NCBI RefSeq assembly: GCF_964204645.1
Contig: NC_134030.1
Location: 11,925,947-11,989,946 of the forward strand
Direction: 5' to 3'
Source of the DNA: Tubulanus polymorphus
Taxonomy: Eukaryota; Animalia; Nemertea
DNA length: 64,000 nt
The notes under the pieces are model-generated. The model was not told the DNA's origin and ran no database searches. It worked only from the letters and a program-made list of their open reading frames with translations. The number at the start of each line of letters is the position of its first letter. Position 1 is the stretch's first letter. The translations under genes and the position numbers were made by a program. Shown piece after piece: positions 1-64,000 of the stretch.

Positions 1-23
1 AAAACATTCGACCGACTGTCAGT

Positions 24-97
24 GAGCTCGGTGGTCTAGTGGTATGATGCTGCGCTAGTAATTTACTGGCCCGGGTTCGAGTCTCGCTCTATCTGCT
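24..97 (+). pseudogene. tRNA-derived sequence (SINE head or tRNA pseudogene)
   Basis: Pol III A-box TGGTCTAGTGG and B-box GGTTCGAGTC at tRNA spacing, with a T-arm CGGG/CTCG. The acceptor and anticodon stems do not pair properly. Confidence 0.6.
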
Positions 98-1299
98 ATT
101 TTTCTCTAACTCTATTCTCCACACTTTCCTTGAATTTTCTAAGTCGTGCACCTCTGTACGCATGCTCGGTGTTAATCGGCCAATCAGCAACAGTTATTAG
201 CGTACAGATCCTAGTCCTGTACGAATAGCCTCCAGAGTAATCCGTACAGGTCCGTACGAGTAGCCACAGCGTTTTCAAAAAGCTTGGGTAGGGCGGGAGG
301 TTTATTTTTCATTTCAGATCGAGTGTTGTAAATGATATACGATTGATAAAGTAAAGCAGGTTTTCCATCGAAACATTTTTTATTTTAACTCTTCATACGC
401 ATAAAAATACGCCACAATGCTACGACGGCCACAATGCTACGACGTACCGTTTTCGTCGTTCAATAGCGGTTCGGAACCGTCATGTGTCCCGGCGCTGAAT
501 TCCGCATAAAAGTCTGCAATGCTAACATCGGCCTCTACGTTGCAAGAGAACCATTCACTTAGAAGACTCGAAGACCCGTCACGAGCGATTGAAGCTATCA
601 CAAGCGGCATTGTTCAATTTGCACAACAGGCACGCGACTGGAAGTGTGGCGCCACAAGCAATACAAATACAATTCAATTCATAGAACTTTATTAACTTAG
701 ATTTTAAAATCGATCTAAATACGCTCCACGACCGGAAATCCACGCTGTGAACGCTCCATAACCGAATATTGACTTCAATTTGTTATTCAGTGAACGCACT
801 TCGTCGATAAATCATTTGGTTTGCTGCTATACTGTCCTACAATTGACATGAAACGGTAGCTATGGCAAATATTTTCAATTGGAACCAAAATAGAACACAA
901 TAAAAAAAAATGGATTGGGTATTTTTCGTAGGGTCGGGTGGGGACGATAAACAACTAATTTTTTTTATTTGGCCTAATGATGATAACTTTCATAAGGAAG
1001 TTATTTTAAGAATTTAAAAAACTTTTCGGAAAAATTGTTCTGTGGCCTTTATTGGTATGTAATGACTTACATATGACGAGTATCCGTGTATTCATGTGTA
1101 TGTCTTCCCATATAGTTTACACTATTCAATCCAGAATTTATTTGGCTATTCGATTTAGGCCTACTTGTAAACAAATTGTATTTGATTTATCATATCAATT
1201 ATTAATATAATACTAATATGAATATTAATATTTGTAAAAATGTTGCCATAGCAACTACTAAATAGAATATTACTAAAAATGTCATATCGACGTCATTCA

Positions 1300-1860
1300 G
1301 CATTTATTACTATTCGACTTATGGTCTATGATCGTGGTGAGTTTCAAGGTCATTGGTTTTTGCATATGGCCACCAGAGGGCGTTTAACAATCATTGGAAA
1401 GTTGTAGCTCATGACATGGTCTATGTTTGTGGTGAGTTTCAAGGACATTAGTTATTCTATATGGTCCATAGAGGGCGTTGAATAGTAGAATAACTTAATA
1501 TTTCCTTATTGTATTGGTACCTCGGCACATTTTCTTACCATGATCAATTGCAAAGTTGTAGCTCATGACATGTTCCATGATTATGTTGAGTTTCAAGGTC
1601 ATAGGCTTCGCTTATGGTCACCAGGGAGCGTTGAATAGTAAAATTACTTAGTATTTCCATATATTGGTAACTAGGCATATTTTGTTACCACAATCAATTA
1701 AAAATTGTAGCTTCTGACATGTTCTATGAGTGTGGTGAGTTTCAAGGTCATTGGATTTTTCAAGGTCATTGGATGGGGGCGTTGAATATTGAAATTGTTA
1801 GATTGTTGAACATTTTAAACCACTTCCCAAGTGGGCATGGTATCCCTGGACCCCTAGTTT
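1300..1860 (+). mobile_element. 3' part of a Helentron-associated non-autonomous element (HINE/DINE-1-like) with ~180-bp core tandem repeats
   Basis: Core repeats (AAAGTTGTAGCT...GAGTTTCAAGGTC...CACCAGRGGGCGTTGAATAG) and the end CCCAAGTGGGCATGGTATCCCTGGACCCCTAGTTT match the full copy at 24612-25813. Confidence 0.75.
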
Positions 1861-2299
1861 AGATACATATAGCATTTTTTGGAGCATAGATGTCATTGAA
1901 AAATTCAATTAGGCCTATGTATGACTGATAGTGATATAGTGTGGCAGCACTTAAAAACATGATGTGAAATCTATTTCCAACAAACCTGGTGAAGAGAATA
2001 GATTTATTTGAGTCCTGTTCAGGAACAACCTGTCTACTCTGTAAGAAGTTGCCGAGTTCTATTCTACAATTATATTTCGTGTTATGGAACAGTTTGCTTG
2101 TAGTGCGGACTAAGGATACAGTATTACATTCTCTGCGGTGTTGAAATGGATAATTAGCTCCCGATTTCTTTTTGCTGTTTACATCTATTTCTAGTTCATA
2201 CTGCTTGATGCTTTTCTGGCAATCAGATGCCATGGCTTCCAATGGATGCATGCCACATCTGAATTTTTTTCAAATTGTGCCCAATAAGCATCTCTAGAT

Positions 2300-2520
2300 T
2301 GTAACAGTGGACATGTTGAGCAGATCGTGGAATCCAATCCCAGTCTTTCGACTAAAGGAAATAATTATCCTGGAGGCTTCAAGAGAGTTAACACGCAAGA
2401 CCTTTCTCTTGGATATCACAACTAAATCTAACTTTATTATATGGTCCAACATTAGTTAACATACAACAGAACAGATGTCTCCACTGTCTAGTGGTGGAAA
2501 GTAACGATTACATTCTCACA
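2300..2520 (-). repeat. copia 3' LTR
   Basis: Direct repeat of 9946-10166; preceded on the minus strand by PPT TAAGTAGGGG (2521-2530). Confidence 0.97.
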
Positions 2521-2977
2521 CCCCTACTTAATCTTTACTTTTTATATTCCAAAATAATCTACACTTTTTGAACTTTAACATAATCATACAGTACCATTAC
2601 TGAGACCTTGTAATAATGAACTGACATACAAACCTAATTCTAACCAGTCACATCCTTGTTTAGCACAAAACATTTTACACGTATTTATTTACAGTTCTGT
2701 TAACCTTTTCTGGTTTACTACAGTAAGCATCATGAAAATAATCACTTTGGCATCCTGTTTCAAGAAAAACATTAGACCTCACACTAACATTACGATAAAC
2801 AATTGACATTTTTCGACTTTGAAAACTATAGCTAAAACTAGTTCAGATAGATAAATGATATTTTACCACCACCAAAAATATTTTTCAATCATAGACACTA
2901 AAAACTACAACTATATATATTCATCATTTTTCAATGTAGGCTAACAGCTTTTATCCAACCACTTTGTGTAAAGTTTA

Positions 2978-4061
2978 CTACAAACCAAAAATATAGAGTT
3001 TGAATCTAACCAATTTCTCATGTACAGCAGGCTTTGTGAAAATATCTGCTATCATTTCATTTGTGGAGCAGTATATGAGTTTGGCTTTTCCTGCATTTAC
3101 TTCAGATCTTACAAAATGGTATCTAATGTCAATATGCTTTGATCTTTTATGCAGGACCGGGTTTTTGGATAAGGCTATCGCTCCCTGGTTGTCCTCATAA
3201 ATCACAAAAGCTGGGTATTTTCGATTTGTGTCAATACTCATCAATTGACGCAAGAATAAACCTTCCTGCGTTGCTGCTGCAAGACCCATATATTCCGCCT
3301 CACACGTAGATAATGCCACAGACCTTTGCTTTTTGCTTTTCCAAGAGATAACTGGCCCTTGTTTGGTCAAGCTAAAACAGTATCCACTAATACTGGTTCT
3401 GTCCCCTTCGGACGAACCCCAATCAGCATCTGAATAGCCAATTAATTCTAAACCTTCGTTACACCTTTGGAAACTCAATTCATAATCTAATTTACCCTTT
3501 ATGTATCTTAGTACATGTTTAAGGGCAGTATAGTGCACCTCCTTAAGATCTGACAAATACTGTGATAACCTCGTAACCGCAAAACATAAATCAGGTCGGG
3601 TACACGTCATAGCATAAATGAGGCTGCCGACAATTTCTCGGTATTTTGTATTACCACAGGATGCTGGTTCAGTAAAACTATCAAACATTAACTTTTGTTC
3701 ACAGGGTGTTTTTCTAGGTTTACATTCCGACATGCCATACTTTTGATAAGAAACGTTTCTGGTTCATTTCAACATTTCCATCAGACTGGTTGAACTCAAT
3801 ACCCAGAAACCATGATAGCTGACCCATATCTTTCATTTTGAACCTTTCCTGTAATACATTCTTTGTTTCAGATACCAATGTTTGATCACTTGCAGCAATA
3901 ATGAAGTCATCTACCCATGCTAATATAATTACAATCCGACCATCTGACAATTTGCTATATAGACATTTGTCAACATCATTCTGTGTGAAACCATTTTCAA
4001 GCAGAAAATCATGCATAACTGGATTCCAGTTTCTACCGCTTTGCTTTAAACCATATAATGA
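2978..4061 (-). pseudogene. pol: copia RT C-terminal part and RNase H (frameshift near 3725)
   Basis: KSLYGLKQSGRNW, AWVDDFII, GYSDADW, STCEAEY, EDNQGAI, KHIDIRYHF, ADIFTK. Confidence 0.95.
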
Positions 4062-5200
4062 TTTTTTGACGCCTTATAAAACGTTACCATTATGAAACCT
4101 AAACAATGTTAACCATTCAGCGTCATTTTACAAACGACAACCGTAAATCGATGTGCAAAACGTCACAGGTTTATGTGTACACATACAAGCTATTTGGCAA
4201 AATATTATTGATAAAGATGTAGAATGGCTCCCTGTGATTATATAATGACGTCTATTTGAACGTCGAAATGTTATATTGCATTGAATATCATGAGAAGACG
4301 TATTGTAATAGTAAAGGATGTATGATTATATCAGGAGCGGCAGGCATAAATAGAAATGATAAGTAAATCGGACTATTCGGTTAAATGGCGGATGTATACA
4401 CGATTTGGAAGTCTGATATAAAAGTCAGACCCTGACATGGGGATGCTAGTGGAATGACGAAGCTATCTACGATCTGAGTAGGGCCGGCGTGAATTTCATC
4501 GGTGGCTACAAGCGGTCTATATAAAAACGTGTTAACATATAATTTCAATATTCAAATGTTTTAGAAAATATGTTTGATATAAGGGGTATGCAAGTTTCAT
4601 GAGATTAGCAATTTATAATAGCATAGCTGTCATATACGGCTCCGCGTCCATTGATGGCATGTGTATAAGGTGACAATTCAATTCAATACTTTATTGATCC
4701 TTATTACATTGAAATTCCGGGATAAAATTTAAAAAACTTACAAATCTTAAAATAAGAAAATACAAAATACAAGACACACGGTTAATTCATACAGAATAAC
4801 ATGAATAAGTTCTTTAAATGACAATGTCTACTTCAACCCAGACTCAAGTCTAGGATATCGAGTGACAGCCAAACAGGGCCCCAGGACCGGGCCGGCTGGC
4901 TACACGATATGCTCAACGTCATGATGAAGCAAACATCCAAAGAACTCTTTCTTCAACCATGGAGGCAATGAAGTTGCAGACCAGCTTAGAGGCAAAAGTG
5001 AATCGAAGTCGGTCACAAGTTGACAATTTTTTTTAAATTAGACTAGTTGAAGACTGTATCATCTACCCAATCGCCAAATCTCATGATTCCCCAAATTTCT
5101 TAAAACTTCGATTTCAAATTTGCAATTCCACATTAGCTTCTCCCAGAAATTCTACATTTTTTCGCAGGCGTCAAATAATTTATTAAAGTTAATTTTCTTG
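4062..5200 (+). mobile_element. Non-autonomous Helentron-type (HINE-like) insertion in the copia RT
   Basis: Interrupts VWKLK|KSLYGLK in a T-run with no TSD; sub-terminal inverted repeats TTTGACGCCT (~4065) and AGGCGTCAAA (~5166); ends in an AT-rich stem followed by CTTG|TTT. Confidence 0.6.
4679..5020 (-). mobile_element. 5'-truncated LINE 3' end (L2/CR1-like) nested in the HINE
   Basis: Minus-strand tail AATAAAGTATTGAATTGAATTG; candidate 8-bp TSD TGACAATT at 4671-4678 and 5021-5028. Confidence 0.45.
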
Positions 5201-5562
5201 TTTCAGTTTCCATACCAACATTTCACAATTTTCTGATCTCTGTTCGAATCCCTCGGGTTGTTCTACATATATCTCAACATCTATAGGGGCATTTAGGTAT
5301 GCGGTCTTTACATCCATTTGATGTAGAACTAAATCATACTGAGCTGCCATTTGCATCAAAACTCTAATAGATGTCATCCTAGCTGTTGGTGCAAATGTTT
5401 CGTCATAATCAATACCTTTTACCTGGGTGAAACCCCTAGCCACATACCTGGCTTTATGCAATTTACTTTGATCTTTTAGCTCTTTGACAGTGTACACCCA
5501 ACGACCCCCCACTACTTCCCTGCCTTCTGGGAGAGTGGTCACCTCATACGTGGAATTTTCCT
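5201..5562 (-). pseudogene. pol: copia reverse transcriptase, middle segment
   Basis: GRWVYTVK, KARYVARGFTQVKGIDYDETFAP, QMDVKTAYLN, YVEQPEGF. Confidence 0.93.
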
Positions 5563-6097
5563 TTAACCCTTCGTGAGCGCACCATTTTTGACAAGTTTTG
5601 CCACCAGAGCGAAGCCATTTTTGGGGTAATTTCAGGCCTTTTGACCTTAAGTTTTTAACTGCCTGCCACAGTAAAACTACTAAATGGATTCACATATAAC
5701 TTTCAGATATAATGTATATTGACCACAGGATTATTTTACACTGGTCATCATGGCGATTGTTGTCGTTGCCATGGCAACGGTGAAATTCAAAATGGCCGCC
5801 GCGTGTATAGTTTCTCATTATTTTCTCAGAAAAAATCCAATTCTGCCAAACTGGGATAGGTTATGGTTTCAAAACAGCACTAAAACAACTGCCAAACATG
5901 TTTTCTATCAGGCAATAGTCATAAATTGTAATTCTTTCATGTACTTTGGGAAATTTTGAACTTATGTGGTAGCTATATCAAGTACCGAAAAATTTGAAAA
6001 TTTTGACTGAAGTGCAATGAATGAAAGTTTATTAGTTTTCATAACTACAGGAATCCATATAGGGTATATGCATATGGAAATAGAATACCTGTATGTG

Positions 6098-6135
6098 TTT
6101 ATATATATATATAAATATTTATAAATATATATATA

Positions 6136-6223
<88 letters not shown>

Positions 6224-6235
6224 AATATATATGTA
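6098..6235. repeat. (TA)n microsatellite inside the piggyBac 3' region
   Basis: Long interrupted TA run. Confidence 0.95.
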
Positions 6236-6348
6236 TACGTATATACACGTTCCGAAAATGATACTTATCAGTATGTACAATATGTATTTTTCATGTTCTT
6301 TCAAATAAAAACACCATAAATGTTTCAAGTTTACTGTTTGTTACATTT

Positions 6349-8432
6349 TTACAGTTTTCCACCACTGAAATTTTTGGTTTTTGTTGCTGCTTCCTCTTTT
6401 GGGGCCTTATAGTTCACAACTGAATGATATCGCAACATACACTCTGGGTGGAGGGGTGGGCGGTCCCCACATTTGCCGCACATGTATACTGTCTCATTAC
6501 GAAATGTTTTGCCCAGTTTTCGATCAGAGCACACTTTGCATTCTTTGGGGTTGTCTCCTTTCAATTGGAAATGTTGGGCTCCATCAAGTCTTTCAGGTCT
6601 TTGTCCACCATCAACAGGTGGTGGTACTCGGGCATTAGCCCGGTGTGGTGACATTTCATCGACCAACGCCAAGCGAAATTTCTTCGTTGACAGAATATCC
6701 TTCTTGTCAATGCCACGGAGTTCACAATCCTGCCGGTAGAGGATGTGAGCATTCACAATCGTAACTTCGAGGAGATGAAAGAATACTTTCCTCCACCATT
6801 TTACAGATATTCGCTCGAAGTTATAGTAGCAAGCAAGCTGGTCGTTGACATCGACGCCACCCATGAGTCGATTGTAATCGGTGACACATGTAGGCTTGTG
6901 GGGTGGGGGGTCACCGACTTTCTTTGCAGGAACATCAGTCCACTCATCAGGACCATGGATACTTGATATCATGGTAATGACACGCTTGTCTCTCCATTGG
7001 AGTACCATAATATCGTCTTTCCTTGCCGCCCTCGAATCGCCACGCTTCATGCCCTTGGTGTTTTTCATGGGCGGAGGCAGGCCTTTACGGTTAGGCATCA
7101 TTGTACCCAGAATGGAAAAGCCATTGTCAATGAGCTTTTCTGCTAGAGCCATGGTCCAGAAAAATCTGTCCATGACTAATATATGACCAGGAGTGTCGAT
7201 GACATCAACAAGATTCATCACAGTCTGGGCAACTTTGGTCAGTTCCGCATCATTTGGAGCATCACCGGCACCAGGGTCCTTCCCCAGATACATGTTCATT
7301 TTGTACTTGTATCCAGTACTGGAATCAGCTAGGGCATACATTTTCATTCCCCACTTGATGGGTTTTTTTGGGTTGTACTGTAAAAACCCAATGCGGCCCT
7401 TGAATAGAATCATGGTCTCATCAATTGAGATCCCCTCGCCGAGAGTAAAGAATTCTTGACTTTTGCTGTTGACATGCTCAACAAGCCATGCTACTTTGTA
7501 TCCTTTGGATGGCAAAGGCTGTCCTGCAGCTATGGGCTCTGCCACATGAAGATTCCAAAACAAGAGTAGAAACTTATCACGTGGCATGCTGTTATGGAAA
7601 AATGGGATATTTATGGTACGCCGTGCTGAGAAGTAGTCCCAAATTGATGGCAATCTGATGACACCCATGTTGATCACCATCCCAAAAACACAAAGTAAAC
7701 CTTCACGAGTAGGTGTTTTCCACTTTCTCAGCCTTGAAGATGGTTTTAGGTCTCCAGCCACGTCAGTTGCAGCAATTTTCGCTCTGGTTATGGTGTCGGT
7801 GTTTTGACAAATTCGATCGAGCACGTGATTTGGCCAAAATAGCCAAAAGTAGTCAATCGGCTCATGTCCTACCATTCTTGGAAGCTGAAATATATAAACA
7901 TATATGTGTACTAAATAACTGTTCTATAACCAAACTAATTATTCTGAAACAGAAATGAAAATTCTGGGTTTGTTCCCTAGAACTGGAAAAAAAACGGTCA
8001 AAAGCGGCTCCCGACTATGGTCGGGATAAAAAATTTTTTACAATAGGTCACCCCTGACAACAATTTTCATCATAAAAAGATAAGAAAACTCACCGTTGGA
8101 CCTGGGTTTCCTGTAAATTCTTCACTAACAGGATAATCCGGTCTATCACCTTCAGTGATATCCTCCCAGTCCTCGTGGTCAAGGATTCGATGCTGCAAAT
8201 TTTGGGGTGGGGCAACGTTATCCCCTACCCCCCCATCACCATCGTCCTGGCTATCTTCCGATTCATCGCTGCTCACTTCGACTGACCCTCTACTTTCATC
8301 GTTACTAACAACTAAACCGTTTGAAGCAACGCTACTGGTTGAAATATCCGATAATTCATCACTATCTGAGTCTCCTTCAAAATAGCTGAGTGCAGCATCA
8401 AGTGTTATTCGTTTCGGCCTGGAGGCAGCCAT
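6349..8432 (-). CDS. piggyBac transposase, two exons (8432-8094 and 7884-6349), predicted 624 aa, apparently intact
   Basis: Phase-0 GT-AG intron 7885-8093 joins the acidic N-terminus to the 508-aa ORF. DDD triad SIDET / VMDRF / GGVDVNDQ. C-terminal Cys-rich domain CKVC...CGKC...HPEC...H. Confidence 0.93.
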
Positions 8433-8645
8433 TACTACATGTATTAGTACGTCACAGACACTTGTTCAGTTAGTGTACACCGTGCGCTATCGATTTACAA
8501 CGCAGATTAGTTTTCCGGTAAGCCACGGGTGGCAGCATCTCCTAGAGCAATCGGAAACAAAATTTCCGACTAAAGTCGGGAGACGCTTAGTTTCCGTGGT
8601 TGGAGATTTCCCGACTATAGTCGGGAGCCGCTCACGAAGGGTTAA

Positions 8646-9580
8646 GGAGTTCATTTCCTCTTCCATTGCCTGGCGCCATGGGTTCGAATCTTCACGTGAG
8701 GTAGCTTTCTCATAAGTACATGGGGTATCATGACATACACAGAATTTATCAGCAAAATAATCTGATTCACACATTTCTACATAATCATCGAGGTACTCTG
8801 GCCTTTTTCGTTCTCTTTGTGGGAACCTTTTTGCTTCAACATCTTGCCTGTCACCACCCCCAACATTTTGAGGGTTTTCTACTGAATCTACACTACAAGA
8901 AAATTTTACACAACGTACTGCTCTGACAACCCTAGTATCTGGGAAATATACCAAATAGGCAGGACTACAGCCCTCACATCGGGTTTTCTGCTATGGAACT
9001 GTGACATTTTCCCTAACACGCATGTTTCACATTCAAAATCTGACTTATCTCCAGTGATTTTCATTCCGTCTGCAACATTTTCTAATTTTATGATGTCACT
9101 CGGGTTGCAATGTCCGAGAATTTCATGCCATTCTTTCAGGCTATGAGAATCATTCTTTCTAGAGATAATGTTATTTAGATAATACAGTCCGCCTCGCTTT
9201 TCAATAGGAAACTTCATGTCGTTTTTCATCAGATCTCCTGAATCATCTGTGAACTTGACTGATGCACCATTTTCTGTCGCAACTCTCACAGAAAATATGT
9301 CCTGCTTGAAACTAGGGACATCTAGAGCGTGGTTGAGGGTGGCCTCATGGGGAATTCCATCTGAATCACACAGGGTGACCCTTGCTATTCCCCGCGCTTT
9401 CGCCAAGTTATTATCTCTGGTGCCATCGGCCAGTTCAATATAATGTTTTTCGGGAACAAAATCTTTCTCATAGCTCACAGATTTTGATTTATCGTTAACA
9501 ACATGGCTAGTAGCCCCACAGTCTATTAACAACGGATCTGGCAACGGATTTCCTGTACACGATTCAATCTCATCGTTCAA
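8646..9580 (-). pseudogene. pol: copia protease, integrase zinc-binding region and SH3-like tail; integrase core deleted; start of RT
   Basis: LLIDCGATSHVVND, WHEILGH...CETC, then a jump to YLVYFPDTRVVRAVRCVKF and TPCTYEKA...WRQAMEEEMNSL. Confidence 0.9.
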
Positions 9581-9615
9581 TTTGAACTGGAATGAATTAT
9601 CATTTTGTTCATCCG

Positions 9616-9960
9616 TTACAGTATTAACTCCAGCACCCTGGCCACTTTCGGTTTTCCTTTTGACATATAATGTTCCTTTAACAATTCAAGTCCTTTCTGG
9701 CCATCATTCTTCGTTTCGCGCATGACTAATGCCAGGGATCTGTCGTCCAAACATTGGACCAATTCGGCGTACGCTTCTGCTTTTTTGTTTACAAGTAGTT
9801 CTCCAGTAATATTAGTAGTCCCATAGATTATCTTATGTAATTTAATAATCCGCATGTAACCTTCAAATTTAGTCAACCACAGTTCGAACTTATTCTCGTC
9901 CCCATCAAATATGGGTGCCCTTGTTCTGCCACTGGGCCCATAACCTGTTACAGTGGACAT
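9616..9960 (-). pseudogene. gag: copia gag N-terminus (truncated by internal deletion)
   Basis: MSTVTGYGPSGRTRAPIFDGDENKFELW...AYAELVQCLDDRSLALVMRE..DGQKGLELLKEHY; no CCHC knuckle remains. Confidence 0.85.
9931..9945 (-). promoter_or_regulatory. Primer-binding site GGTTATGGGCCCAGT (half-tRNA-iMet type)
   Basis: Immediately follows the 5' LTR; same sequence as the Drosophila copia PBS that uses a cleaved initiator tRNA-Met. Confidence 0.9.
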
Positions 9961-10166
9961 GTTGAGCAGATCGTGGAATCCAATCCCAGTCTTTCGACTA
10001 AAGGAAATAATTATCCTGGAGGCTTCAAGAGAGTTAACACACAAGACCTTTCTCTTGGATATCACAACTAAAACTAACTTTATTATATGGTCCAACATTA
10101 GTTAACATACAACAGAACAGATGTCTCCACTGTCTAGTGGTGGAAAGTAATGATTACATTCTCACA
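9946..10166 (-). repeat. copia 5' LTR
   Basis: Direct repeat of 2300-2520; followed on the minus strand by the PBS. Confidence 0.97.
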
Positions 10167-11174
10167 TAGATTACGATCAACTACAGAGTTGGTGATACAT
10201 CTATCGGTCATGGTATTCTTTATCTTGTGCAAAAGTTTCAACAGAAGGTGCAGCAGAAGAGGAAACAGTTGAGTCAATCCTGCTACACACCTTGGCTATT
10301 GTGTTAGTGTACTCTTCTGCTGTATCTCCTGCTTGTAAATTGATACCTAGTAACAGGTCACCACTAGAAGTTCCGACCTCAACTTCTACTAAGCGCCCTT
10401 AGGCTTTTGATGTTCCATCGTATTTAAGGGTGTTAAGTTATATTGTTAGATCCCTGTAGTGTTTCTTTTACTTGCATTCTAGATGCAGCTTTCATTTCCT
10501 ACGTAAAATTATTTTGTGTGGCACATGATGGTAAATTGCCAATCAGTTCTGTCCCTGTCAAAGCCTTAGTGACAACACTGAGAGCAGATGAAATATTGCG
10601 TTGCGATACTCCGAAATTCTGTAGTTGTAAAAGTACAACAAGTCAATACGTGGCCATTATATTTAGTTTATTTTAACAACTCTAGATGGCAGCACCTGCC
10701 AGTACAAACAAATACATTACATCCTCCTACTTAAGTATAAAGAATACACCGAATGCTAAATTGTATGAACCAGCAAAAGTCATACCTCTAATCTAACCTA
10801 AGACCAATTACTACAACAATTAACTCAAGTTTGAGTTTTTTGTTGTGTTAAACATCTTAAAACAATAACCCAAAAGGACAGAAAACCATTTCTGTTCGAA
10901 TCTATCAAGCACAAGTTTCTAATCTAACATGCACAAATTTCTAACATGCACAAAATGAGTAGATCAACATCGAATAATGCAAATTGATATTGTAGTTAAT
11001 GTTAGTCATCAATGTATATTATTGCAAGGTAAATAAACTATCAGTTATTAAGTAACATAATCACCCAAGTAACTTGGTTTTTTTTTACAAATCGACTGGA
11101 CCTTATGGAAACATAAGAATCACTAACAACCTGAGGAGTTTCAGGGGGGTCAGGGAGACTAACTACAGGAGATT

Positions 11175-12181
11175 CTAGGTAGAAGGGTGGAGATTGAGGA
11201 GGTTCAACTTCTGGTAGTCCCTGAACCAATTCCGGCGTGATAGGCAGAGTTTCCTCTCCAGTTTAAGTAAGTGTCTACGATTACGACGCAATTTTTTACC
11301 ATTAACATCAATAAAATATGATCTTTCATAATTATCAGCAACTGCTGTTACGCGTGCCGGTTGCCAAGTGTCTTTTGCAGACTTTTTGTACCTCACTATT
11401 TCACCTGGCCTCAGTGTAGGCAGTGATTTGGCGGCTCTGTCATAATATTTCTTGTACAACTCTTGCCTTGACTGAAGATGCAAGTGATCCCTATTAGAAT
11501 TTGAATTGATGTTTTTAAGATGACCTTGGCAACTGGCCGTCTGGTTTTCAGATGTCTACCCATCAATAACTCTCATTGGCTTTTACCCACAACCTCTAGA
11601 GGTGTATCTCTATATGCCATAAGAGCAAGGTAGATGTCTCCACTAGACTCCTCGGCTTTCGTTAATATGTTTTTAACTGTTTGTACAAAACGCTCAGTTT
11701 GTCTATTTGATTGTGGAAATATTGGACTGCTAGTATCATGAACAAAGCCCCAGTTTCTGGCAAAGTTCTGAAAGTCTTTACTAGTAAACTGCCGTCCATT
11801 ATCATTATAGGTAATGTCGGGTATTCCATGACAAGCGTAGATTGACTTCAACGCATTAATCATTGATTTACTCGGTTCATCTGGCAGTAACGCAACTTCT
11901 GGATACTTCGAGTAGAAGTCAACGCAGATCAGATAATCCTGATGTCTGAAGTGAAATAAATCACATGCCACCTCAGCCCATGGGCAATCAGGCATTTCGT
12001 GAGGAATTAAGGGTTCCTTGCGATTCGTGTTTCTCGTTTCAAGACATATTTTGCAGCGCGATACCATGCGTTCGATGTCTTGATTCATTTTGGGCCAATA
12101 CAATATATCTCTCGCTCTGCGTTTACATTTCACGATGCTGAAATGCGACTCGTGTACGATTTTGAGCATTTCTGAACGCAT
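11175..12181 (-). pseudogene. pol: Gypsy integrase (frameshifted)
   Basis: HESH...CKIC zinc motif; CDLF, DNGRQF, TERFVQTVK. Confidence 0.88.
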
Positions 12182-12296
12182 TTCGGCGAACTATGATACA
12201 CTGTCTGCGATGCGCAATGCCGTCGATAACAGTAATTTCATCACGAAACGTCATATATTTTCCAAGTTCTGGATTGATATCTCGCTTATCTGTTGG

Positions 12297-13586
12297 CTAA
12301 CCGATCATGACCGCAGTGCAAAGTTGCTGCAATACGGGAACTGATTTCGTTTCCTCGCGAAACTGATTCAAGCGCTCTGGCGTAACTGGAAGATATTTCT
12401 CGACGCTACAGACTTCCAGTTCTTGACAGTCTGCCGTTTCATCTAAACATGCATGACTGAGCGCATCTGCCACATACATAAGTTTACCCGGTTTGTAAAC
12501 AATGTTGAATTGATATTTACGCATTGCCATGCACATTCCTTGTAATCGCGGTGTAACCTTATCTAACAACTTCGTACAGATCGACACTAACGGCTTATGA
12601 TCCGTCTCGATTGTAATCTCGCGACCATAAATATAGTCGTGGAATTTCTGTGTTCCAACGACGACCGCTAGGAGTTCCCGTTCTATTTGCGCGTACCGAC
12701 GTTGTGTATCATTTAAACTGCGTGACGCGTACGTGACAGGTTTCCCTTCTTGTAATAAAACAGCTCCTAGTCCCGTTGAACTTGCATCCACATCACCCAC
12801 TATACACTTCACGTCTGCTATGTTCTCATAAATCTGATTCATTTTCTTGCAGAAAACTTCAGGCGCCGATTTTATCCCGAACGGTAATCGCAGATATCGG
12901 TATCTACCTAAGGGAGTATTAAAAGTTGTCAGTCTCGAACTATCCTCGTCAAGGACGACCTGCCTGAAACCAGATGTAGCATCGAATCTGGAGAAGTACT
13001 GCGCATTAGCACATTTATTCGCTATGTCCTTAATAGTGACCATAGGATAGTGTTCGCGACGAATCCCTCTATTCAAATTGAGCGGATCGATACAAATTCG
13101 TAGATTACCATTTGGTTTGGTTATGATCACACAACTACTGACCCAGTCTGTAGGTTCATCAACTTTCGTGATCACCACTAGTCCCTCCATGCGATCAAGT
13201 TCAGCTTTGAACTTTGCTTGCATTGCTAATGGTACCTTTCTCGGCGGCTCCACTACTGGAGGTACAGTAGGATCTAGTTCTATATGATGTTCACCAAGAA
13301 GACGTCCTAGTCCCTGGAAAACATCGCTGAATTCAGCCAGTATCTTGTCCCTTGTCTTTGGCGTTGAAGTGTCTACCATCATCACTCTAGTAACTAGGTT
13401 TAAATCAGTACAGGCACGATGTCCCAACACCGGGCTTACATTGTCACTTACAATGTAGAAATCGAGTTCCTTTTTACAGTTCTTATACTGACATGGTAAT
13501 TTTCGAAAGGTCACTAGTTTAGTAGCTGTATTCGTGATGACAGTTGTTGCTGATTTCAGCTGATTCCCTTTCTCGCGGAAGCACAT
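12297..13586 (-). pseudogene. pol: Gypsy RT-RNase H with the YxDD region deleted
   Basis: The ORF jumps from VKCIVG directly to DVDASSTGLGAVLLQ. Confidence 0.88.
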
Positions 13587-16069
13587 TGGCCTGTGCCCCT
13601 GTATCTAATTTAACAGTTACCGGTTTACCGTTGATGCACACATTCTCAATCGAGTCATCTGACCGACTTAGACTACTGATGGACAGACAGCCTATGAATA
13701 AATCATCCTCAATGTCGACAGTGTCAAATGTTTACTAGGTTTCATTTTTCCTCTCGATTTTGAGCGACAACACTTAGAAAAGTGATTTAGTCCTTTACAG
13801 TTAAAACATGTCTTTCCATAGGCCGGACATTTACCATAATCGTGTTTACTGTTACAGTTCCTGCAGGATGCAGATGGAACTATGATTGACGATTTAAATT
13901 TCTGTTGCCTATTCTGTTGCTGTTTGTACTGAACATCGCCCGGGTCCTAGCCTGGTCCTTATAGCGTGAACTGCTTCCATGCCGCTTGCAGAACTCCAGA
14001 GCTGTACATCAGTGAATTCTTGAGCCCTACATAAATCAATCGCTTTCCTCAGTGATAGGTTTTGATTCTCGTAGTAATCGAGCTCGTAATGCTTCACTTT
14101 GAATGCCACACACTATACGATCTCGTATGAAACTATCTGTAAGCGTTCCATGATAATCACCTTAATTTCCAGTAAGGCCTCTTACACGCATTGTAAAAGA
14201 CTAATTCCTAAACACACATTCCACGCACACGCGCAACCGAGCTCGGTATCCCTTCGCTGTCCGATCAATTTTTTCTAACCCCAAAAAGCCCAAGTCCACA
14301 TATCTAATATTCCGAACTCACAGTGTTTTGCTTTACTCCTTAGATCGGTTACATATGTGACTGGTGCTGGCAAAATCAGTCACTTGGGTCAAATGATCAA
14401 ATTTGAGATTAACACATTTCCTGAAAGCCACTGCATAAACTTAAATCTAGAAAAAGAAATTATATTGATATCTCAAAAATTGATCAAGTTATGCCATTTT
14501 AAAGATCTATGGACGGCTGAAGTAGTTTCTGAGAAATCGTGGGTTAAAGTTGGGGGTACTTAGTTCAACAATGCACAATAGCAACCATTGTACTAAGGTT
14601 GAGATAATGTCTTTAAATTCTCACCACAGCTTGGTGGGTCCATGTACAATATATTTCTCGTAATAACCAAGATTCAATTGGATGAACTAATTACCAGGCC
14701 TTGCTGGGAAAAAACAACAGGGGAGTGCTTAATCACTCCCCTAAAAATGAAAATTTTGTCCAAGGCGAGTGGTTTTTATATTTATCGTAATATCCTATAT
14801 AAAAAAAACATAAGCCATTTAATTAGAATGAAATTCCATCTTTTCATAAATGCTCTTAAACAAATTTCCATTACTACACAATTCTTTTGAGTATCCATCA
14901 TCATCATGTACTACATTCTAGAAGATTCGAGGAGCAGCTTTACCGAGTTTAGAATAAATAGCGATACGAGTAGTACTATACAGAGGCGTTTTAATTTAAG
15001 CAACTCGCTTACGTCGCCGTCAAATCTTCCATTTATTTAACCAACTCGGCGCATTTATTTAGACGAGTATCCAACGCGAGTACCATACACAGCCAACTCG
15101 TCCTTCAGGCAAGTTGGTGCGCGTTTCAAAATGGCGGCATCGTCATGTTCGCGGTAAGTATTTTTGAAATATCAACTTATCGCAAAGTATCTTCACTGAG
15201 GGAAAGAATTCAGGAAGTTTGGTATGAACAAGTGATATTCCAGATGCCTTATGTTATATGCTACGCACTGTCGGCGAAATGGATGTTTTGAGTATTGACA
15301 GGACAGACTGAGTGGAATTTCAAATTCAATCGCGTGTATTTCTCTGTCACTGTGTGTGCTTAAAACCAGTCCAGCGCCCGGTGCTAACGGCGTAAAGCTT
15401 TCGTCCTCATTGAAAATGTACGTGGTTACCAAAAGCCATTAAACCAAAAGTTATTTTAACTTTATTCATATTACAGAACTCAGCAGTGCCAGAACTTGCA
15501 GAAGAGTACGGGGCTTCACACTACAACTTACTTACAAGTGCTGGGAAAGGTTTATAGAAAGTGCAGGTTTTTGTTTTGTTTTTCTGCTAGTGCAAGTACC
15601 GGTAGGTATGTAAAACAGCTAACGCTTGATATGGATGACAGGTAAATGGCAACATTCAATGTTGATAGTCAGACATATGATGCTGTAGTACTACATAAAG
15701 GTAGGCATAGGTCTAAGTTCAAACATTCATTAGGCCTATTATGTTCTTTAAATATGAAGAACCTATTTAACAATGTACTGGTACCAATTCACAGTATGTA
15801 TTTCAATTGGGTTTCAGATGAAGGAGTAATCACCTAACTCCGGAATGCGTACAAGGAGATTAATGGGCGCGTTACTGATGATACTTCAAGTAGGCTCGAA
15901 CAACGAAGTTAACTTAAAACTCCTAGAAATATTGAAGAATTCTATATGTACATTTATTGGTGTTCCAGGTATATCAGGTATAACAACAGCTGATAACACA
16001 GACAATGGAGGTAGGCCTATAGCAAATCCAACTACAGCTGAAAACACAGACAATGGAACCAGCAGTCGC

Positions 16070-16788
16070 AACATCAACTTCATTACTATGGCACTTTTCA
16101 ACGATCTGGTCTCTGATCATCTCAGACTCTTTGTTGCCATAGTCACAAGATCGGACAAGGTCTCTGAGTGCGGTAGCATACTGGTCGATAGTTTCACTTT
16201 CATTCTGTGCTCGTTGGCGAAATTTATAACGTTCAGCTATAGTGTTCTTCTTTGGTTCGAAGTAGGCCTTCAATGCAGCCTTCCTTCGCTTCTGCAAACG
16301 AAGTCTTTGATCCAGGGAGTGCAGCAAACACCCTCTGAACAGATGCTCCCAGACAATGGAGCAAAGTAGCTCTGCGTATCTTGTCCTCCTTCTGGTCCAC
16401 GCCAGAGGCTACCTCGAAAAATTCGAATGAGGCCAGCCATGAACCCCATTCGGCTGCCAGGTCTGTGGCGTTCAACGGGGCCGGAGCCCGAAGATTTTTG
16501 GCCATTTTAATTTTCACGGGCGGGTTGAATGTTCAACAATCGTACCTGTTTCGACGATCAAATTCGACCTCCAACGAACGAAGAATACAAAAATACACCG
16601 CTCTATATCAACATTAGTGTTCCAAATTTATCCTCGTCGCCATATGTAGCATCGTCCAGCCAAGATGTTTCCGATATAATAAGATTAAGATTGATATAAA
16701 GATAACGGTAGTAGTTTATTCATGGTTTCCGTTACAACGCTTTTTAGCCTGCGCCAGGTGGCAGCATCATACAATGTACTATCCTACA
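16070..16788 (-). mobile_element. Second Gypsy (Mag-like) remnant: 5' LTR, PBS and frameshifted gag
   Basis: LTR 16645-16788 TGTAG...CTACA; PBS TGGCGACGAGGAT (16630-16642, tRNA-Ser type); gag EWGSWLASFEFF...RRATLLHCLG and ERYKFRQRAQ...MIRDQIV. Confidence 0.85.
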
Positions 16789-16877
16789 ATTCTAAACAGT
16801 TCAGAGTAAAAACAAATTATGTAACTAAGTGAAGTGGACTGAAGAGGGTGGCGATAACAGAGTGACACATAGTGACA

Positions 16878-17363
16878 TCAACCCAAATCTAATGAAGAGT
16901 TGATGTGCCTGGATAATAATTGGTTATGTGGAGAAAAACCAGTATTTAAATTAGTAGATAAATTGGATTTCGAAAGTTTACATATAAGGGATGATTCCAC
17001 TATGTGTCTCTTATGAATATCTTTACAAGGATAAATAAGTTTCGAATTCTGAAAGTCAAATTGGTGATTGGTTGTAAAGACATGATTCGCTATTCCACTC
17101 TCAGGCTTTTGGTTGCGGATATCTATTTTGTGTTCTTTAATACGCTGACCGAGATAACGTCCCGTTTCGCCGATGTACATCATATTACAGTCTTTACATG
17201 GTATCTTATAGATCCCGGACTCAATTAGCTCACTGTTGGGTTTATTTTTGGTTAAAACATTAGTGAGTTTGTTATTATACTGAAAGACTAATCTAGTGTC
17301 GATGGTGCTTAATGTGGATTTAAAGCGTTCCAAAGTAGGTAAATACGGGATTATAATATTCAA
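16878..17363 (-). pseudogene. GIY-YIG endonuclease domain of a Penelope-like element
   Basis: GIYKIPCKDCNMMYIGETGRYLGQRIKEH...IANH...VES...N. Confidence 0.92.
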
Positions 17364-18643
17364 ACTAAAAATTCAGTACAATGAATTTTTCCAGCGCCGG
17401 TTTAGATCTGCCCTTAGTGAACTTTGGAGAATTAAAACAATCCGCATCTCTTAATCAGACAAAGGAGGAAAAATTGTACTCATGGACATTGATTCGTATA
17501 AATCTAAAATGCAAGATCTACTTAACAATCCGAATGTTTACAAAAAACTCAAATCGAACCCGTTAAAAACAATGCAAAATAAATTTAACAAAGGACTGTC
17601 GGACATTATTGCGAATTTTAAAGATGACAATGTTTCGAAAACGCTGGATAAATTTAAATCTCGGTTACCGTCGCTCCCTTATCTCTATGGACTTCCGAAA
17701 ATTCATAAGAAGGATATTCCGCTCCGACCGATCATCTCCAATTGTGATTCACCATCCTATAGACTATCTAAATATTTGGCTAAAACTCTTTCACCGGTTC
17801 TTGGCTCATTTTCGAATGCCCATTTACGCCATAACCAGGACTTATTGGAATGTTTAAAAAATGTTATTCCTGGGCATGATAAATTTATATCTTTTGATGT
17901 TGCTAGCTTATTCACTAATGTTCCTTTAGAACGTACTTTCTTAGGAGAAAGTTACCTACTTTTTCATTTTGATATACCGGTTGATTGTCTTTTGGACTTA
18001 ATTGAACTTTGTAAAAAAAAACTTATATTTTCAATTTGGTTCTAACTTTTTTGAACAGATTTTTGGTATGGCTATGGGGAATCCACTTTCCCCTGTTCTT
18101 GCTGGTTTATTTTTGGAACATGTCGAAAGTGAAATTCTTCCTCTTTACACTGAAAGTAGACCCAAAATTTGGCGACGTTACGTTGATGATATTCTTTGTT
18201 TAGTTTCCCCCGATTTTACATTATTACATTACATTATTTACATTATTTGAACTCTTTATATCCTACTTTGAATTTCACTTTTGAGTGGGAAGAAAATAAT
18301 TGCATCCCGTTTCTCGATGTACTCATTCATAATTTCAAAACAAATTTGAAATTCTCTGTATATAGAAAACCGACTAACGCTGAAGCTTATCTTCATTTTT
18401 TCTCATTTACTACTTTGAACATCAAAATTGGAATAGCCCAAGGATTATTTCTTCGAGCTCTACGTTTTTGTGATCAAATGTTTTTAGATAAAGAAATCAA
18501 ACATATAAGAACTGCTCTCAAGAAACTAGCCTATCCAGACAAAATTTTGAACAAAGCTTATTTCTAAGCCCGAATTTCTCACTTTGGACATAACGACCTG
18601 ACCACAAAACGCAGAGCTCAAAAGAATATTATAATGCCGTATT
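17364..18643 (+). pseudogene. Penelope-like reverse transcriptase (frameshifted), inverted relative to its endonuclease
   Basis: YGLPKIHK..IPLRPIIS, SFDVASLFTNVP, GMAMGNPLSPVLA, RYVDD, PFLDV, VYRKPT. Confidence 0.92.
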
Positions 18644-19156
18644 ATGAGCATATGATTGGTTGATTTTACTTATTTTGGGTGATCACATGTTCATTATTTA
18701 ATTAGGTGGGATCTTTTTGGCGAACCGTAGGTTTGCCCATGCAAACGATCTGGTGAAGCAGTTTTCATTGAAAATGAATAGAGTACCGGTGTGTCAACAA
18801 GGTACAAACATTGGCTGTTGAACCAATAGTGTTGATTTTTGGTGTCATGGTTTGGCTTAATGAGTTCTTGAGCCAACAGAAATTTTATAGTGATCGAGTT
18901 ATTTTTAGGGGACTTATTCTTGAAAAACACGTAAAAACCCTGCTTTTTAGCACTAAGTAATGGCACGTTTTTACATATGACAATTTGCATACATGGAATT
19001 GAAATATATAAAAAATTCAATCCTTCCTGGAAGTGTTGCCATTGTTAGTGTGACTCATCTCGATGTACTTTTCGACCTACAGGCCCTCACTTTATAAACC
19101 CCCTAAATTTTCTCGCTTCTATTTACCTGAGTTGACCTTGTTACCTGAGCTACAAT

Positions 19157-19612
19157 GAATGTGATTGGCTGTTTGTGGGATATACGGGAAATTCCAGGAA
19201 TTTTGGCGCTTCTTTTGTAATTGGGAAAGCCCCATGTGGAACTCGCTAAAGCAAAATGGCGAGCATTTCATTCGACTAGGTATCGTATGTTGGCTTATAA
19301 TTTGTTCGGTGTTACGAATATAGCCGAGTAGGCTATTCAATTCAGTATCTAACCTAACAAATATGATGATACCAATGGAGTTTTGGCTTAGATTTGCCTT
19401 AAAGACCTGCTTACCCGTACGGTTTAACCGCAGCCGTCGGTCGGCTATTTTTATGAACCGCGTTATTGCTCTACTCTATTCATTTTTAGTACGTTCTTAG
19501 GTAGAATTGTGAGCAATGATGCATTAATAGACTAAATAGCCAGTAGACAATAGTGGGCAGTGGAATGCTCTCAGCTTTTCATCTAATCATCAGTCAGTTT
19601 TTCAACTCTGAT
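19157..19612 (+). repeat. Interspersed repeat, probably a DNA-transposon end; copies at 54318-54680 and (5' part) 41251-41360
   Basis: Shared CGAGCATYTCATTCRACTAGGTATCGTATG...GTGGGCAGTGGAATGCTCTCAGCTTTTCAT, and GAATGTGATTGGCTGTTT. Confidence 0.75.
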
Positions 19613-20343
19613 TTAAAGGTGGGTGCTAGTCAACACACATACACCTTTTACATGTATATCGCTATCGTACTACGGAAATCCGTGCAAAGTGATCATTAGT
19701 CATGTACAGCATAGTTATGACACGCGTGCTGTTAAAAAAGCTGTATATGGTCTACTACACCTTGTAATATATCATATTAAAGGTATTTTGAAGGGGAAGC
19801 CTCCTTTGTAAAAAAACTAACATATATTAGGCCTCACAAAAATTGAGAGCCATTTATTATGATTTATGGATCTTTTGTTGGTGCGAGGCCAGATGTCGAA
19901 AAATTATCAATTCATTCTTTTGCCATGAACGTTTTTTCAGTAATGGCTAATGCTGACCCTTGCTTCAAAGGTTTACTTACCAATTGTCTCAATTGCCTCC
20001 CTATACTTTTACATTATCATTAACCATGTTAACCTATAAATCCACAGTACCTAGGTCTTAACCCACTAAACACGAGGTAATTTCACACGTTTTTGAGAAG
20101 AGTGAGGACGTACAGCTTTTGATGACAAGTTTCATTGTTTTGACGAATAATGAGGTAAAGGTACGAAAAGAATCATGTTATACTTACCATTTCATAACTC
20201 AACCTATAAGTGATAATCCAGATAATATAAGTAATATTAACATGGTAAATTGTTTAATGCACAGTTCAGTTCCAATTCAATGATGAGTTTCCGTAACGAA
20301 AAACAGTTATTATGTACACATATACGAGTTAATTGATTATTGT

Positions 20344-21486
20344 TCAATGCATATTTCCTTCTTTGATTTCATTTTGAATGTTTTCCACGTATAAATCATT
20401 GTCATTATCATACAGGATGTTGAACCACTGTGGATAACCGGGCACAGATGAAATTATAGTTGCCAAATAATCTTCTACGTGGCCATCGTCATTTGGTAAG
20501 TCTTTAATCTTTTACTAACATTGTGTGCCGGATGCGTTTGCCGATCATGTTATTATTTGGTGAGGGAGTATCGATTTCGATTTCATATGCATTGGTAATC
20601 AGCTTCTTCACATGAGCTGACAAACTCTTCAATGGACAGGTTTCGTCTTGTTATCGTGAGTCTTCACCGAAAAACAGTTTAAGGTGGCATCCGATACTTC
20701 TTGTTTGAGAACCTGTTGACGAAATCGAATCTGAGCTATTAGTGCCATTTCACGATCTCCCTATGTTTTCAGCACCTTCGTTATCATATTCTGCACCTGC
20801 TCAACACTTTGCCATAAACCATAGAAGAGGATGTCTCTGGTAATTAATTCTTTTTCTTTCGGTTGTTTTTCTTGCTTTCTTTTTTCATCTCTGAATTGTC
20901 GCTCCTAGTTCTCTCTACACTGTTTAATTATTTCTTCTCGTCTTTGCTGGTATTTAATTTTGATTTTCTTGTTGTTCTTAATTGCAGATCTTTTGAATTT
21001 GTGTTGTTCCTGTGTTGTTTTGCTGTTCAGCCATTCTGTAGTGTTATTGAGTGAAAACATGATATATGCCTCCATGCTGATGTGTTTCATATTGGGCTTA
21101 TAACATAGCAAGTTATCTATGTATGCAAATACCCTTTCGGCAAAGTAGTTGTGTTTTGCACCGATTTGGTGACGTTAAAGTCTCACTGGAGTTGTTGTAG
21201 TAAATTCCACCCTCTAAAAACTGCATATGATGCTTGCTGAGGAGTTTCGAGATAGCAGGTAAAGTAACTGTGAGAATAACCTCACATTCGGTATAGTAGG
21301 GTGAGGGCTGGATAAGATAATCATAAATGGCGTCCGCTTTAAGTTTTTCATCATCGAAGGGTATCATTTTCCGGTCATGAATTCTGCTGTGCTGGTACTT
21401 GCTCTTTGTAGAAATTGAATTAATTCAGTGATGTATTTTGTAAGTTCTAATATATGGATCTGTCGGTCTTCGATTACCCTCCAAAG
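20344..21486 (-). pseudogene. C-terminal half of hAT-like transposase B with a terminal Spindlin (Spin/Ssty) Tudor-like domain
   Basis: LWRVIEDRQIHILEL (paralogous to copy C); KPNMKHISMEAYIMFSLNNTTEWL; terminal MIGKRIRH...ISSVPGYPQWFNILYDNDNDLY...IKEGNM. Several frameshifts. Confidence 0.6.
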
Positions 21487-21487
21487 G

Positions 21488-22215
21488 GTCATAATGATAT
21501 GAATGATCTCATACCATTGCCCTTTTCCCATCCACCTTTCTACTATCCAATCCAACTGACTGATCGTACTAGAGAAATGCAATGTCCAGCTGATTTATCC
21601 AAACTGATAGGTACTACTGATAGTAGCGTTATTTCACAAACATCGAATATCCACTTGGAAAAACGGAACGCACACAAGTTTGAATATCCGCTTGGAAAAA
21701 TGGAACGCACACAAGTTCGAATATCCACTTGTAAAAATGGAACGCACACAAGTTCGAATATCTACTAGGAAAAATGGAACGCAAACAAGTTCGAATATCC
21801 ACTTGGAAAAACGGAACGCACACAAGCTCGAATAGCCACTTGGAAAAACGGAATGCACGCAAGTTTGAATATCCACTTGGAAAAATGCAAATATCCAGAA
21901 ATGCTCAAACACGTATTAATTTGCTGATTTATCCAAACAGGTATGTGATAGTAGACTGACAGGGATGGATTAACCTGTCATAATGATATGAATGATCTCA
22001 TATCATTGCCCTTTTCCCATCCACCTTTCTACTATCCAATCCAACTGACTGATCTTACTAGAGAAATGCAAATGTCCAGCTGATTTATCCAAACGGATAG
22101 GTACAGATAGGTACTACTGATAGTAGACTGGGCGGGATTGATTAACGGGATGGATTCATTATGATATGAATGATTTCATACCATTGCCCTTTTCCCATCC
22201 ACCTTTCTACTATTC
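21488..22215 (+). repeat. Compound tandem repeat: three ~140-180-bp units with a 37-bp minisatellite (~6.5 copies, 21644-21885) inside
   Basis: Units start at ~21488, ~21977 and ~22155; minisatellite unit CGAATATCCACTTGGAAAAACGGAACGCACACAAGTT. Confidence 0.9.
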
Positions 22216-22549
22216 ACCAGATGTAGTACCAACTGAGCTCTGACTCATCAATTACGAATGTAGGATACTTATATTTCCATTTCTAATTTCAGCTGCGATT
22301 TTTTTCCACGTAATTTTCATCAATCATATTTGAGATTGAACCACTCTGGATTACCAGGAACAGAAGAGATGCTTTTTGCGAAGAATTCTGTTAAAACACC
22401 CTGGTCACTTGGATCATCTTCATCTTTACATTCAATACATGCTTGAAACGTTTGCCTATCAGGTAGGATCAAAGTTGTTTTTCTTCATCAGTGGTAGGTG
22501 GATGGGCAGCATTGACCAAAATTCTGACGTTAGACATCAGCTCTTCATT

Positions 22550-23340
22550 TGTTAGCTGACTTCTCTTATTATCAGGAGTCTTAACTGAAAACCTGTAAAC
22601 TGAAATATCTCCAACAGGTTGTTGCAGAATATGCTCTCTGAAACGTAACTGAGCCTTGATATGTGGATATTCTTATCCTCCAGTATTTGCCAGAATGGGC
22701 CGGTTATGAATTTGTTGAGTCCCCACTGCTTTGCATCCAGCGACACTATAAGAATCAACTAAATCAGCCAGGACTGATTTGAGCAGACGATTCGGATTTT
22801 CCAATCTTTCAATATACTCAATCATCAGGTTGCTTCGATAGTATATATATGATCCATTAAAGAAAATTATGTTAAACCGGTTTCCACGGAATGGCCCTAT
22901 TTTAACTTTCGATATACCTCTTTCCTTTGCAAAAATTTTGAAGTGTTCAAAGTGACCATTCTTCTCATCTGCTCCGCGGGCTAAAGCTTTCGCTGCTGTT
23001 CTAATGAAGCAAATAGAACCTGGTTCACCAGACTGTACGATCTGAGGACTTGTCATGGTTTTGTTTTGATCTTTTTTTATTTCCATTATTGCTGCTTGTG
23101 TTGATTCGGCAATTGGACGACACTGTGAAGACCGCAAAAGAAACTAGCCATTGATTCACTTGCTTTATGTTCTGCATCCGACGGCAGATCCCAGTTCGCT
23201 GTTATTTCTGGCAATATGTTTTTTACCTTCATGACATAGTCATGAAGGTTATGAGATGGTAGTAGTGAGTCGATGACGTCATTTTCGTGTCGCCACTTAT
23301 AACTTGTTAGTTGGAGTTCAGAGGAAGATTTGTCAAAAAA
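22550..23340 (-). pseudogene. hAT-like transposase C, core fragment
   Basis: SFFCGLH (CxxH), FIRTAAKAL, FRGNRFNIIFFN, NRLLKSVLADL, NKFITGPFWQILED. Confidence 0.65.
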
Positions 23341-24611
23341 ATGAATTCTTTAATCTTATTAATGCAAAGTGTGAAATTTCGCTTTTTAAATATTTCCAAG
23401 ATGGCGGCCCCCTGTGCCGGTCACTACCTGTAGCCTACTTCAAAGCAAACCTATCGTGTAATAATTAAAAATCATTTCAATCGATAAACTTTGTTTCGTC
23501 AGTAACCGGCACTGACTGGCTTCAAATTTGAAGTACTTGGGAGCTTCTGTCCTGATTGGTCCGTTTTGTTCAGACAAAATGTCCATAATCAATTTTTCGA
23601 AGATTTCATTCTCGTTAAGTCAGTTATCGCTAAAAGTTCACACTGATCAAAACTTAGACATTTTATATATATTTTTTTCTTGTTTAATTTTTAATGAAAT
23701 GATTTTTTGCACACCATGACAGATTACTTCACACCAGTTTGGCGAGCCACTGGACCATTGGTCCTTCATTCATGTTTTCTGTGTATAGTTTTATGGCTGC
23801 ACTGAATCCTGCAGTATCTCATGACGACCTTTAGTGAGTAAGAACACTACATAGATAGGATACCCATTGCGAATTATTGTCATTTAGTAGTGTTGTTCTG
23901 CTATTTGTCTGATGCCGTGACGGTGCTTTTGTGTGTCATTTTACCTCTAATTTTCTCAGGCTTATGAAGATTCCTCTTTCGTACATTTCGTGTATCTTTC
24001 TTAAAACTCCCTTGTTGAAGGGATCAAATTTTTTCCCTTCATGATTCTGTGTGTGGGTGGGGTTTTCAAAAACAATATATCTATTTTTCTATTATTGACA
24101 ATGTCGTGAAGTGATTGTTCTGGTACCCTGCAAAGAGCGCTGGTATGCTTTATCGTTGCTTTAAACGAAACACATGGCCTGCCAATCCTCTTCTCCCTCT
24201 CACACATCCGAAAAACATTCCGTATTATATTTTTTCCGTCCTGAAACGTGTTATTACCATTTTCTTTTTCTTTTACGCACTCTTGTTTTTGTATTTGCCG
24301 CTCTCTGCCCTCTATCAGTGGTTGCTATCAGGATGGTGCGCATGCGCATTTAGCCAGAAATTAGCTCGCCATTGTAGCGCTGCAGCATTATGCGGCCGTA
24401 TGCTGGATAGATATTTGTCGATAGATGACAAAAAAGGCGGATTTGACAAAAAAGTAGTATATTTCAGAATGCAAATCTTATACTGAAGACATTGATGTAT
24501 GGATAAGGTGAATCAGTTCATTACGGATCAAAACGTCACACGGATAGAATGTGTGACAGTAGGTAGTAGGCTCTTTTCTCCTGCTATTTTTTTGGATGTT
24601 AAGGTTGGCCC

Positions 24612-25813
24612 TTTTTAGCCCACTTGGGACTTTAGTCCCAGCGGGCTATTGCGTTCACTTTTCGTCCGTCGTCCTTCCGTTCGTCCGTCCGTCCAGTCAT
24701 TTAAGTTTTGAAGACGCTTGAAGGTAATGTCTTGATATTTGGTTTATACATGTATCTACCCTAGACACATCTTCAGCCAAGAAACTGGCCCTGTCAGAAT
24801 CAAGATGGCCGACTGGCAGCCATTGTTCGCCAAAATCAGCACTTTTTACACGTTTTTGAACTTTTTGAGGGAAATTTTGAAGACACCTTGATCAATTACC
24901 TTGATCTTTTGTGTATATTTGAAAAATTGACTCAAGATGGTCGTCCTAGGACCCTTTAAGTGCCCAAAAATGTTAATATTGGCCCGAATTCTGAGTCCTG
25001 TAGCTTCCTACTGGTTTGCCATTTCTCATTGCAATTGCATATGGGTATTCTTTGGAAAGTGATGTTTTATACTTGAGACAGGTATTTTTGATCAGCCAAT
25101 TATGACACGATTGGCGGCCATCTAGTGTGATTAGTACTCATTGGTAGGTGGGAAAAAGTTTTTCGACATTATATTGTTACATAAGCATATTCTGTTGCAA
25201 CAATGAATTAGAAAGTTGTAGCTTATAACGTGTTCTTTGATTGTGGAGAGTTTCAAGTTCATTGGTTTTTGTATATGGCCACCAGGGGGCGTTGAATGAT
25301 ACAATATCTTAGTATTTCTATATTATATTTGTACCAATACATATTTTGTTACCACAATCAATTGCAAAGTTGTAGCTGATGACATCATCTATGATTGTGG
25401 TGAGTTTTAAGGTAATTAGTTATTTTATTTCGTCACCAGGGGGCGTTGAATAGTAGAATACCCTAATATTTCCTTATTATATTGGTACCTATGCATATTT
25501 TGTTACCATGATCAATTGCAAAGTTGTAGTTCATGACACGTTCTATGATTGTGGTGAGTTACAAGGGGGCGTTGAATAGTAGAATAACTTAGTATTTCCA
25601 CATTTAATTGGTAATGAGGCATACTTTGTTATCGCAATTAATTACAAAATTGTAGCTGCTGACATGTTTTATGTTTGCGGTGAGTTTCAAGGTAATTATT
25701 TTTCTGTATATGGTCACCAGGGGGCGTTGAATATTGAAATTGTTAGATTGTTGAGCATTTGAAACCACTTTGAAACCACTTAAGTGGGCACGGTGTCCCT
25801 GGAACCTTAGTTT
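24612..25813 (+). mobile_element. Complete Helentron-associated non-autonomous element (HINE/DINE-1/pearl-like)
   Basis: T-run start; subTIR GCCCACTT...AAGTGGGC; 5' hairpin GGGACTTTAGTCCC; (GTCC)n microsatellite; ~180-bp core tandem repeats; ends ...CCTTAGTTT. Confidence 0.85.
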
Positions 25814-27599
25814 GGATATTTACCTTTTAACCGTGGATTTCTTTTTGGCTTAGCTCAAGATTTAAAGGTACCAACTTTGATACTCTGTGGCATGAAAAGT
25901 GTTCACCCGACAACTTTTTGGTATAAGAAAAGTTTGTAGAGGATAGTCAGATTTTTTGAAATATCAAAAAAAATTTGACCTACTTTATCTTTTTTGGGCG
26001 TTCGTTAGACGAACGTCCTTATGTGATCGGTTTGCCGGTTGATGACGCACTTCCGATTTGGTTCACAGACGTTTAAGGTCGTTTTAAAGCCAGTTAGTTA
26101 GAGATTTCCTCAAATTCCGCATCAGAAATGGTGTTTTCAAGTTGGGATTGAATTTGGTTAAAAATAGTTTAGTTTTTGCTGTGCCCTCTTGAAAAAATGC
26201 TCTTCACGCCGTTTATGTGACATCACACATCACGTGTTGCTTATGACGTAGAGGGTATAGTGATCGACAGAAATGCCATTTTTAAAATCGTTGTATCGTG
26301 GATGTTTACTTTAGAGGACCGTACAAAGTCTCTTTAAAGGTGAGTGCCAACATATATGGTGACTTAACTTAATTCCTTGTGAGCGCACAGAGGCCCTGTG
26401 AGAATCTAGAGACGTTCGCAGCATTGAAAATTACGTAATGGTCCGCTCGACACGCACACACATGCTATCAGTTTGACCTACGTGACTAAATACAGCCGTC
26501 ATGAATCAGAAGCAATCCACTTCAAATTTTATGAAGTGAATATCATAATTATTATTTATCCGATATACACATAAAAACCTTTAAGAGAAAGGTACTTGGC
26601 GTCGGATTCTGTACCAAAAATCCCGGATTGTTACACTGCATAGTTTTTTTAGTAGGGTTCTTTTAACATTTTGCCTATAAGGCATTTGATTGACACGTGG
26701 GGCGGGGCTTGCGATCTGCCGATGACGTCAGATGTAAACAATAATATAACCACGTGCATCGCGCACATGTGTAAACAAACCTGGCAACAAATTAGATTTT
26801 TTGGCGCCGAAACTTTTTTGATTTTTTCTTTTGTTTAATGATTTTTCAACTGGAGCCAACTACTATGCCATTAGATTGTACAATCAAGTATTCACGTTTT
26901 ATAGACTCTCTCTGAAATAATTCTTGTCCAGGGGACATGTGTTGAAATATCTATTGTCGTTGTTTTTTTATTTTTTTTATTTTTAGGATATAAACAGCCT
27001 AGAAGAAACATCATCTGGCAGACACACATTTGACTACAGATCATATCCTGTTATAAAATGTGTTTAATAAATATTTTACTCAAGTTTTCTTGCCATTAAT
27101 ACATCCTGGCTACTTTTATTTTATGGTTTATCTAAGTGCAAGGCAAACATTGGTGGGGTTCCTTTGGCCCTCCGAATATATAGGACCAAAAGGGGTATTT
27201 TATGCCATTTGGATTTATTTTTGCTTAGAAAATCTATTCCAATACTTTTTGGCGGGCACATTCAAATTCTGAAGGGTAGGACTAGTCCCACCCCTAAATC
27301 CACTTGCATTCAGTCTCATGAGAACTAACTTAAACCGTTAAATCCTTCACCGGCCTCCTACTCAATTTTTTGAATAAATGTAAAACTTATGGCAGAATTT
27401 ATGGTTGATTCCTCGATTTTTGAATCCCAAAGAATAATTTTTGAATTACGCAGTAGGATGACACTTGAATAGCCGGTATTCAAATTTTCCAATCAATGTG
27501 GGAGGTGTCTGGGTCTACATCCGTTTCACAAACGAATGTCCTCTTTTAAAGTTTCTTTCTAGTTTCACCTATATTTTCATAAAACTTACCTACTTTTGT

Positions 27600-30313
27600 A
27601 AAAATATGCCCTCTGAATTTGAGGAAACTACACATTTCAGCCTGCCGCTTTCAACATTCCCTGGAAAGTGTCTTTCTACCAAACGTTGAGGCATTTCTCC
27701 AGTTTGTTAACGGCCACGAGAAAGTGTGGTTTCTTTTATATATCCTTCCAGTAGTGATTCGGATGCCATTCGCTGAAATCTTTCATTGTTATGCAACTTG
27801 TATATTATGTAGGCATTCAGCATGCACATTGATAAGAGGGAATGAAATATTCTTTGAAGATCTATATGGAAATCTGTAGGTTTTTGTACGCTGATCCGAG
27901 ACGTCAACGCTTCCCATGTATTTGTTATACTCATTGATACAACTTGGCTTCTTGATGTCCCGAAAATCTGTTTCTGTTCCATGTGCACGTATCTGTTTAT
28001 CCACACAGTTATTTGTATATACATTTGTGAGGACATGTACCCTTTTTGTATCATGCCATGCGACAACTAACATTTTTCCATTACGACTGAAAACTGGGCC
28101 ATCAACTTTAGATAGTGGGGTGTGATGCGGTTTTATTGACAAAGGTAATCCTTTTCGTTTCACACGTATGGTTCCACAGATACCAGTTTGACGATCACTG
28201 AACAATGTAGCGAGTGGTACACTGGTATAAAAATTGTCCATGAACACAATGTGGCCTTTATCATAGTAATACTCACAAAGTTTATGAACAATTCTATACG
28301 TTGCACTGTTCTCATCTTCAGTGTCCACATCATTTCGATCAGCAGCAGCATTGGGTTTTCCTGTGTAAAGAATCCAATCTAGTATATATGCTGACTTGGA
28401 ATCTGAGAGAAAAAATGCCTTGTACCCCCATTTATCTGGTTTATTTGGGTAGTACTGCTTGAATGTACTTCAGCCTTTGAAAGCAATTGTTATTGCATCT
28501 AAAGCTATGTGTTGTGACGGCACATAAAATTGCTTGAATTTAGGTATAAGTAGTTTTATTTTGAAGGCTCTCACATGACCTGGTTCCCCACGTGGTATTC
28601 TGTTCTCATTGTTGACAAAGTGAAGTAAACTCATAATCAAGGTGAACCGATCTCTTCTCATTATTTTTTTGAACCCAGGAAGAAAGCCACTAAATATTTG
28701 GATGGATATATGAAAGCTGTGGGTACTGGAGTGTGTAATGGGTAGTGTAGTGTGATCTGTGTGCATTTGTGGCCAGCACACAGATCACATTGTTCATTGG
28801 GGTTTAGTCCAGGACTCGCGAGATTTTCAACAACACGGAAGTAACATGTAATAAATGATGACTTGAATTGCATGACTACCTACCACCCCTCATTATTGTT
28901 GGATAAGTAAACATTCCGCACTGACTAAAAATTAGTAATAATAATTAATAACATTTTAGAAATGGCCAGAATTTTAACTTAGGTTCTATCTCATTTTTAT
29001 TTTACAATTGCGATTGGTATAAATTTTTTTTAAACGGCCGTGAAGGCTTCATGTTTCGTCTGCAATTCACTGCAAATCGTTACGCAACTACGCACATTTC
29101 AGTGTTTTTGGCAGCTGTACACTCGATCGGCACCGTTCGTGACTCGCTTCACTGCGGAATTATCATTAATTAACATCGCCATATCACATCATCAACTTAT
29201 ATTGTGCCTTAAAACCCTAACAGCCGAAATAATTGAAATGCACACACGATTTCTATCATTGAAAATTGAGAGATTGGCCAAGTTTGTGTTTGCTGCTTCG
29301 CGTAAATCCCGCGCGGTGGCGCCACCGAGCGGAGTGCGGCCGATGCGTCCAGGTGTTTCTGTTGTCCAGTATAGTTCCAGTTTCCAGTATAGTTCAATTT
29401 CATGTTTTTCTGCCAGTCCCATTATGAATCATATAGAAATAAAAGCTTTCATTTCATGTATTGTTACAGGTTTCCATTCACGAAATCTCGACCTCGGTTT
29501 TAGATTCACTTTATTTTCAAGAAATTGTGTCCCGTACCTATTTGTTTCTGTAACAATGAGCAGCACTCATCATCATCAAGAAATAATGGTAAAGAGTCTA
29601 TAGGTTTGATTTCTACTGGTAGGGCTGGGCCGGAATATCCAGAATTTTCAGTGTAATCCTTCAGCCAGGAACATAATTTTCTGGTTCGTTCGCTATTTTT
29701 CATGAACATTCTACGGCAATCTGTTTAACGGTTAGGCCTAACAGTCTCCATTCATTAGCATTACAGTCATCAATATGATGAGGAAGGGGCTGCTTTCTCT
29801 AAGTGGAATTCGTCTAGGCCTGTTGATCATATCTCCCCTGCAGCTCATTGATATGCCTCTTCCTCTCCTTCGATTTCCCCGGCATCGAGACCGAGTACGC
29901 CCCGGCCTTGGTTTGGCGCAGTATTTGGGGTGTACAGATCTGGGGGGGGTTGGAGATCAGCGGAAAAATGTATTAGTTACACTTCCTGGTTCATCATATT
30001 CACTTTCACTAGCTAATTCCTCTTCATTTGAGCTCATTTCGTCTTCAGAACTGCTACTACTATCGGCTTGGATGAGCAATGAAGCCTCATCTACTGAAAA
30101 TTTACGATTGGCCATGTGCACTAACAAATAGGGCCTTTTTCACTAAGACTTTGAAAATGAACAATATATTTTTTTGATATTTTATTGATGCGTATAATTT
30201 CTGCAATCTGGTGGATCATTTTAGAACTTTCATCTGCAGTTGGATGAATCCCAGCATGGTCTAACTGGAGCTAAGTGCTGGATTGCAAAATTGCTCTTCC
30301 CGCTGTTAAAGGG
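27600..30313 (-). mobile_element. Degenerate piggyBac element 2 (fragmented transposase, one end visible)
   Basis: End TTAA|CCCTTTAACAGCGGG at 30317-30299; acidic N-terminus from ATG 30115; ETNRY, WKPVT, MRRDRF, KPDKWGYK, FMDNFYTS, CGTIR, MGSVDVSDQ. Confidence 0.85.
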
Positions 30314-30379
30314 TTAAGGTTGGCCCTTAAAAGGGCCGTTTTGACGGGAAGGACAGAGTCGGGAATAAGACCACGTATA

Positions 30380-31261
30380 GATTGGTTGCGATCTGGATGC
30401 GTGATCGCCAAAAGCACCCACGTGTTCTCAGCCAAGTAATCCGCTATCAGTGCACGATTCAACGGGCCATCACTTTAAACTTCGCTTTCGCTCACTGCCA
30501 CATCGCCTCTAGGCGGATAGTTGTTACGGCTGTAACTGGATTGCGGAAGTTGACCGTACGGTTAACAGTGCCATGTTGGTATCCAAGTTCGCTAATCTGA
30601 ATGTACACCTGCCACATAGGCCTATCTGACTATATGGTGGAGCCGGGCCGAATCCTTTGATGAATGATCGCTAACAGCGTGGCAGCGTTTCTCCTGGGTA
30701 ACAGGATAAGGAAACCTTCTCTCGTCTCTGCCTCACAGCCTCCGAATATCCACTGATCTGCCGTGATTCGTCCCTGATACACATACATCGTGGCAGAACT
30801 GGTTCCACAATGGTGTGCTCTGGTGTGCTCTGATTGTATTTTAAATTCATGCATTGTATCGGCAACAATCATGCCCCGGCTTTATTCAGCACTTCAGCTC
30901 CTGATGTACATGAGCCCCAGCAACTACCACAACTGAAGATGGCATTTTTAGCCCACTTTGGACTTAAGTCCCAGCAGGTTAATGCGTTCACTTTTCGTCC
31001 ATCGTCCGTCTGTTAACGGAATCCAGTTATTTTGGGAAGTTTCGAAGACGCTTCTGGACACCGCCAAGCTACTCCGTCGATGTAACGTGCCATGCCTTGC
31101 TCCCTACATTGACATCCTCAGTTCAGACGCACTAAATCATCTGCCAGCAGGCCATTCTGTCGACACCAGCCGATCGTATGTCGTCTATCATTCTTAAAAC
31201 TTTCACCGATCTGTATCAGCGAAACGAAGTCGAACTCTGCCATATCTGGAATGTGTGCCAT
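30380..31261 (-). pseudogene. Merlin (IS1595/ISXO2-like) transposase remnant
   Basis: N-terminal WCRQNGLLA...DGVAWRCP; core QWIFGGCEAETREGFLILLPRRNAATLLAIIHQRIRPGSTI.SD...LGYQHGTVN...NF. Confidence 0.8.
30945..31053 (+). mobile_element. 5' fragment of the same HINE family as 24612-25813
   Basis: TTTTTAGCCCACTTTGGACTTAAGTCCCAGC...GCGTTCACTTTTCGTCC. Confidence 0.85.
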
Positions 31262-32119
31262 CTTCTTACAGAAACAAATGTTATGAACAAATAAAGCAGA
31301 CCAATGACGACTTATATACTATTCACCCATGAAAAAATCCAAAAGGCTCACGGTTTTTTACCACATGCAGGGATTGCCAATGTAAGTCTTTGATCATGTC
31401 TTGATTGACTTGGGAAACAATAACTCTTCTGATTTTTGTCATGGACGTAGGAGAATCATTTCAGTTAACAAATGAAATTCTTCAATTGCTGTGCAAAAAA
31501 GAATTAACAAGTTGATGATACAAATAAATCTTTTTATTTATATATTGTTTTTTTTTTTTTGTATATTACATCTGTCTAAGATTGTGGACAGTCTAAAAAT
31601 TCAAAACTTTTTGAATTGAATCTCCTATACCGATGAGTAAGCGCCTGGGGAGGCCGGGCTGCTGTGGTTGAAATGTGTCAATAGCATTGTGTGACCGCGT
31701 TCTCAGGCAATAAAGTCAAACCTTGTTACAACGATGTTCTTGGGGCAAAATAAAAACTTTCTTGTATCCGATACTTCGTTATAGAGGTTGGAGAAAAAAA
31801 AGAAATCGTAGGATGTTGTATAGTTGCTCCTCATTGGTAGATAGAAAAAGGGTTTTTGCAGAGTTCAGAGTACTTCTTTCATCACCTCACAATGGCAATG
31901 TAATAAATTTATATATTATAAGCACGTCAGCAGTCAGCCGCTTGTGTCTGCTATTGCATTTGTATATACCCGCGTCAGCGGTAGACCCCCGGTCTGTGCA
32001 TATAGGTTACAATATACGACTCCATGTATTGTTCAGTCACTCTCACACAGTGGCACAAAACTCCTTTTATACGATAAAGATCTTGATGGTTTCGGTTGAG
32101 TGAGTTAAGATCTCAGCGA

Positions 32120-33740
32120 TGATGGATTTCAGATGGCTGTATATCATAACATTATATCATTTTGGACACATCAAATTAATAATGTTTATGAGTATTCAAC
32201 TATAGCCTGAGTTTGAAATCAATATTATTTAGGGAAATAGGATGCTAAAAATAGAATTCAGGAAGGAATGGAATGAATGTTTACTATAGGCCTACCTCAA
32301 ATGTTGTGCTAGGGACTGTATCTCTGTTGTATTGTTGTACACATTCACCAATGTGTTTCAGAGTAATTCTTGAACCTGCACTGACCTCTATTCCATCCCA
32401 AAACTTTGGAACAAGGGTGTTGTTATTGTCATCAGAGAGATGCACATCAGTCCTTTTACCAACTCTGAATTACCTAGATTCGGCTTAAGGCCAAGAACCA
32501 AGTGACTCAAGAAAATTCAGGATGGAGTTCAGTTGGCTGTATATCGTAACATAACATAATTTTGGACACATCTACTTGATCATGTTTATGAGTATTATAC
32601 AATAGCTTGATTTTAAAATCAATAAAATTTTGTAAAATAGGATGCTTAGAATAGAATTCAGGAAGGAATGGGATGAATGTTTACTATAGGCCTACCTCAA
32701 ACGTTGTGCTAGGAGTTGACTGTATCTCTCTTGTGTTGTGTACGCATTCACCTCCATGTGTTTCATTGCGATTTCTTGAACCAGCACTGACCTTAACCCA
32801 TCCCTTGGGAGAAACTTTGCAGCAAGTGTGTTGTTATTGTTATTAGAGAGATGTACATCAGTTCTTTTACCGTGGCTCTGAATTAACTTGATTCAGCTCA
32901 TAGGTCCAGGACCAAGTGACTCTGCTCAGAAAATTCAGGATGGATTTCTGATGGCTGTATATCGTAACATAACATAATTTTGGGCACATCAACTTGATTA
33001 TGTTCATGAGTATTCAACAATAGCCTGATTTGAAAATCAATAATATTTAGTAAAATAGGATGCTAGAAATAGAATTCAGGAAGGAATGGGATGAATGTTT
33101 ACTATAGGCCTACCTCAAACGGAGTTCACTAGGAGTTGACTGTATCTATGTTGTATTGTTGTACACATTCAACTCTATGCGTTTCAAAGTAATTTCTTGA
33201 ACCAGCACTGATCCTACAGTACAGTAAGGTCAGTGCTGGTTCGAGATGGAGTAAGTTACTCCATCCGAAAACTTTGCAACAAGTGTGTTGTTATTGTCAT
33301 CAGAGAGATGCACTTCGGTCCTTTTTCCAGGGCTCTGAATTACCTTGATTCAGCTTATAGGTCAAGGACAAAGTGACTGTCAAGAAAATTGAAAATGGAT
33401 TTCAGATGGCTGTATATCGTATCATAACATAATTTTGGACACATAATCTTAGTGATATTATTTATGAGTATTCAAGGATAGCCTGATTTTAATATCAATA
33501 ATCATATTTAGTAAAAAGGATGCTAAAAATAGAATTCACGAAGGAATAACATGAATGTTTACTATAAGCTACCTCAAACGTTGTGCTAGGTGTTGACTGT
33601 ATCTCTGTTGGTGTACGAATTTACCTCCGTGCTTTTCATAGTAATTCTTGAACCAGCACTGACCTCTACTCCATCCTGAAACTTCACGACAAGTGTGTTG
33701 TTATTGTCATCAGAGAGATGCACTCCATTCCTTTCTGGCC
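32120..33740 (-). repeat. Four ~400-450-bp tandem exon+intron units encoding degenerate OB-fold (RPA/SSB-like) domains
   Basis: Units start near 32120, 32520, 32939 and 33395. Each has a donor (GAG|GTAG), an acceptor (ATATACAG|CCA) and VHLSDDNNNTLVVK...AGSRITMKSTEVNSY..RDTVN. The repeat is certain; the OB-fold call is an inference. Confidence 0.65.
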
Positions 33741-35420
33741 AACAATTTAGCAGAAACAGCCTCTCCGACTTCATAAGCATTATTAGCTCGCTTATTTTTA
33801 GCAGTTATGCCAAGTGCATGAAGACAGGAATCGCCATTAAGGTCAGTGGTCCTTTTTGTCGAAGATACCAACATGTATACCTGAATGTTAGCCATGGTGA
33901 GCGAAAGATTCACAATGAGAACCCTGTTTGTCGTCACTTGCCAAAGTGGCATTCTTCACCTGTCCCAAGGGAATTCCTTCCTTGCCACAATCAGTTTCTT
34001 CGCTTGCCGTAATCAAAATAATTTATGATTGTATTTTTTCCACAGTTGTTAATTTTACAAAGACCATACAGGGAAGTGAGAGTCGATGAATGAAAATCAC
34101 TTGTACGGATAGGGTTAAACAATTGATTTTTGCACTTGGCCATTGCCCATATTGGAACAAGTTGTTGGTATTTGGTCTATTTTGCAATTTCTCGGGATGT
34201 CGAAATATGGATATATCAATAAAGTTTAACATCTATTCTGTGGAAGGTGTATATCACAGTCTAGTGTTCTTGCTTCAACATCTGATTATATCATCAGTCC
34301 TGATCCTTCATCCAAAATTGTACATATATTGAAGCAATAGTTATTTAACACTTATACAATTATATAGAATTTTATTCTATTAGAAAAATCTTTGATTTCA
34401 GAGTACTTGCAGCATTCATTTTAACATAAACACTTTAATCGAATATTAACAATTCACTAGAGTTGTCATTTTAAAACATGAAGACAATCCTTAGCAGATG
34501 TTCCCACTGTAATGTTTAAGATTCTATCTTCCTCCTTTGCCTTGTGAGGTTTATTTTGAGAGGAATTGTAGTATTTTCCGGCAATTCAGCTTTCTGAAAA
34601 ACCGTTTCATCATTCATTTGATTAATTATTTTTTGAATTAGATTTTTGAATCAAAATTAAAATTTAAGTTTTGACCCAAATTAATTTGAAACCACTTCAT
34701 CTGAATATGATTTGATTTCAGATTGAAAATGTTTTGTTCAGGTTTGTGCACTTTCATCACCATGTAAAAGCTGAATCTTTTATTGTTTCCGTTTCAAAAA
34801 CAGTGTGCACTAGCTTTTAGTAATTATGTTCTCTTAGTGTTTTTAGTTATTGTGTTCCTGCAGTTTATCTAAACAAGCTTGAATTAAAAGACCATTTTAA
34901 TTCAAATCCCTTGTAGTGAATGTACTGGGGTTACTGTTGTCGATGGCTGCAGTGGTGATGTTACTAAAGTCCTTTCTGGTGGGGATGGGGTTTTTGTGCT
35001 AAATACTGATTGTACTGGATATGGAGATGGTGATGATGATAATAATGGACTTATAGTTGATTTCTTGACAGTACAATGTTCTTCTTTGCCATCACTTTCA
35101 CCAGATTCGATGTCAATGGATGTAACAAATGTGAGCTAAAGGCGAAAAACAATTACGGCAACTCCCATCACTCGGTGCAGTCTTTAGACATGGGGGTGTC
35201 CTCTCAATAAATCATGTCAATGCTTTATATTGTAATTATGTACACAATTTAATATTTATTGAGAAATGAAATTTATATTATTTGCTGTTTCATGAGAGTC
35301 TTGCAATTCTTAAGAAAAACATGTGGCTTGAATATGAGTTGCCTCTTAGCAACATAAATGCACTACATATCATAAAAAGAAAGGGTAGCTGCATTATAGA
35401 TATGTAAATTTGCAAGCATG

Positions 35421-35615
35421 CTACTTCTCCAAGCAACTTCTCTCTCTACAGCTTCTCCTGAGAGTGAAGCCAAGTATTTTTTTCTCAAGGTGAACATCAT
35501 CTATAACAGAGTCCCAAACCATTTCAATTATTTCTCCGTCGGATAAAATCTTACTGGCAAGTGTGTCAGAATCAATGATGACGTATTCTTCCAATGATGC
35601 TACCTGCTGGTTTGT
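35421..35615 (-). pseudogene. Tigger/pogo transposase C-terminal fragment
   Basis: LEEYVIIDSDTLASKILSDGEIIEMV resembles the pogo/Tigger C-terminal motif. Confidence 0.5.
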
Positions 35616-35619
35616 GACA

Positions 35620-36150
35620 GCTGACAAATGGTCGTAACCATAAATTCTTACATTACCCAATGGTGAATTATCAAGACATTTTTGAAATTGCTGTAATCTT
35701 CCACATTTATAACCAAACTTTTTTATATAAACAACCATAGATATTTCATCAACTATCATTATTTGAAGACTGTTTAATTTGATGGGCAATTCTGATGTTT
35801 TCTCATCGCTCAAGTTTCATAGGGAAATTTAGCTCAAATATTTATTGCTAATTATTGTGAATTGTTGTCGCTCCTATACTGTAAAAGGCGACACATGTTG
35901 GTGCAGTCAGGCACTCAGTTAAATCATCACAATTTGCTGAAGTAGGAGCAAGAATTGTTGAAGCTTCATAATTGAAAGCCTTAACTAGATAATCTCCGGA
36001 TTCTTCCAGTCCCTGCAATCTCATTATTATCTTTGCTCACATGTGTTACTATATTTAAGTTACCAGTGTTCTTTATGAGATTGCAAATAAAATACAAACT
36101 ACAAACTACAGATGTGACCTTCCTGCACCAGCGCCGCCTGTGAGGAATAA
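35620..36150 (-). pseudogene. Pif1-family helicase fragment (Helitron/Helentron RepHel)
   Basis: FLTGGAGAGRSHL (Walker A), LTAPTCVAFYSIGATTIH (motif Ia), MIVDEISMV (motif II), RLQQ...SPLGNVRI. Confidence 0.85.
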
Positions 36151-37218
36151 ATGAAATTGTGTAGTCCGTTACGAATATAAATGCACCTCTGCTATACTTT
36201 ATAGAACATTTCTTTTTGCTGATTGTTCAATTATCAAATTATTTTCCATGCAGTGTTTTTTTATTGTTCAATAGCGTAGTTCCTGGTGATTTATGTAATT
36301 AAGGAATCAATGTTTAATGTAAACATTGATTCCTTATGTAATCAAGGTTTAAATATCTTTGAATTTATTAATGAATAGAGATGTGAGTGCTAATCATTAG
36401 ACTGTTGCACATACACACACCATGGGCAATTTATTTCTTGTTTGATAACCGTTTGAACCTTCATATACAGATTCATAAATTCAATGGGGATTACATTACC
36501 TAAGTCGATTTCGTGGTCCTCGTCTTCATGGTTGAACTTTTAGTTTTCTTTGGTCTGGATTATGTTGGAGAAGGTTGCAACATATTGTTCAGTGACATAT
36601 GTTCTTTCTGTAACATTCAGATTGGTCTTAACACTGTTTGCCACTGCCGGGTATTGTTTTAAACGTATTTTGTCAGTATTTAGTACGATTTGGATTGGGC
36701 GGAAGTAGTATGTAGTTTAAGTGTATACGTGGGTGAAATTCCCGAGAGAATTGAGTATTGAATTAGGTCTTCCTTAGGAAACCACGGTATGTGTTTTTTC
36801 CTTCATTTATTTAGGTAATGTGTAAACATTTGTTAGAGCTATAGATTTATAGTTGTGTAGCTTGCTCTTTATTAGTGAAGATTGATTTTGAAACGTTGGC
36901 ATTTTGCACTTGCTGTGGTGGCAGCACCTTACTGCTGTTCATTTTCTAATTTGATTGCCAGGCGGTATCTGTGTCTACATCTGTACAATACGTTGCTGTA
37001 GTACTTAGTAGTCTAATTTTCTTATATTTCAGTTAATTGTTATGTGAACAGTTTAATAAAGAACAACGAATTAACGTATATCCTACAAAAGTCTTGTTTG
37101 TAATTTCTACGACAAAAGTTGACTAAAAGGGCCGTTATACTTTCCTCTTAACGTATTCGTCATGTGTAGGAGGTGAAGGACTGTAATTTTTTTACGGTAT
37201 TTCGGGTATCCCCATCAC

Positions 37219-37930
37219 TTATGATTCTCTATTTGGTGAAGAAGGCCTCTTTTCCCTTAGATCCTTAGGTCCTTGGGTTGGAGTCCCAGCATCTTTGTTC
37301 TTTCGGTCTGATTTCTTCAGTGGTTGCTTATCAGAGTCGGCCAAATGTGTTGGAAGATCGTTGATCTGTCCTTGTTCAGATGGCATTGGATTTGCCATTC
37401 TCGTGACTTGCAGCAATCGCTTCTTGAAAATGAAATTGCCGCCACATGTCGTATATGTCGGATGCTATACGCAATGTGACATTCAACCCATGTGTGTTCA
37501 AAACCTCTTAAAATGACGCAGTGGTATGGTCCTGTCAAAATATCTCCATAAGGTTTTAGCATTTCTTCGATAATGCTGTGGGCACAGTTTGCTGGTACTC
37601 CCTCCATTCTTACAATCGTCTGAGTCTCCAGGGGTGATCTAAATCTGATGGTAGCGTCTCACTGTGATATTTGATGCTTTTCATTATGTTTTTCAATACG
37701 GAAGATTTGCAGAAAATGCCAAGGTTATTGAAGTTGAAATCAATTATCTTCTCTTTTGCACTGTCGAGAAGTGACATCATTCGTTAGAACCTCGCACATT
37801 GCTCTTAAATCCTGTTTCTTGAATTCCATTCGGAATATAGGCAAAAGAGGAAAGTTTTCAAAGTCTTCTGTGATCATCCTATTACCGAAAGGTTCTCTCA
37901 TGGTGCAATAAATCCATGACTGAAAAATGT
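37219..37930 (-). pseudogene. Possible Tx1/L1-type LINE ORF1 remnant
   Basis: MEGVPANCAHSIIEEMLKPYGDI resembles Tx1 ORF1 RRM-like segments; heavily degraded. Confidence 0.35.
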
Positions 37931-38054
37931 CTGTGCAGTCACTTTTCTAAATTCTTTGCAGAGAGCATAACAAAAGTACATCAGTACAGTTCAACGTTCA
38001 AAGGTAAATAGATTGTTTGCTGCTATAGCTGCAGTTGGCTTGGTAAATTGATCA

Positions 38055-38430
38055 TTAGCGATCAGGAGGTTTTAAACCCGAACATAACTGTTTGCAATTG
38101 TACCATAGAGTTGCCCAATTTCCATCCACTTCTCTACTGCCAGAAAAACATATAGACAGATAGATAGACAGACAGATCATAATCATTGTTATAAAAGGAT
38201 TCGACAGTAGAGCGAGCAGGAGGGTTTAAACCCAAACATGACTCGAAGTGGAATTGTACCATAGAGTTGCCATATTCCCATCCACCTCTGTACTACCAGA
38301 AATACATATAGACAGATGGACTGATGGACGGACAAATCGTAAACATAAATATAAAGTAATATCACAGTAGAGCGAGTGGGAGGGCTTAAACCAGAACATA
38401 ACTCTATGGAATGTCCCATGGAGTTGTTGT
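38055..38430 (+). repeat. Tandem repeat, ~155-bp unit, about 2.5 copies, with a GAYA/GGAC microsatellite
   Basis: GGAGGGTTTAAACCC...AATTGTACCATAGAGTTGCC...CCATCCAC recurs at ~38065, 38219 and 38379. Confidence 0.8.
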
Positions 38431-41400
38431 AGAATACAGTTTGTACATCTCTGTGAACCGTTGAAATAATCATATATGAGCGGAATATCTGGATAATCTG
38501 ATAGTACTGATAGTAATTGATCTGGATTATTTATTCCTTCATCAGGATTAATGTCCAACAGTTTGTTTATATGGTAACCATTAAATGAAAGAGATTGGTA
38601 TGCCTGTCTGTAGTGGACCCATTTTTGAGCAGACATTTTTGTATATTTCTTCAAGCTTTAATTTTCTAGGTCTTATTTGATCTCTCTTTGCTGTTACGTC
38701 AGTTTCAATTTTATTGGTTTCAGATTTTAGGGTTTTATTAAGAACTTATGGCCTACACTATCAGGTTCGAGACACCCTGCGCACTTAAATGCTTCCACAG
38801 TACCAATGATCAAAATGCAGTCTGTGTGGTAAAGTGAATTACAAGAGGTACAGTATTCATGGTTGTTTACCTTTCGATTTTCTACTTTCTCTATAATACA
38901 AATTTAGGCACCATAACGGAATGCTGAATGTCGCCTCCTATTTGCTCTTTTCAATAGATTTATAGTCTTGATAGTTTGAACGAGTGTTAGTTTCATATCT
39001 TCCAGTTCATTTTCGACGTTTTGATTTTGGTCTTTAGATTTTCCATTATCGTATAGTTCTGGGTCTCTTTTTTCCTAATGTTGAATGGCTGAGATCCAAA
39101 TTAAGCATCCTATATAGCATAGGACCACTAGTACTGCCAATACTACGGTTTTGATATGAGTTTGCAGAATGTGATATGCCATTTTTATTCTGAGGTCGTC
39201 AAGAGGAACCATGCGCTTAAGACATGGATAGCTATGATGTTGCTAACCCCTGATTTCCCATTATTATGCTCTGGTATACGAGATCTCCGATGATAAAAGT
39301 TAGAGCGTGAATTATTTATATCTAGAATTATTCTAAATGGGCTTTCTAACGCCTCTTTCAATGGCCCAAAAGTCATTTTTAAGTTTTTGGCATTATCTTA
39401 TGCCTCACAATGGCCGACGAATTGCAACTATCGTGGCTATTGGGTGATAGTCCATTAACTATGGAGAAAACCATTTTTTTATTCCCACCCCCCTGATCGA
39501 TTCCTGTCATAATACAAAATTCATCATGAAAGTTAGGATGGAACTGGAGATTTTTTATTTTGTATAGATGTATTGTGTGTCTCTGTGCTTGTACATGGAA
39601 ATCATCTGTGATTATATAGGATCCATCGGAAGTTTTCTTCTATATGTACAGTAGTTAATCTCGAGGATTTCTTCACCACTATAACATAAGTAGCAAATGA
39701 TATTTCTGCAGCAGTTGGGAATACAGGTATATCAAGGTTCTTCAAATCTCTCTTCAAATCAAGAACACAAAGATTCATTGACATTTTTTGTCTCAACTTA
39801 ATGTCAACAGCCTGTTTTGGGGTGTGTATATGGAAGAGTTTCAACTCGGCTTCAATTAAGGCTGCATTCGTAATTGTGGGATACCTTTTGAAAAAATTGG
39901 CAAATGACAAGCAGAATTTTGGATAACACTTTATTATGATGGTATATTCTTTTCAACAAAATCTTTCAATTTATTGGTACAACTATTTAGCTTGTTTCTT
40001 GATGCCGACACTGGGGTACAGACTACTGGTATATTTGATTTTAATTGTGATTGCAATAAAGAAAGTTATATTTCTGATTGAATATTTGATTTTTTCAAAT
40101 TGATACTTCATTTTCCAATTCTATAATTCTTTGAGATGTGTCAGAGTTTTACCACATGGCGTTTATTTCTAGATTTGATTCTTCGTGTTGAGTTGTTTAG
40201 GATCTAAGCATGGCAGTGATCAGCTAACGTTGGCCCATCTTTATGATTTTGAGAACTTATGAGCTCTAGTTTCCTTTTACGTAGGCATGCTTAACACATT
40301 AGCACTCAAGCCGCTGAGAAAATGGCCTGTCAAGTTGACGGTATGACCGGTGTATGGGTGGGATGAGTACATGCAAGGTACTACTCAAAACCCAGACAAT
40401 TGAAAAGTTAGTTAAAACATACAGATCTTCATCCTCCAGTTTTCTCAAAAGACATGTGAAATATTCTTCAACATCTTGCTGACTGGTGGACCCTTCCACG
40501 TGAAAAATCTTTCAAACCGTTGAGAACAGGTAACTTCAATAAAGACCTTAAGCAATTATAACTCAACCCTAAAATGAATAGGAAATAAGGTTATCACAGA
40601 GTTTTACAATTTTTTGCTACAAGACTAATAGTATTAACTTGCAATTCAATGCATGATCCTCCAACTTTTTCTTGAAGCCAGGTAGACAATTCAGGTACTG
40701 CAAGATGCTGTTCGCATAACAGCATGTCAAATTCAAATTGAGAAGTCTCAACTTTGTCAAAGAAATGGTCTATATGTATCAAGGTGCTATTTTGCCTGTT
40801 CTTCAGTAGAAGTATCCTCCAAATATTGATTCCGAGAGCCCAAAGACAGTAAAAAGGCAGTCAAAAGATGTAAACACAATCACCTATTGTTCTGTGTTTC
40901 TTCCAAGAGTGGGCAACACCCTCCAGTTACAAAATAGAAGACAACTGATGGACATATTCCATCACATATAGGATCATAGCATATTTTTGGTTTACCTTTG
41001 TCAGCGATATGAAGTTGGCATTGAGCCAATTCATGTAAAATCGCGGTACGTCTTTTTATGTGAGCATTTGTTTCATTGGTTCTCGGCTTAAACGACGTAT
41101 AATCGATGCGGTTGAGGACATGACGAACCTCCGTCGATGACATGGTCAACATAGTTAAAATTCTACGAAAAACTGTTTTTTGCGGGAAAATTCTTAGCTC
41201 TCGGGTAGAAAATTGCAATGACCTCAATTGGGGGGCGTTGTCTCTACGAGCGAATGTGATTGGCTGTTTTGGGGATGTACGGGGAATTCCGGCGCTACTA
41301 AAATAATTATGGGAAAGCCATAGAATGGCGAACGTCTTTGGACTAGGTGCCGTATACGTGCAAATTCCAAATGCTCATTGCTGATGAGAATGTAATTATT

Positions 41401-42137
41401 CTCCGCCATAGGTATTGTTTCATTTTAATACCCGGTGATTGATTTGATTGACACTGAAGTGCAAACGAACATTCACTTACACAAGGCCTCCACGTGCGCG
41501 TGGAGTGCTATAGACTATGTGCATACACAAACACACGCTCGTACAGTACACACTACTATAGTGATACTGTCAACGCTGCTTGCTGACGCGTCTAACATTT
41601 CATCAACAGAAGATGAGCGCTATGTTTTCTGTTTGATATAATTTATAATATATTGTAATTTCTTGTGACCTGAAAATATTAAGCAGCAAACTACAAGTAT
41701 AGGTCGAGGTCTGAATATTGTAGTAGTTAAGGGATCATTGCGCATGCGTGGGAAGCAAAAGGTCGCCAGATTGGCTCCGTGTTTTTTTGTCTATTTTGCG
41801 TAATTTAATGATAAGTAACAAGTTTTAATATTTCTCGTCGATAAAACTTGAGTTCTGGTATACGCTGGTCATACGCATCTGTGCTGCTATTGCTCTGTTG
41901 ACAATAGCAAAAACCGTTTAGTTAGTCGGCATTTCCTGGAAACAAGTCTGCTGACATATTTGTTTACGTTGCCAACGGAAATAGCAACGCCCGTGCCTGC
42001 GCTACCTCATCTCTCTACGCGGTCGAATAAGTGCCAAGAGAACCAAAGATTTTCATAGACTTCCAGTACATTAGAAAACCATTTCAAGACTTATAAAGCG
42101 CTCACGTACGTAGCTTTAACAAACAATCGTTACTGAT

Positions 42138-43543
42138 ATGTCATTAGATACACTTTCGCAGAACCCGACATTGTCGGTGACAACGAGGTCGAGAAATCGT
42201 CAGCGCGAATTTATAAGTTCAATGACGCCAAATCAGCTGTCAAATTCGATAGATGATGAACCGCAAGCCCCAAGTAGGCAGAGATCCGCCAATGACGATA
42301 CCCACACGCACACTGTTGCTGTGGGCCACCACAGTGACGATACCCACAGAAAGGTAGGCAACGTTAATAGTGATGATTCAACAATTCACTTTATCAAGGG
42401 ACGGTACAGAGGTCACGTATCTGAATATATCTCGGATTCATCGGATATCGATGAGACAGATGAGACAGCATCACAATCCTATCCAGGTTTAGTGACGAGG
42501 CTCATTCGAACAAACACATTCCAAGAAGGACAAGGTTCAGTCGCCAATGATGAAGATAAGCCCCTGGAGCAAAGAAGCCAAAGACGACTTAAGAGAAAAG
42601 CATCAGCTGATAGACCTACTGTTTGCAGTGAGGATGGACAATCATCAACCTGTAGGCCTACATGCCCAGTATGTAACAAGGAGATTCGAACTGCGAAAAG
42701 GTTGATATGTCAGCAATGTAAATCAACAATATGTCATGGCTGTGCGGTGGTATCAACTGAAACTTTTGAGGGCAACATAAATTCAGTGGTACATTGCCCT
42801 GACTGTAAAGTTACAAACGGAAATGTCAATGCTTCTGAGACCATTGGTCAAATGTGTGACATGTTTGCGGATATGTTGGCAACAACTGTAGAAAGTATCA
42901 AGGAGAACGATAACAGGCTATTCTGTGACTTGCTATCTGCTTTGGATAAAAAGGCTGACAAGGAGGAAATTACGAAGCTAAATGATGAAATCAAGCTGAT
43001 AAATGAAAAGGTTGATACGCTAGACCTGAATAATATAGATGAGCGAATTCACCAAGCAATTCACAAAAATTTCTAATCAGATTGACGAAATTAGAGAAGA
43101 TGTGTGGGAAACTGAGAGTAGAAGAAATAATATAATTGTTTATGGCATGGTAGAATCAAATGCGCCGAACCCATCTGCTAGATCGGCTAGTGACTGGGAC
43201 AGCTTTGACAGGTTATGTTCTCAGACATTACACGTAGGAATTGAAAGGCCGAAAGCTGTCCATCAGATGAGGTAAACGTATTACTGATAAGTGCAGACCG
43301 GTTAAAATTATTCTTGCTAGTAACTTAGATAAAGAAAATGTAATGAACTGCTATCCAGCTGCCATCAGAGGAAATGAAGAATCATCACTTGAGGGCATAC
43401 AAATTTCAGTAGATAGAACAAAAAGTCAGCGCCAAGAATTTCAAAGCCTAAAAGCTGATCTTGAAAAACGCACTGCTCTTGGAGAAACTGGTCTTAAGAT
43501 TCGTGGCAGAAAAATAATAAAAGTCCAGTCCTTTCGGAGTTAA
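42138..43543 (+). pseudogene. CR1-clade LINE ORF1 with PHD finger and coiled coil (frameshifted)
   Basis: CPVC...CQQC...CHGC...CPDC PHD pattern; ESRRNNIIVYGMVES; ISVDRTKSQR...GETGLKIRGRKII. Confidence 0.85.
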
Positions 43544-43699
43544 GATTAAGGATCCAAGTCTAAATCAAAGTAAAAATCCACAATTATGTTATCAGAAAAA
43601 AGGGACAAAATCAACAATTGATACGACTATGGAAAAATCTTAACAAGGTGTAACGATAAAAAAAACCAATATTAACAACAGTTCGTGCAATAGAGAAAG

Positions 43700-46120
43700 T
43701 ACCAATTATGTGGACAAACTCAAGTGCATCTATGCTAATGTCGATAGTCTAAGAAACAAAATTGATGAATGAAACAACTCGTCTTTGAATGCGACCCCGA
43801 TATAATTGCTCTGACAGAAGTCCTACCTAAAACATCAATACCTGATGCAGCGGCATTTATGGCGAATGTCAAAATACATGTTTATGATATCTGTAGCAAT
43901 CTAACTGATGAAGGAAGAGGTATCATTTTATACACGAAAAATGAGTTAAACTGTGTTCAAATCCATCCAGTCACTAAGTTTTCAGAATCATTATGGATTG
44001 AGCTAAATACCGGTACTTGAAATACAAAGTACCGTTTTGGATGTGTTTATCGTAGCCCTAACAGTTGTGATGTAAATAATGCTAGTCTCAACTAAACCAT
44101 TTCTTTCAGTAGTGGTTTCTAACAGGAAAAATGCGTTAGTGGTAGGTGATTTTAACTACCCTAAAATTAATTGTTCATCACAATCATGTACAAGAAATGA
44201 ACATGCGATTAACCTCCTGGAAACATGTACTGACCTGTATTTACATCAACATGTGACAACAAGCACTAGATACAGACCAGGTCAAATAGCAAATATACTG
44301 GACCTTGTACTTACACCACAGGAAGAAGACATAAGTGATCTGAGATATGTATCCCCTCTTGGAAGTAGCGATCATATAACCATCAAGTTCAATTGGGATG
44401 TTACAACAGTCACCAATAAGGTTATAACGGAGAAAAAAATTGTAATCAAGGAAATTATTTTGAGTTAAGGGCTGAAATGTCTAAGGATTGGGAATAGACA
44501 TTGAAAGATAAATCTGTAAACACAGCCTGGTCAACTTTTAGAACAGTATTTAAGACCGCAATTGATAAGTGTATCCCTAAACACAACACTCGGGGTGGTT
44601 ACAAACGCAAACCACTCTGGATGGATCAAAATACCTTGTCACAAGTTTTAAAAAAAGCGTGCTGCCTGGAGGAAATTTTTGAACACTAAAAGTGATAATT
44701 ATCATGATGAATACATAAAATACAGGAATGAGTCTAAGCAAGCAATAAGAAGGGCTATCCGTGCGTATGGGAAAAGGATAGCCGAGAACGTAAAAACTAA
44801 TCCAAAAAGCTTTTGGCAGTATGCACGCGGCAAAACTAAACTAACTTCAGGTGTTCCTCGGCTCATTGATGACTCATCAAGTATCAGTGCTGAATCTGAT
44901 AACGAGAAAGCTAATATGCTGAACCAGTACTTCACGAGTGTATTTACTAATGAAGACCTCACCGATGTGCCGTGCTTACCTAACAAGAATGTCACAAGCC
45001 ACCTCCAAACAGTAACCACTAGCAAACTTGAAGTAGAAAAACTACTGAATGAACTAAAAGCAAACAAATCTGCAGGACCTGATGATATACACCCCCGGGT
45101 CTTTAAAGAGCTGTCTGGAGTTATATCACTACCACTATCTATTATTTTCAATTTATCTCTGCAAAATGGCATGATCCCTGGTGACTGGAAGTTGGCACAA
45201 ATTACAGCAATCTTCAAAAATAAAGGTGATAAACACCATCCATCAAATTACAGACCTATTAGTCTCACTAGTGTTGACTATTAGAAAAAATTGTGAGGAA
45301 TAGAATAATGCAACATCTGAAGACGGAGGATCTCATATCCCCTCACCAGCACGGATTCCTCGAAGGAAGATCGTGTACTACACAGTTACTTGAATCTATG
45401 GCCCTGTGGATAGGGGTACAGGTGTTGATGTAATATATACTGACTTCATGAAAGCTTTTGATACCGTACCACACACCTGGCTCATGGGCAAATTAAAGAG
45501 ATGTGGAATTGGTGGTGCTCTTCTTGAATGGGTTCAGAATTTCCTTTGTGACAGAAAGCAAGGAGTCAGAGTTAACAATTCAGAATCAGCATGGAGTCAC
45601 GTAGTTAGCGGTATACCTCAGGGTTCTGTACTTGGACCGTTGCTGTTTATGGTATTTATTAATGATCTACCAGATGTAGTAAACTGTTATGTTAAATTAT
45701 TCGCCGATGATACAAAACTGATTGCTGCCGTTACCAACACTACGGATGCTAACCAACTTCAAAATAACATATTTAGGCTTCAAGACTGCTGTGATAGATG
45801 GCAAATTCAACCCCATCCTGATAAATGCCATGTACTACATTTGCGAGGTAGTGGACAAAAGACGTCTTACTATATGCGTGACAGGAATGGAACACCAGTA
45901 TCACTTGCCAGTGCCCTGAAGAGAAGGATCTTGGTATAATAATCGATGAAAATCTGAATTTCAAGACGCACATAAACGGAAATATAATTAAGGCTAACAG
46001 GATGTTGGGACTCATCAAATATAGTTACAAGTACATGGACAAAGGCACATTCAAATACCTATACAAAGGCTTAGTGCGTCCACTCCTTGAATATGGAAAC
46101 AGTCTATGGTACCCAAGGTT
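43700..46120 (+). pseudogene. CR1-clade LINE ORF2 (APE endonuclease and RT), degenerate and 3'-truncated
   Basis: CIYANVDSL, DIIALTE, VGDFNYP, ILDLVLT, SDH; GPDDIHPRV, NYRPISLTS, QHGF, DFMKAFDTVPH, GIPQGSVLGPLLF, LFADDTK, VRPLLEYG. Confidence 0.93.
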
Positions 46121-46139
46121 CTGGTTCGCAGACACTGAC

Positions 46140-46520
46140 TGTCCCAATGAATTAACATTGCGCCCAACATAATTGGTGATTCCTGTGTCGATATTCTTCA
46201 AAATGTTTTTATGTCAACTAGCAGCAGGTAAGTGTACAATATTGCCATCGGAGGTTTGTCACTCATCCGAACAATTTCCTGAATGAATGAAATGCCAATA
46301 ATCATGTTCATTACTGCCTGCTTATCATCGGCAACATTTCTGCGATTACTGTCTACCGGTCTCTTCTTTGTATCGGCTATACATCTACGTTTTGCACTTG
46401 CTTTATATTGCGCATTGCATTCATCAAATTTTCAAGAAGCATTTGCCTATAAACCTTCCGGGATTATCACCGCTTGTTGGGCGTTCCACAACCAGATTTT
46501 ACGCTTCTAATAAATTTGTC
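46140..46520 (-). pseudogene. Possible MULE-like transposase fragment
   Basis: RRNVADD..AVMNM....SFIQEIV....KPPMAILYT....DIK.F resembles invertebrate Mutator-like transposases. Confidence 0.35.
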
Positions 46521-48129
46521 TCGGACAAAGTAGTAAGAAAATAGGAAGGGTTTTATTAAAACTCCAGTGATATATTACATCGCAAGCTTGTCCTGGTGAG
46601 AAAATCTTTTTCAATCAAACTACTTGTACTGTATTTTGTGTTGTAACTCCTCGAACTTTATGAACTGTACAGGCCCAAGCCGATTTCAGCTACTTACCCG
46701 AGGGTCATAGTGGAATGTGACACCTGGAAATATCTTGAGTGATGCTATCTCAATCATTTTGTCCTCCACTATTATGAATACATCATTCTTTCAATGTTCA
46801 GCGGCGACAAGAGGCATGGAATCAATTAAAAGTAATTTTACATAGATCTAGGTGTAAGGTTTATTATTTGCCAATATCATCTCCATTAGAATCAGTTTAC
46901 AATGATATGGGGAGGGGGTAACCTTGGAACTGAATGACCACTTTTTAGGAAAGATTAGGCAGTTTGTGCTAAAGAATGAAACTATATAAGACCAGTTTTG
47001 GCATGTCAGGCATGCTTACGCTCACTTAAACCTGCATATCTTCTTTCAGCGAATTTGAAGTTGGACTGCTTTCCGTTCTCATGGAGTTCATGGTGTGGTA
47101 ACTGGCATTGTCCATGATCACTGGATTAGGAGGCAATTTAGGTTAAAGGTTCTCTTTGAACCATTTTCCAAAGTTTTCTCCATTCATATCGTGATATTTT
47201 TCCCTACTGATGTAAAAATGAGTTTGCCTTTGCCGTTCGGATATTTAAGGTCTGACGTCAATCCATCTAACCAACCACTTTTACGACTTTAGTGTTCTTG
47301 TCAACCCAGATTTTATCAGGATTTTCCAGCATTAAGTCAAGTCAGGTTCAGCCCTCCTTGTTATTTTTCGCAAATAACTGTATCACCAGCTAATAATTTC
47401 ATCTTTTTCAATCAGCAAACGATTTCACTCATCCCTTACAAGTTTGTGACGAGTGGCCCTGGATATTTTTGAAATATCATCATCATCTCTGCATTTCTGC
47501 AAGATTTTGTTGAGAGTTGGAAGATCAGCTATGTGAAATAAGTAATTAACTATACAACAGATGTTCAGAGGTACACCATTTCATCCTGACCGATTTTACC
47601 GTACTGGGGTTTCAAATCTTTGGGCATTTGCAGTGGTTTGACTCATCCAGTGTCCTTCCTTGTTTCTGTATATTGGGAATTGCGATCGTTTACTCATCAG
47701 CCTTTCCAGTTGTAATATCCACTTTGTTGACATTTAATTTCTTGGATAGTCATAGATTGCACTTAAAAAAACACCTTAGACTGTAAATATACCAGTAAGA
47801 TACCATTACGAAATCTGCAGCAAATTATGATCTATGAAAATCCCACCATTTACAATTAATATGAAATTAAACAATTTGCAAAAATACACTTCTTAATTTA
47901 AGATGTGAAGACAGCCGAACACCATTGAAAGAAAAAAAAACCAGCATTTAATGATGAGAAGTTAGTCTGGATTTATGAATGCAGAATTCAAATGAAAAAC
48001 TAAGGCGGATCTATGCTTGCTAATGTTCACTATCAGAACAAGATATTTTAAAATGGTCACTTTTTTGAAGTAGACTTTCAAACAGCCACAATGGACCCAC
48101 TGAAATGGAAGGTAGCCGATTTCAGAGTG

Positions 48130-50350
48130 ACTCCTATCAAAGCTCGGAAATCGATAGGTAACATAATGGCAATTTCTGCTGCTTAATCCTGATGCACAAT
48201 CCTAACACTGAGATGCATACTGCAGTGAGTTGCCACTCGTAAATGATGTCACATCATCATAATTATCTTTTGTATGTGCCTGATACATAATACTATACCC
48301 TGATAATGCATATCACAATGTGTACATGGCCATCTGCAGGCCCTGTGTTCTTCTTCAAAGAAGGACTGAATAGTCATGGTCATGTCATCGTTGATAGTTC
48401 ATTAAATTGTTGGTGATAATTCATTTATTCGTGATGATGGTTCAAGGGCTTACAAGTGAAGTTTATCCTGGCGGTCATACATCAAAAGTAGTTTTTGTCA
48501 ATATTTGGCGTATATATTCGTCACAGTCTAAGGCGAGTTGTCAGGTATCCCAGTAAGGAGTCATTAACTCTCAATCAAAATGTCCATGGATCCTCTTCCC
48601 ATTTAGAATTCATTAATAGTACATACCATTTGTATATGACATGACAGTTGATCGGTTACCTGTTGCACAGGTTGCTCTACATCCATCATCTGCAGAAACT
48701 AGGTATGTATTGACAAAATTCTTGTATTGTCGCTATTAACCAATATGTCCTTTTTGGATCAATTTGTTCAGCAATTTTTGTCATCTGATTTTGTTCATTT
48801 TATTTGTTCTACATTATGGAGATGGGACTGTCTGTTTTGCATCACTTGATGGAGGTTGTACACTTCTTTGTTTTGCTCCACAAATGCAGGTGGTGTTTTA
48901 GTTCTGATGATTCTTTACATACAGCTCTACATTTTTAGCAATTTGTTGAGCCATACAAACCACCATTTGATTGTGATTTGAATTTACCTAATCAATATGG
49001 TAATACAAACTACCAATTCCAGAGTCTCGGTACACAGCGCTAAAAATGCAATTTACTACCAACAGGTAAAGCCATCGATCTTCATTAATTTTAGTGACCG
49101 ACAGAAAGGAAGAGACTTCAATACAATAATCATCACGAGTATTAACAGTATTATTAAGGCTTCATGCCTTACAAACACTACTTGTTGTGTATATATTACC
49201 ATGTATGATTGCTTTCTGATAACGAAGAGTCTGATTCATTACTGCGCAGTTCATATGCTGTTCAATAAGATCAACCACCAATACACGTGTTTTTTCAGTA
49301 CCAACTAATCTTACTTCACCAATAGTATGAGCACGCAGTAACCTTTTCTTTTGGAACATTGTTCCCTTAAGAAAGTCTTTTATTATGGAGGATTAATCAT
49401 TCGATTCAGTCCTATCAGATGCTATGAACTGAGACATTCTTCCACAACTGAAACACGCTAGCTATTTGCTATGGTACAGCTTGGCTTGGGTTCCATGATG
49501 CAAGTGAATAAGGTATTGCATGTTACCATCAAATATGTAGGTCAAGTAACACCACATTGGACCCCAATTTTCAACACTCGTATATATGAGTAAGTTGGTG
49601 TAAGTTGTAAGTAACATTTTTAACACCATATTTATCCTCAAAAGTCCTCTTCAGATACAACCTCTTGGCTATGAATGAACATTCCTTCTATAAACAAGCC
49701 AAAGTGTTTCAGGTAATTTGCCGATGAACAGAAATACTGAAGAAGAAAAGCCAATTATTCCTTTCTCAGAATTTTGCAGAACGGGGTATGTGAGAAAAAT
49801 ATTTCTTATTTGTAAATTTATCTCATTTATGTGAAGACCGATGTACCAATAATTTTTGTGGCACTTATTTTCAAACCAGCGAATTGCTAACCGTCGAGCA
49901 ACCCAAATATCTGCACGATTGAGGTTGTCGACTACAAACCCTCCTACCATATCAAAACCTGCAAGCCATAAGGATGCAAACACCAGGCACAACCATATTT
50001 CCTATTGAATTGTTTGATGTTTTGTAACAGACAGCTAGTCAGCAGCACAGCAAGTTACATGCACTTTAGAATGAATATTTCGGCCTATGCTATTAGACCA
50101 ATCTAAACCTGTTTTACTCAATCCATAAAATTCCTCGATAAATGATGTAAAGAATGTTTTGACCCAAGTCAAATACCAGCAAGCAGTACATTTGAATTTC
50201 TTAACTACAGAGCCAGATCATTGATTATCACTTGTAATGGCCACAGTGAAGAGTCGGATGACTTGAATAACTCCTTCCGTACTCAAAGAAAGGCTCTAAT
50301 CTGGAGATTTTAACAATTAAATCTGGAGATGTTGACAATGGATTACTTTT
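48130..50350 (-). pseudogene. CACTA/EnSpm transposase fragments, copy set 1
   Basis: FDMVGGFVVDNL (DYMH-region equivalent), YLKHFGLFIEGMFI, VENWGPMWCY...HHGTQ; nucleotide paralogy with 51610-53730. Confidence 0.65.
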
Positions 50351-50559
50351 GTACATCTTGCCATTAAATACATATCGCTGTAATCCCCTTAGTGTTCTGC
50401 TTGCCTTTTATTCAGTAATTTTACTAGCTTGCATTAACTATTTGGGCTTTGTAGCCCTGTGCATGTTCATTTATTGGTCCTTTATCCTCATGAATAACAA
50501 CGGCCATATTTGCTGCAGTCTCGGTTTTCATTTATATTAATGATTGTCTGGCAGTTCGA

Positions 50560-50820
50560 GGGAACTTATGTGCTGACCCTGAATGATAAAAGTAGATTCC
50601 ATTCAGATACGCTTGAAACGCTGCAACCAAAACTTCTCATTTTAAAAGTACTATTGTATGATCGAATGTTTTCAAGAAAATGTTTTGATATCGTATCAGC
50701 ACCTAGAAGTAGATTATGAAGATATTGTGGTGGAGTTTGATAAATTAGGAGAGTTACTTCACTATTTAAACAACACATTCCAGACGGGGGCTTATAGAGT
50801 TCAGCCTTTTGCTCAATGTA
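50560..50820 (-). pseudogene. Helitron RepHel N-terminal fragment
   Basis: MCCLNSEV.L...QTPPQYLHNLLLG....SKHFLENIRSYNSTFKMRSFG. Confidence 0.8.
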
Positions 50821-50933
50821 TCTGACGGTAAGAAGCTGGTTTGGAACGACGGCCTATTGTTTTTTTTTTTTTTTGGATCGTTTCTTGGGCAGCATCATAT
50901 TCTCGGACACGGAAAGAATCTACAAAGCGTGAT

Positions 50934-51126
50934 AAAAAATGTGGTTGTGAATAGTACACAAATATTTATTTGAAAAGCAATGTTGTACAGAAAATAAGAT
51001 CGAGGTCAATCTGATAGAACAGATTTATATTTATTATCTGTTTTGTCAGATTGACCTCGATCTTATTTTCTGTACAACATTGCTTTTCAAATAAATATTT
51101 GTGTACTATTCACAACCACATTTTTT
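50934..51126. repeat. Near-perfect inverted repeat: 91-bp arms, 11-nt loop
   Basis: 50934-51024 is the reverse complement of 51036-51126 with 2 mismatches. Confidence 0.95.
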
Positions 51127-51127
51127 C

Positions 51128-51560
51128 TTATTTTCTGTACAATATTGACCTAGGCAATTGAGTCCTTGTTGTAGATTTGAAATTCTGAATCATTCTTGTA
51201 TCATCTGAAGTTATTATTGTTTCATCAGCATACAAAAGGATTGCCAGTTTGAGCATGTTAACCAACTCATCTTTTTCATCGCCCATTTTTAAACCGTATG
51301 ATGAAAGTTGTACGTTTTTTCGAGCCATTCTCTAAGAAAAAGTTCTGTATATCATTGATATTCTGTATATCATCGATATAAAGAGAAAATAAGAAAGGTG
51401 AAAAATTCTTGCCTATGTTGCAACTAAAGAAATCCATATGTTCATTGCCATTAAAGATGCAAGATTTCGAGATACTATACATATTCCTGATGACTGTAAA
51501 TACTTTTCCATCCAAATTATTTCTTAAGAGCTTTCACTATAGTTCCGAATGGGAAACTGT
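51128..51560 (-). pseudogene. LINE RT fragment
   Basis: IRNMYSISKSCI...FFSCNIG...SPFLFSLYIDD...ILLYADE. Confidence 0.7.
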
Positions 51561-51609
51561 ATTGAATTACATGATAGTTGATCGTAAATCTTGAGGATTT
51601 TCCTTTGAT

Positions 51610-53730
51610 CGCCGTCTGTTACCTGTTGCACAGTTGCTCTGCATCCATCGTCTGCATCCATATCATTTGTACTGCTGATTCATTAAAGTATTCAGCCGTA
51701 GGCTTGATTCATCCAGTGATTCCTGTGTAGAAGAGCTATTAACTGGTGATTGCACTAGCAGATTGGAGTTCACTTTTTGTTCCAGCTCTTTGTTCCCTCT
51801 CTGGTTCACAACTAGGTCCTGACCTACATTTCTCTCGGGGTCACAGGTGACCCACTGGGCTGGCTATTATATGAACAAAATCTTCCCATATGGCAAATAA
51901 AGAAATTCATTACATATTCTCTGTTCAATTTTATTGGTCCTTTAGTAAAGCCTTACATTGATTGATTTGCACTTATTTTTCACATATTCTCTATAACAGT
52001 TTTGATTCTCTGTGAACCAAACGGGAACAGCACTCAAATTGTGCAAATTGTTTCAGTCTTAAGACTGCAAACAGCTCAATTCGCCTTTTATCGGCCATCA
52101 TTGGCCAGTGAGCAACAAGGTTTTATCAAACATCAACCGATGGATTAACTCTGACCCTCTGTGAAGGAACCAGGTGACTAAATTGAATAGTACATACGAC
52201 ATATGTATGTTCACAAATACACATATAACACATATACATACATACGGACATTAGAAATTTACCTTAAATGTAACCTCATTTTTGTGCCGATACTTCACGG
52301 CTCAGCTGCATGGTATAGGAACTTTGAAAATAGAAATAAATTCGAGATTAGAACATGTTAGGCATTTAGCTGCTATGGAATCTTTCGAACGTCTGAATGT
52401 GAGTGGGTAACAATTTCTCTTTAGTTGCTTCACTCATTTTTACTGAGGATGGATTCGAATTATGGTATTTCTATCTGATACATTTAGACTGCAATTTAGA
52501 TGATAATAGGGGTTTTGAGGTTCTTTTGTTTGAACTAACTAACCAGTATTATCTTTTTAAAAACATGGAGTCTTTTTTTGCGAATAATTAAATCAATGGG
52601 CAGTCATCTATTTGAGTCTGAAAAATCATTGGACCATCCATCACATTTTCGAATGATACCTTGTAAAAAAGTTAAGAAATGATTATCAATTTCATCAGGA
52701 TGTAACATTTTCAAGAGCTTTGACTATGTCCTCTCCAGACGCAACCTCTTGGCTAAGAATGAACATTCCTTCCATAAACAAGCCAAAGTGTTTCAGGTGA
52801 TTTCCTGGAAGAAAAAAAAGGAATACTGTAGAGGAAAATCCAGTTATTCCATTCTACTCTTTTCCAATATGTACACTGTTTTGCGGAATGTGGTAAGCGA
52901 GATACTTCATTTTGCAGAAAAAATATTTCTTTATCTTAAATTTACCTCATCTATGCAAATACCAATGTACCAATCATTTTCGTGGTACTCTGAAACCAGA
53001 GAATTGCTAAATGATGAGCAACCCCAATTTCTGCACAATGGAGGTTGTCAACTACAAATTTCAACCTTCAAGCATCATAAGGAAGCTAGGACCTTTCACA
53101 CCCTTTTCGGTTCATTATCTTCGACTGCTTTTATTGCATGTCTAATAACCATGTTCTAAAAAGAACGTCTTGGTGGGGATAGACTCGGTGGCCCTGCTTT
53201 AACTGATGGCCTGGATGCACCCGGGACAACTCTATTTCCCATTGATTTATTTGATACTGTGTAACATTCAGCGAGCCAGATGATTTATTTGATATTTTGT
53301 AACATTTAGCGAGCCAGACTATCAGCAGTACAAGATCCACTGTAGAATGAATCTTTTAGCCTATGCCATTAGACCAATGTAAACCTAAGTAAAGTGAATC
53401 ATTACATTCTTCAATAAATGGTTTTAAGAATGTTGTGACACATGTCTTTTCTGTGCCAAACCAAATACCAGCAGTAGATTTAACTTTCTCAACTAAGGAG
53501 GCAGATCATTGATTATCATTTGTAATGACAGGAGTGAAGTTGGAAGAATTATCTTTTGTATGTACTTGATATATTCTTGTTTTACCCCGACAATGCATAT
53601 CACAATGCGTATGTCCATCTGCAGTCCCTGCATTTTTCAAAGTTGAACTGAATAGTGATCGTTATGTCATCAGAGATAATTCATTAAATTGTTGGTGATA
53701 GATCGTACATTGATCCATGATGATGGTTCA
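51610..53730 (-). pseudogene. CACTA/EnSpm transposase fragments, copy set 2
   Basis: FVVDNLHCAEIGV, EWNNWIFLYSIP, HLKHFGLFMEGMFILSQE; paralogous to 48260-48700 and 49640-50270. Confidence 0.65.
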
Positions 53731-53779
53731 AACGCTTAGGCCTTTTTTTAATTAGTTGGAGCACAGATTTTTTAAGGAA

Positions 53780-54060
53780 AATTTTGGAAGGGTGATGAAA
53801 AAATAAATAAAAATAGGAAAAAAATCTTTTGGCATGTCATAAAACAAAATATGGAAGGGTGAATGGGAAAAATATAATTTAAAAAAATATTTTTTATTGC
53901 TATTTTATATACTAATGTGGAAGGGTGAAGGAGAAAAAATAAAATAAGGAAAATTATTTTGTGCTATTTCATTTACCAATTTGTAGGGAATGGGAAAAAA
54001 TCAAAAATACAAATTTTCAATCAATATTGCTATAAAATGTGGAAGGGATAGCAAAAAAGG
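53780..54060 (+). repeat. A-rich minisatellite, ~65-bp unit, about 5 copies
   Basis: TGGAAGGGTGA recurs at ~53784, 53852 and 53918, with variants at ~53982 and 54040. Confidence 0.75.
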
Positions 54061-54709
54061 ATTCCCTTTTGACAACGAAATTGGAACAATGACAAAGAAT
54101 TCTCTGATGTGAATATTAATAGATGCTCTGCTTTAGTAGACTCTCTCTTGAGCAGGTAGAACTGCAATGTTGAATTTCCAGATGAACATTCCCTGAATAG
54201 AAGTAGATATCACTACATGATTATACATGAATGATTTTTATTAATAAATTTTCTGATGTAATTGGGAAACTTCTGATTTAATTGGGAAAACCCAATGTGA
54301 AACCCAGAACAAAATAGCGAGCATCTCATTCAACTAGGTATCGTATGTACGCTTATAATTTGTTCGGTGTTACGAATACAACCGAGAAGGCTATTCATTT
54401 CAGTATCCAAACTAACAAGTATGGCGATATCAATGGAGTTTTGGCTAAGATTTGTCTTGTCAATGCTTTAATGACCTGCTAACCCGTACGGTTTAACTGC
54501 AGCCGTCGGCTTTTTGAGAACCGTGTTACTACTCTATTCAATTTTAGTACATTCTGTACTGTAGGTAGAACTGTGGGCGGTGATAAATTAATAACGGACT
54601 AAATAGTCTGTAGACAATAGTGGGCAGTGGAATGCTCTCAGCTTTTCATTTAATCAACAGTCAGTTTTTTCAACTGATTTTAGAGGTGGTCTACACACCT
54701 ACAAAAATT

Positions 54710-57700
54710 TCAAAGATTTCTCAGAAATTGGTGCATTTTCTCAACCCCATTTGGATATTTGGCAACGATTTTATTAATCAAACCATTCTTTCTTGTAACG
54801 GCCCTGATTTCTTCTGCAGAACGATATTCGTGGAATGTGCGGCGAATGACTCTCTGCTTAATTGCAGTATATTTTTGTCACTTTACTGGCCCCGACTGAT
54901 AAAGAAATTGAATAAGTATGATTTTCCATTTCATCAATGATAACACCTCCTGTGCGACACACTTACCCTTGTTTTTTTCTTCGGGGGGATGGCAAATATA
55001 ATGCTCCCTCGTCCAATTATGTTTCTTCACTCGAGCTTGATTGGTTTGGTTCATCGCCCTCTGATTCCGTCAGACACTTTTCTTCGTTCGTAACCGTCTG
55101 AAAAAGAAGATAAACATTGACGATATAAGCGGCGGCTGTGAATAGAAAGCTGTCATTGATCGAATGAGAAGTCACTTACCGCTGCGGGCTCGCTGGAAGT
55201 TTCACCCTCTACTTCCAACGGGCGTTTGTCTTCAGTCGTAACCGTCTGAAAAAGAAGTTAAACATTGACGATTGAAGCAGCCGCTGTGAATAGAAAGCTG
55301 ATATTGATCGAATGAGAAGTCACTTACCGCTGCGGGCTCGTTGGAAGCTTTGCCCGCCGATTCCATGGCGCTGACGCTTCGTTTCGATTCCAAAACGCCA
55401 CAGTCCAACTACAGAAGAAAAGTGAAATGTCATGCTTGCCAGAACCATTAAATGCAAGATGTATTGAGTCGATCTACATACTCCAAATGTTCTCCTTAAA
55501 GGCCGAGGAGCAGTATAAAAGCCCAATCAATGTCAAAGATGGCAGTACCCATGAAGCAATAGTGCAGTGGAGAGCTCCAACGGTTGAAACTGGAATTCTC
55601 CTATTTTCTCTGTCAGTTATCCGATTTGGACCCTCCTTTTTGTCAGACATATGTATTAATGTGTAATATATTCATTTCTGCAGTCAAAATGTGTTTTAGG
55701 CCCTCCTCTACGAGAAATTAAGCATTTTAGTTGGTATTTCCTTTAAAATTTGAATCTTTGAATGACATAGAGGGAGGAGTTATCCAGTGAATTAGTGTAG
55801 CTCACAGAGCACATAAACAGTAATTTGATACCTATAGTCATCAGTATACATAAACAAAACATAGCCTCATTCATAGTACCAAAATTTGGCAACATCAAAA
55901 CTTTTTCTATGGTCAATGGATCAGTCTGAAATCTCGTACACTTGTTCAGCTATCTACCATCAATGATGTGTCCAAATTTCATGGAAATCGGATAAAAATT
56001 AATGATTTTCAAAAAATTTGAAATGTCTCTAAAATCTTTAATCTTGGCCCTATCTCTACAAAAAAACATCGCTAGCATCAGATTTTCATTCCCACTATGA
56101 CTAGATTACTTAAAATTAGTTTAGAATTTGATATGAAAACTTTTATGAATTTGTCAAATTTAACTGTGTGTGACCTGCTTTTCTGTTGTGAGCCAACCTC
56201 GCTCACTCTAAACATTATAAACAAGATACTGTAGTTAGTGGGACGGCCGATCTCAAGTGTTTGCCACCCGGTTAACTAGCATCCATACTCCTCGGCCTTA
56301 AATCACGCGCAACGTCCATTGTGTGTAGATGTCCCTCCTCCAGGTAGTAGAATAGTTCTGCGGTTTGAGGGCGATGTAACATACCGGGTATATCAGCTTA
56401 GCTTGGTTCGCGTGGCAGCGTCAGTATTACACATAGCTGTTATGATACTCTTACGTATTTAAGTCGGCGTTTTGCCCTTTTTTCCAATGGTGGAACTGAC
56501 GTAGCTGGCTAACGGTCTAAGAAATGAAAACATTAAATATTTTCCATTGAATTTGTTAATGAAATGTATATTTATCTTACTTATTGAGATATGTGGCGTT
56601 GAGTTCCACTCCCTCGTTTGTGCGCCAAATTGTTTCATCAGCTGTTCTTTCGTAGAAGCGCTTGGGAAATAGAAGTAACATGTGATACGGGGTTCCTTGG
56701 ATGAATCCGACCCCGTATGTAGCAGTTGTTTTGTGTCAGACAACCTGAAAAAGTTTTACATGTATTTTTGGAACTTGCTCTCTTCAATGAATAAATAGTT
56801 CAAAATACCTTGATGCTGTACAGATCATGCTTTTCGTCGTGTTTCGCCTGCAATACGTGGTTCAGGGTGATCCCTATTGTCAGCGAGGATCGGCTCGCAC
56901 CCAGAGCTGTGACGACAGGGAGCAGAAATTTTGGTACTAAGCGAAAACCTCCCGGGGTAAAATCTACATGCGGGTTCTTGAGGAGTTGAACAGCTTCGAT
57001 GGACATGTCAGAACTCAAAATCTGCTTTACATCATTACGTTTCAGGAGGCGCGCTTCATGAAAAGAAAGAATATATACAGATGTCGATATTTTTGCAAAA
57101 GGGTTACAAATGATAATACTCGCCTTTCTGGAGTTCATGGACCTCATGGAGTCGTTCTTTGTGGACCTTTTCATTGACCTCCGCCAACCTAACCAGCGGA
57201 CGTTCTAATCTGGTTAGGGTTTCTTCAGAGCAGCCGCAATCTTCATGTCCAAACTAAAAGTCACAATCATCAATATGTTCAGTTGAAACATTATTAATGT
57301 GGATATTGTAATAATACTCACATCTAGCATAAATTCTATAAGTTTCTTTCGAAGTGTGAACATATAACTCCGAATCGTCCCCGGCTGTTTCGTTTCCATT
57401 TCTTGTGAAATCCACAAGGACGCGCTCTTTGCATTCACTTTGCCTTTAGCAAACTTAAAATAATTCATAGTGTCGAATATATCCGGTGACTGTCTCGTCT
57501 GTTGAAACTGGCTTCAGCCATTCGTGATAGACTGCCTGAAACTCTGCAAGGAAGACAACGAACACTTAATGCAGCTCACACAAAATATGAGAAAAATTAT
57601 GTAGGGACTTACTTTCCGACAGCACAACGGGAACTTCATCCGATTCGCTAGTGCTGCTGCTGCTGCTTCTGCCACCGCCACCGCTGCTGTAGCTCACATT

Positions 57701-57810
57701 CACAGATGGAACAGGATCGGAATCGGAATCCGTCGGCACCAGATGTGATTCATGCTTTTCGTCGATGTCATTTTTCGGTTCCTTTGTCGATTTATTGACA
57801 TCAGGGTCAG
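54710..57810 (-). pseudogene. Multi-exon tyrosine recombinase gene (Crypton-like or virus-like YR), degenerate
   Basis: PGTIRSYMFTL (core-binding region), ALGASRSS (catalytic R), HKTTATYG (K), PT.IRKSIIT (R), MLHRPQTAELFY (H...Y); several GT-AG introns; stops and frameshifts. Confidence 0.7.
55500..56298. mobile_element. Non-autonomous TIR element (PIF/Harbinger-like MITE) inserted in the YR gene
   Basis: TIR AGGCCGAGGAG / CTCCTCGGCCT; TAA duplicated at 55497-55499 and 56299-56301; removal restores MDVARDL|RRTFGV. Confidence 0.75.
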
Positions 57811-57996
57811 TAATAGGGGTAATGGGCTTTCAAGCCAAAGGTCGAAGGGTCGAGCTCGTAAAAAATGAAAATAACAATAATTTCTACTTGAATTAGTCGT
57901 GCACACTCCTAATTCAAGTAGAAATTATTGTTATTTTCATTTTTTACTCACTCGCCCCTTCAACCTTTAACCTGAAAGCCCATTTCCCCTATTACT
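57809..57996. repeat. Long inverted repeat (~88-bp arms, inner 39 bp perfect, 12-nt loop)
   Basis: 57858-57896 is the exact reverse complement of 57909-57947; the outer arms AGTAATAGGGG...CCCCTATTACT are imperfect. Confidence 0.92.
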
Positions 57997-60232
57997 CTTA
58001 GAATATTCATATACATGAATAAAATATATATGAATAACATATAAATTGATAGATTATTTAATATAAAAGTGTTAGTAAAGTGTGAGTAAAAAAGTAACGA
58101 GTAATTAACGAGCTCTTATAGAATAGATAAATAGATATATTTTAAACATATTTCAATATTTATATTTGTATGAGTTAGATTTTTAAACATTAAAAGTGTC
58201 AGTAAAGTGTGATTGAAATAATTCATATATACATGAATAACATATACCGTAAATGAATAAAATATAAATGAATAAAATGTGTAAAATCAATTTAAAAAAA
58301 AAAATTTAGTATTAAAATGGAAGCAAATAAGTACTACTGTGCAACATGTAAAATCAATATAGATAAATCCCAAAAAGCAAGACACAATAAAACTAAAACA
58401 CATTTAGAGAATAAATTGAAATTAGAATATGAAGATGATATATTAGAAACTAAATTAGATGAATTAAATAATGAAAAAGAAACATACAAATGTGATACGT
58501 GTAATCAATCATTCAGTGATAAAAGATATTATAAAGAACATTTAAAATTTAAAAGTCATATTAGAAATAAGAATAATGATATTTTAGGTAAGGATTATTT
58601 TGATGAAGATAATGATAAGAAACAGAAGACAATTAAAAGAATAAGAAATAAATTAAACAATAAAAGACCATACATGGAAGATGTAAGAAATTATATTAAT
58701 TCATTAGATAATAAAAAAGATATAGAAATAACCGAAGCATTTAAAAGTGATATTTGTCCAGCAGCTATTGAGTTTAAATTCCATAAAGAAAAAACATTAG
58801 AAGAAAATAAAAAACATTTAGATAATATGAAAAATATGATAAAAATAATTACAGATGTTAAATACCCTATAATTAGTATATCTTCTAAAGTTAGATTTAT
58901 AAAATCTGAAGATAAACCAATATATGATATAAATTCTCATTCACAACATATTATATCTAAACAACATATAGATGATAAATTAGATAAATGTTATAATGAA
59001 ATAGAAACTAAAATAGAAGAGAAACATTTTGAAGGATCAGGTTTAATATTTGATGAAATAATATTTATGACTTTACATGTTTATAACACAAAATATAATA
59101 AGTTAACTAAATCAAAACCAATAGATGAAAATAATGTATCATATTATAAAGAACCAGATATTGAAGCATCAAGTTATATTAAACTACCATTTAAAACTAA
59201 TGCTGTTATAAATGTACAAAATTTTGATGATAAATGTTTTTTATGGGCAATAATTAGTTGCTTACACCCAGTTGAAGATTATAAACAACATAGTTTTAGA
59301 TTAACTCATTATAAACCATTTGAAAATAATTATAAGATAGATAAGTATCCTGTTAGGATTAAAAATATCCCAAAAATAGAAAGAGATAATTTTAGAATAA
59401 ATGTATTTGATTTAATCAAATTACCAAAAACAAAAGGCAACAATATAAAACATTATACATTAGAACCTTTATGCCTATCAAAAGATTATGATTCAAATGA
59501 TGTTATAGATATACTATATTATGAAAATCATTATATGTGGATTAAACAAATCGATTTATTTTTTAAATCAGAAAATGATCACCATAAAATATATCTTTGT
59601 AGAAAATGTGTACATAGATTCAGTAATGAAAGTACATTATTAAATCATAAACAATTATGTGATAATCATGATTATTGTAAATTAGTTTTACCAAATGAAA
59701 AGGATAAAATATTAGAATTAAAAAAAATATGATTACAAAAATAAAGTACCATTTGTAATATATGGATATTTTGAATCATTAAATAAAGAATTAACTGATC
59801 AAGATAGAAAAGAAATATATTATAAAAGAAAGAAATTAAATTCTAATGAAAATGATTTTTCAGATGAACCACCAAAAACAAATACAATTAAAAAGATTCA
59901 TCAATGCTTTCGGGTTATATATAAAATCTGATTATCCAGAACTAATTGAAAGTGAATATTATCATTATAGAAATGAAAATGTTATCAATCATTTTTGTGA
60001 CTTATTAATTGAATATGAAATAAGATTTAGTAGATTATTGAATACAAATAAAGAAATAATTATGACAGAAGAAGATAAAGAAGAATTTGTGTTTTCAGGT
60101 AAATGTTATTATTGTGAAAAGATATTTAATTATTAAGTTAAAAAAGTAAGAGACCATGATCATTTGAACGGAAAGTTTTGAGGCGCAGCACATGAGAATT
60201 GTAACTTACAAGCTAAGAAAATTAACTTTGTA

Positions 60233-61677
60233 CAGGGTGTCCCATTAATTACTATACATAAAGAAATGTCTGTCATTTCCAAACCGCTTGAGATAAATCA
60301 GCCAAATCTTCAGGAAAGATGGACTACAATAATACTTTTCGTAATATTAAATCAGTTTATTAAAATCCCATTAGTTTACAAAATATGCTCAATGTGAGAG
60401 CCTTTTGATTTTATCACATGATTCAGTCTATTATTGAAATTTCTCAGTACGTTGCCCAGTACATCGCTGTTGATAGCGCGGATCTCTTTGCGGATGTTTC
60501 TCTTTAAATCATCGATAGTTACTGGTTTGTTTCGGTACACGGTTTCCTTCAGATAGCCCCACAAGTAAAAATCCAGTGGATTTAGGTCAGGTGAGTATGG
60601 GGGCCAGCTGTTTGTAGTCTTCAACGATATGATTCTGTCACCAAAATGCTTGCGTAGAACATCAATCGTTTTGCGTGCCGTGTGACATGTCGCCCCATCT
60701 TGCTGGAACCACACTTGATTGAGACTCCCTCCTTGATGTCTGCGAAGTTTTGGAATGAAGTAATGTGTCAACATCTTACGATAGCGGGCTCCATTCACAG
60801 TGACTACGTTGCCTTCTTCCTCAAAAAAGTATGGCCCAATAATGTTGGATGACCCAAGAGCACACCAGACAGTACACTTGGTGACGTGAAGCGGCTTCTC
60901 AGCAATCAAATGGGGATTCTAAGAATCCCAATATCTATAGTTCTGACTGTTGACTTGACCAGTGAGATAGAAATGGGCTTCATCACTAAACCAAATCTTC
61001 TGAAGCAATTCCGGTGATGCCTGCAGTTCTTGTGACATCCATCGCGCAAACTGACGTCTTAACACCTTGTCCTTATCTCTCACTCGCTGTCTGATTTGAA
61101 TTTTGTATGGATAGAGAACCAGTTCATTGACCATAATTCTGTGGATTGATGATCTGCTTATTCCTGTTTCTGATGAAATTCTTCTAACAGATCTATAGGG
61201 GTTATCGTCCACTGCAACTCTTACTTTCTCAATAGATTCGCCTGAGGTGGAGTGTTTAGGTTTCCCATTCTTCTTTCTTTGGTCTTTAACTGAGCCATTC
61301 TCTTCGAATTTCTTTATCAGGTCAAACACTGCTTTTCCTGTCGGAGCTGTTTTAGTGTTAAACTTGACTTTGAATCTTCTTAACAACTTTGAGACAGATT
61401 TATTCTCATACCACCAGCATACTATGTAGGTTTTTTCTTCCAGACATGGACTTAGACATGGTTTAGTAGTGTTTTATTCTAATTCAGAAATACCAAAAAT
61501 CACTACAACAATGTAATCAGTTGCTACGAAATCACTAAGCAAATTACCATAGCAACCACGGTAATAATCCAAAAGTACCCTTACCTTCTATCATTTGGTG
61601 GAAAATCAAAACATTTCATTAAGAAATGTGAAGGATACAGGCAGTTCTTTATGTATAGTAATTAATGGGACACCCTG
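60233..61677 (-). mobile_element. Tc1/mariner DD41D (rosa/Visitor-type) transposon, 1445 bp
   Basis: Perfect 33-bp TIRs CAGGGTGTCCCATTAATTACTATACATAAAGAA; TA TSDs at 60231-60232 and 61678-61679; removal restores polB NFV|PVIFHN. Confidence 0.97.
60376..61459 (-). pseudogene. DD41D transposase (one in-frame stop at ~60919 and a frameshift near the start)
   Basis: WFSDEAHF, QQDGATCH, then 41 residues to SPDLNPLDFYLWG. Confidence 0.92.
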
Positions 61678-63816
61678 TACCAGTAATATTTCATAATCTA
61701 TCAGGATATGATGCGCATTTATTTATCAAACAGTTATGCCATAAGATAGAAGAAATTAATAATGAAATAGAAAGATTAAATTCAAATAGATCAAAAGATA
61801 AAATACCAACTTATAAATTTAAAATGTTAGCTAAAAAACATCTGAGAATTATATATCTTTCCAATTTGGGTGCCTAAGATTTATAGATTCATATAGATTT
61901 TTAAATAGTTCATTAGATAATTTATCAAAAAGTTTAATCGATGATGAATTAAAAATATTAAAACAACACTACCCAAATAATGATGATTTCCAATTAATGA
62001 GATATAAAGGCGCAATCCCATATTCATTTTATAAATCACATAATGATTTTAATATAACTGAATTATTAAAAGAACAATTTTATGATGAATTAAAAAATGA
62101 ATATGTTAAAGATGAAGTCTATAATAGAACATTGAATATTTGGAATCATTTCAAAATAGAAAATCATGGACAATTAGTAGATTTATATTTAAAATCAGAT
62201 GTATTATTATTAACTGATATATTCGAAAGGTTTAGAGATGTAAACCTAAAATATTTTAACATTGATCCTTGTCATTGTTATTCTAGTCCAGGTTTAAATT
62301 GGGATTGTGGTTTAAAATTTACTGATATAAAAATGGATTTGTTAACAAATATAGATCAATTATTATTATTTGAAAAATCTATAAGAGGAGGAGTTTCAGG
62401 TGTATTAGGCGATAGATATTTTAATGTAAATGATAACCCTGGATATAAGTTATTATATATAGATGCAAATAATTTGTATGGTTGGGCAATGATGGAACCG
62501 CAACCTTATGGAGTATTTGAAAAAAGTGAAGTTTTACAACTATGAAAATAATGATAAATTTGATTGGAAGAAAAGAATTCTAGATATTGCAGATGATTCA
62601 GATACTGGTTACTTCTTTGTTGTAGATTTAGAATATCCTGAACATATTAAATTTAAATCTAGAAATCTAGCATACTGCCCAGAACATAAAACTGTAACTC
62701 AGGAAGAATTATCAAATTATCAAAAAAGAATTAAACCCGAAAATCATATTCATACAGAAAAGTTAACGGTAACTCAGGAAGATAAATATAATTATGTAGT
62801 GCATTATAGTATGTTGAAGTTTTATTTGAACCAAGGAATGGTTCTAAAAATTGTACATAGATATATTTCATTTAGTCAATCTAAATGGTTAGAAAAATAT
62901 ATAGACTTTAACACCAAACAGAGAACAAAAGCTAAAACTGATTTTGAGAAAGATTTCTTCAAACTAATGAATAATGCATTCTATGGTAAGACTTGTGAAA
63001 ATATTAGAAATAGAAATGATATTGAGTTAGTAAGTAATGGCAAAAGGATAAAGCATTTACAATCATATCCTAAGTTTTTAGGTAACAGAATAATTGATGA
63101 AAATTTAGCTGCAGTTAAAATGAGAAGAACTTCTATGAAATTTAATAAACCAATCTATGTTGGTGCTTCAGTTTTAGAAATATCAAAGCTATTGATGTAT
63201 GAATTCTATTATAATGTATTACAACCTCATTTTGGAGAAAAACATATAGAAATCTTATATTTTGATACTGACAGTTACATATTAAAGATAAAAACTAATA
63301 ACATAACAGATGATTTAAAAAAATTAAAACATCATTTTGATTTTAGTAACTATCGTAAAGATCATGAATTGATAATAAAAAGCGACCCGGGAAGTTTAAG
63401 GATGAATTAGGTGGTGAAGAAATGATTGAATTCATTGGTATTAGATCTAAAATGTATTCATATAAAACTAAAAAACATGAAGCTAAAAAGTTAAAAGGAA
63501 TTACTAAAAGTGTAGTAGAAAAGAATATTCATTTCAAAGATTATATCAATTGTATATTCAATGAAGAAGTTAGAAAACATAAGATGAAATGTTTAAGATC
63601 AGAAGATCACGAGATGTTTATTGAAGAAATTGAAAAGGTAAGTTTGAATCCATTTGATGATAAAAGATATATTTTAGATGATGGAATTCATACAGTTGCT
63701 TATGGTAGCAATTTAGATGAATATCTAAAGTTCAAAAGAGAAGAAACAAAAGAGAACGAGATTATGAACAGGATTCTAACGTGTTAATCAAATTTTAATA
63801 AAAATATGTATTATAA

Positions 63817-64000
63817 ATGGAGAGTAAACAAGCAAACAGTGAGTACAACAAATTATTTCTAGATAGAATAAAAAATACTTCAAATGTTAAATCAGTAGAT
63901 TATAAATTTAAGAAGTTAAAAGAATTAACAATCCATAAGAAATATCTAATTACAAATATTGTTACAGTTACTAACAAATATGGAGATAAATTAGTTATAC
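63817..64000 (+). CDS. Start of the next Polinton ORF, possibly a small OB-fold ssDNA-binding protein; runs off the window
   Basis: ATG in TATAAATG context 30 bp after the polB stop; open to the window end: MESKQANSEYNK...LKELTIHKKYLITNIVTVTNKYGDKLVI. Confidence 0.55.
   Translation, partial: MESKQANSEYNKLFLDRIKNTSNVKSVDYKFKKLKELTIHKKYLITNIVTVTNKYGDKLVI

Follow-up and report, generated by a model that had tools for sequence, protein, structure and literature searches.

Most of the transposon insertions in one stretch of a ribbon worm chromosome lie on the same strand, which raises the question of whether the stretch is a dedicated source of small RNAs against transposons or a nest of insertions whose orientations agree by accident. 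The stretch, here called the window, comprises 64,000 nucleotides of Tubulanus polymorphus DNA (G000:C6:11925947-11989946), at 52% of the 23.04-Mb contig C6. The original prediction, a uni-strand piRNA cluster of the flamenco type, was drawn from a minus-to-plus ratio of about 20:2 (p 1.2e-4) across the entire window. If the same-strand block did make piRNAs from one strand, it would rank as the first transposon trap mapped in ribbon worms and as an equivalent of flamenco, outside the arthropods, that catches elements of mixed classes, and orientation-selected clusters could then guard against DNA transposons and Helitrons, beyond retroviruses. As matters stand, the window offers a well-annotated case of an ordinary transposon nest. 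It belongs to a gene-poor island ~160-190 kb in length, which is built of nested transposon insertions and lies near the middle of chromosome 6.

Contents of the window

A Pfam search of all open reading frames (ORFs) of at least 60 amino acids gave no credible host-gene domain in the window, in agreement with the earlier impression that no host gene was visible, and the same space is occupied by nested insertions of several unrelated classes (Table 1). A piggyBac element and a 1.14-kb repeat lie inside a copia element, and a Tc1 element lies inside a Polinton-like one. Old relics coexist with young insertions, among the latter an intact 524-aa piggyBac and the copia element itself.

Table 1. 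Transposable elements and relics placed in the window, in order of position
Feature	Position	Strand	Evidence or context
Relic A, transposase-like gene fragment, low-copy family	1862-2269	-	Genomic relatives (n=8), matching frames open up to 560 and 454 aa
Copia-type LTR retrotransposon, interrupted by two later insertions	2300-10166	-	LTRs and Pfam domains
1.14-kb non-coding repeat, young, high-copy	4061-5202	.	Inserted in copia reverse transcriptase (RT)
piggyBac transposase, open 524-aa frame, nested in copia	6352-7923	-	DDE_Tnp_1_7, E = 5.4e-74, full profile (2-349 of 349)
Gypsy-type LTR retrotransposon	11178-16532	-	Integrase, RT-RNase H, protease, weak gag
Penelope-like piece, 5'-truncated, GIY-YIG endonuclease only	16881-17372	-	GIY-YIG, E = 1.1e-4
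Penelope-like RT body	17455-18588	+	tblastn to left-flank RT ORF
Relic B, low-copy transposase-like family, one insertion split by 37-bp tandem repeat	20344-23349	-	Genomic relatives
Second piggyBac transposase, degraded	27792-28784	-	DDE_Tnp_1_7, E = 6.5e-36 and 4.5e-10
Helitron-type helicase relic, family 1	35424-35816	-	Relatives in long open frames
LINE ORF1 relic	37320-37658	-	Residues 2-49 match ~350-aa open frames
LINE with ORF1-like 318-aa frame, endonuclease and RT	42120-46169	+	Exo_endo_phos_2 (44076-44465), RVT_1 (45394-45936)
Helitron relic, family 2, N-terminal region	50569-50853	-	Helraiser PDB 7lcc, residues 146-206, E = 5.4e-6
Polinton-like element, runs beyond window end	58296-64000	+	478-aa zinc-finger ORF; protein-primed DNA polymerase B, DNA_pol_B_2 (61835-62542)
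Tc1/mariner-type transposase, nested in Polinton-like element	60379-61473	-	DDE_3, E = 4.1e-6

The minus-strand copia element and the two minus-strand piggyBac transposases had been called correctly. The copia LTRs (2300-2520 and 9946-10166) are 98.2% identical and enclose RVT_2 in two parts (3723-4073 and 5192-5689) as well as Pol_BBD and gag_pre-integrs (8909-9685), while the second piggyBac is ~30% identical to the first copy and therefore belongs to a different family; the piggyBac protein, sought as transcript evidence, is not on record in public assemblies. Two Gypsy elements had been proposed on this strand, of which one is verified, with Integrase_H2C2 and rve at 11576-12190, RVT_1 and RT_RNaseH at 12300-13604, a weak Retrotrans_gag match at 15977-16408 and an aspartyl protease found among the minus-strand short ORFs, but the second is only a possible relic at 30519-30776. 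A DUF1280 match (E = 2.4e-5) also lies somewhere among the minus-strand short ORFs.

Several of the DNA transposons named at the outset did not survive scrutiny. Two of the three supposed hAT-like insertions are a single one, Relic B, whose ORFs at 22676-23143 and 21116-21424, on either side of a 37-bp tandem repeat (21643-21885), hit the same genomic copies within open frames of 858 aa (C5) and 507 aa (C6), and the third hAT was not confirmed, nor were the Tigger, CACTA and YR elements. The MULE-like and Merlin calls are represented by weak minus-strand matches (E = 0.058 for MULE and 0.074 for IS1595/Merlin). Relic A has no Pfam match, and searches of Atlas, PDB and by word gave no family name for Relic B, the word search returning two unnamed matches. 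Whole-genome searches with the Pfam families for the hAT dimerisation domain and Helitron_like_N gave no match in the window, and such searches are too insensitive for degraded copies, because they missed a Helitron relic that is present there.

The relics between 35 and 51 kb were identified through their relatives. Residues 2-60 of the family 1 Helitron relic are 55-59% identical to copies within frames of 1830 and 1132 aa on C8, in elements that carry Helitron_like_N ~2.4 kb upstream; relatives of the other Helitron relic, which is of a different family, sit directly upstream of Helitron_like_N matches. The frames matched by the LINE ORF1 relic lie ~2.2 kb upstream of RVT_1 in frames of 1,124-1,283 aa (C3, C7 and C10) and a 347-aa frame on C6. 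The Tc1-like element carries DUF4817 and HTH_32 helix-turn-helix domains in addition to its transposase domain.

On the plus strand, the LINE and the protein-primed polymerase, which had been put forward as the only exceptions, are both verified, but the Penelope-like RT body is plus as well. The minus-strand 3' part of Penelope had been recognised (its GIY-YIG piece shares 52% amino acid identity with the endonuclease ORF of a left-flank Penelope-like element), but the adjoining RT body had been overlooked; it matches residues 7-366 of the RVT_1-bearing RT ORF of the left-flank element by tblastn (E = 1.4e-103, 62-76% identity) and stands head-to-head with the endonuclease piece, the two forming one inverted structure. 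The LINE gives tblastn matches to plus-strand LINE ORFs of the left flank. The 478-aa ORF of the Polinton-like element shares 51% identity with one from a second element, which lies in the right flank, and the Polinton-like element of the window has genes on both strands, with a Pox_A32 ATPase on minus at +72147.

Orientation and its extent

Among the 14 verified insertions 11 are minus and three plus (two-sided binomial p = 0.057), and when the two-way Polinton-like element and the inverted Penelope pair are left out the tally is 10:1 (p = 0.012). The minus majority in the original prediction is thus real, but its size was overstated. We used as a both-strand control the question of whether the genomic relatives of each ORF lie in long open frames, and found this in six of nine minus-strand ORFs and in none of seven plus-strand ORFs outside the known plus elements (Fisher p ~0.01). 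AT skew stays below zero through ten successive 4-kb bins from 1 to 40 kb, a longer run than any other in 264 kb, and a map of the coding strand from amino acid composition agrees with minus polarity over the same interval, although this map is not independent evidence because it mostly repeats the AT skew.

The polarity is confined to 1-41 kb, where nine verified minus elements are set against one plus piece, itself half of the inverted Penelope pair; the right third of the window, which had been included in the claimed bias, is mixed. Orientation flips inside the window at the LINE (42-46 kb) and at the Polinton-like element (58 kb onward), both plus. The two 100-kb flanks are mixed as well: on the left there are three plus-strand retroelements versus one minus-strand element, ~20 kb from the window, which we take to be an intact MULE, and on the right the strands alternate.

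Such counts could mislead if the insertions were not independent events, that is, if the relics had arrived together by segmental duplication, capture or in a composite element, so that the real events were far fewer. This we consider highly improbable. The two hAT-like calls that proved to be one insertion, the single inverted Penelope structure and a local duplication of an otherwise unique stretch (48.2-50.3 kb versus 52.7-53.7 kb) all point in that direction, but the two Helitron relics come from different families, and searches of genome DNA with 1-6000 and 18601-38600 revealed no multi-element copies elsewhere, only single-family repeats of at most 1.75 kb. Segmental duplication is accordingly rejected for these 20 kb and for the first 6 kb, and because they have no multi-element copy elsewhere the insertions look independent.

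Orientation counts from a single window mean little without a genome-wide background. The genome holds ~4,184 windows of 64 kb, and therefore even a 10:1 split (p = 0.012) is expected by chance in tens of them; the verified bias is not beyond chance across ~4,200 windows and does not show a small-RNA defence locus. We hold with moderate confidence that the same-strand block is best explained by chance, ~14 insertions, each an event of its own, having fallen by accident into a run of shared orientation without any dedicated mechanism. Elements of many classes would accumulate in the island one by one, nearly all of those in the first 41 kb would happen to share an orientation, and we infer that selection on orientation is not needed. 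Some observations count against chance, namely the striking polarity of 1-41 kb, the run of AT skew, the both-strand control and the fact that the weak MULE and IS1595 matches are also minus.

Comparison with piRNA clusters, introns and transposon islands

A piRNA cluster is defined by one-strand small RNAs of 24-32 nt together with a long precursor transcript. Were the block a real one-strand piRNA source, which we think unlikely, a plus-strand precursor would be predicted to run from ~12-20 kb left of the window to ~41 kb and to yield piRNAs antisense to copia, gypsy, piggyBac, Helitron and LINE elements, among other families, antisense insertions being retained as a memory of invasion. A compact form of the idea, a palaeonemertean locus of ~60 kb, reaching from the presumed MULE ~20 kb left of the window to ~41 kb, that traps many transposon classes and not just Gypsy-type retroviruses, seems to us similarly doubtful. 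Consistent with a piRNA source are a gene-free, transposon-dense region, the co-orientation of nine to eleven unrelated families, the presence of old relics alongside the young piggyBac and the copia element with its LTRs 98% identical, and the minus orientation of the presumed MULE just left of the window; PIWI proteins, moreover, are present in nemerteans (PMC11114477). Against it, chance suffices to explain the bias in a genome this large, the flanks are mixed, and the LINE, Penelope RT and Polinton genes of the plus strand are located in the block or next to it.

The comparison with flamenco itself leads in the same direction. The window resembles flamenco in being gene-free, dense in transposon relics and mostly of one orientation, but flamenco-like unistrand clusters, whose defining feature is piRNAs from one strand, extend over 227-1,085 kb and owe their strand bias only to Gypsy elements (PMC10643416), whereas the co-oriented stretch here is ~40-60 kb long, and among the 14 elements of the window one gypsy is verified and a second relic is possible. 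The bias depends on DNA transposons, Helitrons, copia and a LINE relic, with DNA transposons in the majority, and the polarity changes within the window. On the points that sequence can test, the region departs from flamenco, being too short and having a bias that is not Gypsy-driven. A literature search found no small-RNA data for Tubulanus polymorphus, the one nemertean library being from another species.

An identical orientation pattern would be predicted if a long host transcription unit on the plus strand enclosed the block, for example as a giant intron or as a long non-coding RNA, and sense insertions with polyadenylation and splice signals had been purged from it. Antisense bias within the introns of long genes is likewise one-sided with respect to the presumed transcript, but it tends to be mild and to concern chiefly retroelements, and here no flanking plus-strand exons were found around the block. 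The 44 kb to the left of the window showed no host exon on the plus strand, the nearest host-like ORFs being an astacin-like exon on the minus strand at -47.5 kb and, identified only by eye, a decarboxylase-like exon on the plus strand at ~+153 kb, and the plus-strand LINE and Polinton genes share the same stretch. We regard a host transcription unit as quite improbable.

The chance reading finds its closest parallel in ordinary nested transposon islands of low-recombination, mid-chromosome DNA, which show the same nesting, mixed ages, lack of host genes and mixed flanks. With about nine same-strand elements in 41 kb, the run here exceeds what is typical of such islands, though it stays within chance genome-wide.

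Open frames and repeats set aside

A number of long ORFs were considered as genes and rejected. Those at 29034-29600 (plus) and 40883-41374 (minus) are high-copy short repeats, that at 55316-55663 (plus) is a repeat which recurs in short frames at ~70 places, and for five others on the plus strand (52683-53156, 31714-32100, 29742-30128, 24115-24483 and 34888-35136) no long open frame holds a relative; for two minus-strand ORFs, 24004-24324 and 56803-57204, the test of relatives was ambiguous. The 1.14-kb repeat, which interrupts the copia RVT_2 domain at profile position 117, is present in more than 40 copies of 94-99% identity out of ~4,036 candidates.

Elements and reading directions

The window (G000:C6:11925947-11989946) lies 52% of the way along a contig of 23.04 Mb, part of an assembly of 268 Mb and 77 contigs, and was read together with 100 kb on either side, 264 kb in total; signed positions fall outside the window, to its left (-) or right (+), and handles of the type L001 denote pieces of the two flanks. 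Stop-to-stop ORFs of at least 100 aa were scanned against Pfam on both strands, apart from a 100-aa frame over a TA repeat (5965-6264) and a 102-aa plus frame (6878-7183) that is opposite the piggyBac gene, and ORFs of 60-99 aa outside the confirmed coding stretches were pooled by strand and scanned at E <= 0.01, then at E <= 0.3. In every case that Pfam could test, the class and strand assigned in the original prediction were right. Weak matches were to a minus MULE (E = 0.058), a minus IS1595/Merlin (E = 0.074) and a plus Phage_int_SAM_5 (E = 0.049); Tigger, CACTA, a YR element and a third hAT found no confirmation in Pfam searches of both strands (ORFs of at least 60 aa) or in the relic test.

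The relic test asked, for ORFs with no Pfam match, whether genomic relatives sit within long open frames that are read in the same direction. Six of nine minus ORFs passed, against none of seven plus ORFs (Fisher p about 0.01); the other three minus ORFs failed or were ambiguous, and the plus ORFs, all outside known plus elements, either proved to be short repeats of high copy number or lacked relatives within long frames. The LINE ORF1 relic is so assigned because its relatives' frames precede long RVT_1-bearing ones. The two ORFs of relic B, a low-copy transposase-like insertion (20344-23349, minus), match the same genomic copies and thus represent one insertion, where separate hAT-like insertions had been predicted. 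Between its two parts lies a tandem repeat of 6.6 37-bp units (21643-21885), its best copy elsewhere is an 858-aa open frame on contig C5 near 12.139 Mb, and its family has no Pfam name, save one possible DUF1280 match unplaced among the ORFs.

Pfam-confirmed elements and relics of the window, with strand and evidence
Feature	Position	Strand	Evidence
copia	LTRs 2300-2520 and 9946-10166 (98.2% identical)	-	RVT_2 (two pieces), Pol_BBD, gag_pre-integrs
piggyBac transposase, intact, 524 aa	nested within copia	-	Pfam
gypsy		-	integrase, RT-RNase H, protease (Pfam)
GIY-YIG endonuclease piece	16881-17372	-	Pfam
second piggyBac		-	Pfam
Tc1-like transposase and helix-turn-helix domains		-	Pfam
LINE	42-46 kb	+	endonuclease and RT (Pfam)
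protein-primed DNA polymerase B		+	Pfam
relic ORF	1862-2269	-	relatives' frames up to 560 aa
relic ORF (relic B)	22676-23143	-	relatives' frames 858 and 841 aa
relic ORF (relic B)	21116-21424	-	same genomic copies as 22676-23143
Helitron relic	35424-35816	-	relatives in 1830- and 1132-aa frames; Helitron_like_N 2.4 kb upstream
LINE ORF1 relic	37320-37658	-	~350-aa relatives; RVT_1 lies 2.2 kb downstream of them in long second frames, mostly of 1,124-1,283 aa
Helitron relic, second family	50569-50853	-	relatives in long frames; Helraiser PDB 7lcc match, E = 5.4e-6

A Penelope-type reverse transcriptase lies at 17509-18588 on the plus strand, found by local tblastn against an RT ORF of the left flank (62-76% identity, E = 1.4e-103); the plus-strand Penelope-like element there has RVT_1 and GIY-YIG and shares 52-76% protein identity with the window pair. 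With the RT body on plus, 16881-18588 is an inverted Penelope-like pair, whose minus, endonuclease-only piece is a 5'-truncated arm adjoining the start of the plus RT body. The predicted minus-strand "Penelope 3' part" does hold an endonuclease piece, but the main body, overlooked then, is on plus.

Strength and extent of the bias

The verified insertions number 11 on the minus strand and 3 on the plus (two-sided binomial p = 0.057), so that the minus direction of the predicted 20:2 split (p = 1.2e-4) is real but its strength was overstated. Polintons carry genes on both strands, and the Polinton-like element here has a Pox_A32 ATPase on minus at +72147; setting it and the Penelope pair aside, for their genes on both strands or inverted arrangement, leaves 10:1 (p = 0.012). 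At 64 kb per window the genome comprises about 4,184 windows, among which about 240 equally biased ones are expected by chance at p = 0.057 and about 50 at p = 0.012, both upper bounds, some windows holding fewer orientable elements.

Most of the bias falls within 1-41 kb. Ten 4-kb bins in a row have negative AT skew there, and no longer run of this kind occurs in the 264 kb read. The sense strand is A-rich in 20 of 25 verified coding stretches, so the negative skew fits minus-sense content; a map of amino-acid composition agrees with minus polarity and is not independent of the skew. Uni-strand polarity, proposed for all of 1-64000, ends at about 41 kb and gives way to the plus LINE and a plus Polinton-like region (58 kb to about +72 kb). 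The left flank is mixed (plus RT, LINE and Penelope-like element; minus astacin-like exon and 1,918-aa open frame), as is the right (minus gypsy with a Baculo_F envelope gene, minus multi-ORF element, plus Tf2-like integrase).

Chance, host transcript or piRNA source

The nearest host-like exons are an astacin-like one on the left (minus, L006:2481-2978, -47.5 kb; Pfam E = 4.2e-13) and a pyridoxal-decarboxylase-like stretch on the right, recognised by eye (plus, L019:9242-9595, near +153 kb), and these bound a gene-poor island. The likeliest reading, to which we give an even chance, is that transposons nested here in an ordinary way, forming an island about 160-190 kb long within which a run of shared orientation arose by chance. 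A long plus-strand host transcript from which sense insertions were purged is quite improbable, as no bracketing exons were found in the flanking sequence examined. Hidden non-independence of the insertions is very improbable: DNA searches found no multi-element copy of 1-6000 or 18601-38600 elsewhere in the genome, only single-family repeats of at most 1.75 kb, so these tested parts are not a copied block, and the two Helitron relics come from separate families.

Flamenco and loci like it are 227-1,085 kb long and owe their strand bias to Gypsy elements only (PMC10643416), whereas the biased stretch here covers 40-60 kb and holds one verified gypsy and a possible second relic (30519-30776), its bias being carried by DNA transposons, Helitrons, copia and a LINE relic. 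The proposed likeness to flamenco thus fails at the sequence level in both span and Gypsy-driven bias, and a putative compact one-strand piRNA source is unlikely. Nemerteans possess PIWI proteins, and small RNAs of another nemertean, Notospermus geniculatus, are available as a library (PMC11114477); a literature search found none for Tubulanus polymorphus.

Polinton-like region and other repeats

The Polinton-like region (58296-64000, continuing through L011-L014 of the right flank to about +103 kb) is very AT-rich (GC 0.22-0.31) and contains a 0.7-kb inverted repeat (63290-63998 versus +76903-77621, 87.7%). The opposite strand carries a further multi-ORF element, related to the first, at +89.8 to +102.9 kb, and the gypsy with the envelope gene sits between the two, at +83.6 to +89.7 kb.

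Four young non-coding repeats of very high copy number (4061-5202, 1.14 kb; 25990-27564, 1.58 kb; 28671-29353, 0.68 kb; 40883-41374, about 0.4 kb) share 93-99% identity with genome copies numbering in the hundreds or thousands, suggesting that non-autonomous elements have recently multiplied in bursts. The stretches 48261-50251 and 52728-53738 form a local duplication (71-78% identity, same orientation, shuffled order) of a sequence with no further copy in the genome. Lastly, a 154-bp tandem-repeat module of 2-3 units, inside a repeat family of roughly 1.2 kb, lies at 1387-1751 and 25161-25692 and in flank pieces L001, L007, L008, L010 and L014, with at least 8 occurrences in the 264 kb, in both orientations.
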